A stretch of DNA of 62,900 nt. It comes from Nemertoderma westbladi (taxonomy: Eukaryota; Animalia; Xenacoelomorpha). The notes beneath the pieces were generated by a model that had not been told where the DNA came from, did not search any database, and was given only the letters and a program-made list of their open reading frames with translations. Positions 1 through 62,900 of the stretch are shown piece by piece; position 1 is the stretch's first letter; each line of letters starts with the position of its first letter. Location of the stretch: contig JAUCBJ010004355.1 of the NCBI GenBank assembly GCA_032718475.1, forward strand, positions 1 through 62,900, in the 5' to 3' direction. The translations under genes were made by a program, and so were the position numbers.

Positions 1-90
1 AGTTTTTGAGATATTGGATGGTTATACACACATATTACCATACATTACCTATTAAATGCGCACATACAATTGCCTAGGCATTTTAACAAC

Positions 91-278
91 CTGTATGCTG
101 TGGCGTTGGAACTGATCCACTATCCGGGGACACGTCGGTTTTCACATCAGGCGGTTTGTGAAAGGATATCTGGGATGCGAGTTCACGAATCTCGGTGTCC
201 CTCTGCGAGCGAGTTTCATCGACGTCTTCGGGTAGAAGTAGATCAGCTATCTTACCGCAGTTGGAGCAGACCCAGTCC
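91..278 (-). CDS. UBE2J1: UBE2J1-like coding exon (downstream of the giant intron)
   Basis: Minus strand after TTCCTTTTCTAG acceptor: G|DWVCSNCGKIADLLLPEDVDETRSQRDTEIRELASQISFHKPPDVKTDVSPDSGSVPTPQHT, resembling recalled vertebrate UBE2J1 DFCCEGCG...VLLP...EAKELARQISFK. Phase joins the upstream exon (CA+G = Gln). The 3' end at 91 (CAG|GTTGTT) is a weak donor and uncertain. Confidence 0.85.
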
Positions 279-554
279 CTAGAAAAGGAAACGTTTAACT
301 GTTAATGGGTTGGAGCAGACCCAGTCCCTAGAAAAGGAAACGTTTAACTATTAATGGGTTGGAGCAGACCCAGTCCCTAGAAAAGGAAACGTTTAACTAT
401 TAATGGGTTGGAGCAGACCCAGTCCCTAGAAAAGGAAACGTTTAACTGTTAGTGGGTTGGAGCAGACCCAGTCCCTAGAAAAGGAAACGTTTAACTATTA
501 ATGGGTTGGAGCAGACCCAGTCCCTAGAAAAAGAAACGTTTAACTCTTAATGGG
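261..554 (-). repeat. 49-bp tandem repeat x6 spanning the intron 3' splice site
   Basis: Units start at 261, 310, 359, 408, 457, 506 (+ strand TTGGAGCAGACCCAGTCCCTAGAAAAGGAAACGTTTAACTRTTAATGGG). Minus-strand reading: CCCATTAAYAGTTAAACGTTTCCTTTTCTAG|GGACTGGGTCTGCTCCAA. Confidence 0.95.
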
Positions 555-3500
555 AAATGTACAACGTCCTTGTAGAGAAGGAAGGTTTAATCTTGGTATC
601 GATCTCTTTACCAGCACCCATCTCTCTCCTACTTACTGCGATCTCTTTACCAGCACCCATCTCTCTCCTACTTACTGCGATCTCTTTACCAGCATCCATC
701 TCTCTCCTACTTACTGCGATCTCTTTACCAGCACCCATCTCTCCCCTACTTACTGAGATCTCTTTACCAGCACCCATCTCTCTCCTACTTACTGCGATCT
801 CTTTACCAGCACCCATCTCTCCCCTACTTACTGCGATCTCTTCACCAGCACCCATCTCTCTCCTACTTACTGCGATCTCTTTACCAGCACCCATCTCTCC
901 CCTACTTACTGCGATCTCTTTACCAGCACCCATCTCTCTCCTACTTACTGCCATCTCTTTACCAGCACCCATCTCTCCCCAACTTACTGCGATCTCTTCA
1001 CCAGCACCCATCTCTCCTCCTACTTACTGCGATCTCTTCACCAGCACCCATCTCTCTCCTACTTACTGCGATCTCTTTACCAGCACCCATCTCTCTCCTA
1101 CTTACTGCGATCTCTTTACCAGCACCCATCTCTCCCCAACTTACTGCGATCTCTTCACCAGCACCCATCTCTCCCCTACTTACTGCGATCTCTTTACCAG
1201 CACCCATCTCTCTCCTACTTACTGCGATCTCTTTACCAGCATCCATCTCTCCCCTACTTACTGCGATCTCTTCACCAGCACCCATCTCTCCCCTACTTAC
1301 TGAGATCTCTTTACCAGCACCCATCTCTCTCCTACTTACTGCGATCTCTTTACCAGCATCCATCTCTCCCCTACTTACTGCGATCTCTTTACCAGCACCC
1401 ATATCTCTCCTACTTACTGCCATCTCTTTACCAGCACCCATCTCTCCTCTCTACTCACTGCGATCTCTTTACCAGCACCCATCTCTCTCCTACTTACTGC
1501 GATCTCTTTACCAGCACCCATCTCTCCTCTACTTACTGCCATCTCTTTACCAGCACCCATCTCTCTCCTACTCACTGCGATCTCTTTACCAGCACCCATC
1601 TCTCTCCTACTTACTGCGATCTCTTTACCAGCACCCATCTCTCTCCTACTTACTGCGATCTCTTTACCAGCACCCATCTCTCCTCCTACTTACTGCGATC
1701 TCTTTACCAGCACCCATCTCTCTCCTACTTACTGCGATCTCTTTACCAGCATCCATCTCTCCTCCTACTTACTGCGATCTCTTTACCAGCACCCATCTCT
1801 CCCCTACTTACTGCGATCTCTTTACCAGCACCCATCTCTCTCCTACTTACTGCGATCTCTTTACCAGTACCCATCTCTCCCCAACTTACTGCGATCTCTT
1901 CACCAGCACCCATCTCTCTCCTACTTACTGCGATCTCTTTCACCAGCACCCATCTCTCTCCTACTTACTGCGATCTCTTTACCAGCATCCATCTCTCTCC
2001 TACTTACTGCGATCTCTTTACCAGCACCCATCTCTCCCCAACATACTGCGATCTCTTCGCCAGCACCCATCTCTCCTCCTACTTACTGCGATCTCTTTAC
2101 CAGCATCCATCTCTCCTCCTACTTACTGCGATCTCTTTACCAGCACCCATCTCTCTCCTACTTACTGCGATCTCTTTACCAGCATCCATCTCTCTCCTAC
2201 TTACTGCCATCTCTTTACCAGCACCCATCTCTCCCCAACATACTGCGATCTCTTCACCAGCACCCATCTCTCTCCTACTTACTGCGATCTCTTTACCAGC
2301 ATCCATCTCTCTCCTACTTACTGCCATCTCTTTACCAGCATCCATCTCTCTCCTACTTACAGCGATCTCTTTACCAGCACCCATCTCTCTCCTACTTACT
2401 GCGATCTCTTCACCAGCACCCATCTCTCTCCTACTTACTGCGATCTCTTTACCAGCATCCATCTCTCTCCTACTTACTGCGAACTCTTTACCAGCACCCA
2501 TCTCTCTCCTACTTACTGCGATCTCTTTACCAGCATCCATCTCTCTCCTACTTAATGCGATCTCTTTACCAGCACCCATCTCTCATCTACTCACTGCAAT
2601 CTCTTTACCAGCACCCATCTCTCTCCTACTCACTGCGATCTCTTTACCAGCACCCATGCACCCATCTCTCTCCACTCACTGCGATCTCTTTACCAGCAGC
2701 CATCTTTCCCCTACTTACTGCGATCTCTTCACCAACACCCATCTCTCTCCTACTTAGTGCGATCTGTTCACCAGCACCCATCTCTCCTCTACTTACTGCC
2801 ATCTCTTTACCAGCACCCATCTCTCCTCTACTTACTGCCATCTCTTTACCAGCACCCATCTCTCCTCTACTTACTGCCATCTCTTTACCAGCACCCATCT
2901 CTCCTCTACTTACTGTCTCATCTCTTCACCAGCACCCATCTCTCCTCTACTTACTGCCATCTCTTTACCAGCACCCATCACTCCACTACTTACTGCGATA
3001 TCTTTACCAGCACCATCTCTCCTCTACTTACTGTGATATCTTTACCAGCACCCATCTCTCCTCTACTTAGTGCGATCTCTCTATCAGCACCCATCTCTCA
3101 TCTACTTACTGCGATCTCTTTACCAGCACCCATCTTTCCTCTACTTACTGCGATCTCTTTACCAGCACCCATCTCCCCCCCACTACTTACTGCCATCTCT
3201 TTACCAGCACCCATCTCTCCTCTACTTACTGCGATCTCTTTACCAGCACCCATCTCTCATCTACTTAATGCGATCTCTTTACCAGCACCCATCTTTCCTC
3301 TACTTACTGCGATCTCTTTACCAGCACCCATCTCTCCTCAACTTACTGCGATCTCTTTACCAGCACCCATCTCTCCTCAACTTACTGCGATCTCTTTACC
3401 AGCACCCATCTCTCCTCTCTACTCACTGCGATCACTTTACCAGCACCCATCTCTCTCCTACTTACTGCGATCTCTTTATCAGCACCCATCTCTCCCCTAC

Positions 3501-6500
3501 TTACTGCGATCTCTTTACCAGCACCAATCTCTCCTCTACTTACTGCGATCTCTTTACCAGCATCCATCTCTCTCCTACTTAATGCGATCTCTTTACCAGC
3601 ACCCATCTCTCATCTACTCACTGCAATCTCTTTACCAGCACCCATCTCTCTCCTACTCACTGCGATCTCTTTACCAGCACCCATGCACCCATCTCTCTCC
3701 TACTTACTGCGATCTCTTTACCAGCACCAATCTCTCCTCTACTTACTGCGATCTCTTTACCAGCACCCATATCTCTCCAACATACTGCGATCTCTTTGCC
3801 AGCACCCATCTCTCCTCTACTTACTGCGATCTCTTTACCAGCATCCATCTCTCCTCTCTACTTACTGCGATCACTTTACCAGCACCCATCTCTCTCCTAC
3901 TTACTGCGATCTCTTTACCAGCATCCATCTCTCTCCTACTTACTGCCATCTCTTTACCAGCACCCATCTCTCCCCAACATACTGCGATCTCTTCACCAGC
4001 ACCCATCTCTCTCCTACTTACTGCGATCTCTTTACCAGCATCCATCTCTCTCCTACTTACTGCCATCTCTTTACCAGCATCCATCTCTCTCCTACTTACA
4101 GCGATCTCTTTACCAGCACCCATCTCTCTCCTACTTACTGCGATCTCTTCACCAGCACCCATCTCTCTCCTACTTACTGCGATCTCTTTACCAGCATCCA
4201 TCTCTCTCCTACTTACTGCGAACTCTTTACCAGCACCCATCTCTCTCCTACTTACTGCGATCTCTTTACCAGCATCCATCTCTCTCCTACTTAATGCGAT
4301 CTCTTTACCAGCACCCATCTCTCATCTACTCACTGCAATCTCTTTACCAGCACCCATCTCTCTCCTACTCACTGCGATCTCTTTACCAGCACCCATGCAC
4401 CCATCTCTCTCCACTCACTGCGATCTCTTTACCAGCACCCATCTTTCCCCTACTTACTGCGATCTCTTCACCAACACCCATCTCTCTCCTACTTAGTGCG
4501 ATCTCTTCACCAGCACCCATCTCTCCTCTACTTACTGCCATCTCTTTACCAGCACCCATCTCTCCTCTACTTACTGCCATCTCTTTACCAGCACCCATCT
4601 CTCCTCTACTTACTGCCATCTCTTTACCAGCACCCATCTCTCCTCTACTTACTGTCTCATCTCTTCACCAGCACCCATCTCTCCTCTACTTACTGCCATC
4701 TCTTTACCAGCACCCATCACTCCACTACTTACTGCGATATCTTTACCAGCACCATCTCTCCTCTACTTACTGTGATATCTTTACCAGCACCCATCTCTCC
4801 TCTACTTAGTGCGATCTCTCTATCAGCACCCATCTCTCATCTACTTACTGCGATCTCTTTACCAGCACCCATCTTTCCTCTACTTACTGCGATCTCTTTA
4901 CCAGCACCCATCTCCCCCCCACTACTTACTGCCATCTCTTTACCAGCACCCATCTCTCCTCTACTTACTGCGATCTCTTTACCAGCACCCATCTCTCATC
5001 TACTTAATGCGATCTCTTTACCAGCACCCATCTTTCCTCTACTTACTGCGATCTCTTTACCAGCACCCATCTCTCCTCAACTTACTGCGATCTCTTTACC
5101 AGCACCCATCTCTCCTCAACTTACTGCGATCTCTTTACCAGCACCCATCTCTCCTCTCTACTCACTGCGATCACTTTACCAGCACCCATCTCTCTCCTAC
5201 TTACTGCGATCTCTTTATCAGCACCCATCTCTCCCCTACTTACTGCGATCTCTTTACCAGCACCAATCTCTCCTCTACTTACTGCGATCTCTTTACCAGC
5301 ATCCATCTCTCTCCTACTTAATGCGATCTCTTTACCAGCACCCATCTCTCATCTACTCACTGCAATCTCTTTACCAGCACCCATCTCTCTCCTACTCACT
5401 GCGATCTCTTTACCAGCACCCATGCACCCATCTCTCTCCACTCACTGCGATCTCTTTACCAGCACCAATCTCTCCTCTACTTACTGCGATCTCTTTACCA
5501 GCACCCATATCTCTCCTACTTACTGCGATCTCTTTGCCAGCACCCATCTCTCCTCTACTTACTGCGATCTCTTTACCAGCACCCATCTCTCCTCTCTACT
5601 CACTGCGATCACTTTACCAGCACCCATCTCTCTCCTACTTACTGCGATCTCTTTATCAGCACCCATCTCTCCCCTACTTACTGCGATCTCTTTACCAGCA
5701 CCAATCTCTCCTCTACTTACTGCCATCTCTTTACCAGCACCCATCACTCCACTACTTACTGCGATATCTTTACCAGCACCATCTCTCCTCTACTTACTGT
5801 GATATCTTTACCAGCACCCATCTCTCCTCTACTTAGTGCGATCTCTCTATCAGCACCCATCTCTCATCTACTTACTGCGATCTCTTTACCAGCACCCATC
5901 TTTCCTCTACTTACTGCGATCTCTTTACCAGCACCCATCTCCCCCCCACTACTTACTGCCATCTCTTTACCAGCACCCATCTCTCCTCTACTTACTGCGA
6001 TCTCTTTACCAGCACCCATCTCTCATCTACTTAATGCGATCTCTTTACCAGCACCCATCTTTCCTCTACTTACTGCGATCTCTTTACCAGCACCCATCTC
6101 TCCTCAACTTACTGCGATCTCTTTACCAGCACCCATCTCTCCTCAACTTACTGCGATCTCTTTACCAGCACCCATCTCTCCTCTCTACTCACTGCGATCA
6201 CTTTACCAGCACCCATCTCTCTCCTACTTACTGCGATCTCTTTATCAGCACCCATCTCTCCCCTACTTACTGCGATCTCTTTACCAGCACCAATCTCTCC
6301 TCTACTTACTGCGATCTCTTTACCAGCACCCATATCTCTCCTACTTACTGCGATCTCTTTGCCAGCACCCATCTCTCCTCTACTTACTGCGATCTCTTTA
6401 CCAGCACCCATCTCTCCTCTCTACTCACTGCGATCACTTTACCAGCACCCATCTCTCTCCTACTTACTGCGATCTCTTTATCAGCACCCATCTCTCCCCT

Positions 6501-9500
6501 ACTCACTGCGATCTCTTCACCAGCACCCTTATCTCTCCTACTTACTGCGATCTCTTTACCAGCACCCTTATCTCTCCTACTTACTGCGATCTCTTCACCA
6601 GCACCCATCTCTCCCCTACTTACTGCGATCTCTTTGCCAGCACCCATCTCTCCTCTACTTACTGCGATCTCTTCACCAGCACCCATCTCTCCCCTACTTA
6701 CTGCGATCTCTTTGCCAGCACCCATCTCTCCTCTACTTACTGCGATCTCTTCACCAGCACCCATCTCTCCCCTACTCACTGCGATCTCTTTGCCAGCACC
6801 CATCTCTCCTCTACTTACTGCGATCTCTTTACCAGCACCCATCTCTCCTCTCTACTAACTGCGATCACTTTACCAGCACCCATCTCTCTCCTACTTACTG
6901 CGATCTCTTTATCAGCACCCATCTCTCCCCTACTTACTGCGATCTCTTTACCAGCACCCATCTCTCCTCTACTTACTGCGATATCTTTGCCAGCACCCAT
7001 CTCTCCTCTACTTACTGCGATCTCTTTACCACCACCCATCTCTCCTGTCTACTCACTGCGATCACTTTACCAGCACCCATCTCTCCCCTACTTACTGCGA
7101 TCTCTTTATCAGCACCCATCTCTCCCCTACTTACTGCGATCTCTTTACCAGCACCAATCTCTCCTCTACTTACTGCGATCTCTTTACCAGCACCCATATC
7201 TCTCCTACTTACTGCGATCTCTTTGCCAGCACCCATCTCTCCTCTACTTACTGCGATCTCTTTACCAGCACCCATCTCTCCTCTCTACTCACTGCGATCA
7301 CTTTACCAGCACCCATCTCTCTCCTACTTACTGCGATCTCTTTATCAGCACCCATCTCTCCCCTACTTACTGCGATCTCTTTACCAGCACCAATCTCTCC
7401 TCTACTTACTGCGATCTCTTTACCAGCACCCATCTCTCCCCTACTCACTGCGATCTCTTCACCAGCACCCTTATCTCTCCTACTTACTGCGATCTCTTTA
7501 CCAGCACCCTTATCTCTCCTACTTACTGCGATCTCTTCACCAGCACCCATCTCTCCCCTACTTACTGCGATCTCTTTGCCAGCACCCATCTCTCCTCTAC
7601 TTACTGCGATCTCTTCACCAGCACCCATCTCTCCCCTACTTACTGCGATCTCTTTGCCAGCACCCATCTCTCCTCTACTTACTGCGATCTCTTCACCAGC
7701 ACCCATCTCTCCCCTACTCACTGCGATCTCTTTGCCAGCACCCATCTCTCCTCTACTTACTGCGATCTCTTTACCAGCACCCATCTCTCCTCTCTACTAA
7801 CTGCGATCACTTTACCAGCACCCATCTCTCTCCTACTTACTGCGATCTCTTTATCAGCACCCATCTCTCCCCTACTTACTGCGATCTCTTTACCAGCACC
7901 CATCTCTCCTCTACTTACTGCGATATCTTTGCCAGCACCCATCTCTCCTCTACTTACTGCGATCTCTTTACCACCACCCATCTCTCCTGTCTACTCACTG
8001 CGATCACTTTACCAGCACCCATCTCTCCCCTACTTACTGCGATCTCTTTATCAGCACCCATCTCTCCCCTACTTACTGCGATCTCTTCACCAGCACCCAT
8101 CTCTCCCCTACTCACTGCGATCTCTTTGCCAGCACCCATCTCTCCTCTACTTACTGCGATCTCTTTACCAGCACCCATCTCTCCTCTCTACTCACTGCGA
8201 TCACTTTACCAGCACCCATCTCTCCCCTACTTACTGCGATCTCTTTACCAGCACCCATCTCTCCTCTACTTACTGCGATATCTTTGCCAGCACCCATCTC
8301 TCCTCTACTTACTGCGATCTCTTTACCACCACCCATCTCTCCTGTCTACTCACTGCGATCACTTTACCAGCACCCATCTCTCCCCTACTTACTGCGATCT
8401 CTTTATCAGCACCCATCTCTCCCCTACTTACTGCGATCTCTTTACCAGCACCAATCTCTCCTCTACTTACTGCGATCTCTTTACCAGCACCCATATCTCT
8501 CCTACTTACTGCGATCTCTTTGCCAGCACCCATCTCTCCTCTACTTACTGCGATCTCTTTACCAGCACCCATCTCTCCTCTCTACTCACTGCGATCACTT
8601 TACCAGCACCCATCTCTCTCCTACTTACTGCGATCTCTTTATCAGCACCCATCTCTCCCCTACTTACTGCGATCTCTTTACCAGCACCAATCTCTCCTCT
8701 ACTTACTGCGATCTCTTTACCAGCACCCATCTCTCCCCTACTCACTGCGATCTCTTCACCAGCACCCTTATCTCTCCTACTTACTGCGATCTCTTTACCA
8801 GCACCCTTATCTCTCCTACTTACTGCGATCTCTTCACCAGCACCCATCTCTCCCCTACTTACTGCGATCTCTTTGCCAGCACCCATCTCTCCTCTACTTA
8901 CTGCGATCTCTTCACCAGCACCCATCTCTCCCCTACTTACTGCGATCTCTTTGCCAGCACCCATCTCTCCTCTACTTACTGCGATCTCTTCACCAGCACC
9001 CATCTCTCCCCTACTCACTGCGATCTCTTTGCCAGCACCCATCTCTCCTCTACTTACTGCGATCTCTTTACCAGCACCCATCTCTCCTCTCTACTAACTG
9101 CGATCACTTTACCAGCACCCATCTCTCTCCTACTTACTGCGATCTCTTTATCAGCACCCATCTCTCCCCTACTTACTGCGATCTCTTTACCAGCACCCAT
9201 CTCTCCTCTACTTACTGCGATATCTTTGCCAGCACCCATCTCTCCTCTACTTACTGCGATCTCTTTACCACCACCCATCTCTCCTGTCTACTCACTGCGA
9301 TCACTTTACCAGCACCCATCTCTCCCCTACTTACTGCGATCTCTTTATCAGCACCCATCTCTCCCCTACTTACTGCGATCTCTTCACCAGCACCCATCTC
9401 TCCCCTACTCACTGCGATCTCTTTGCCAGCACCCATCTCTCCTCTACTTACTGCGATCTCTTTACCAGCACCCATCTCTCCTCTCTACTCACTGCGATCA

Positions 9501-12500
9501 CTTTACCAGCACCCATCTCTCTCCTACTTACTGCGATCTCTTTATCAGCACCCATCTCTCCCCTACTTACTGCGATCTCTTTACCAGCACCCATCTCTCC
9601 CCTACTTACTGCGATATCTTTACCAGCACCCATCTCTCTCCTACTTACTGCGATCTCTTTACCAGTACCCATCTCTCCTCTACTTACTGCGATCTCTTTA
9701 CCAGCACCCATCTCTCCTCTCTACTCACTGCGATCACTTTACCAGCACCCATCTCTCTCCTACTTACTGCGATCTCTTTATCAGCACCCATCTCTCCCCT
9801 ACTTACTGCGATCTCTTTACCAGCACCCATCTCTCTCCTACTTACTGCGATCTCTTCACCAGCACCCATCTCTCCTCTACTTACTGCGATATCTTTACCA
9901 GCACCCATCTCTCCCCTACTCACTGCGATCTCTTCACCAGCACCCTTATCTCTCCTACTTACTGCGATCTCTTCACCAGCACCCATCTCTCCCCTACTTA
10001 CTGCGATCTCTTTACCAGCATCCATATCTCTCCTACTTACTGCGATCTCTTTACCAGCACCCATCTCTCTCCTACTTACTGCGATCTCTTTACCAGCATC
10101 CATCTCTCCCCTACTTACTGCGATCTCTTTGCCAGCACCCATCTCTCCTCTACTTACTGCCATCTCTTCACCAGCACCCATCTCTCCTCTACTTACTGCG
10201 ATCTCTTTACCAGCACCCATCTCTCTCCTACTTAATGCGATCTCTTTACCAGCACCCATCTCTCTCCTACTCACTGCGATCTCTTTACCAGCATCCATCT
10301 CTCTCCTACTTACTGCGATATTTTACCAGCACCCATCTCTCCTCTACTTACTGCCATCTCTTTACCAGCTCCCATCTCTCTCCGACTTACTGCGATCTTT
10401 TACCAGCACCCATCCCTCTCTCTCTCCTACTCACTGCGATCTCTTTACCAGCACCCATCTCTCCTCTACTTACTGCGATCTCTTTGCCAGCACCCATCTC
10501 TCCTCTACTTACTGCGATCTCTTTACCAGCACCCATCTCTCTCCTACTCACTGCGATCTCTTTACTAGCACCCATCTTTCCCCTACTTACTGCCATCTCT
10601 TTACCAGCTCCCATCTCTCTCCGACTTACTGCGATCTTTTACCAGCAGCCATCTCTCCTCTACATACTGCCATCTCTTTACCAGCACCCATCTCTCTCTC
10701 TCTCCTACTCACTGCGATCTCTTTACCAGCACCCATGCACCCATCTCTCTCCTACTCACTGCGATCTCTTTATCAGCACCCATCTCTCCCCTACTTACTG
10801 CGATCTCTTTACCAGCACCCATCTCTCCCCTACTTACTGCGATATCTTTACCAGCACCCATCTCTCTCCTACTTACTGCGATCTCTTTACCAGTACCCAT
10901 CTCTCCTCTACTTACTGCGATCTCTTTACCAGCACCCATCTCTCCTCTCTACTCACTGCGATCACTTTACCAGCACCCATCTCTCTCCTACTTACTGCGA
11001 TCTCTTTATCAGCACCCATCTCTCCCCTACTTACTGCGATCTCTTTACCAGCACCCATCTCTCTCCTACTTACTGCGATCTCTTCACCAGCACCCATCTC
11101 TCCTCTACTTACTGCGATCTCTTTACCAGCACCCATCTCTCCCCTACTCACTGCGATCTCTTCACCAGCACCCTTATCTCTCCTACTTACTGCGATCTCT
11201 TCACCAGCACCCATCTCTCCCCTACTTACTGCGATCTCTTTACCAGCATCCATATCTCTCCTACTTACTGCGATCTCTTTACCAGCACCCATCTCTCTCC
11301 TACTTACTGCGATCTCTTTACCAGCATCCATCTCTCCCCTACTTACTGCGATCTCTTTGCCAGCACCCATCTCTCCTCTACTTACTGCCATCTCTTCACC
11401 AGCACCCATCTCTCCTCTACTTACTGCGATCTCTTTACCAGCACCCATCTCTCTCCTACTTAATGCGATCTCTTTACCAGCACCCATCTCTCTCCTACTC
11501 ACTGCGATCTCTTTACCAGCATCCATCTCTCTCCTACTTACTGCGATATTTTACCAGCACCCATCTCTCCTCTACTTACTGCCATCTCTTTACCAGCTCC
11601 CATCTCTCTCCGACTTACTGCGATCTTTTACCAGCACCCATCCCTCTCTCTCTCCTACTCACTGCGATCTCTTTACCAGCACCCATCTCTCCTCTACTTA
11701 CTGCGATCTCTTTGCCAGCACCCATCTCTCCTCTACTTACTGCGATCTCTTTACCAGCACCCATCTCTCTCCTACTCACTGCGATCTCTTTACTAGCACC
11801 CATCTTTCCCCTACTTACTGCCATCTCTTTACCAGCTCCCATCTCTCTCCGACTTACTGCGATCTTTTACCAGCAGCCATCTCTCCTCTACATACTGCCA
11901 TCTCTTTACCAGCACCCATCTCTCTCTCTCTCCTACTCACTGCGATCTCTTTACCAGCACCCATGCACCCATCTCTCTCCTACTCACTGCGATCTCTTTA
12001 CCAGCACCCATCTCTCTCCTACTCACTGCGATCTCTTTACCAGCATCCATCTCTCTCCTACTTACTGCCATCTCTTTACCAGCATCCATCTCTCTCCTAC
12101 TTACTGCGATCTCTTTACCAGCACCCATATTTCCCCTACTTACAGCGATCTCTTTACCCGCACGCATCTGTCTCCTACTTACTGCGATCTCTTTACCAGC
12201 ACCCATCTCTCTCCTACTTACTGCGATCTCTTTACCAGCACCCATCTCTCTCCTACTTAATGCGATATTTTACCAGCACCCATCTCTCCTCTACTTACTG
12301 CCATCTCTTTACCAGCTCCCATCTCTCTCCGACTTACTGCGATCTTTTACCAGCACCCATCCCTCTCTCTCTCCTACTCACTGCGATCTCTTTACCAGCA
12401 CCCATGCACCCATCTCTCTCCTACTCACTGCGATCTCTTTACTAGCACCCATCTCTCCCCTACTTACTGCCATCTCTTTACCAGCTCCCATCTCTCTCCG

Positions 12501-15500
12501 ACTTACTGCGATCTTTTACCAGCACCCATCTCTCCTCTACTTACTGCCATCTCTTTACCAGCTCCCATCTCTCTCCTACTTACTGCGATCTCTTTACCTG
12601 CATCCATCCCTCTCTCTCTCCTACTCACTGCGATCTCTTTACCAGCACCCATGCACCCATCTCTCTCCTACTCACTGCGATCTCTTTACCAGCACCCATG
12701 CACCCATCTCTCTCCTACTTACTGCCATCTCTTTACCAGCTCCCATCTCTCTCCGACTTACTGCGATCTTTTACCAGCACCCATCCCTCTCTCTCTCCTA
12801 CTCACTGCGATCTCTTTACCAGCACCCATGCACCCATCTCTCTCCTACTCACTGCGATCTCTTTACTAGCACCCATCTCTCCCCTACTTACTGCCATCTC
12901 TTTACCAGCTCCCATCTCTCTCCGACTTACTGCGATCTTTTACCAGCACCCATCTCTCCTCTACATACTGCCATCTCTTTACCAGCACCCATCTCTCTCT
13001 CTCTCCTACTTACTGCGATCTCTTTACCTGCATCCATCTCTCTCCTACTTACTGCGATCTCTTTACCAGCACCCGTCTCTCTCCTACTTACTGCGATCTC
13101 TTTACCAGCACCCATCTCTCTCCACTCACTGCGATCTCTTTACCAGCACCCATGTTTCCCCTACTTACTGCGATCTCTTCACCAGCACCCATCTCTCCTC
13201 TATTTACTGCGATCTTTTTACCAGCACCCATCTCTCCCCTACTTACTGCGATCTCTTTACCAGCACCAATCTCTCCTCTATTTACTGCGATCTTTTTACC
13301 AGCACCCATCTCTCTCCTACTCACTGCGATCTATTTACCAGCACCCATCTCCCTCCTACTCACTGCGATCTCTTTACCAGCACCCATCTCTCCTCTACTT
13401 ACTGCCATCTCTTTACCAGCACCCATCTCTCCTCTACTTACTGCCATCTCTTTACCAGCACCCATCTCTCCTCTACTTACTGCCATCTCTTTACCAGCAC
13501 CCATCTCTCCTCTACTTACTGTCTCATCTCTTCACCAGCACCCATCTCTCCTCTACTTACTGCCATCTCTTTACCAGCACCCATCACTCAACTACTTACT
13601 GCGATATCTTTACCAGCACCATCTCTCCTCTACTTACTGTGATATCTTTACCAGCACCCATCTCTCCTCTACTTAGTGCGATCTCTCTATCAGCACCCAT
13701 CTCTCATCTACTTACTGCGATCTCTTTACCAGCACCCATCTTTCCTCTACTTACTGCGATCTCTTTACCAGCACCCATCTCCCCCCCACTACTTACTGCC
13801 ATCTCTTTACCAGCACCCATCTCTCCTCTACTTACTGCGATCTCTTTACCAGCACCCATCTCTCATCTACTTAATGCGATCTCTTTACCAGCACCCATCT
13901 TTCCTCTACTTACTGCGATCTCTTTACCAGCACCCATCTCTCCTCAACTTACTGCGATCTCTTTACCAGCACCCATCTCTCCTCAACTTACTGCGATCTC
14001 TTTACCAGCACCCATCTCTCCTCTCTACTCACTGCGATCACTTTACCAGCACCCATCTCTCTCCTACTTACTGCGATCTCTTTATCAGCACCCATCTCTC
14101 CCCTACTTACTGCGATCTCTTTACCAGCACCAATCTCTCCTCTATTTACTGCGATCTTTTTACCAGCACCCATCTCTCTCCTACTTACTGCGATCTATTT
14201 ACCAGCACCCATCTCCCTCCTACTCACTGCGATCTCTTTACCAGCACCCATCTCTCCTCTACTTACTGCGATCTCTTTACCAGCACCCATATCTCTCCTA
14301 CTTACTGCGATCTTTTCACCAGCACCCATCTCTCCCCTATTTACTGCGATCTCTTCACCAGCACCCATCTCTCTCCTACTTACTGCGATATCTTTACCAG
14401 CACCCATCTCTCCTCTACTTACTGCGATCTCTTTACCAGCACCCATCTCTCATCTACTTACTGCGATCTCTTTACCAGCATCCATCTCTCCTCTACTTAC
14501 TGCGATCTCTTTACCAGCACCCATCTCTCATCTACTTACTGCGATCTCTTTACCAGCATCCATCTCTCCTCTACTTACTGCGATCTCTTTACCAGCACCC
14601 ATCTCTCCCCTACTTACTGCGATCTCTTTATCAGCACCCATCTCTCCCCTACTTACTGCGATCTCTTTACCAGCACGCATCTGTCTCCTACTTACTGCGA
14701 TCTCTTTACCAGCACCCATCTCTCTCCTACTTACTGCGATCTCTTCACCAGCACCCATCTCTCCCCTACTTACTGCGATCTCTTTACCAGGACCCATCTC
14801 TCTCCTACTTACTGCGATCTCTTTACCAGCACCCATCTCTCTCCTACTTACTGCGATCTCTTTACCAGCACCCATCTCTCTCCTACTTACTGCGATCTCT
14901 TTACCTGCACCCATCTCTCCCCTACTTACTGCGATCTCTTTACCAGCACCCATCTCTCCCCTACTTACTGCGATCTCTTTACCAGCACGCATCTGTCTCC
15001 TACTTACTGCGATCTCTTTACCAGCACCCATCTCTCTCCTACTTACTGCGATCTCTTCACCAGCACCCATCTCTCCTCTACTTACTGCGATCTCTTTACC
15101 AGCATCCATCTCTCCCCTACTTACTGCGATCTCTTTACCAGCACCCATCTCTCCCCTACTTACTGCGATCTCTTTACCAGCATCCATCTCTCCCCTACTT
15201 ACTGCGATCTTTTTACCAGCACGCATCTGTCTCCTACTTACTGCGATCTCTTTACCAGCACCCATCTCTCTCCTACTTACTGCGATCTCTTCACCAGCAC
15301 CCATCTCTCCTCTACTTACTGCGATCTCTTTACCAGCATCCATCTCTCCCCTACTTACTGCGATCTCTTTACCAGCACCCATCTCTCCCCTACTTACTGC
15401 GATCTCTTTACCAGCACCCATCTCTCCCCTACTTACTGCGATCTCTTTATCAGCACCCATCTCTCCCCTACTTACTGCGATCTCTTTACCAGCACGCATC

Positions 15501-18500
15501 TGTCTCCTACTTACTGCGATCTCTTTACCAGCACCCATCTCTCTCCTACTTACTGCGATCTCTTCACCAGCACCCATCTCTCCCCTACTTACTGCATCTC
15601 TTTACCAGGACCCATCTCTCTCCTACTTACTGCGATCTCTTTACCAGCACCCATCTCTCCCCTACTTACTGTGATCTCTTTACCAGCACGCATCTGTCTC
15701 CTACTTACTGCGATCTCTTTACCAGCACCCATCTCTCTCCTACTTACTGTGATCTCTTTACCAGCATCCATCTCTCTCCTACTTACTGCGATCTCTTTAC
15801 CTGCACCCATCTCTCCCCTACTTACTGTGATCTCTTTACCAGCACGCATCTGTCTCCTACTTACTGCGATCTCTTTACCAGCACCCATCTCTCTCCTACT
15901 TACTGCGATCTCTTCACCAGCACCCATCTCTCCCCTACTTACTGCGATCTCTTTACCAGCACCCATCTCTCTCCTACTCACTGCGATCTCTTTACCAGCA
16001 TCCATCTCTCTCCTACTTACTGCCATCTCTTTACCAGCATCCATCTCTCTCCTACTTACTGCGATCTCTTTACCAGCACCCATCTTTCCCCTACTTACAG
16101 CGATCTCTTTACCAGCACGCATCTGTCTCCTACTTACTGCGATCTCTTTACCAGCACCCATCTCTCTCCTACTTACTGCGATCTTTTACCAGCACCCATC
16201 TCTCCTCTACTTACTGCCATCTCTTTACCAGCTCCCATCTCTCTCCGACTTACTGCGATCTTTTACCAGCACCCATCTCTCTCTCTCTCCTACTCACTGC
16301 GATCTCTTTACCAGCACCCATGCACCCATCTCTCTCCTACTCACTGCGATCTCTTTACTAGCACCCATCTCTCCCCTACTTACTGCCATCTCTTTACCAG
16401 CTCCCATCTCTCTCCGACTTACTGCGTTCTTTTACCAGCACCCATCTCTCCTCTACATACTGCCATCTCTTTACCAGCACCCATCTCTCTCTCTCTCCTA
16501 CTCACTGCGATCTCTTTACCAGCACCCATCTTTCCCCTACTTACTGCGATCTCTTTACCAGCACCAATCTCTCCTCTATTTACTGCGATCTTTTTACCAG
16601 CACCCATCTCTCTCCTACTTACTGCGATCTATTTACCAGCACCCATCTCCCTCCTACTCACTGCGATCTCTTTACCAGCACCCATCTCTCTCCTACTTAA
16701 TGCGATCTCTTTACCAGCACCCATATCTCTCCTACTTACTGCGATCTTTTCACCAGCACCCATCTCTCCTCTACTTACTGCGATCTATTTACCATTACCC
16801 ATCTCTCTCCTACTTACTGCGATCTCTTTACCAGCACCCATCTCTCCCCTACTTACTGCGATCTCTTTACCAGCACCCATCTCTCCCCTACTTACTGAGA
16901 TCTCTTTACCAGCACCCATCTCTCTCCTACTTACTGCGATCTCTTTACCAGCACCCATCTCTCCCCTACTTACTGCGATCTCTTCACCAGCACCCATCTC
17001 TCCCCTACTTACTGCGATCTCTTTACCAGCACCCATCTCTCCCCTACTTACTGAGATCTCTTTACCAGCATCCATCTCTCTCCTACTTACTGCGATCTCT
17101 TTACCAGTACCCATCTCTCTCCTACTTACTGCGATCTCTTTACCAGCATCCATCTCTCCTCTCTACTCACTGCGATCTCTTTACCAGCACCCATCTCTCT
17201 CCTACTTACTGCGATCTCTTTACCAGCATCCATCTCTCCTCTACTTACTGCGATATCTTTACCAGCATCCATCTCTCTCCTACTTACTGCGATCTCTTTA
17301 CCAGTACCCATCTCTCTCCTACTTACTGCGATCTCTTTACCAGCATCCATCTCTCCTCTCTACTCACTGCGATCTCTTTACCAGCACCCATCTCCCTCCT
17401 ACTTACTGCGATCTCTTTACCAGCACCCATCTCTCCCCTACTTACTGCGATCTCTTCACCAGCACCCATCTCTCCCCTACTTACTGCGATCTCTTTACCA
17501 GCACCCATCTCTCCCCTACTTACTGCGATCTCTTTACCAGCACCCATCTCTCCCCAACTTACTGCGATCTCTTTACCAGCATCCATCTCTCTCCTACTTA
17601 CTGCGATCTCTTTACCAGTACCCATCTCTCTCCTACTTACTGCGATCTCTTTACCAGCATCCATCTCTCCTCTCTACTCACTGCGATCTCTTTACCAGCA
17701 CCCATCTCTCTCCTACTTACTGCGATCTCTTTACCAGCATCCATCTCTCCTCTACTTACTGCGATATCTTTACCAGCATCCATCTCTCTCCTACTTACTG
17801 CGATCTCTTTACCAGTACCCATCTCTCTCCTACTTACTGCGATCTCTTTACCAGCATCCATCTCTCCTCTCTACTCACTGCGATCTCTTTACCAGCACCC
17901 ATCTCCCTCCTACTTACTGCGATCTCTTTACCAGCACCCATCTCTCCCCTACTTACTGAGATCTCTTTACCAGCATCCATCTCTCTCCTACTTACTGCGA
18001 TCTCTTTACCAGTACCCATCTCTCTCCTACTTACTGCGATCTCTTTACCAGCATCCATCTCTCCTCTCTACTCACTGCGATCTCTTTACCAGCACCCATC
18101 TCCCTCCTACTTACTGCGATCTCTTTACCAGCATCCATCTCTCCTCTACTTACTGCGATCTCTTTACCAGCACCGATCTCTCCCCTACTTACTGCGATCT
18201 CTTCACCAGCACCCATCTCTCCCCTACTTACTGCGATTTCTTTACCAGCACCCATCTCTCCTCTACTTACTGCGATATCTTTACCAGCACCCATCTCTCC
18301 TCTACTTACTGCGATCTCTTTACCAGCACCCATCTCTCCCCTACTTACTGCGATCTCTTCACCAGCACCCATCTCTCCCCTACTTACTGCGATCTCTTTA
18401 CCAGCACCCATCTCTCCTCTACTTACTGCGATATCTTTACCAGCACCCATCTCTCCCCTACTTACTGCGATCTCTTCACCAGCACCCATCTCTCCCCTAC

Positions 18501-21500
18501 TTACTGCGATCTCTTCACCAGCACCCATCTCTCCCCTACTTACTGAGATCTCTTTACCAGCACCCATCTCTCCCCTACTTACTGAGATCTCTTTACCAGC
18601 ACCCATCTCTCTCCTACTTACTGCGATCTCTTTACCAGCATCCATCTCTCCCCTACTTACTGAGATCTCCTTACCAGCACCCATCTCTCATCTACTCACT
18701 GCAATCTCTTCACCAGCACCCATCTCTCTCCTACTTACTGCGATCTCTTTACCAGCATCCATCTCTCTCCAACTTACTGCGATCTCTTCACCAGCACCCA
18801 TCTCTCTCCTACTTACTGCGATCTCTTTACCAGCATCCATCTCTCCTCTACTTACTGCGATATCTTTACCAGCACCATCTCTCCTCTACTTAATGCGATC
18901 TCTTTATCAGCACCCATCTCTCCCCTACTTACTGCGATCTCTTTACCAGCACCAATCTCTCCTCTACTTACTGCCATCTCTTTACCAGCATCCATATCTC
19001 TCCTACTTACTGAGATCTCTTTACCAGCACCCATCTCTCATCTACTCACTGCAATCTCTTCACCAGCACCCATCTCTCTCCTACTTACTGCGATCTCTTT
19101 ACCAGCATCCATCTCTCTCCAACTTACTGCGATCTCTTCACCAGCACCCATCTCTCTCCTACTTACTGCGATCTCTTTACCAGCATCCATCTCTCTCCTA
19201 CTTACTGCGATCTCTTTACCAGCATCCATCTCTCTCCTACTTACTGCGATCTCTTTACCTGCATCCATCTCTCCTCTACTTACTGCGATCTCTTTATCAG
19301 CACCCATCTCCCTCCTACTTACTGAGATCTCTTTACCAGCATCCATCTCTCTCCTACTTACTGCGACCTCTTTACCAGCACCCATCTCTCTCCTACTTAC
19401 TGCGATCTCTTTACCAGCACCCATCTCTCTCCTACTTACTGCGACCTCTTTACCAGCACCCATCTCTCTCCTACTTACTGCGATCTCTTTACCTGCATCC
19501 ATCTCTCCTCTACTTACTGCGATCTCTTTATCAGCACCCATCTCCCTCCTACTTACTGAGATCTCTTTACCAGCATCCATCTCTCTCCTACTTACTGCGA
19601 CCTCTTTACCAGCACCCATCTCTCTCCTACTTACTGCGACCTCTTTACCAGCACCCATCTCTCTCCTACTTACTGCGACCTCTTTACCAGCACCCATCTC
19701 TCTCCTACTTACTGCGATCTCTTTACCAGCACCCATCTCTCCCCTACTTACTGAGATCTCTTTACCAGCACCCATATCTCCCCTACTTACTGCGATCTCT
19801 TTACCAGCATCCATATCTCTCCTACTTACTGCGATCTCTTTACCAGTACCCATCTATCTCCTACTTACTGAGATCTCTTTACCTGCATCCATCTCTCCTC
19901 TACTTAGTGCGACCTCTTTACCAGCACCCATCTCTCTCCTACTTACTGCGACCTCTTTACCAGCACCCATCTCTCTCCTACTTACTGCGATCTCTTTACC
20001 AGCACCCATCTCTCCCCTACTTACTGAGATCTCTTTACCAGCACCCATCTCTCCCCTACTTACTGAGATCTCTTTACCAGCATCCATCTCTCTCCTACTT
20101 ACTGCGATCTCTTTATCAGCACCCATATCTCCCCTACTTACTGCGATCTCTTTACCAGCATCCATATCTCTCCTACTTACTGCGATCTCTTTATCAGCAC
20201 CCATCTCTCATCTACTTACTACGACCTCTTTACCAGCACCCATCTCTCCCCTACTTACTGAGATCTCTTTACCAGCACCCATCTCTCCCCTACTTACTGA
20301 GATCTCTTTACCAGCACCCATCTCTCCCCTACTTACTGAGATCTCTTTACCAGCATCCATCTCTCTCCTACTTACTGCGATCTCTTTATCAGCACCCATA
20401 TCTCCCCTACTTACTGCGACCTCTTTACCAGCACCCATCTCTCTCCTACTTACTGCGATCTCTTTACCAGCACCCATCTCTCCCCTACTTACTGAGATCT
20501 CTTTACCAGCACCCATCTCTCCCCTACTTACTGAGATCTCTTTACCAGCACCCATCTCTCCCCTACTTACTGAGATCTCTTTACCAGCATCCATCTCTCT
20601 CCTACTTACTGCGATCTCTTTATCAGCACCCATATCTCCCCTACTTACTGCGATCTCTTTACCAGCATCCATATCTCTCCTACTTACTGCGATCTCTTTA
20701 TCAGCACCCATCTCTCATCTACTTACTACGACCTCTTTATCAGCACCCATCTCTCATCTACTTACTACGACCTCTTTACCAGCACCCATCTCTCTCCTAC
20801 TTACTGCGATCTCTTTACCAGCACCCATCTCTCCCCAACTTACTGCGATCTCTTCACCAGCACCCATCTCTCTCCTACTTACTGCGATCTCTTTACCTGC
20901 ATCCATCTCTCCTCTACTTAGTGCGACCTCTTTACCAGCACCCATCTCTCCCCTACTTACTGAGATCTCTTTACCAGCATCCATCTCTCTCCTACTTACT
21001 GCGATCTCTTTATCAGCACCCATATCTCCCCTACTTACTGCGATCTCTTTACCAGCATCCATATCTCTCCTACTTACTGCGATCTCTTTATCAGCACCCA
21101 TCTCTCATCTACTTACTACGACCTCTTTACCAGCACCCATCTCTCTCCTACTTACTGAGATCTCTTTACCAGCATCCATCTCTCTCCTACTTACTGCGAT
21201 CTCTTCACCAGCACCCATCTCTCCCCTATTTACTGCGATCTCTTCACCAGCACCCATCTCTCCCCTATTTACTGCGATCTCTTTACCAGCATCCATCTCT
21301 CTCCTACTTACTGCGATCTCTTTACCTGCATCCATCTATCCTCTACTTACTGCGATCTCTTTACCAGCATCCATCTCTCTCCTACTTACTGCGATCTCTT
21401 TACCAGCATCCATCTCTCTCCTACTTACTGAGATCTCTTTACCAGCATCCATCTCTCTCCTACTTACTGCGATCTCTTTACCTGCATCCATCTCTCCTCT

Positions 21501-24500
21501 ACTTAATGCGATCTCTTTATCAGCACCCATATCTCCCCTACTTACTGCGATCTCTTTACCAGCATCCATCTCTCCTCTACTTACTGCGATCTCTTTACCA
21601 GCATCCATCTCTCTCCTACTTACTGCGATCTCTTTATCAGCACCCATCTCTCTCCTACTTACTGCGATCTCTTTACCTGCATCCATCTATCCTCTACTTA
21701 CTGCGATCTCTTCACCAGCACCCATCTCTCTCCTACTTACTGCGATCTCTTTACCAGCACCCATATCTCTCCTACTTACTGCGATCTCTTTACCAGCACC
21801 CATCTCTCCCCTACTTACTGCGATCTCTTTACCAGCACCCATCTCTCCCCTACTTACTGCGATCTCTTTACCAGCATCCATCTCTCCCCTACTTACTGCG
21901 ATCTCTTTACCAGCACGCATCTGTCTCCTACTTACTGCGATCTCTTTACCAGCACCCATCTCTCTCCTACTTACTGCGATCTCTTCACCAGCACCCATCT
22001 CTCCTCTACTTACTGCGATCTCTTTACCAGCATCCATCTCTCCCCTACTTACTGCGATCTCTTTACCAGCACCCATCTCTCTCCTACTTACTGCGATCTC
22101 TTTACCAGCACCCATCTCTCCCCTACTTACTGCGATCTCTTTATCAGCACCCATCTCTCCCCTACTTACTGCGATCTCTTTACCAGCACGCATCTGTCTC
22201 CTACTTACTGCGATCTCTTTACCAGCACCCATCTCTCTCCTACTTACTGCGATCTCTTCACCAGCACCCATCTCTCCCCTACTTACTGCATCTCTTTACC
22301 AGGACCCATCTCTCTCCTACTTACTGCGATCTCTTTACCAGCACCCATCTCTCCCCTACTTACTGTGATCTCTTTACCAGCACGCATCTGTCTCCTACTT
22401 ACTGCGATCTCTTTACCAGCACCCATCTCTCTCCTACTTACTGTGATCTCTTTACCAGCATCCATCTCTCTCCTACTTACTGCGATCTCTTTACCTGCAC
22501 CCATCTCTCCCCTACTTACTGTGATCTCTTTACCAGCACGCATCTGTCTCCTACTTACTGCGATCTCTTTACCAGCACCCATCTCTCTCCTACTTACTGC
22601 GATCTCTTCACCAGCACCCATCTCTCCCCTACTTACTGCGATCTCTTTACCAGCACCCATCTCTCTCCTACTCACTGCGATCTCTTTACCAGCATCCATC
22701 TCTCTCCTACTTACTGCCATCTCTTTACCAGCATCCATCTCTCTCCTACTTACTGCGATCTCTTTACCAGCACCCATCTTTCCCCTACTTACAGCGATCT
22801 CTTTACCAGCACGCATCTGTCTCCTACTTACTGCGATCTCTTTACCAGCACCCATCTCTCTCCTACTTACTGCGATCTTTTACCAGCACCCATCTCTCCT
22901 CTACTTACTGCCATCTCTTTACCAGCTCCCATCTCTCTCCGACTTACTGCGATCTTTTACCAGCACCCATCTCTCTCTCTCTCCTACTCACTGCGATCTC
23001 TTTACCAGCACCCATGCACCCATCTCTCTCCTACTCACTGCGATCTCTTTACTAGCACCCATCTCTCCCCTACTTACTGCCATCTCTTTACCAGCTCCCA
23101 TCTCTCTCCGACTTACTGCGTTCTTTTACCAGCACCCATCTCTCCTCTACATACTGCCATCTCTTTACCAGCACCCATCTCTCTCTCTCTCCTACTCACT
23201 GCGATCTCTTTACCAGCACCCATCTTTCCCCTACTTACTGCGATCTCTTTACCAGCACCAATCTCTCCTCTATTTACTGCGATCTTTTTACCAGCACCCA
23301 TCTCTCTCCTACTTACTGCGATCTATTTACCAGCACCCATCTCCCTCCTACTCACTGCGATCTCTTTACCAGCACCCATCTCTCTCCTACTTAATGCGAT
23401 CTCTTTACCAGCACCCATATCTCTCCTACTTACTGCGATCTTTTCACCAGCACCCATCTCTCCTCTACTTACTGCGATCTATTTACCATTACCCATCTCT
23501 CTCCTACTTACTGCGATCTCTTTACCAGCACCCATCTCTCCCCTACTTACTGCGATCTCTTTACCAGCACCCATCTCTCCCCTACTTACTGAGATCTCTT
23601 TACCAGCACCCATCTCTCTCCTACTTACTGCAATCTCTTTACCAGCACCCATCTCTCCCCTACTTACTGCGATCTCTTCACCAGCACCCATCTCTCCCCT
23701 ACTTACTGCGATCTCTTTACCAGCACCCATCTCTACCCTACTTACTGAGATCTCTTTACCAGCATCCATCTCTCTCCTACTTACTGCGATCTCTTTACCA
23801 GTACCCATCTCTCTCCTACTTACTGCGATCTCTTTACCAGCATCCATCTCTCCTCTCTACTCACTGCGATCTCTTTACCAGCACCCATCTCTCTCCTACT
23901 TACTGCGATCTCTTTACCAGCATCCATCTCTCCTCTACTTACTGCGATATCTTTACCAGCACCCATCTCTCCTCTACTTACTGCGATCTCTTTACCAGCA
24001 CCGATCTCTCCCCTACTTACTGCGATCTCTTCACCAGCACCCATCTCTCCCCTACTTACTGCGATTTCTTTACCAGCACCCATCTCTCCTCTACTTACTG
24101 CGATATCTTTACCAGCACCCATCTCTCCTCTACTTACTGCGATCTCTTTACCAGCACCCATCTCTCCCCTACTTACTGCGATCTCTTCACCAGCACCCAT
24201 CTCTCCCCTACTTACTGCGATCTCTTTACCAGCACCCATCTCTCCTCTACTTACTGCGATATCTTTACCAGCACCCATCTCTCCCCTACTTACTGCGATC
24301 TCTTCACCAGCACCCATCTCTCCCCTACTTACTGCGATCTCTTCACCAGCACCCATCTCTCCCCTACTTACTGAGATCTCTTTACCAGCACCCATCTCTC
24401 CCCTACTTACTGAGATCTCTTTACCAGCACCCATCTCTCTCCTACTTACTGCGATCTCTTTACCAGCATCCATCTCTCCCCTACTTACTGAGATCTCCTT

Positions 24501-27500
24501 ACCAGCACCCATCTCTCATCTACTCACTGCAATCTCTTCACCAGCACCCATCTCTCTCCTACTTACTGCGATCTCTTTACCAGCATCCATCTCTCTCCAA
24601 CTTACTGCGATCTCTTCACCAGCACCCATCTCTCTCCTACTTACTGCGATCTCTTTACCAGCATCCATCTCTCCTCTACTTACTGCGATATCTTTACCAG
24701 CACCATCTCTCCTCTACTTAATGCGATCTCTTTATCAGCACCCATCTCTCCCCTACTTACTGCGATCTCTTTACCAGCACCAATCTCTCCTCTACTTACT
24801 GCCATCTCTTTACCAGCATCCATATCTCTCCTACTTACTGAGATCTCTTTACCAGCACCCATCTCTCATCTACTCACTGCAATCTCTTCACCAGCACCCA
24901 TCTCTCTCCTACTTACTGCGATCTCTTTACCAGCATCCATCTCTCTCCAACTTACTGCGATCTCTTCACCAGCACCCATCTCTCTCCTACTTACTGCGAT
25001 CTCTTTACCAGCATCCATCTCTCTCCTACTTACTGCGATCTCTTTACCAGCATCCATCTCTCTCCTACTTACTGCGATCTCTTTACCTGCATCCATCTCT
25101 CCTCTACTTACTGCGATCTCTTTATCAGCACCCATCTCCCTCCTACTTACTGAGATCTCTTTACCAGCATCCATCTCTCTCCTACTTACTGCGACCTCTT
25201 TACCAGCACCCATCTCTCTCCTACTTACTGCGATCTCTTTACCAGCACCCATCTCTCTCCTACTTACTGCGACCTCTTTACCAGCACCCATCTCTCTCCT
25301 ACTTACTGCGATCTCTTTACCTGCATCCATCTCTCCTCTACTTACTGCGATCTCTTTATCAGCACCCATCTCCCTCCTACTTACTGAGATCTCTTTACCA
25401 GCATCCATCTCTCTCCTACTTACTGCGACCTCTTTACCAGCACCCATCTCTCTCCTACTTACTGCGACCTCTTTACCAGCACCCATCTCTCTCCTACTTA
25501 CTGCGACCTCTTTACCAGCACCCATCTCTCTCCTACTTACTGCGATCTCTTTACCAGCACCCATCTCTCCCCTACTTACTGAGATCTCTTTACCAGCACC
25601 CATATCTCCCCTACTTACTGCGATCTCTTTACCAGCATCCATCTCTCATCTACTTACTGCGATCTCTTTACCAGCATCCATATCTCTCCTACTTACTGCG
25701 ATCTCTTTACCAGTACCCATCTATCTCCTACTTACTGAGATCTCTTTACCTGCATCCATCTCTCTCCTACTTACTGCGATCTCTTTACCAGCATCCATCT
25801 CTCTCCTACTTACAGCGATCTCTTTACCAGCACCCATCTCTCTCCTCTACTTAGTGCGACCTCTTTACCAGCACCCATCTCTCTCCTACTTACTGCGACC
25901 TCTTTACCAGCACCCATCTCTCTCCTACTTACTGCGATCTCTTTACCAGCACCCATCTCTCCCCTACTTACTGAGATCTCTTTACCAGCACCCATCTCTC
26001 CCCTACTTACTGAGATCTCTTTACCAGCATCCATCTCTCTCCTACTTACTGCGATCTCTTTATCAGCACCCATATCTCCCCTACTTACTGCGATCTCTTT
26101 ACCAGCATCCATATCTCTCCTACTTACTGCGATCTCTTTATCAGCACCCATCTCTCATCTACTTACTACGACCTCTTTACCAGCACCCATCTCTCCCCTA
26201 CTTACTGAGATCTCTTTACCAGCACCCATCTCTCCCCTACTTACTGAGATCTCTTTACCAGCACCCATCTCTCCCCTACTTACTGAGATCTCTTTACCAG
26301 CATCCATCTCTCTCCTACTTACTGCGATCTCTTTATCAGCACCCATATCTCCCCTACTTACTGCGACCTCTTTACCAGCACCCATCTCTCTCCTACTTAC
26401 TGCGATCTCTTTACCAGCACCCATCTCTCCCCTACTTACTGAGATCTCTTTACCAGCACCCATCTCTCCCCTACTTACTGAGATCTCTTTACCAGCACCC
26501 ATCTCTCCCCTACTTACTGAGATCTCTTTACCAGCATCCATCTCTCTCCTACTTACTGCGATCTCTTTATCAGCACCCATATCTCCCCTACTTACTGCGA
26601 TCTCTTTACCAGCATCCATATCTCTCCTACTTACTGCGATCTCTTTATCAGCACCCATCTCTCATCTACTTACTACGACCTCTTTATCAGCACCCATCTC
26701 TCATCTACTTACTACGACCTCTTTACCAGCACCCATCTCTCTCCTACTTACTGCGATCTCTTTACCAGCACCCATCTCTCCCCAACTTACTGCGATCTCT
26801 TCACCAGCACCCATCTCTCTCCTACTTACTGCGATCTCTTTACCTGCATCCATCTCTCCTCTACTTAGTGCGACCTCTTTACCAGCACCCATCTCTCCCC
26901 TACTTACTGAGATCTCTTTACCAGCATCCATCTCTCTCCTACTTACTGCGATCTCTTTATCAGCACCCATATCTCCCCTACTTACTGCGATCTCTTTACC
27001 AGCATCCATATCTCTCCTACTTACTGCGATCTCTTTATCAGCACCCATCTCTCATCTACTTACTACGACCTCTTTACCAGCACCCATCTCTCTCCTACTT
27101 ACTGAGATCTCTTTACCAGCATCCATCTCTCTCCTACTTACTGCGATCTCTTCACCAGCACCCATCTCTCCCCTATTTACTGCGATCTCTTCACCAGCAC
27201 CCATCTCTCCCCTATTTACTGCGATCTCTTTACCAGCATCCATCTCTCTCCTACTTACTGCGATCTCTTTACCTGCATCCATCTATCCTCTACTTACTGC
27301 GATCTCTTTACCAGCATCCATCTCTCTCCTACTTACTGCGATCTCTTTACCAGCATCCATCTCTCTCCTACTTACTGAGATCTCTTTACCAGCATCCATC
27401 TCTCTCCTACTTACTGCGATCTCTTTACCTGCATCCATCTCTCCTCTACTTAATGCGATCTCTTTATCAGCACCCATATCTCCCCTACTTACTGCGATCT

Positions 27501-30500
27501 CTTTACCAGCATCCATCTCTCCTCTACTTACTGCGATCTCTTTACCAGCATCCATCTCTCTCCTACTTACTGCGATCTCTTTATCAGCACCCATCTCTCT
27601 CCTACTTACTGCGATCTCTTTACCTGCATCCATCTATCCTCTACTTACTGCGATCTCTTCACCAGCACCCATCTCTCTCCTACTTACTGCGAACTCTTTA
27701 CCAGCACCCATATCTCTCCTACTTACTGCGATCTCTTTACCAGCACCCATCTCTCTCCTACTTACTGCGATCTCTTTACCTGCATCCATCTCTCTCCTAC
27801 TTACTGCCATCTCTTTACCAGCATCCATCTCTCCCCTATTTACTGCGATCTCTTTACCAGCACCCATCTCTCTCCTACTTACTGCGATCTCTTTACCTGC
27901 ATCCATCTCTCTCCTACTTACTGCCATCTCTTTACCAGCACCCATCTCTCCCCTATTTACTGCGATCTCTTTACCAGCACCCATCTCTCTCCTACTTACT
28001 GCGATCTCTTTACCTGCATCCATCTCTCTCCTACTTACTGCCATCTCTTTACCAGCACCCATCTCTCTCCTACTTACTGCGATCTCTTTACCTGCATCCA
28101 TCTATCCTCTACTTACTGCGATCTCTTCACCAGCACCCATCTCTCTCCTACTTACTGCGATCTCTTTACCAGCACCCATCTCTCCTCTACTTACTGCGAT
28201 ATCTTTACCAGCACCCATCTCTCCTCTACTTACTGCGATCTCTTTACCAGCACCCATCTCTCTCCTACTTACTGCGATCTCTTTACCTGCATCCATCTCT
28301 CTCCTACTTACTGCGATCTCTTTACCTGCATCCATCTATCCTCTACTTACTGCGATCTCTTCACCAGCACCCATCTCTCCCCTATTTACTGCGATCTCTT
28401 TACCAGCACCCATCTCTCTCCTACTTACTGCGATCTCTTTACCTGCATCCATCTCTCTCCTACTTACTGCGATCTCTTCACCAGCACCTATCTCTCCTCT
28501 ACTTACTGCGATATCTTCACCAGCACCCATATCTCCCCTACTTACTGCCATCTCTTTACCAGCACCCATCTCTCTCCTACTTACTGCGATCTCTTTACCT
28601 GCATCCATCTATCCTCTACTTACTGCGATCTCTTCACCAGCACCCATCTCTCCCCTATTTACTGCGATCTCTTTACCAGCACCCATCTCTCTCCTACTTA
28701 CTGCGATCTCTTTACCTGCATCCATCTCTCTCCTACTCACTGAGATCTCTTTACCTGCATCCATCTATCCTCTACTTACTGCGATCTCTTCACCAGCACC
28801 CATCTCTCCCCTATTTACTGCGATCTCTTTACCAGCACCCATCTCTCCCCTACTTACTGCGATCTTTTACCAGCACCCATCTCTCTCCTACTTACTGCGA
28901 TCTCTTTACCAGCATCCATCTCTCTCCTACTTACTGCGATCTCTTTACCTGCATCCATCTATCCTCTACTTACTGCGATCTCTTCACCAGCACCCATCTC
29001 TCTCCTACTTACTGCGATCTCTTTACCAGCATCCATCTCTCCCCTACTCACTGCGATATCTTCACCAGCACCCATATCTCTCCTACTTACTGCGATCTCT
29101 TTACCAGCACCCATCTCTCCTCTACTTACTGCGATCTCTTTACCAGCACCCATCTCTCCCCTACTTACTGCGATCTCTTTACCAGCATCCATCTCTCTCC
29201 TACTTACTGCGATCTCTTTACCTGCATCCATCTATCCTCTATTCACTGCGATCTCTTTACCAGCACCCATCTCTCTCCTACTTACTGCGATCTCTTTACC
29301 TGCATCCATCTCTCTCCTACTTACTGCGATCTCTTCACCAGCACCCATCTCTCCCCTATTTACTGCGATCTCTTCACCAGCACCCATCTCTCCCCTATTT
29401 ACTGCGATCTCTTTACCAGCATCCATCTCTCTCCTACTTACTGCGATCTCTTTACCTGCATCCATCTATCCTCTACTTACTGCGATCTCTTTACCAGCAT
29501 CCATATCTCCTCTACTTAATGCGATCTCTTTATCAGCACCCATCTCTCCCCTACTTACTGCAATCTCTTTACCAGCATCCATCTCTCTCCTACTTACTGC
29601 GATCTCTTTACCTGCATCCATCTATCCTCTACTTACTGCGATCTCTTTACCAGCATCCATCTCTCTCCTACTTACTGCGATCTCTTTACCAGCATCCATC
29701 TCTCTCCTACTTACTGAGATCTCTTTACCAGCATCCATCTCTCTCCTACTTACTGCGATCTCTTTACCAGCATCCATCTCTCTCCTACTTACTGAGATCT
29801 CTTTACCAGCATCCATCTCTCTCCTACTTACTGCGATCTCTTTACCAGCATCCATCTCTCTCCTACTTACTGAGATCTCTTTACCAGCATCCATCTCTCT
29901 CCTACTTACTGCGATCTCTTTACCTGCATCCATCTCTCCTCTACTTAATGCGATCTCTTTATCAGCACCCATCTCTCCCCTACTTACTGCGATCTCTTTA
30001 CCAGCATCAATCTCTCTCCTACTTACTGCGATCTCTTTACCTGCATCCATCTATCCTCTACTTACTGCGATCTCTTTACCAGCATCCATCTCTCTCCTAC
30101 TTACTGCGATCTCTTTACCAGCATCCATCTCTCTCCTACTTACTGAGATCTCTTTACCAGCATCCATCTCTCTCCTACTTACTGCGATCTCTTTACCTGC
30201 ATCCATCTCTCCTCTACTTAATGCGATCTCTTTATCAGCACCCATCTCTCCCCTACTTACTGCGATCTCTTTACCAGCATCCATCTCTCTCCTACTTACT
30301 GCGATCTCTTTACCTGCATCCATCTATCCTCTACTTACTGCGATCTCTTTACCAGCACCCATCTCTCTCCTACTTACTGCGATCTCTTCACCAGCACCCA
30401 TCTCTCCCCTACTTACTGCATCTCTTTACCAGCACCCATCTCTCTCCTACTTACTGCGATCTCTTTACCTGCATCCATCTATCCTCTACTTACTGCGATC

Positions 30501-33500
30501 TCTTTACCAGCATCCATCTCTCTCCTACTTACTGCGATCTCTTTACCAGCATCCATCTCTCTCCTACTTACTGAGATCTCTTTACCAGCATCCATCTCTC
30601 TCCTACTTACTGAGATCTCTTTACCAGCATCCATCTCTCTCCTACTTACTGCGATCTCTTTACCTGCATCCATCTCTCCTCTACTTAATGCGATCTCTTT
30701 ATCAGCACCCATCTCTCCCCTATTTACTGCGATCTCTTCACCAGCACCCATCTCTCCCCTATTTACTGCGATCTCTTTACCAGCATCCATCTCTCTCCTA
30801 CTTACTGCGATCTCTTTACCTGCATCCATCTCTCCTCTACTTACTGCCATCTCTTTACCAGCATCCATATCTCTCCTACTTACTGAGATCTCTTTACCAG
30901 CACCCATCTCTCATCTACTCACTGCAATCTCTTCACCAGCACCTATCTCTCTCCTACTTACTGCGATCTCTTTACCAGCATCCATCTCTCTCCTACTTAC
31001 TGCGATCTCTTTACCTGCATCCATCTCTCCTCTACTTACTACGACCTCTTTACCAGCACCCATATCTCCCCTACTTACTGCGATCTCTTTACCAGCATCC
31101 ATCTCTCCTCTACTTACTGCGATCTTTTTACCAGCATCCATCTCTCTCCTACTTACTGCGATCTCTTTATCAGCACCCATCTCTCTCCTACTTACTGCGA
31201 TCTCTTTACCTGCATCCATCTATCCTCTACTTACTGCGATCTCTTTACCAGCACCCATCTCTCTCCTACTTACTGCGATCTCTTTACCAGCATCCATCTC
31301 TCTCCTACTTACTGCGATCTCTTTACCTGCATCCATCTATCCTCTACTTACTGCGATCTCTTTACCAGCATCCATCTCTCTCCTACTTACTGCGATCTCT
31401 TTACCAGCATCCATCTCTCTCCTACTTACTGAGATCTCTTTACCAGCATCCATCTCTCTCCTACTTACTGCGATCTCTTTACCTGCATCCATCTCTCCTC
31501 TACTTAATGCGATCTCTTTATCAGCACCCATATCTCCCCTACTTACTGCGATCTCTTTACCAGCATCCATCTCTCCTCTACTTACTGCGATCTCTTTACC
31601 AGCATCCATCTCTCCTCTACTTACTGCGATCTCTTTACCAGCACCCATCTCTCTCCTTCTTACTGCGATCTCTTCACCAGCACCCATCTCTCCCCTACTT
31701 ACTGCGATCTCTTTACCAGCACCCATCTCCCTCCTACTCACTGCGATCTCTTTACCAGCATCCATCTCTCTCCTACTTACTGCGATCTCTTTACCTGCAT
31801 CCATCTCTCCTCTACTTAATGCGATCTCTTTATCAGCACCCATATCTCCCCTACTTACTGCGATCTCTTTACCAGCATCCATCTCTCCTCTACTTACTGC
31901 GATCTCTTTACCAGCACCCATCTCTCCTCTACTTACTGCGATCTCTTTACCAGCATCCATCTCTCTCCTACTTACTGCGATCTCTTTACCTGCATCCATC
32001 TCTCCTCTACTTACTGCGATCTCTTTACCAGCATCCATCTCTCTCCTACTTACTGCGATCTCTTTACCTGCATCCATCTCTCCTCTACTTAATGCGATCT
32101 CTTTATCAGCACCCATATCTCCCCTACTTACTGCGATCTCTTTACCAGCATCCATCTCTCCTCTACTTACTGCGATCTCTTTACCAGCACCCATCTCCCT
32201 CCTACTTACTGCCATCTCTTTACCAGCACCCATCTCTCCTCTACTTACTGCGATCTCTTTACCAGCATCCATCTCTCTCCTACTTACTGCGATCTCTTTA
32301 CCTGCATCCATCTCTCCTCTACTTAATGCGATCTCTTTATCAGCACCCATATCTCCCCTACTTACTGCGATCTCTTTACCAGCATCCATCTCTCCTCTAC
32401 TTACTGCGATCTCTTTACCAGCATCCATCTCTCTCCTACTTACTGCGATCTCTTTATCAGCACCCATCTCTCTCCTACTCACTGCGATCTCTTTACCAGC
32501 ACCCATCTCTCTCCTACTCACTGCGATCTCTTTACCAGCACCCATCTCTCTCCTACTCACTGCGATCTCTTTACCAGCACCCATCTCTCCTCTACTTACT
32601 GCGATCTCTTTACCAGCACCCATATCTCCCCTACTTACTGCGATCTCTTTACCAGCATCCATCTCTCTCCTACTTACTGCGATCTCTTTACCTGCACCCA
32701 TCTCTCCCCTACTTACTGCCATCTCTTTACCAGCACCCATCTCTCTCCTACTCACTGCGATCTCTTTACCAGCACCCATCTCTCTCCTACTCACTGCGAT
32801 CTCTTTACCAGCACCCATCTCTCTCCTACTCACTGCGATCTCTTTACCAGCACCCATCTCTCTCTATCTCCTACTTACTGCGATCTCTTTACCTGCATCC
32901 ATCTCTCCTCTACTTACTGCGACCTCTTTACCAGCACCCATCTCTCTCCTACTCACTGCGATCTCTTTACCAGCACCATCTCTCCTCTACTTAATGCGAT
33001 CTCTTTATCAGCACCCATATCTCCCCTACTTACTGCGATCTCTTTACCAGCACCCATCTCTCCCCTACTTACTGCCATCTCTTTACCAGCATCCATCTCT
33101 CCTCTACTTAGTGCGACCTCTTTACCAGCACCCATCTCTCCCCTACTTACTGCCATCTCTTTACCAGCACCCATCTCTCTCCTACTCACTGCGATCTCTT
33201 TACCAGCACCCATCTCTCTCCTACTTACTGCCATCTCTTTACCAGCACCCATCTCTCTCCTACTCACTGCGATCTCTTTACCAGCACCCATCTCTCTCCT
33301 ACTTACTGCCATCTCTTTACCTGCACCCATCTCTCCCCTACTTACTGCCATCTCTTTACCAGCACCCATCTCTCTCCTACTCACTGCGATCTCTTTACCA
33401 GCACCCATCTCTCTCCTACTTACTGAGATCTCTTTACCAGCACCCATCTCTCCCCTACTTACTGCGATCTCTTTACCAGCACCCATCTCTCCCCTACTTA

Positions 33501-36500
33501 CTGCCATCTCTTTACCAGCATCCATCTCTCCTCTACTTAGTGCGACCTCTTTACCAGCACCCATCTCTCCCCTACTTACTGAGATCTCTTTACCAGCACC
33601 CATCTCTCCCCTACTTACTGCGATCTCTTTACCAGCACCCATCTCTCTCCTACTTACTGCGATCTATTTACCAGCACCCATATCTCACCTACTCACTGCG
33701 ATCTCTTTACCTGCATCCATCTCTCTCCTACTCACTGCGATCTCTTTACCTGCATCCATCTCTCCCCTACTTACTGCGATCTCTTTACCAGCACCCATCT
33801 CTCCTCTACTTAATGCGATCTCTTTATCAGCACCCATATCTCCCCTACTTACTGCGATCTCTTTACCAGCACCCATCTCCCTCCTACTTACTGAGATCTC
33901 TTTACCAGCATCCATCTCTCTCCTACTCACTGCGATCTCTTTACCTGCACCCATCTCTCTCCTACTTACTGCGATCTCTTCATCAGCACCCATCTCTCCT
34001 CTACTTACTGCGACCTCTTTATCAGCACCCATCTCTCTCCTACTTACTGCGATCTCTTTACCTGCATCCATCTATCCTCTACTTACTGCGATCTCTTTAC
34101 CAGCATCCATCTCTCCTCTACTTAATGCGATCTCTTTATCAGCACCCATCTCCCTCCTACTTACTGAGATCTCTTTACCAGCACCCATCTCCCTCCTACT
34201 TACTGAGATCTCTTTACCAGCACCCATCTCTCTCCTACTTACTGAGATCTCTTTACCAGCATCCATCTCTCTCCTACTTACTGAGATCTCTTTACCAGCA
34301 TCCATCTCTCTCCTACTTACTGAGATCTCTTTACCAGCATCCATCTCTCTCCTACTTACTGCGATCTCTTTACCTGCATCCATCTCTCCTCTACTTAATG
34401 CGATCTCTTTATCAGCACCCATCTCTCCCCTATTTACTGCGATCTCTTCACCAGCACCCATCTCTCCCCTATTTACTGCGATCTCTTTACCAGCATCCAT
34501 CTCTCTCCTACTTACTGCGATCTCTTTACCTGCATCCATCTCTCCTCTACTTACTGCCATCTCTTTACCAGCATCCATATCTCTCCTACTTACTGAGATC
34601 TCTTTACCAGCACCCATCTCTCATCTACTCACTGCAATCTCTTCACCAGCACCTATCTCTCTCCTACTTACTGCGATCTCTTTACCAGCATCCATCTCTC
34701 TCCTACTTACTGCGATCTCTTTACCTGCATCCATCTCTCCTCTACTTACTACGACCTCTTTACCAGCACCCATATCTCCCCTACTTACTGCGATCTCTTT
34801 ACCAGCATCCATCTCTCCTCTACTTACTGCGATCTTTTTACCAGCATCCATCTCTCTCCTACTTACTGCGATCTCTTTATCAGCACCCATCTCTCTCCTA
34901 CTTACTGCGATCTCTTTACCTGCATCCATCTATCCTCTACTTACTGCGATCTCTTTACCAGCACCCATCTCTCTCCTACTTACTGCGATCTCTTTACCAG
35001 CATCCATCTCTCTCCTACTTACTGCGATCTCTTTACCTGCATCCATCTATCCTCTACTTACTGCGATCTCTTTACCAGCATCCATCTCTCTCCTACTTAC
35101 TGCGATCTCTTTACCAGCATCCATCTCTCTCCTACTTACTGAGATCTCTTTACCAGCATCCATCTCTCTCCTACTTACTGCGATCTCTTTACCTGCATCC
35201 ATCTCTCCTCTACTTAATGCGATCTCTTTATCAGCACCCATATCTCCCCTACTTACTGCGATCTCTTTACCAGCATCCATCTCTCCTCTACTTACTGCGA
35301 TCTCTTTACCAGCATCCATCTCTCCTCTACTTACTGCGATCTCTTTACCAGCACCCATCTCTCTCCTACTTACTGCGATCTCTTCACCAGCACCCATCTC
35401 TCCCCTACTTACTGCGATCTCTTTACCAGCACCCATCTCCCTCCTACTCACTGCGATCTCTTTACCAGCATCCATCTCTCTCCTACTTACTGCGATCTCT
35501 TTACCTGCATCCATCTCTCCTCTACTTAATGCGATCTCTTTATCAGCACCCATATCTCCCCTACTTACTGCGATCTCTTTACCAGCATCCATCTCTCCTC
35601 TACTTACTGCGATCTCTTTACCAGCACCCATCTCTCCTCTACTTACTGCGATCTCTTTACCAGCATCCATCTCTCTCCTACTTACTGCGATCTCTTTACC
35701 TGCATCCATCTCTCCTCTACTTACTGCGATCTCTTTACCAGCATCCATCTCTCTCCTACTTACTGCGATCTCTTTACCTGCATCCATCTCTCCTCTACTT
35801 AATGCGATCTCTTTATCAGCACCCATATCTCCCCTACTTACTGCGATCTCTTTACCAGCATCCATCTCTCCTCTACTTACTGCGATCTCTTTACCAGCAC
35901 CCATCTCCCTCCTACTTACTGCCATCTCTTTACCAGCACCCATCTCTCCTCTACTTACTGCGATCTCTTTACCAGCATCCATCTCTCTCCTACTTACTGC
36001 GATCTCTTTACCTGCATCCATCTCTCCTCTACTTAATGCGATCTCTTTATCAGCACCCATATCTCCCCTACTTACTGCGATCTCTTTACCAGCATCCATC
36101 TCTCCTCTACTTACTGCGATCTCTTTACCAGCATCCATCTCTCTCCTACTTACTGCGATCTCTTTATCAGCACCCATCTCTCTCCTACTCACTGCGATCT
36201 CTTTACCAGCACCCATCTCTCTCCTACTCACTGCGATCTCTTTACCAGCACCCATCTCTCTCCTACTCACTGCGATCTCTTTACCAGCACCCATCTCTCC
36301 TCTACTTACTGCGATCTCTTTACCAGCACCCATATCTCCCCTACTTACTGCGATCTCTTTACCAGCATCCATCTCTCTCCTACTTACTGCGATCTCTTTA
36401 CCTGCACCCATCTCTCCCCTACTTACTGCCATCTCTTTACCAGCACCCATCTCTCTCCTACTCACTGCGATCTCTTTACCAGCACCCATCTCTCTCCTAC

Positions 36501-39500
36501 TCACTGCGATCTCTTTACCAGCACCCATCTCTCTCCTACTCACTGCGATCTCTTTACCAGCACCCATCTCTCTCTATCTCCTACTTACTGCGATCTCTTT
36601 ACCTGCATCCATCTCTCCTCTACTTACTGCGACCTCTTTACCAGCACCCATCTCTCTCCTACTCACTGCGATCTCTTTACCAGCACCATCTCTCCTCTAC
36701 TTAATGCGATCTCTTTATCAGCACCCATATCTCCCCTACTTACTGCGATCTCTTTACCAGCACCCATCTCTCCCCTACTTACTGCCATCTCTTTACCAGC
36801 ATCCATCTCTCCTCTACTTAGTGCGACCTCTTTACCAGCACCCATCTCTCCCCTACTTACTGCCATCTCTTTACCAGCACCCATCTCTCTCCTACTCACT
36901 GCGATCTCTTTACCAGCACCCATCTCTCTCCTACTTACTGCCATCTCTTTACCAGCACCCATCTCTCTCCTACTCACTGCGATCTCTTTACCAGCACCCA
37001 TCTCTCTCCTACTTACTGCCATCTCTTTACCTGCACCCATCTCTCCCCTACTTACTGCCATCTCTTTACCAGCACCCATCTCTCTCCTACTCACTGCGAT
37101 CTCTTTACCAGCACCCATCTCTCTCCTACTTACTGAGATCTCTTTACCAGCACCCATCTCTCCCCTACTTACTGCGATCTCTTTACCAGCACCCATCTCT
37201 CCCCTACTTACTGCCATCTCTTTACCAGCATCCATCTCTCCTCTACTTAGTGCGACCTCTTTACCAGCACCCATCTCTCCCCTACTTACTGAGATCTCTT
37301 TACCAGCACCCATCTCTCCCCTACTTACTGCGATCTCTTTACCAGCACCCATCTCTCTCCTACTTACTGCGATCTATTTACCAGCACCCATATCTCACCT
37401 ACTCACTGCGATCTCTTTACCTGCATCCATCTCTCTCCTACTCACTGCGATCTCTTTACCTGCATCCATCTCTCCCCTACTTACTGCGATCTCTTTACCA
37501 GCACCCATCTCTCCTCTACTTAATGCGATCTCTTTATCAGCACCCATATCTCCCCTACTTACTGCGATCTCTTTACCAGCACCCATCTCCCTCCTACTTA
37601 CTGAGATCTCTTTACCAGCATCCATCTCTCTCCTACTCACTGCGATCTCTTTACCTGCACCCATCTCTCTCCTACTTACTGCGATCTCTTCATCAGCACC
37701 CATCTCTCCTCTACTTACTGCGACCTCTTTATCAGCACCCATCTCTCTCCTACTTACTGCGATCTCTTTACCTGCATCCATCTATCCTCTACTTACTGCG
37801 ATCTCTTTACCAGCATCCATCTCTCCTCTACTTAATGCGATCTCTTTATCAGCACCCATCTCCCTCCTACTTACTGAGATCTCTTTACCAGCACCCATCT
37901 CCCTCCTACTTACTGAGATCTCTTTACCAGCACCCATCTCCCTCCTACTTACTGAGATCTCTTTACCAGCACCCATCTCTCTCCTACTTACTGCGATCTC
38001 TTTACCAGCACCCATCTCTCTCCTACTTACTGCGACCTCTTTACCAGCACCCATCTCTCCTCTACTTACTGCGACCTCTTTACCAGCACCCATCTCTCCT
38101 CTACTTACTGCGATCTCTTCACCAGCACCCATCTCTCCTCTACTTACTGCGATCTCTTTACCAGCATCCATCTCTCTCCTACTTACTGCGATCTCTTTAC
38201 CAGCACCCATCTCTCTCCTACTTACTGCGACCTCTTTACCAGCACCCATCTCTCCTCTACTTACTGCGACCTCTTTACCAGCACCCATCTCTCCTCTACT
38301 TACTGCGATCTCTTCACCAGCACCCATCTCCCCTCTACTTACTGCGATCTCTTTACCAGCATCCATCTCTCTCCTACTTACTGCGATCTCTTTACCAGCA
38401 TCCATCTCTCTCCTACTTACTGCGATCTCTTTACCTGCATCCATATCTCCCCTACTTACTGCGATCTCTTTACCAGCATCCATATCTCTCCTACTTACTG
38501 CGATATCTTTACCAGCATCCATCTCTCCTCTACTTACTGCGATCTCTTTACCAGCACCCATCTCTCCTCTATTTACTGCGATCTCTTTACCAGCACCCAT
38601 CTCTCCTCTACTTACTGCCATCTCTTTACCAGCATCCATATCTCTCCTACTTACTGCGATCTCTTCACCAGCACCCATCTCTCCTCTACTTACTGCGATC
38701 TCTTTACCAGCACCCATCTCTCCTCTATTTACTGCGATCTCTTTACCAGCACCCATCTCTCCCCTACTTACTGCCATCTCTTTACCAGCATCCATATCTC
38801 TCCTACTTACTGCGATCTCTTTACCAGCATCCATCTCTCTCCTACTTACTGAGATCTCTTTACCAGTACCCATCTCTCTCCTACTTACTGCGATCTCTTT
38901 ACCAGTACCCTTCTCTCTCCTACTTACTGCGATCTCTTTACCTGCATCCATCTCTCCTCTACTTAATGCGATCTCTTTACCAGCACCCATCTCTCCTCTA
39001 TTCACTGCGATCTCTTTACCAGCATCCATATCTCTCCTACTTACTGAGATCTCTTTACCAGCACCCATCTCTCTCCTACTTACTGCCTACTGCGATCTCT
39101 TTATCAGCACCCATCTCTCTCCTACTTACTGCCTACTGCGATCTCTTTATCAGCACCCATCTCTCCCCTATTCACTGCGATCTCTTTACCAGCATCCATA
39201 TCTCTCCTACTTACTGAGATCTCTTTACCAGCACCCATCTCTCCCCTACTTACTGAGATCTCTTTACCAGCACCCATCTCTCTCCTACTTACTGCCTACT
39301 GCGATCTCTTTATCAGCACCCATCTCTCCCCTATTCACTGCGATCTCTTTACCAGCATCCATATCTCTCCTACTTACTGAGATCTCTTTACCAGCACCCA
39401 TCTCTCCCCTACTTACTGAGATCTCTTTACCAGCACCCATCTATCCCCTACTTACTGCGATCTCTTTACCAGCATCCATCTCTCCCCTACTTACTGCGAT

Positions 39501-39533
39501 CTCTTTACCTGCATCCATCTCTCTCATACTTAC
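279..39533 (-). other. UBE2J1: Giant phase-2 GT-AG intron of the UBE2J1-like gene (39,255 bp)
   Basis: Donor CGCA|GTAAGTAT at 39533 and acceptor TTTTCTAG|G at 279. Splicing restores ...VLAKRSQDWVCSNCG..., collinear with recalled UBE2J1 ...ALAKKSQDFCCEGCG. Confidence 0.85.
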
Positions 39534-39562
39534 TGCGATCTCTTTGCCAGCACCCGTCTCTC
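600..39562 (-). repeat. 39-bp minisatellite array, ~1000 copies, derived from the exon/5' splice-site junction
   Basis: + strand consensus CGATCTCTTTACCAGCACCCATCTCTCTCCTACTTACTG; minus strand GAGAGATGGGTGCTGGTAAAGAGATCGCA|GTAAGTAGGA. Copy number estimated as length/39. Contains indel variants and kb-scale higher-order duplications. Confidence 0.97.
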
Positions 39563-39681
39563 ATCCGTTGTATAATCTAACGCCCCAATCGCCCCTGCGC
39601 CCCGAGTTGGCATAAACCCGATTATGGCCATCAACGCTGTCCGGATACTCCATGAAGGCAGCCACGTCTCCGGATGGTGTC
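39534..39681 (-). CDS. UBE2J1: UBE2J1-like coding exon (C-terminal half of the UBC domain)
   Basis: 148-bp exon between TTTCAG| and |GTAAGT encoding (G)HHPETWLPSWSIRTALMAIIGFMPTRGAGAIGALDYTTDERRVLAKRS(Q), near-identical to recalled UBE2J1 GHHPETWQPSWSIRTALLAIIGFMPTKGEGAIGSLDYTPEERRALAKKSQ. Confidence 0.93.
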
Positions 39682-39931
39682 CTGAAATCAACCAGATTTT
39701 AGATATGAAACGTAACCAACCCATGGGGAATTTCCACAATCAACGCTATCACGTTTTAAAATAAACTATGTTTTCGTTTCGTACTGTACGTTTATCGGGA
39801 TTACGTGTAAAACCTAAACGGGCATTGCAATAGAACACAAAACGTGGCGTTGAATGTCGGTGCCGGTGCATGGAAGTATTTAATGGAAGTAGCAGCCAGC
39901 TTCTAAGACCATCTAAGATCCTATAAGACTG

Positions 39932-42900
39932 CACCCTCAAGAACCACGCCCGTTATGTTGTCCCCACCCACCTCCACCCTTTAAGAACCACGTCCCGTTA
40001 TGATGTCCCCACCCACCTCGACCCTCTAAGAACCACGCCCGCTATGTTGTCCCCACCCACCTCGACCTTCTAAGAACCACGCCCGATATGTTGTCCCCAC
40101 GCACCTCCACCCTCTAAGAACCACGCCCGTTATGTTGTCCCCACCCACCAACACCCTCTAAGAACCACGCCGTTATGTTGTCCCCACCCACCTCCACCCT
40201 CTAAGAACCACGCCCGTTATGTTGTCCCCACCCACCTCCACCCTTTAAGAACCACGCCGGTATGTTGTCCCCACCCACATCCACCCTCTAAGAACCACGC
40301 CCGATATGTTGTCCCCACCTACCTCCACCCTCTAAGAACCACGTCCGTTGTGTTGTCCCCACCCACCTCCACCCTTTAAGAACCACGCCCGTTGTGTTGT
40401 CCCCACCCACCTCCACCCTTTAAGAACAACGCCCGGATATGTTGTCCACACCCACCTCCGCCCTCTAGCTCTAAGAACCACGCCCGTAATGTTGTCCCCA
40501 CCCACCTCCACCCTCTAAGAACCACGCCCGTTATGTTGTCCCCACCCACATCCACCCTCTAAGAACCACGCCCGATATGTTGTCCCCACATACCTCCACC
40601 CTCTAAGAACCACGCCCGTTGTGTTGTCCCCACCCACCTCCACCCTTTAAGAACCACGCCCGTTGTGTTGTCCCCACCCACCTCCACCCTTTAAGAACCA
40701 CGCCCGGATATGTTGTCCACACCCACCTCCGCCCTCTAGCTCTAAGAACCACGCCCGTAAGTTGTCCCCACCCACATCCACCCTCTAGGAACCACGCCCG
40801 ATATGTTGTCCCCACCCACCTCGATCTTCTATGAACCACGCCCGTTATGTTGTCCCCACCCACCTCCACCCTCTAAGAACCACGCCCCGATATGTTGTCC
40901 CCACCCACCTCCACCCTCTAAGAACCACGCCCGTTATGTTGTCCCCACCCACCTCCACCCTCTAAGAACCACGCCCCACTATGTTGTCTCCACCCACCTC
41001 CACCCTATAAGAACCACGCCCCGATATGTTGTCCCCACCCACCTCCACCCTCTAAGAACCACGCCCCACTATGTTGTCTCCACCCACCTCCACCCTATAA
41101 GAACCACGCCCCGATATGTTGTCCCCACCCACCTCCACCCTCTAAGAACCACGCCCGTTATGTTGTCCCCACCCACCTCCACCCTCTAAGAACCACGCCC
41201 CACTATGTTGTCTCCACCCACCTCCACCCTATAAGAACCACGCCCCACTATGTTGTCTCCACCCACCTCCACCCTATAAGAACCACGCCCGATATGTTGT
41301 CCCCACCCACCTCCACCCTCTAAGAACCACGCCCCACTATGTTGTCTCCACCCACCTCCACCCTCTAAGAACCACGCCCCGATATGTTGTCCCCACCCAC
41401 CTCCACCCTCTAAGAACCACGCCCGTTATGTTGTCCCCACCCACCTCCACCCTCTAAGAACCACGCCCCACTATGTTGTCCCCACCCACCTCCACCCTTT
41501 AAGAACCACGTCCCGTTATGATGTCCCCACCCACCTCGACCCTCTAAGAACCACGCCCGCTATGTTGTCCCCACCAACCTCCACCCTCTAAGAACCACGC
41601 CCGTTATGTTGTCCCCACCCACCTCCACCCTCTAAGAACCACGCCCCACTATGTTGTCCCCACCCACCTCCACCCTCTAAGAACCACGCCCCACTATGTT
41701 GTCCCCACCCACCTCCACCCTCTAAGAACCACGCCCGTTGTGTTGTCCCCACCCACCTCCACCCTTTAAGAACCACGCCCGGATATGTTGTCCCCACCCA
41801 CCAACACCCTCTAAGAACCACGCCGTTATGTTGTCCCCACCCACCTCCACCCTCTAAGAACCACGCCCGTTATGTTGTCCCCACCCACCTCCACCCTTTA
41901 AGAACCACGCCGGTATGTTGTCCCCACCCACATCCACCCTCTAAGAACCACGCCCGATATGTTGTCCCCACCTACCTCCACCCTCTAAGAACCACGTCCG
42001 TTGTGTTGTCCCCACCCACCTCCACCCTTTAAGAACCACGCCCGTTGTGTTGTCCCCACCCACCTCCACCCTTTAAGAACCACGCCCGTTGTGTTGTCCC
42101 CACCCACCTCCACCCTTTAAGAACCACGCCCGGATATGTTGTCCACACCCACCTCCGCCCTCTAGCTCTAAGAACCACGCCCGTAATGTTGTCCCCACCC
42201 ACCTCCACCCTCTAAGAACCACGCCCGTTATGTTGTCCCCACCCACATCCACCCTCTAAGAACCACGCCCGATATGTTGTCCCCACATACCTCCACCCTC
42301 TAAGAACCACGCCCGTTGTGTTGTCCCCACCCACCTCCACCCTTTAAGAACCACGCCCGTTGTGTTGTCCCCACCCACCTCCACCCTTTAAGAACCACGC
42401 CCGGATATGTTGTCCACACCCACCTCCGCCCTCTAGCTCTAAGAACCACGCCCGTAAGTTGTCCCCACCCACATCCACCCTCTAGGAACCACGCCCGATA
42501 TGTTGTCCCCACCCACCTCGATCTTCTATGAACCACGCCCGTTATGTTATCCCCACCCACCTCCACCCTCTAAGAACCACGCCCCGATATGTTGTCCCCA
42601 CCCACCTCCACCCTCTAAGAACCACGCCCGTTATGTTGTCCCCACCCACCTCCACCCTCTAAGAACCACGCCCCACTATGTTGTCTCCACCCACCTCCAC
42701 CCTATAAGAACCACGCCCCGATATGTTGTCCCCACCCACCTCCACCCTCTAAGAACCACGCCCCACTATGTTGTCTCCACCCACCTCCACCCTATAAGAA
42801 CCACGCCCCGATATGTTGTCCCCACCCACCTCCACCCTCTAAGAACCACGCCCGTTATGTTGTCCCCACCCACCTCCACCCTCTAAGAACCACGCCCCAC

Positions 42901-45900
42901 TATGTTGTCTCCACCCACCTCCACCCTATAAGAACCACGCCCACTATGTTGTCTCCACCCACCTCCACCTTATAAGAACCACGCCCGATATGTTGTCCCC
43001 ACCCACCTCCACCCTCTAAGAACCACGCCCCACTATGTTGTCTCCACCCACCTCCACCCTATAAGAACCACGCCCCACTATGTTGTCTCCACCCACCTCC
43101 ACCCTCTAAGAACCACGCCCCGATATGTTGTCCCCACCCACCTCCACCCTCTAAGAACCACGCCCGTTATGTTGTCCCCACCCACCTCCACCCTCTAAGA
43201 ACCACGCCCCACTATGTTGTCCCCACCCACCTCCACCCTTTAAGAACCACGTCCCGTTATGATGTCCCCACCCACCTCGACCCTCTAAGAACCACGCCCG
43301 CTATGTTGTCCCCACCAACCTCCACCCTCTAAGAACCACGCCCGTTATGTTGTCCCCACCCACCTCCACCCTCTAAGAACCACGCCCCACTATGTTGTCC
43401 CCACCCACCTCCACCCTCTAAGAACCACGCCCCACTATGTTGTCCCCACCCACCTCCACCCTCTAAGAACCACGCCCGTTGTGTTGTCCCCACCCACCTC
43501 CACCCTTTAAGAACCACGCCCGGATATGTTGTCCACACCCACCTCCACCCTTTAAGAACCACGCCCGTTATGTTGTCCCCACCCACCTCCACCCCCTAAG
43601 AACTACGCCGGTATGTTGTCCCCACCCACCTCCACCTTCTAAGAACCACGCCCGTTATGTTGTCCCCACCCACCTCCACCCTATAAGAACCACGCCCGTT
43701 ATGTTGTCCCCACCCACCTCCACCCTCTAAGAACCACGCCCCGCTATGTTGTCCCCACCCACCAACACCCTCTAAGAACTACGCCCCGATATGTTGTCCC
43801 CACCCACCTCCATCTTCTAAGAACCACGCCCCGATATGTTGTCCCCACCCACCTCCATCTTCTAAGAACCACGCCCCGATATGTTGTCCCCACCCACCTC
43901 CACCCTCTAAGAACCACGCCCCGATTTGTTGTCCCCACCCACCTCCACCCTATAAGAACCACGCCCGTTATGTTGTCCCCACCCACCTCCACCCTCTAAG
44001 AACCACGCCCGTTATGTTGTCCCCACCCACCTCCACCCTCTAAGAACTACGCCCCGATATGTTGTCCCCACCCACCTCCATCTTCTAAGAACCACGCCCC
44101 GCTATGTTGTCCCCACCCACCTCCACCCTCTAAGAACCACGCCCCGATATGTTGTCCCCACCCACCTCCATCTTCTAAGAACCACGCCCCGATATGTTGT
44201 CCCCACCCACCTCCACCCTCTAAGAACCACGCCCCGCCTATAAGAACCACGTCCCGTTATGTTGTCCCCACCCACCTCCACCCTCTAAGAACCACGCCCG
44301 ATATGTTGTCCCCACCCACCTCCACCCTATAAGAACCACGCCCGTTATGTTGTTCCCACCCACCTCCACCCTCTAAGAACCACGCCCCGCTATGTTGTCC
44401 CCACCCACCTCCACCCTATAAGAACTACGCCCCGATATGTTGTCCCCACCCACCTCCACCCTCTAAGAACCACGCCCCGCCTATAAGAACCACGTCCCGT
44501 TATGTTGTCCCCACCCACCTCCACCCTCTAAGAACCACGCCCGATATGTTGTCCCCACCCACCTCCACCCTATAAGAACCACGCCCGTTATGTTGTCCCC
44601 ACCCACCAACACCCTCTAAGAACTACGCCCCGATATGTTGTCCCCACCCACCTCCACCCTATAAGAACTACGCCCCGATATGTTGTCCCCACCCACCTCC
44701 ACCCTCTAAGAACCACGCCCCGCCTATAAGAACCACGTCCCGTTATGTTGTCCCCACCCACCTCCACCCTCTAAGAACCACGCCCGATATGTTGTCCCCA
44801 CCCACCTCCACCCTCTAAGAACCACGCCCCGCTATGTTGTCCCCACCCACCTCCACCCTCTAAGAACCACGCCCGTTATGTTGTCCCCACCCACCTCCAT
44901 CTTCTAAGAACCACGCCCCGATATGTTGTCCCCACCCACCTCCACCCTATAAGAACCACGCCCCACTATGTTGTCCCCACCCACCAACACTCTCTAAGAA
45001 CCACGCCCCGCTATGTTGTCCCCACCCACCTCCACCCTCTAAGAACCACGCCCCGATATGTTGTCCCCACCCACCTCCATCTTCTAAGAACCACGCCCCG
45101 ATATGTTGTCCCTACCCACCTCCACCCTCTAAGAACCACGCCCCGCCTATAAGAACCACGTCCCGTTATGTTGTCCCCACCACCTCCACCCTCTAAGAAC
45201 CACGCCCGTAATGTTGTCCCCACCCACATCCACCCTCTAAGAACCACGCCCGATATGTTGTCCCCACCCACCTCCACCCTCTAAGAACCACGCCCGATAT
45301 GTTGTCCCCACCCACCTCCACCCTCTAAGAACCACGCCCCGCTATGTTGTCCCCACCCACCTCCACCCTATAAGAACCACGCCCGATATGTTGTCCCCAC
45401 CCACCTCCACCCTCTAAGAACCACGCCCCGATATGTTGTCCCCACCCACCTCCACCCTCTAAGAACCACGCCCCGATATGTTGTCCCCACCCACCTCCAC
45501 CCTCTAAGAACCACGCCCCGATATGTTGTCCCCACCCACCTCCACCCTATAAGAACCACGCCCCGATATGTTGTCCCCACCCACCTCCACCCTCTAAGAA
45601 CAACGCCCGATATGTTGTCCCCACCCACCTCTTCCCTTTAAGAACCACGCCCCGCTATGTTGTCCCCACCCACCTCCACCCTCTAAGAACCACGCCCGAT
45701 ATGTTGTCCCCACCCACCTCCACCCTATAAGAACCACGCCCCGATATGTTGTCCCCACCCACCTCCACCCTCTAAGAACCACGCCCGATATGATGTCCCC
45801 ACCCACCTCGACCTCCTAAGAACCACGCCCGTTATGTTGTCCCCACCCACCTCCATCTTCTAAGTACCACGCCCCGATATGTTGTCCCCACCCACCTCCA

Positions 45901-48333
45901 CCCTCTAAGAACCACGCCTCGCCTATAAGAACCACGTCCCGTTATGTTGTCCCCACCCACCTCCACCCTCTAAGAACCACGCCCGATATGTTGTCCCCAC
46001 CCACCTCCACCCTCTAAGAACCACGCCCCGTTATGTTTTCCCCACCCACCTCCACCCTCTAAGAACCACGCCCGTTATGTTGTCCCCACCCACCCCGACC
46101 TCCTAAGAACCGCGCCCCGTTATGCTGTCCCCACCCACCTCCATCCTCTAAGAACCACGCCCGATATGTTGTCCCCACCCACCTCCACCCTCTAAGAACC
46201 ACGCCCGATATGTTGTCCCCACCCACCTCCACCCTATAAGAACCACGTCCCGTTATGATGTCCCCACCCACCTCGACCTCCTAAGAACCACGCCCCGTTA
46301 TGCTGTCCCCACCCACCTCCATCCTCTAAGAACCACGCCCGATATGTTGTCCCCACCCACCTCCACCCTCTAAGAACCACGCCCGTTATGTTGTCCCCAC
46401 CCACCTCGACCTCCTAAGAACCACGCCCCGTTATGCTGTCCCCACCCACCTCCATCCTCTAAGAACCACGCCCGATATGTTGTCCCCACCCACCTCCACC
46501 CTCTAAGAACCACGCCCGATATGTTGTCCCCACCCACCTCCACCCTATAAGAACCACGCCCCGTTATGCTGTCCCCACCCACCTCCATCCTCTAAGAACC
46601 ACGCCCGATATGTTGTCCCCACCCACCTCCACCCTCTAAGAACCACGCCCGATATGTTGTCCCCACCCACCTCCACCCTCTAAGAACCACGCCCGATATG
46701 TTGTCCCCACCCACCTCCACCCTCTAAGAACCACGCCCGATATGTTGTCCCCACCCACCTCCACCCTCTAAGAACCACGCCCCGATATGTTGTCCCCACC
46801 CACCTCCACCCTATAAGAACCACGCCCCGTTATGCTGTCCCCACCCACCTCCATCCTCTAAGAACCACGCCCGATATGTTGTCCCCACCCACCTCCACCC
46901 TCTAAGAACCACGCCCGATATGTTGTCCCCACCCACCTCCACCCTATAAGAACCACGTCCCGTTATGATGTCCCCACCCACCTCGACCCTCAAAGAACCA
47001 CGCCCGATATGTTGTCCCCACCCACCTCGACCTTCTGAGAACCACGCCCCGTTATGTTGTCCCCACCCACCAACACCCTCTAAGAACCACGCCGTTATGT
47101 TGTCCCCACCCACCTCCACCCTTTAAGAACCACGCCGGTATGTTGTCCCCACCCACCTCCACCCTCTAAGAACCACGCCCCGATATGTTGTCCCCACCCA
47201 CCTCCACCCTTTAAGAACCACGCCGGTATGTTGTCCCCACCCACCTCCACCCTCTAAGAACCACGCCCCGATATGTTGTCCCCACCCACCTCCACCCTCT
47301 AAGAACCACGCCCCGCTATGTTGTCCACACCCACCTCCACCCTTTAAGAACCACGCCGGTATGTTGTCCCCACCCACCTCCACCCTCTAAGAACCACGCC
47401 CCGATATGTTGTCCCCACCCACCTCCACCCTTTAAGAACCACGCCGGTATGGTGTCCCCACCCACCTCCACCCTCTAAGAACCACGCCCCGATATGTTGT
47501 CCCCACCCACCTCGACCTTCTAAGAACCACGCCCCGTTATGTTGTCCCCACCCACCTCCACCCTCTAAGAACCACGCCCGTTATGTTGTCCCCACCCACC
47601 TCCACCCTTTAAGAACCACGCCGGTATGTTGTCCCCACCCACCTCCACCCTCTAAGAACCACGCCCCGATATGTTGTCCCCACCCACCTCCACCCTTTAA
47701 GAACCACGCCGGTATGTTGTCCCCACCCACCTCCACCCTCTAAGAACCACGCCGGTATGTTGTCCCCACCCACCTCCACCCTCTAAGAACCACGCCCCGA
47801 TATGTTGTCTCCACCCACCTCCACCCTCTAAGAACCACGCCCCGCTATGTTGTCCCCACCCACCTCCACCCTCTAAGAACCACGCCCGATATGTTGTCCC
47901 CACCCACCTCCACCCTCTAAGAACCACGCCGGTATGTTGTCCCCACCCACCTCCACCCTCTAAGAACCACGCCGGTATGTTGTCCCCACCCACCTCCACC
48001 CTCTAAGAACCACGCCCCGATATGTTGTCTCCACCCACCTCCACCCTCTAAGAACCACGCCCCGCTATGTTGTCCCCACCCACCTCCACCCTCTAAGAAC
48101 CACGCCCGATATGTTGTCCCCACCCACCTCCACCCTCTAAGAACCACGCCCCGATATGTTGTCCCCACCCACCTCCGCCCTCTAAGAACCACGCCCGTAA
48201 TGTTGTCCCCACCCACCTCCACCCTCTAAGAACCGCGCTCCGATATGTTGTCCCCACCCACCTCGATCTTTTAAGAACCACGCCCGTTATATTATCCCCA
48301 CCCACCTCGACCCTCTAAGAACCACGCCCCGAT
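39932..48333. repeat. 43-45-bp minisatellite array, ~190 copies, C-rich on + and G-rich on -
   Basis: Consensus AAGAACCACGCCC(C)GWTATGTTGTCCCCACCCACCTCCACCCTCT; first units at 39939, 39983, 40028, 40072. A 1697-bp higher-order duplication is shown by identical ORF-track entries at 40603 and 42300. Confidence 0.96.
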
Positions 48334-48335
48334 GC

Positions 48336-48617
48336 CAGGGGCGTAGCCTGAATCTGTCTTGGGGAAGGGCAAACGTTTTGAATTACTACTGTATATTCCA
48401 TACCTAATTCATTATATGGAATAGAGATGTATATTCTAGGTATTCCAGGTCCATATCACTGAAACAGTAACGGCACACAACTACAGAAAGCTGCAACATT
48501 TGCAACATCACCGCACATCCCAGGAGGGGATTGCCTCACGTTTGGGCCATGTCACACCCCAAGGATCTTGCGGTGGCCACATCTTGCGCTATTTGCCCCC
48601 CTCTGGAAACTCCTATG
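48336..48617. mobile_element. Possible degenerate MITE abutting the second array
   Basis: Left end CAGGGGCGTAGCCTG...GGGGAAGGGCAAA; reverse complement of right end CATAGGAGTTTCCAGAGGGGGGCAAA. Imperfect TIRs; no TSD found. Confidence 0.3.
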
Positions 48618-49353
48618 GCAGCGACAGGTACGTTATTCTAATTAAAACAATAAAAGGAAGATTTTTCTCGTAATCGTTATTTGAGTAAAATTTTCCACTG
48701 GGGAGGGTTGATATCGATCGCGTCAAGAGTACCGGATCGGTACCCCCTATTTGGCACGCCACATTAACAAATGAGGTTAATGCTGATATGATTACGTCAT
48801 TTCGTATTCTATATTCAGACATTAGTGGGCATTATGGAATAAATACAAATAGACTATAATAATCTCCCATTCCATTAACAGAAATCTTATTGAAATGCCA
48901 GCGCTGGGAGCTACAATCATCTCACTTTAATTGGCTATTTGATTTCTGTATTTGAGGTTTATACAATGTTCTATGGAAGGCATTGGAACTGTTGCTGATA
49001 GTGCCAGCTCTTTCATTCCCTTCACATCATAATCCTTTATAATGGTGACTAATTATTTAATGATAAATTTACTTTTTATTCTCTCACATCAATTCCATCA
49101 ATCACAAACAGTACAGATATAAGATAGCAGAGCCTGCCCAGTAAGCCTACTACTTTAGAGACGGGGGGGGGGTAGGGGGGACAAGACGCAAATCCCATCT
49201 CGGCGAATTAATATCGACTGGCTATAAATAGCCATTAAGTAGATTATTTAATATTAGAATTAGGTAGATTAATTAAATAGTTATTAATAGCTATACCCCG
49301 CCTACCGGTAGGTAATGCAGTAGGCCTATCTGGCTGTCAGGCAAATTTCCACC

Positions 49354-49445
49354 TATTGTTTACGTGGTATCCAATGACGGCGTTAAGTAATGTCCCCTTA
49401 GTGGACATTACTATAACGCCGTCATGGATTACCACGTAAACAATA
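49354..49445. repeat. 92-nt near-perfect inverted repeat (hairpin)
   Basis: Left arm TATTGTTTACGTGGTATCCAATGACGGCGTTAAGTAATGTCC versus reverse complement of right arm TATTGTTTACGTGGTAATCCATGACGGCGTTATAGTAATGTCC; ~7-nt loop. Confidence 0.9.
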
Positions 49446-49800
49446 ACACCAAATACAATACTAAATGTACAGGCCAATACAATACAATGCTGTAATGTCC
49501 TCTAAAGTTGTAAAGTGCTAAATAACAACTCGCTGTTAATACTAACGGCGTTGAGTAATGTTACAATTTTCGAATAAAATAAATTTTTTCATTGCTTCGC
49601 ATTTGTAAACACTAGAGCCAAAAATGCATTTCTCAAAAATTTACGTCTTTTTAATGTCAAAATATAGGTCGAATTTTTGACACATTATTTTTGTAGATGA
49701 TAATAGATGAGTTTGAATATTATGTTCCTAAAAAAAATTTACAAACTGTCATATGTATGGGCGGTGCAGCGCCCGTTTTTTTAAAGGGTGCCTCAAAATG

Positions 49801-50771
49801 GGTTCCCCGGCTTTAGATCCTAGAGCACCTTAGATCCTGAACGAACTTAAATCTTTCCCATAGGAACTTAGATCCTTCCCATACGAACTTAGATCCTTCC
49901 CATACGAACTTAGATCCTTCCCATACGAACATAGATCCTTCCCATACGAACTTAGATCCTTCCCATACGAACTTAGAACCTTCCCATAGGAAATTAGATC
50001 CTTCCCATACGAACTTAGATCCTTCCCATAGGAACTTAGATCCTTCCCATACGAACTTAGATCCTTCCCATAGGAACTTAGATCCTCAACATACGAAACT
50101 TAGATCCCACCTTGCATATTGCTGTACCGTAGCTGTGTGCTTTGTTAATGTGAAATGTCATTCCCATAGGCCAGCAGACCTTACTGTAATGTAAATATTA
50201 TAACGCTTGAAGGGAAGCGAACTTAGATCCCACCACCAATACATTGCAATGAATTAGCTATTAATTGGCAAATTATAGTTTGTTGGTGAGTCACTGATCG
50301 CAACTACTTTGAGTGTATGACTGACAGTATGACTTATTTGCATTAGATCATTATAAGTAGTTTTATATGCTTAATGAAACACAGTACAGAAGGTACACTA
50401 CAATATCGATAGAACGCGGCCAACGCACAGTACACGTGGGATCTAAGTTCGCTTCTCCTCTAGCGTGTGCTAAGAAATTTATATAAATTGGGATCTAAGT
50501 CAACCTAAGATCTAAGTTCGCTTTGCTTTCAACGTGTGATCTAAGTTCGCTTCGCGACTAGCATGATGATTACGAAAGGCTTTTTAATAGCATATATTGG
50601 GATCTAAGTTCACCTAGTTAGGATCTAAGTTCACCCAGGTAGGATCTAAGTTCACCTAATTAGGATCTAAGTTCACCTAGTTAGGATCTAAGTTCACCCA
50701 GATAGGACCTAAGTTCGGAAAGATCTAAGTTCATCAAAGTCAGGCCTTGCAGGATCTAAGTTCGTTTTACC
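49801..50771. mobile_element. Non-autonomous Mutator/foldback-like DNA transposon with modular inverted ends
   Basis: Flanked by CTCAAAATG at 49792-49800 and 50772-50780 (9-bp TSD if termini are GGT...ACC). Left half has 21-bp tandem units containing GAACTTAGATCC; right half has 21-bp units containing the inverse GGATCTAAGTTC. No transposase ORF. Confidence 0.7.
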
Positions 50772-52319
50772 CTCAAAATGGGGTGACTTGATATTGTTTA
50801 ACTGTAATTCATTAGCCTCTACCATCTACGGCACTAGGGTATATTGCAGTTTTTTCTAAAATGTTCTTACGTAGACCTTGATTTTGCAAAATTTGTGCTT
50901 AAATTCATTGATTTAGTTTGCAGTTTTGTCTAAAATGTTTTGTCTTACTTACTGGTGTTAGAATGTCACTATGCAAAGAAAGTCTTTTTCATTTTTAAAG
51001 TGCAATTTATGCAAATTTATGTAATTTTGTGTTATTTAATTTAAAGTTTATATTATATTATTAGCTAATAAATTGATGTAAATTGTTGATCTCAGGAGGT
51101 AGGCCTACGCCTACCGGTGTTGTCGGAACTACGAAATAGGCCTACTGAAATAGTCGCCTGAAAGTTCGAAATTAATGCTTTTAATCTGTCAATACGCAAT
51201 AGGCCTACGAGCCTACGGTACAGCAATGGGCGAAAGGCATAGGCCTATTGAATACTAAACTATTTTGGGGTAGTTCAGTAGTTTTATACTACCGGTATTT
51301 CTGTATTTTGGGGTAATTCGTAGGACCGCTTTTAATATTTCAAATGCATTTAAACTACCAAACATCAGTAAAGTTGCCGTGATGGGCCAATGCCAACTTT
51401 TGGCTACAAATTTGGTCACTATTAAAATATTTACCTTAATTTGTCATGCTTTTTTTTCTCAGATTTATTAGGTAATATCACATCACATCTGACATCAGTC
51501 AGTCAGTTGAAAGCAATTTTTTCGTCGATGATTCCCCTACTGCCCTATGCCCGTGGGCCATGCTGCCATGACGAGCCACTTACAGACTTATACTTTACTT
51601 TATTCAAACTTTGATCATTTAACTGCCTGCCTGTGTGCTGTGCCCATAGCAATTTACCGAATATCTTTTTAAGAAATCTAATCGAATTAGTTATATAGGC
51701 CTACCGGAACCGGTAGCGGCGGTAGGGCTACTAGCTGACTAGAGTAAATAAATAAATATACCGGTAGTAGTAAGGTTAATATATGATATAGGCCTAGGCC
51801 TAGAGAATACGTACGCGATTTAAATCTATTATTTATAAATTTATTCATGATATTATTTATATACTAATCAGCTAATTCATGATGTATACAATATTACTGT
51901 ATTACCGGTAGTAATATGTAAGTAGACCTATGCAATACCGGTATACAATAAAATAAATTATTAAAATAAGAATGTAGTATGTTATGTATGTATGTAATGT
52001 AAGTATTAAGTAAAGTAGGCCTATGTATATAGTATGTAAAGTAAAGTATGTCAGTATGTACAGATGTAGGCCTATATCTAGGTAAAATACCGGTATGTAT
52101 GTAAACTACCGGTAAGGTAAAGTATGTATATCTAGCATTCAACCCCACTCTTACACCAGCAAATGACCAGTACACCCCCATCTATTTATACACAACGTAT
52201 TACCACTGTCATTGAGTGTCACGACTTTCCGACTTTGTAGCACTCGCTTAAATGTTGAAACTGCTAGATGGCATGGGATTGCTGCAGAAAATGGGTGTGT
52301 GTGTGGAGATGTCCAGACA

Positions 52320-52506
52320 GAGGGTCATGTAATAAATTTGTAAAGTTTTTCATTGGTATCCATATTGAGGGTCACGTAATAGATTTGTATCAAGTTTTTC
52401 ATTGGTATCCACTATCCATATTATGTGTATTTGAAAATCGTTTCCATATTTTGTGTATCTGAAAATCGTTTCCGTATTTCAGTATTTTGTGTATTTGAAA
52501 CTCGTT
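52320..52506. repeat. Short local tandem duplications upstream of the SORL1-like gene
   Basis: GAGGGTCAYGTAATARATTTGTA..AAGTTTTTCATTGGTATCCA occurs twice (52320, 52367), followed by three copies of TGTGTATYTGAAAMTCGTTT. Confidence 0.7.
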
Positions 52507-52878
52507 TAGGCCTATGTTAATATAAGTGATATTTGGTTTAGGTTATTGTTTATTGTACTGTTGTATATTATGTTTTATTGCATATTTGATAGGCCTATAT
52601 GATATTATATTCGATATTTGTGTTTATGATGTCGTTATTGTGGTAACTGTTAAAATCTCAAAATATTTGTCAATAAACTTAACTCACTAACTATGGATGT
52701 AGTGTAGGGTAGTGAAGCGTCCACAAGTAACTAATCTATACTAGTCCTACATCCTACCGCTATTAGTCTGTTAGTAGGCCTATTATTACTGTATTAAGAT
52801 GAAATAAGAAATAAAAATATATATGGACAATATATAGCAATATATAGGCCCTATATAAGTGATTCCAAGATCGTGAAA

Positions 52879-55800
52879 ATGAGGTTTTTGTTCCTAACAT
52901 TGTTACCTCTGATACTTCTATCCCTAAGAGGGACCAGAGCTTCAACTTTTACAGAAAATGAAATTATAAATATAAATAATCAACAGCAGAAAATTCAAAG
53001 GCGGTTACATGGACACCCAATTGGGAAAACGGAAGAAGACAGAGGGCTTATCATTATCAATAAGCAAATTGAAGAAATGCATTCTGATAATGTAGGCAAG
53101 TTCAAACCTAAACGAGCCAAGCGAAGTGTGGAAATTGAGTTTGACCCTCACTTAACCCATGTTGTTAATTTGAACAGCACATTTACGCAACTGGTGGTTC
53201 ATTGGATGGGTAATTCGGATGATAGTTCATCACTATTTGTCATTGGAAGAAACTACAATTCAGTGACCAACACTCCAGAATCAATACGATATAGTGAAGT
53301 CTACGTATCACGTGACTATGGTAAATCGTTTCTTTCCATACAAGATTCTCTGAATAAGCTAATGATGAAAGGTGAGGCTAAAGTGTATACATTCTACCCT
53401 GTCAATCATAATACTATGATTCTTGCTGACCAAATAAACAACTGCATTTTTATTACCTTTGATGGTGGCCAAATATTTACAATGAAGAAACTACCTTTTA
53501 AGCCTACATTCTTGTCAGTAGATCCACAGATATTTCGATTTGTTGTGGGTTACAATATACAAGACGCATCCCCTACTTTGTATATCAGTAATAACAATGG
53601 GCTCAATTGGCGTCCTTCTTTTGAACATGTTATGAGCACATCCTGGATGGGGTACTCCCTGTTTGTACAAAGAAAAGAACCAAGTGGAAAATCTACTATT
53701 TTTAAAATTACTAACTTGGATATTGACCAAACTATAGGCTATGTTAGACCTGAAATCGTATTGGAAGATGTATCAGACTTTTTTGAGATAAAGGGTAATT
53801 TTATGTTTGCTACAAAATTGAACAACAATGGTAAATTAGAACTTTGGGTTTCACATAATTCAGGCCCTTTTAGAATCGCAGAAGTACCCATGCCTAACAA
53901 TGATATTGAAGGGAAAGGATATGGATTTCAACGTGAATACTATGTAGCAGATGCATCAGAGGGTCAGGTATTTTTATGTGTAACACACAATCAAACATCT
54001 GCTAATCTGTATATTTCAAAATATGCTGGAATTTCATATACACTTTCACTTAATGACATTGTATATTATAGCCCCCATTATTCACCATGGTTACCTGATG
54101 AAACGTTCGCAGATATTCATAAGGTGGCAGGAATCAATGGAGTTTATATTGCTTCAGTAGTACAACACACATCAGGAAAGTCTGACATTCATAGCTTAAT
54201 CACTTATGATAAAGGTGGAGAATGGCAGAATATACCAGCACCCAGATATGGGAGTGATGGTCAATCATTATGCAAATTGAATAATGAATGTTTCTTACTT
54301 CTCTCACAGAAAGTACAAGAGGATATTTTAATATTATCAAGTAATTCTGCACCTGGTTTTATATTGGCTATGGGCATAATCATAAACACAAAAAAAATTG
54401 AGCCTGATTTATATTTGTCTACTGATGCTGGTAATACCTGGAGAGAAATAGCAAAACAATCACATTTCTATTCTTTTGGAGATCATGGAGGCATTATAAT
54501 AGCAGTTCCCAAAGGTCGCAAAACTGATTCTGTGTATTATTCTTATGATATGGGAGACACATGGCACAAAATTCGGCTCTTTCCTGAAAGTGACAAAGCT
54601 TTAGAAATGTATGGGTTGTTATCCCGACCTGGAGAAGCTAGTTCAGTTTTTACACTGTTTGGCAGCCAAATCGGGCTGGAGCAGTGGGAAGTTATCCAGA
54701 TTAACACAACTAGCTTGTTAGGGCCACCTTGCAAAGAATCTCAATATAAAAAGTGGTCACCATCTGATGAAAGGGAAGGAACAGGGTGCATATTAGGACG
54801 CAATATAGCATATTTGCGACGCAAATCCAAGGAGCATTGCTACAATGGGGAAAATTATGACAATGCAATGGAAACTCGCAATTGTTCATGCACAAGGGGA
54901 GATTTTGAATGTGATGTTGGTTATGATGAGTCTGGGCACAATCGAAAATGCCATCGACTTCCAGACCACACTAAAGAAGATGACTATCCAATTCATTGCC
55001 CAGAAGGTACTGGCGTCAATATTACACAAGGTTACCGAAGAGTGGAAGGTGATACATGTCTTGAAGTTAGAGGTAGTGGGTATTTACCAATTCGCTCATT
55101 ATGTCCAGCAAGAGAAGAAAATTATTTCCTTCTGTATAATGATGGTCAATTTCTACATCGTCTCACATTAATTGATAATTCAAATGAGGATATACATCAA
55201 CCTTCAAGATCTTCTCGAAACCTTGCCTTTGATTATAAAACAAATACTATATTTTGGGCTTCTGAATTATCAATAATGAAGCAGAATCTTTCGGAAATTG
55301 AACATCCATGGGGACATTTAGTAGTATCACTACATGATAGTTCTGTAGTCGATATGAAATATGACCCAACTTCTGGTAATATATATTGGATCGTGGCATC
55401 TGGTTCTGATTATTCTGTCAATGTAGCATCGACTACATATAAGTATGCACCAAGGACTCTGAAAAGTTATTTTAATACTATTAATACCAGTAGTGATGTT
55501 CCTACTTCCTTAGAATTGGTTCCAAGCAAGGGTAAGATGTTTATTGCATACATGAATATCACAAGCAGCCGGGGAAAAATTATTCGCTCTGATATGGACT
55601 GTACCAATAGTGAAGAAATTATTTCCAATGATATAGGAGCAGTATTTTCACTCGTTTCAAATAAAATGCATATATATTGGATTAATAATATTGAAAATGC
55701 CATTAGAATAGAATACAGCGGTTTTGATGGACAAAATAGGGGTGTACTAGTAAGTGACACTTCAAAATTGAATATGGCTTCACCATTGTCAGTATTCCGC

Positions 55801-58800
55801 AACAAAATTTATTGGTTTGCCAAAGCTGGGGGATTGTCAACTTCAACTGTAATGTTTTCTGCCAATCGTTATAGTGGTGAGGACATTGAAAGATTAGAAA
55901 TCCCATACACAACTATGGTATTTGACATGGTGCTTGGTACAAAGGATGATACAAATGAAGTATCTGCATGCAGTTCAAATAATGGCGGATGTCAATATTA
56001 TTGTATTCCAAATTCATCAACTTCTAAATGTTTTTGTCCAGACAATTTGATTACAGCACAATTTTCTGAGCAAAATGAAACATGCGGATGTAAATCTGGT
56101 GAAAAACTGGTGGATGATTTCTGCTACATTATTGATAATTTTACAAATTGCAGGCCATCAGAATTTAAATGTAAGACCAATGGTGAATGTATAGATGTGC
56201 AAAAAAAATGTGACTACTCTTTTGATTGCTTAGATGAATCAGATGAAGAAGGATGTTGTCCGCCCAGTGAGTGGAGATGCCCTAGAAGTAACAGCAGTGA
56301 CCCATGGCAATCAATGATGAAATGTATTCCATTCGCATGGCGATGTGATGGTGATAATGACTGTGCCTATGGTTTGGATGAGGTTATTGACTGTAAAAAC
56401 AAAACTTGTAAAGATGGTTACTTTAAATGTGCAAATAACAGATGCATAACTGAAAGGTTCGTGTGTGATTTTGATAATGATTGTCATGATGGGTCTGATG
56501 AACATAACTGCCCAAATGTACCAATAGCATCAAGCTCCACAGCAAACCCTCCTATACCTGTTAATTGTGATGGTAATAATACGTTTCAGTGTGAAAAGAC
56601 GCACAGATGCATCCCAGATACTTGGAAGTGCGATGGAGAAAATGACTGTGGTGGCAATGACAAATCTGATGAGGAAGGGCTGAATTGCACACATAAATGT
56701 AATTCTCGTATACAATTTACATGCAATAACTCAAAATGTATATCTTTACTATGGGTATGTGATGGTGCAGATGATTGCGGTGACTTTAGTGATGAGAATG
56801 TTAGTGAGTGCAGATCATCTCAAACTACAATATCACCAGATCCAACTCCACCATTTGATATATGTAAAAATGAAATGTCTTTCCACTGTGCATCAAATAT
56901 GGACATATGTATACCTGGATCATGGCAATGCGATGGCATCAGTGACTGTCCTGACATGAGTGATGAGCAATTTTGTACAATTCCTAATAACTCAACAACT
57001 AATAATAATTGTTCGGCCTATGAATTCTCATGTCAGAGTCTTGACAGATGTATCAGTTTATCCCAGGTTTGTAATGGCTTTAATGACTGTCTGGACTGGT
57101 CTGATGAGAAAAACTGTGATACTTCAACTACTCCCACCCCATTACCATGTGGAATGCTTTATTGGGACTGTCAATCTGATATAGAACCACGTTGTATTCC
57201 CCCTGAATTTGTATGTGATGCTAATCCAGACTGTGCTAATGGATCTGATGAATCACCAACTCTTTGTGATTCAAATACTGCTCAAAATTCGACAAGTCAA
57301 CCAAATTGCGATGACTTCTCTTTCCAGTGCAATTATGGTCAATGTATAGATATACGATTTCACTGTGATGGGAAATTTGATTGTTATGATGGATCAGATG
57401 AGTCTGGATGTACTGATAATATCCCTCCACCAGTAATACATTGTAATTATCACAATGAGTTCTCATGTTTCAATCGCAAGCAATGCATACCTCTTAGTGA
57501 AGTCTGCAATGGAAGACCAGAATGTAAAGATGGAAGTGATGAATATGCTGGAGTATGTAGCATGAAAATAGTCATCAGCAATCTGAATGCATATGTAGTT
57601 GATTGGAACACAGTACTTCTATTGTGGAATTATCCAATAAATGAACATGGCCATAGTAACTATAAATATAGAGTCTTCTACAGGATACTTTACCACAATT
57701 CTACAAACGAAAGCTTTTCTGTTGTAGGCCAAGATTTGCCAAAGGACATAACTGAATACAAATTTCATAAGCTGCAACCAGATACAACGTATCTGTTTGC
57801 AGTTGCTGTGATAATTAATGGTACAAATCAAGGGAAATCACATTCTGTTGAAATCCGTACACGGGAAGGAAAACCAACACCTCCTCAATACTTTAAGGTT
57901 TACATGCTACATAACACAACTAACATGGTTAAGGCAACCTGGGATCCTCCAAAGTTTCCAAGAGGACGCATTACAAACTATTATCTATTGTACAGAGAGA
58001 GTGATCAACTTCAATGGGAATCTATGACAATAGTAACCACACAAACATATATAAGTTTACCAAAACAAAATGAAACATATGAGTTCAAGGTATGTGCAAA
58101 AAATCGAGCTGAAAGCAGCAATTTCACTAATATAGTGAAAATTACTGTGGGAGACACAGCAATTATTCGGGAGTGCATCTTCATAAATCGGACGAGATCA
58201 TTTGCCACCAACACATCCATCACATTATATTGGCACACCATACGAGAGAAGTCTAGTAACTCCAATTACGAAATTGTTTGTAGTGGTCATAACTTTCATG
58301 TAAATGTGACATTATCATCTGTAGTCTTAAACTATACAATAGAGAAACTTAGACCTGGAGAATATTACACCTGTTATGTAGTAGCATTTAATTCGTATGG
58401 CATGGGTCCACAGTGTGAGGCATTCCGGGCACTCACAGGAGGAATTCCTATTCCTATTCCCAGAATTTATAAAATAATTCCTATTGAAACAACATCACTT
58501 GAGATAAACGTCAGTAACTATACATATGATTATTATCACAACAGCACTTTAATCTTGTATTGCGATTTAGCTTCCGGAAGCTACACCATAATTCCGTTAT
58601 GTAAATTCGAATATAAAGTGTCAATTCAAATTAACAAAAGTATCATTGTGGTTAATGGATTGAATCCCGGAACTACTTATGGATTTGTAGTCGCTGTCAA
58701 ATATGAAGGTATTGTAGGGCATCCTAGTCCATATGACGGTATTGTTGGGCAGCCTAGTCCTGTCACATATGAAACGACTAAGTACAGCACAGATTTTCCA

Positions 58801-59695
58801 CCAACTCATGTTCAATGCTACAATGAAACTACAGATAGTATCAATCTCAATTGGACACAGCCAAAGAAAAATGCATCTTTATTCTATGTTTATGCTGTCA
58901 ATATAACTGAGGAAACGGATGATGAAAGTGGGTGGTCAAAAGCATTTACTAAAAGAATCAAGGGAATCTTTACTACAGGAATGTTCATTTCTGACATTCC
59001 ATATGCTGGAGCGAAATACAAAATAACTGTTCAAGTAATTATACCGTTTACAAGTTCAGTCAGTAGTGTCACCACAAAGACAATAAAATACAGTCCACCC
59101 AGTCATATCAATGTTTTCTTGTTAAGCGCCAATAAGGGTGAAATTACATGGGATGACCCTGAGGGCCCTTGGAATAATAAGGTGGGATTTGCAATTTACT
59201 CATCTTCAATGGAAAACACAAAAAATATTTCCGCTGAACAATTCACCAAAAATCCCCCAAAGAATATACCACAACTAAATATAGTAAAAGAAACCTATCC
59301 GAATACCCACAGCTTCATTATTGGAAATCTCACTCACAATTATATATATTTCTTTGCCGTGAGCACAGGAAAGATTGGCTCATATTATGGGCAAATATCA
59401 GAAACAAAAGCACTGATCTCTCAGACAATTGATTCAATCCCAAATCATCCACCACAACCCAATAATGGTGTAATTACTCGTTCCAACCTACTAGCTATTG
59501 TTGCACCCATAGCCTGTGCCTTCATTGTTATTCTAATATGTTTTGGTATATTTATGATTCGCCATCAACGATTGCGAAGGGTCGTAGCGGCTTACACCAG
59601 TAACAGCCGTTATTCCACATTGTCCGAAGAGGTTTCCTTCCATCCATCACCCCCTCGTCCAACCGAAAGGACTATTAATGCATCAATACCTGAAG
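52879..59695 (+). CDS. SORL1: Sortilin-related receptor (SorLA/LR11)-like, giant coding exon 1
   Basis: ATG at 52879 (ORF track starts at an upstream GTG). Signal peptide [16 protein letters not shown], furin-like KRAKR, VPS10 domain with BNR motifs ([32 protein letters not shown]) and Cys-rich 10CC, divergent YWTD propeller plus EGF, 10 LDL-A repeats, ~6 FN3 repeats, [26 protein letters not shown], tail RHQRLRR...YTSNSRY. Ends at donor GAAG|GTAAGT. Confidence 0.93.
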
Positions 59696-60186
59696 GTAAG
59701 TGTGCTTATACTGTAGTAGGAATTCTAGCACACAATAACTAAGATACCAGATGATAGGTGCGTATATGTATTAGTATTATTATGTATACAACAATGTCCA
59801 ATAAGCCGCAGTCTTACAAGACAATTGTTTTGTTAGTCATAAATGTTGTCATTTATAAGATTCAGTTGCTGGATTTTCAAGTCGGTTAGGAAATCTAGTG
59901 CTTCTGACTCTGGAGCATTTATTTATTTGTATTATAAAGATTAGGCCTACAGAATAACATTAGGCCTACAGTAAAAACATGTTATGATATTATAATAAAA
60001 ATGTTGATTTTTATATCGCTGAATAATATATAATTAGAATTGTCATTTAATAGGCCTATAATTCAGTACCCTAATGAAATGTGCTTGTTTTTTTCAAAGA
60101 AAAAAAACGATTTTTATAAAAATTAGTTGCAATGATGAATCAAATGTGTATTATGTTAAAATTACTATTGTTATATTTCATTTAAG

Positions 60187-60260
60187 AATTGGAAGATTCC
60201 GACTTGGATATGTTCAGTGGTCTAGTTTCCGTTGACGATGAGCCATTGGTTCTGGCCTAA
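60187..60260 (+). CDS. SORL1: SORL1-like terminal coding exon
   Basis: After TTTCATTTAAG| (phase 1) reads (E)LEDSDLDMFSGLVSVDDEPLVLA-stop, matching the SorLA acidic cluster and C-terminal DDVPMVIA-type motif. Intron 59696-60186 (491 bp); spliced CDS 6891 nt = 2296 aa. Confidence 0.88.
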
Positions 60261-60265
60261 CCCTC

Positions 60266-60436
60266 AATAAATAACACTCAAACTACAACCAAACTAAAAT
60301 GCATCAAATGTGAAGAAATTGCCAACTAATAAAGCTATTCACTCTGACTATATATATAATTAGTTCACAAAGACAATATATTACTTTTACGGTTCGTTTG
60401 TGTGAATTAAGGTGTGGAATTGCAAGATATAATAAA
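60266..60436 (+). promoter_or_regulatory. Candidate polyadenylation signals of the SORL1-like gene
   Basis: AATAAA at 60266, 60328 and 60431. The context is AT-rich, so the functional site cannot be chosen. Confidence 0.35.
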
Positions 60437-61314
60437 AACATTTTTACATTTACATTTTACGATAATGATATTTTTTATGTTAAATTACAAACGTGATGTA
60501 ATTTAATGGTTTAATGGTAATGATTTAATGGTTTATATATATTTATATATATTGTAACATTATGTTTGTTGTATATATATATATCATATTTAAAGGAGAA
60601 TGTACCTACCCAATAAATTTCAGCAAATTTCATCAAGCCGTTCTCGAGAAATGTGTACCTTTATCCGATATGGCGGTTTTCATGGTCGCTGTTATCATTT
60701 CCGTTATCAGTTTTAAAGTTTGACATAATCTAGACTGTCCGTCTGCGTGTATGTATGTCATTCTGTCAGTCAAAATATAAGGAAGCACTCTACAAACAGA
60801 CAAACATACTTGATTCCGTCAAACATTAAAAATGACACCAGAATTGAAATAATAGCGATAAATTTAGTTAGGTAATGTGTTTCCTTATTATATATGTTGA
60901 CAGACTGACCGACAGAAAACCTTTGGTGCTGTGAAAAATGTTAAAAAATAGTTCTTTGTTTAAAAATACCATGCCATAAAAGTCGAACGTACATAAGTCG
61001 AAAATAAAAATTGATTGGAAAACGGTTTTTTTCCCCGGAAACTACATCAAATCTGGCATTTAATTCCACAATAAAAAAAATCAAATTTTTGAACCCCCAA
61101 AGGTACATTGTAACCGTAAGATTTGTCTTTGATTGATATATATACAACATGAACTCGCCCCTATTTGTTTTTTATATTGTAATCATCACCACACCAAATG
61201 TTTCTGCAAATGTTGATTATTAATTTAGTAAGTATTATTATACGGATGACGCTTATTGAAAGCAATTTTTATTTTTTTTTAGTTTTATTTTATTTTTTTT
61301 TTACACATCATCCT

Positions 61315-62790
61315 GGAATATAGTGTCGTTATTCAGGTACCTGGAGTCCTGGACACCCCCATTATTCTACAACTCTTAATGAGATTGCATGAAATTTGTT
61401 TCATATCCTTCGTGGGTGAGCCCTCATTATTATTTTTGCTTTAATTCTTTAGCTACAAGCTTTTGAAAAAAGATGTCTCCGTCGATATTGCACCAGTTAC
61501 ACCGCTGTTTTCTTCGACCTTATAGTGGTTTGTAGTAGGGATGCGACAGAGCTCCGGCTCCGGAAATCCGGAGCTCCGGGCCAATTTTCTAGTTCCGGCT
61601 CTGGGCAAATTAACCCGGAGCTTATGTTATTTAAATATGAATTAAAATAATAAGTTTTTCTGATGTATGAAAAATGTAATGTAAATATCATAGTAATCGT
61701 TCGTCAGTCTAGAACCCCGATCAGCCGATTCCACTGACACCCCCCCCCCCCCCCCACCCCTCATCCCCAACAGGCTGGTACTGTTCATTTGTATAAAATA
61801 ATCAGTTTAAATACTTATAATTCTAGAACTATTTTATAAGTGTGAACTGAAAAGTCTAAAACATCAGTATATTTTAGCCCAATGAACACCAGATAAGGGA
61901 GTCTTTTGGATGCAATCAAAATGCATCCCTCTCCAGGAGAAAATCGGCGCAAATAACTGCTGATTACTCCCAAAAATAAAACTTTAACCTGTTCTATTGA
62001 ATATAGTTTATTGTTTTAATTAGAATAGAATAGCTTGCGACTGTAAAGTGCTCATTTCCCTTAATTGATAATTTAACATTGAGGCGAGATATTAATTCGC
62101 CGAGTAATAATTTGCATCAAATCACCCACCCCCCCCCCCCCCCCCCCCCCCCGTTTCCTGAACGCATATCTGTCTATGTCTACTTGAATAATACACTTGA
62201 ATTATAAATCACCAAAACTCCGTCTCCGGCCGGAGCTCATATTGTAACACGGAGGAACCTCCGGGCTCGCGGATGAAATTTTAGCTCTGTCGCATCCCTA
62301 GTTTGTAGCAATGCAAATCGGGTCGTGTAAGGATTTCAAATATGTAAAAATATTTGAATTTGGTTGGGAAATAGCGGAGATATGGGCAATCGAATGTATT
62401 TTTGCTTCCACTGCAGGCCATTTATTCTATTTAATAAATACACAATGTTCTAGAACATTTTGTTTATCTCATAAGTATCTGGGCAACAATGCAATGATAC
62501 ACCATGACCCGTAATATAGTGTCATTTTCTGATGACACGGACCCCCCCCCCCCCCCCCCAAAAAAAAAAAAAAAAAAATTCTACAAATCTTTATCATATT
62601 TCTTGAAATTTGAAACACAACTAGTTCAACTCACCGTGGTTCTACCATGAAGGATTCAAAATATGTAACAATGTTTGAATTTCGTTGAGAAACAGCTAAG
62701 ATATTTACGTTCAAATCTTGCAAGAATTATCGTTCGCTGTAGTCCATTTATTCAATTTAATGAATACACAAAATTCTATAATGAGTTATT
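61315..62790. repeat. Older degenerate modular repeat hosting the hAT MITE
   Basis: Similar blocks AAGGATTTCAAATATGTAAAAATATTTGAATTTGGTTGGGAAATAGC (~62329) and AAGGATTCAAAATATGTAACAATGTTTGAATTTCGTTGAGAAACAGC (~62650); AATATAGTGTC...TTCTACAA...GAAATTTG at ~61317 and ~62513. Confidence 0.4.
61536..62300. mobile_element. Non-autonomous hAT-superfamily MITE (765 bp)
   Basis: Perfect 18-bp TIRs TAGGGATGCGACAGAGCT / AGCTCTGTCGCATCCCTA, perfect 8-bp TSD GTTTGTAG (61528-61535 and 62301-62308), subterminal CCGG-rich motifs, Ac-like TAGGGATG terminus. Confidence 0.92.
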
Positions 62791-62900
62791 TATTTTGTGA
62801 GTTGGTGGGCAACAGCGGTATGCATATCGCGGAGCTACTAGCTATTCATACATGGGCCTACACAAAATGTTCCAGAATATTGTGTATTTATTAAATAGAA

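Follow-up and report, generated by a model that had tools for sequence, protein, structure and literature searches.

Tandem copies of both splice boundaries fill a 39-kb UBE2J1 intron in Nemertoderma westbladi, and spliced contigs join its outermost sites

Tandem repeats whose units extend over an exon–intron boundary have been described in amphioxus under the name of mirage minisatellites, in Adh3, troponin C, the globin genes BflGb6 and BflGb9, and PGBD5; they lie at either boundary and leave splicing undisturbed (PMC3087553, PMC3902484). In BflGb6, the acceptor-side mirage is reported to differ between the two haplotypes, with six units against three (PMC3087553). Related cases come from human genes. 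The CBS insertion 844ins68 duplicates an intron/exon junction, and the distal 3′ splice site is used to give normal mRNA (PMC2630376, PMC1802585); G runs between the duplicated acceptors drive this distal choice (PMC1802585), and a 31-bp VNTR in CBS is a further human case (PMC2630376). In F7, the first unit of the 37-bp IVS7 VNTR spans the exon/intron boundary, and the most upstream donor alone is used (PMC1557585). ABCA7 intron 18 carries a very long donor-bearing array, a 25-bp VNTR of up to ~427 units, in which a second donor is detectably used and the length of which alters exon skipping; such arrays are therefore not always silent (PMC5954066).

Here we analyse a 62,900-nt stretch of DNA (the window) from Nemertoderma westbladi, the minus strand of which carries part of a UBE2J1 gene. 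Judged by their sequence, two arrays in one intron of this gene belong to the already described class of mirage minisatellites. As in the amphioxus genes, tandem copies lie over the exon–intron boundary, AG and GT are kept and normal mRNA arises from the authentic sites, a statement that concerns the dominant form only. The likeness is closest to BflGb6, in which the intron 3′ end and exon start are copied six times on one haplotype, and the 39- and 49-bp units fall within the range reported for Adh3 (10–72 bp). Unlike the amphioxus mirages as reported, the UBE2J1 donor array extends over 39 kb in ~990 units, and the two arrays together take up >99% of the intron. CBS 844ins68 has two competing sites, compared with six in UBE2J1; in CBS, the choice was shown to depend on G runs, whereas the UBE2J1 acceptor units carry just GGG triplets, with a candidate role. 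F7 IVS7 offers five to nine sites against ~840–990 in UBE2J1, 81 of which are predicted to pair with U1 at least as well as the real donor. The UBE2J1 donor array exceeds that of ABCA7 more than twofold in units and, in contrast to the second-donor use reported for ABCA7, the UBE2J1 contigs show the outer joint only. No paper on arrays of hundreds of donor copies was found in the open-access literature, and the scale of the locus, with ~990 donor-side units and arrays at both ends of one intron, is unusual. An initial annotation of this DNA overlooked the ~990-unit donor array in the same intron, as well as the fact that boundary-spanning repeats had already been described.

The UBE2J1 gene in the window

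A search listed eight sequencing runs, of which five contain the query or part of it; none is recorded as RNA, and three are possible sources of the window's DNA. The contigs described below come from runs X1 to X5, and X8 yielded no contig. X4 and X5 are labelled 'DNA?', and we infer their RNA nature from spliced joints. Two UBE2J1 exons were located (here and below, a slash marks the splice site):

39534..39681, minus strand: exon A of 148 nt, running from phase 1 to phase 2 and encoding the end of the E2 core; the X4 spliced contig covers 39533–39685
91..278, minus strand: exon B, 188 nt, ending at the donor CAG/GTTGTT; X4 contig on 89–278 with 0 differences

The translation of exon A matched UBE2J1 proteins with E 2e-20 and 80–86% identity (best 120 of 1,014 matches), bearing out the gene identity proposed in the initial annotation. 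The names among these best 120 of 1,014 matches were UBE2J1, the remainder being unnamed, and UBE2J2 and Ubc6 structures showed weaker similarity to the E2 core than UBE2J1 proteins did. The last exons of the gene are outside the window, and its upstream exons were not found in the window by a search that detected five of five control pieces. Upstream of exon A, the X4 contig reads ...KICLSIS, a motif like the catalytic-cysteine region of homologs (read by eye); past exon B, it keeps the frame and runs on into a further exon. Motifs from both of these loose ends, 5′ of exon A and 3′ of exon B, are absent from the window. The gene is thus intact and expressed; an orphan UBE2J1 fragment was ruled out, as the contig extends into flanking exons on both sides.

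Some additional features lie close to these exons. Inside exon B, 23 nt past the acceptor at 278, a donor-like GCG/GTAAGATA occurs at 256/255 on the minus strand, with a predicted U1 pairing of -8.2 compared with -5.6 for the real donor of exon B; the X4 contig does not use it. The intron after exon B contains a short dispersed element at 44–88, where several DNA contigs from other loci match just 40 nt.

On the plus strand, a SORL1-like gene with VPS10, LDL-receptor class A and FN3 domains occupies 52879–59695; its 2,287 stop-free codons and likely donor at 59695 indicate a single exon of ~6.8 kb, possibly a retrocopy or a case of extreme intron loss. Because upstream UBE2J1 exons are absent from the window, the SORL1-like gene is likely to lie antisense within a UBE2J1 intron of >23 kb. 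X4 contains 0.96 of the words sampled from the SORL1-like gene. A 44/45-bp GC-rich array of ~190 units (39932–48329) lies 250 nt upstream of the exon A acceptor and includes donor-like GAG/GTGGGT (157 copies) and GC-box-like motifs, with no evident exon origin. Two 21-bp arrays (49841–50107 and 50596–50716), in opposite orientation, have a GAACTTAGATC core in common. Further copies are dispersed over the interval, and the arrays are perhaps the remnant of a mobile element.

Duplicated intron ends

Nearly all of the window's first 40 kb is tandem repeat. The intron between exons A and B is composed of the following features:

279..39533, minus strand: GT-AG intron of 39,255 nt, its ends fixed by contig joints
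39526..39536, minus strand: authentic donor GCA/GTAAGTAT, used in the X4 and X5 joints
600..39562, minus strand: 39-bp donor-side mirage, 992.7 copies, each ~29–31 nt of the exon A end plus ~8–10 nt of the donor
555..599, minus strand: unique spacer of 45 nt between both arrays; one X2 contig runs from it into the first 49-bp unit
260..554, minus strand: 49-bp acceptor-side mirage, six units, each composed of the final 30 nt of the intron and the first 19 nt of the exon
523, 474, 425, 376 and 327, minus strand: first exon bases of the decoy acceptors
477–475, 428–426, 379–377, 330–328 and 281–279, minus strand: in-frame TAG after each decoy, in each case the next acceptor's own TAG
278..281, minus strand: productive acceptor TAG/G, first exon base 278; X4 and X5 loose ends run through 277–248

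Copies of its own two boundaries thus make up >99% of the 39,255-nt intron. On the donor side, the 39-bp consensus matches the last 29 nt of exon A at 27 of 29 positions, and of 887 donor units that a pattern search placed in register, 838 start with GT. Exact GCA/GTAAGT occurs 685 times in the intron, the authentic donor included, and is absent from 14,571 nt outside the arrays. The intron contains GTAAGTAT at the authentic donor only, and GTAAGTAG 758 times. Every later donor would lead to an immediate stop (TAA, intron +2 to +4), because read-through of the first donor gives CAG TAA. The donor array comprises 186 distinct units among 788 segments, and runs of identical units, up to 42 units long, recur at lags of 68–150 units, pointing to block duplications inside the array. 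Higher-order block duplications of 3.7–6.7 kb were also observed within the 39-bp array at 15397–37913.

On the acceptor side, Tandem Repeats Finder (TRF) reports a period of 49 bp at 260–554, with 6.0 copies and 97% matches; the six 49-mers fall into four sequence variants. Each unit contributes a TTCTAG/ acceptor (first exon bases 523, 474, 425, 376, 327 and 278), with TAG kept in all six, and no other YAG site in the 39,255-nt intron has 8 or more pyrimidines among the 12 positions before it. Signal strength does not favour the productive acceptor: judged by eye, the best branch-point match (CTAAC) belongs to the 425 decoy and the longest U tract to the 523 decoy. When spliced in silico to exon A, the decoys give 15 codons, DWVCSNPL(I/T)VKRFLF, followed by a stop that lies ~16 residues beyond the end of the conserved core and 189–385 nt upstream of the next exon junction. 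Splicing to 278 gives an open frame that aligns with UBE2J1 homologs, and this is the sole acceptor of the six to do so. The initial annotation had described six tandem acceptors, the last alone being productive and the other five running into premature TAGs, and both TRF and in silico splicing agree with it in full.

Both intron ends are therefore tandemly duplicated, and the outermost pair alone keeps the frame. The 45-nt spacer is likely to be a remnant of the original intron interior, and we infer that the units of both arrays arose and multiplied by slippage or unequal crossing-over.

Joints and repeats in short-read contigs

The dominant splice runs from the first donor (39534) to the last acceptor (278). 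In X4, one contig of 1,202 nt at a depth of 3,142 spans this outer joint unbroken, with record positions 464–653 corresponding to window 89–278 and 653–805 to window 39533–39685, with 0 differences. Loose ends in X4 match the authentic last 30 nt of exon A and window 277–248. X5, which comes from another sample and study, shows the same 39534-to-278 joint in a loose end that is 255 nt long or more. In both runs, the stretch 277–248 takes in bases that follow the last acceptor copy alone. The bypass of five near-identical acceptors, predicted in the initial annotation, is thus seen in the contigs of both X4 and X5. The same annotation suggested that leaky use of the inner acceptors yields substrates of nonsense-mediated decay (NMD) or a soluble E2; this part is unsupported, as no decoy junction occurs among the X4 contigs or the X5 loose ends (139 X5 contigs), although contigs drop rare forms.

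These observations bear on two readings in which the inner sites have a product. In the first, the arrays form a regulated unproductive-splicing switch: inner sites are used at a tuned rate, their products undergo NMD and array length sets the UBE2J1 dose. Such a switch would accord with the stop that follows each inner site (189–385 nt before the next junction on the acceptor side), with the near-identical signals that the decoys retain and with the use of a second donor copy and the length-dependent splicing reported for ABCA7 (PMC5954066), and NMD would hide decoy products from contigs. However, duplication by itself places a stop after each inner site, with no need for selection, and repeats that are young and homogenised should carry identical signals; with no decoy junction in X4 contigs (1 and 1) or X5 loose ends (139 contigs), we regard the switch as unlikely.

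In the second reading, inner acceptors give rise to a UBE2J1 protein that is stable and soluble, with the E2 core but no membrane anchor. The position of the decoy stop, ~16 residues past the conserved core, would allow this, and the protein would lack the hydrophobic stretch that lies within the last 50 residues in 108 of 120 UBE2J1 homologs. The contigs contain no such junction, however, and a stop well upstream of a later exon junction is the classic layout for NMD. With the decoy stops 189–385 nt ahead of the following junction, the usual junction rule makes decay more probable than a soluble E2 that persists, which we find barely credible.

The repeats themselves are present in short-read contigs. 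Contigs of 76–79 nt from X1, X2 and X3 cross the 49-bp unit-to-unit joint (40–352; among the matches listed), so at least two acceptor-side copies exist outside the assembly. Contigs give no copy number, so neither the six units nor length variation can be read from the three DNA runs. On 39456–39925, X2 yielded 322 contigs, with a summed depth of 4,000–38,000 at unit-like positions compared with 28.6 on unique DNA, values that stand for an order of magnitude and not for a copy number. Over the 49-bp unit, summed contig depth in X2 was 69–102 compared with 33, from which no copy number is drawn. Contigs of the 39-bp unit are numerous in X2 and X5. Cover is absent from 279–352 and 39456–39532 in X4 and from most of exon B in X1 and X3, and such holes alone prove nothing.

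The copy numbers might be partly an assembly artefact or private to one haplotype. Long identical blocks in the donor array (runs of up to 42 units) would favour this, as would the inability of contigs to count copies and the possibility that three of the DNA runs are the window's own source. By contrast, neither array is uniform, with 186 different sequences in 788 donor-side segments and four in the six 49-mers. The 49-bp joint is crossed by short-read contigs, and the summed depth of donor-unit contigs in X2 is 4,000–38,000 against 28.6 on unique DNA. We regard this reading as very improbable.

On 39456–39925, X5 contains, besides the spliced joint, a 436-nt contig over exon A and the unspliced upstream intron. 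Its contigs of the array unit reach very great depth, whereas no more than 0.05 of the sampled words of the SORL1-like gene are present. X5 could derive from RNA with a high share of pre-mRNA; alternatively, a transcript may begin upstream of exon A.

Selection of the outer pair

We consider it likely that the arrays are tolerated, probably non-functional mirage minisatellites and that the outer-only joint results from exon definition across the shortest span. If the spliceosome defines each exon over the shortest span, the arrays would be tolerated. Exon A is flanked by long introns, and its acceptor would pair with the nearest donor (148-nt exon); the exon B donor would pair with the nearest acceptor, 278, over 188 nt compared with 237–433 nt for the decoys. 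No acceptor-like site was found in the donor array and every decoy donor precedes every decoy acceptor, so that no pseudo-exon should be definable. Consistent with this model, human data from one study indicate that sites closest across the exon are favoured where flanking introns are long; the rule is clear for 5′ sites, and for 3′ sites it just weakens the upstream preference (PMC9225289). The exon-centric rule alone may thus be insufficient for acceptor choice.

Whereas position sets the real sites apart, strength and structure do not, and three other selectors were considered and rejected. Donor strength cannot act as the sole selector: in predicted U1 duplexes, 81 of 3,634 other GT sites equal or beat the authentic donor and 951 are within 1 kcal, and the margin of the authentic donor over the most frequent copy is just 0.3 kcal. 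RNA structure was set aside because predicted YAG accessibility is alike at all six acceptors (0.33–0.39, with 0.38 at the productive one). As to recursive splicing, the 76 CAG/GTAAAG sites have no pyrimidine tract and the six acceptor-like sites are followed by GG.

Candidate helpers of exon definition are silencer-like UAGG or UAGA motifs behind the decoy donors, G runs between the acceptors and an extra U1 pair of the authentic donor at +8. Every acceptor, the productive one included, reads TAG/GGA, which we take to be an hnRNP A1 motif. The donor array contains 669 TAGG and 253 GGGG, and TAGG occurs 0 times in either exon; UAGG and GGGG motifs are reported to silence an exon in GRIN1 (PMC1079783). 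Rare inner splice products would probably be cleared by NMD.

The arrays could also be a functional splice-site field, in which ~900 U1-binding donors and five decoy acceptors act as a length-variable rheostat and a silencer motif in each copied donor keeps the outer joint as the default. We think this quite unlikely; if true, the field would send a tuned fraction of the UBE2J1 pre-mRNA into decay or titrate U1 snRNP.

Under the preferred reading of tolerated mirage minisatellites, the locus belongs to a class already known and changes no model. It offers a natural stress test of splice-site choice, with an inner pair ~110 nt apart and an outer pair 39 kb apart, and the use of the outer pair in RNA is as exon definition predicts, contrary to intron-centred proximity. 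Its donor-bearing array is the largest found in the open-access literature searched (~990 units compared with ~427 in ABCA7), and the locus shows that duplication of its two ends can account for nearly all of an intron's growth to 39 kb.

Follow-up and report, generated by a model that had tools for sequence, protein, structure and literature searches.

A UBE2J1 intron of Nemertoderma westbladi composed almost entirely of tandem copies of its own splice junctions

The window analyzed here is a stretch of 62,900 nucleotides from the xenacoelomorph Nemertoderma westbladi (GenBank assembly GCA_032718475.1, contig JAUCBJ010004355.1, positions 1 to 62,900 of the forward strand). On its minus strand it carries two exons of UBE2J1, separated by an intron that consists almost wholly of tandem repeats. 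The main features are listed below in the direction of the gene, each with the evidence that places it; a slash in a motif marks the exon-intron boundary, and X1 to X4 are sequencing runs.

39682..62900, minus strand: probable upstream UBE2J1 intron, longer than 23 kb (upstream exon end present in X4, absent from the window)
39534..39681, minus strand: UBE2J1 internal exon, 148 nt (G-HHPETW...ERRVLAKRS-Q), whose last 29 nt seed the donor array (homologs; X4 contig)
39526..39533, minus strand: authentic 5' splice site, CA/GTAAGTAT (the sole GTAAGTAT in the array)
600..39562, minus strand: 39-bp donor-spanning minisatellite with 901 GTRAGT motifs (TRF; contigs of runs X1, X2 and X3)
555..599, minus strand: unique 45-bp spacer separating both repeats (TRF; X2 contig 505-629)
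260..554, minus strand: 49-bp acceptor-spanning minisatellite, 6.0 copies (TRF)
within 260..554, minus strand: candidate acceptors before 523, 474, 425, 376 and 327 (decoys) and before 278 (used) (X4 loose end)
92..278, minus strand: next UBE2J1 exon (DWVCSNCG...ELASQISF...) (tblastn, HMM, X4 contig)

The exon upstream of the array had been assigned to UBE2J1 in a first-pass annotation made from the DNA letters, and the homology searches confirmed that assignment: 962 of 1009 candidates matched at E<=1e-3, the best 120 listed were 81-87% identical, and there were matches to UBE2J2 and Ubc6 in the PDB. The exon that begins at 278 extends the alignment with homologs in frame (best tblastn E 2e-5, HMM E 2e-6); its 5' end at 278 is shown directly, and its 3' end is placed tentatively near 92 from a CAG/GT just before an in-frame stop. 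A UBC domain sequence is present and includes the KICLSISGHHPE active-site region with its presumed active-site cysteine, the end of the upstream exon being supplied by X4. Searches of the 62,900-nt window by tblastn with 120 homologs and by HMM gave no match to the N-terminal part of UBE2J1, and the 20 letters of the upstream exon end recovered from X4 had no match in the window at up to three mismatches. The upstream intron, which is probably longer than 23 kb, would likely hold an 8.4-kb minisatellite (39932-48329) and, nested on the opposite strand, a SorLA-like gene. At its end (39682-39727, minus strand), an in-frame stretch reading ...KIWL-ISG gives a weak alignment with KICLSISG, the true end of the exon, and may represent either a decayed older junction duplication or a chance likeness at a proto-splice site.

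The intron between the two exons runs from 39533 to 279 on the minus strand and measures 39,255 bp, of which 38,934 bp belong to the donor array (99.2%), 276 bp to the acceptor repeat (0.7%) and 45 bp are unique. The unit structure described in the first-pass annotation was borne out by our unit parse and by TRF: the first 39-bp unit comprises the 29 terminal nucleotides of the exon and 10 intron nucleotides (GTAAGTATGA, minus strand), the 49-bp unit comprises 30 intron nucleotides ending in TTCTAG and the first 19 nucleotides of the next exon (minus strand), and only about 45 bp (555-599) is unique. TRF reports 992.7 copies with 90% matches for the 39-bp array (600-39562) and 6.0 copies with 97% matches for the 49-bp array (260-554). 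The accompanying proposal that both boundaries had been amplified holds insofar as each is tandemly copied; the two do not contribute equally, as 99% of the inflation lies on the donor side, and what had been called a matching acceptor array turns out to be an ordinary repeat of six copies and 295 bp. A contig of run X2 matching 505-629 bridges the acceptor copy, the spacer and the array end with a single difference.

The unit parse resolved 993 units in the 39-bp array, 190 of them distinct, with a length of exactly 39 nt in 895 of the 993 and a mean pairwise divergence of 8.7%; the array as a whole is 74% purine. Its consensus differs from the exon copy by near-fixed changes at positions 7, 17 and 37 of the unit, and the array unit is therefore a derived copy of the exon-end unit. 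A final unit truncated to 27 nt and cut before its donor closes the array, which means either that the far end of the array was cut or that the seed was something other than a plain duplication. The ancestral intron length is therefore not readable by subtraction, which yields at least about 85 nt, and the ancestor of roughly 100 bp proposed in the first-pass annotation is a conjecture. Regarding the intron in relatives, runs X6 and X7, which come from other organisms, contained 0 contigs on the exon at 80% likeness. In some 46-nt unit variants of the array (39045-39328, minus strand), 7 nt of the donor are themselves duplicated (GCAGTAG GCAGTAAGT), so that one repeat is nested within another.

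Eight sequencing runs were listed, and the neighboring stretch was present in five of them. The evidence for splicing comes from one contig of one run, X4, which bears the guessed label 'DNA?' among runs none of which is recorded as RNA. This contig, 1202 nt long with a depth of 3141.7, matches 39533-39685 with 0 differences, does not cover 39692-39930, and continues on either side of the exon into a loose end. The downstream loose end corresponds to window positions 248-277, which lie beyond the last acceptor copy and occur once in the window; the upstream one reads, by eye, EVATKICLSI, matching the end of the upstream exon in homologs. In the spliced form, the first donor is thus connected with the last acceptor (39534 to 278, with exon bounds 39681-39534), so that the junction proposed by the first-pass annotation as a check was found, and this mRNA-like contig is spliced at the authentic, outermost sites. 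Since X4 is spliced at both junctions and has 0 contigs on 480-680, unlike X1 (104), X2 (494) and X3 (29), we infer that it is RNA; contigs drop minor isoforms, and this zero is no proof that the decoys are idle. The unspliced form is carried by one contig of X1.

Because the X4 contig contains this junction of the outermost sites together with the upstream active-site exon, UBE2J1 is likely functional at this locus. An alternative is that the locus is a dead fragment and that the spliced sequence originates in a retrocopy or in a second, intact UBE2J1 locus, which would suit both the absence of the upstream exons from the window and the lack of an RNA record for X4. We consider this very improbable, as the X4 contig equals the window exon with 0 differences in 153 nt and the next exon is exact over 30 nt, both exons are open and conserved, and X1 has a single unique contig over the exon for which no other letters are listed.

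The reality and length of the array were assessed from its internal variation and from contig depths. Variants are shared in nested blocks at offsets of 3710, 5947, 6694, 5828, 1739, 1297 and 1228 bp (the nested block duplications span an offset range of 0.9-6.7 kb), with only 2 differences in 3710 bp for the block at offset 3710, and the 39-kb array thus displays the length and higher-order blocks of a satellite family. X1 is possibly the source DNA; its unique contig has a depth of 15.1 and its deepest listed repeat contig one of 2014.3, a ratio of 133, with the caution, issued by the tool itself, that contig depth is no copy number. In the assembly, the best even-depth counterpart of that repeat contig occurs 114 times and the most frequent 31-mer 187 times. 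A haploid baseline for the X1 depth would allow at most about 1.7-fold inflation. Among the 13 X1 records, five have a close even-depth counterpart in the assembly, two have one that is near and outside the filter, and six have none, each record having had 4-114 candidate strings, which makes single matches weak.

It is against this background that we weighed the alternative of an array that is real but much shorter, with blocks duplicated by the assembler. Exact internal repeats of 2572, 1854, 1680 and 1549 bp would fit such duplication, as would the summed contig depth, which is 150,000 in X1, 74,000 in X2 and 4,100 in X3 versus 486,556 in a simulated de Bruijn graph, a total not matchable to simplified contigs. 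The depths are also unstable: X2 and X3, two runs of one sample, lie 18-fold apart, the depth of X3 being scaled on a repeat contig, and this instability equally affects the unequal depth-scaled areas of X1 and X2 as a gauge of length variation between alleles or individuals. On the other side, exact re-copies of at least 500 bp make up 14,311 of the 38,963 array bases, and when these are set aside 24,652 bp (about 629 units) persist; the X1 depth ratio also stands at 133 against 114 assembly copies. We therefore regard a much shorter array as quite unlikely. The X1 contig depth and the nested variant blocks argue against a large assembly inflation, and the concern that the array might be mainly an expansion of the assembly is answered to that extent: tens of kilobases of it are real, and its exact length is unproven.

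The copies retain much of what a splice site needs. GT is kept in 845 of the 894 full-length decoy donor units, TTCTAG is kept in all five decoy acceptors, which retain their polypyrimidine tract and AG, and the consensus change at position 17 creates a second GT in most units. Moreover, 76 CAG/GTAAAG sites in the array pair with the U1 5' end better than the true donor does (-8.3 vs -7.5 kcal/mol, calculated with a U1 5' end motif that we assume for this organism), and the first of these lies only 25 nt downstream of the true donor. Altogether, 81 sites besides the true donor score equal to it or better among 3635 GT sites. Donor strength was thus rejected as a sufficient explanation for site choice. 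These 76 decoys outpair the true donor, which leads the common decoy by 0.3 kcal/mol, so it is probably position, through exon definition, and not strength that favors the outer sites; no other copy shares the +8 base of the true donor, and a small strength advantage conferred by that base is conceivable.

Published cases point in the same direction. Human F7 carries 5-9 identical donors and splices from the first of them alone, even where those downstream are stronger, as described in passages of PMC1557585. Similarly, passages of PMC9225289 report that, where flanking introns are long, splicing favors the sites nearest each other across the exon, which here would mean the first donor and the last acceptor. 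For 3' sites, the same source speaks of a weakened preference for the upstream one under exon definition, not of a reversed one, and the choice of the sixth and last acceptor is therefore less well explained than that of the donor. The motif upstream of the acceptor is CTAAC at the decoy at 425 and TTAAC at the used site. The passages of PMC8724738 that we considered hold nothing on the choice between duplicated sites.

A further possibility is that the copies are in fact used, either in a nested stepwise removal that proceeds from inner decoys outward or in a regulated use of decoys that tunes UBE2J1 via nonsense-mediated decay. The retained donor and acceptor signals would be in keeping with this, the outer sites would stay intact after an inner splice, and CBS and 6-16 employ two further donors according to passages of PMC1557585. 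However, the window offers only six acceptors and the array contains no pyrimidine-rich internal acceptor, which limits such a process to at most six steps; joining the last acceptor to a decoy donor would bring the process to a halt with a stop in the product; and the donor hexamer, with 6 variant alleles in 6 positions vs 1.36 per position elsewhere, gives no clear sign of conservation. On balance, we judge use of the copies to be distinctly improbable. In frame, a stop codon follows in four of four translated decoy pairings. Recursive (ratchet) splicing inside the array was likewise rejected: there are 76 CAG/GT motifs, but none of the 2037 YAG in the donor array is acceptor-like, that is, preceded by more than 6 pyrimidines in 15 nt.

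Both boundaries of the intron show a head-to-tail repeat whose boundary unit spans the exon-intron junction, and the copies keep their splice signals; the UBE2J1 array is a giant, spliced case of the class of junction-spanning minisatellites known as 'mirages' or F7-type VNTRs. In amphioxus, mirage minisatellites are described for Adh3, the globins BflGb6 and BflGb9, troponin C and PGBD5 (passages of PMC3087553 and PMC3902484), and they leave splicing undisturbed (PMC3087553). The first-pass annotation had called an array of this size with a matching acceptor array unfamiliar; amphioxus mirages occur at both boundaries (PMC3087553), and repeats across an acceptor are thus known as well. As far as these passages go, the mirages share with UBE2J1 the head-to-tail units across 5' and 3' exon-intron boundaries, the splice signals retained in most copies, a normally spliced mRNA and a boundary copy that differs from the inner ones. 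In contrast, BflGb6 has 3 and 6 units, where UBE2J1 has 993 (39 kb), and UBE2J1 differs further in its kilobase block duplications and in the repetition of both ends of one intron.

Human VNTRs that span a donor, as covered in passages of PMC1557585, include F7 IVS7 (37 bp, 5-9 copies), the 6-16 gene (25 pseudo-sites), CBS IVS13 (15-20 copies), LMNB2 (100 bp, 10-15 copies) and PDGF (81 bp, 16-18 copies). In these, as in UBE2J1, the true donor lies in the first unit and is repeated by downstream copies, and in F7, LMNB2 and PDGF the most upstream site is likewise the one used. Against their 5-25 copies, UBE2J1 has about 40 times more than the largest case listed, along with a near-fixed second GT in most units and an acceptor repeat at the other end. 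Satellite repeats also fill introns of the Drosophila Y genes kl-3 and kl-5, where the repeated sequences are simple satellites that bear no relation to the exon boundary. In UBE2J1, by comparison, the unit comes from the gene's own junction, and the gene encodes a broadly conserved E2 enzyme. The kl-3 and kl-5 introns, megabase-sized (PMC6508621 and PMC11207136), resemble the UBE2J1 intron in being nearly all tandem repeat and still spliced. A literature search with most subscription journals and supplements outside its scope found no comparable giant junction-spanning array. What is new in the UBE2J1 array is its scale, the type of repeat being already known.

Our preferred reading, which we consider well supported and probable, is that of a UBE2J1 intron in which the donor unit was copied about 993 times and the acceptor unit six times, and in which the spliceosome likely ignores the copies, the exon being defined by the nearest sites across it. 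Short tandem duplications may arise often in the N. westbladi genome, and those that straddle a boundary would survive, since their extra copies would be intronic to the outermost sites and would be removed by splicing. One derived donor unit, bearing the three near-fixed changes, could then have grown by repeated unequal exchange or slippage, presumably unit by unit at first and later in blocks of 1-6 kb, while the exon copy would have stayed under coding constraint. With long introns flanking a 148-nt exon, the first donor would win by position and further copies would cost little; rare use of a decoy would lead to premature stops and probable clearance by nonsense-mediated decay. The giant repeat is thus likely harmless to the gene.

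On this account, one true donor stands before about 900 look-alikes and one true acceptor behind five, and a conserved quality-control gene still gives rise to a correctly joined sequence; such tolerance exceeds what was known by more than an order of magnitude. The intron therefore offers a natural test of position versus strength, above all for acceptors, where upstream preference rules. It also indicates that a mirage can reach satellite size within an expressed gene, which by itself shows no new mechanism.

A more far-reaching proposal, which we hold to be unlikely, is that a splice junction seeds a self-licensing array of satellite size: as the intron lengthens, exon definition would lock the outermost sites, so that added decoys would be free. 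Junction seeds would then be over-represented among the giant arrays of this lineage, and nested re-splicing at the duplicated junctions might help to remove the 39-kb intron. The window contains nine TRF repeats with a period of at least 19, two of which span junctions; none of the other seven lies on a located junction. When repeats were placed at random in the collapsed window (200,000 trials), at least two spanning repeats were obtained in 0.6-1.4% of trials and repeats at both ends of one intron in 0.07-0.16%, figures for which three of the six junctions were inferred and which, the window having been picked for the feature, say nothing on genome-wide enrichment. As to the route to satellite birth suggested in the first-pass annotation, the only non-repeat flanks of the 39-mer listed in X1 and X2 are those of UBE2J1 itself.

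The second minisatellite of the window (39932-48329) has a 44/45-bp unit present in about 189 copies over 8.4 kb, with a GC content of 58%. It starts 250 bp from the nearest junction and touches none, and large arrays therefore also grow in N. westbladi without a junction seed. Derivation of its unit from the nearby exon or its flanks was rejected, as local alignment scores of 9-10 compare with shuffle means of 8.8-9.4 and maxima of 14-16. Additionally, two 21-bp arrays accompanied by scattered single copies (49841-50107 and 50596-50716) share a common core in opposite orientations (GAACTTAGATCC / GGATCTAAGTTC) and resemble subterminal repeats such as an inverted-repeat element might leave on decaying.

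The SorLA/SORL1-like gene occupies 52879-60261 on the plus strand and has an uninterrupted reading frame of about 2,270 codons, followed by what is likely its sole intron (59696-60186) and by a short terminal exon. Its protein shares 35-39% identity with the best 120 hits and forms a very long branch in a tree built by a quick method from 21 rows, with 20 of the 120 listed hits. Vertebrate SORL1 has dozens of introns, and the N. westbladi gene is possibly a retrocopy or the product of wholesale intron loss. Its coding sequence also contains an in-frame tandem duplication of 30 bp, at window positions 58701-58760.
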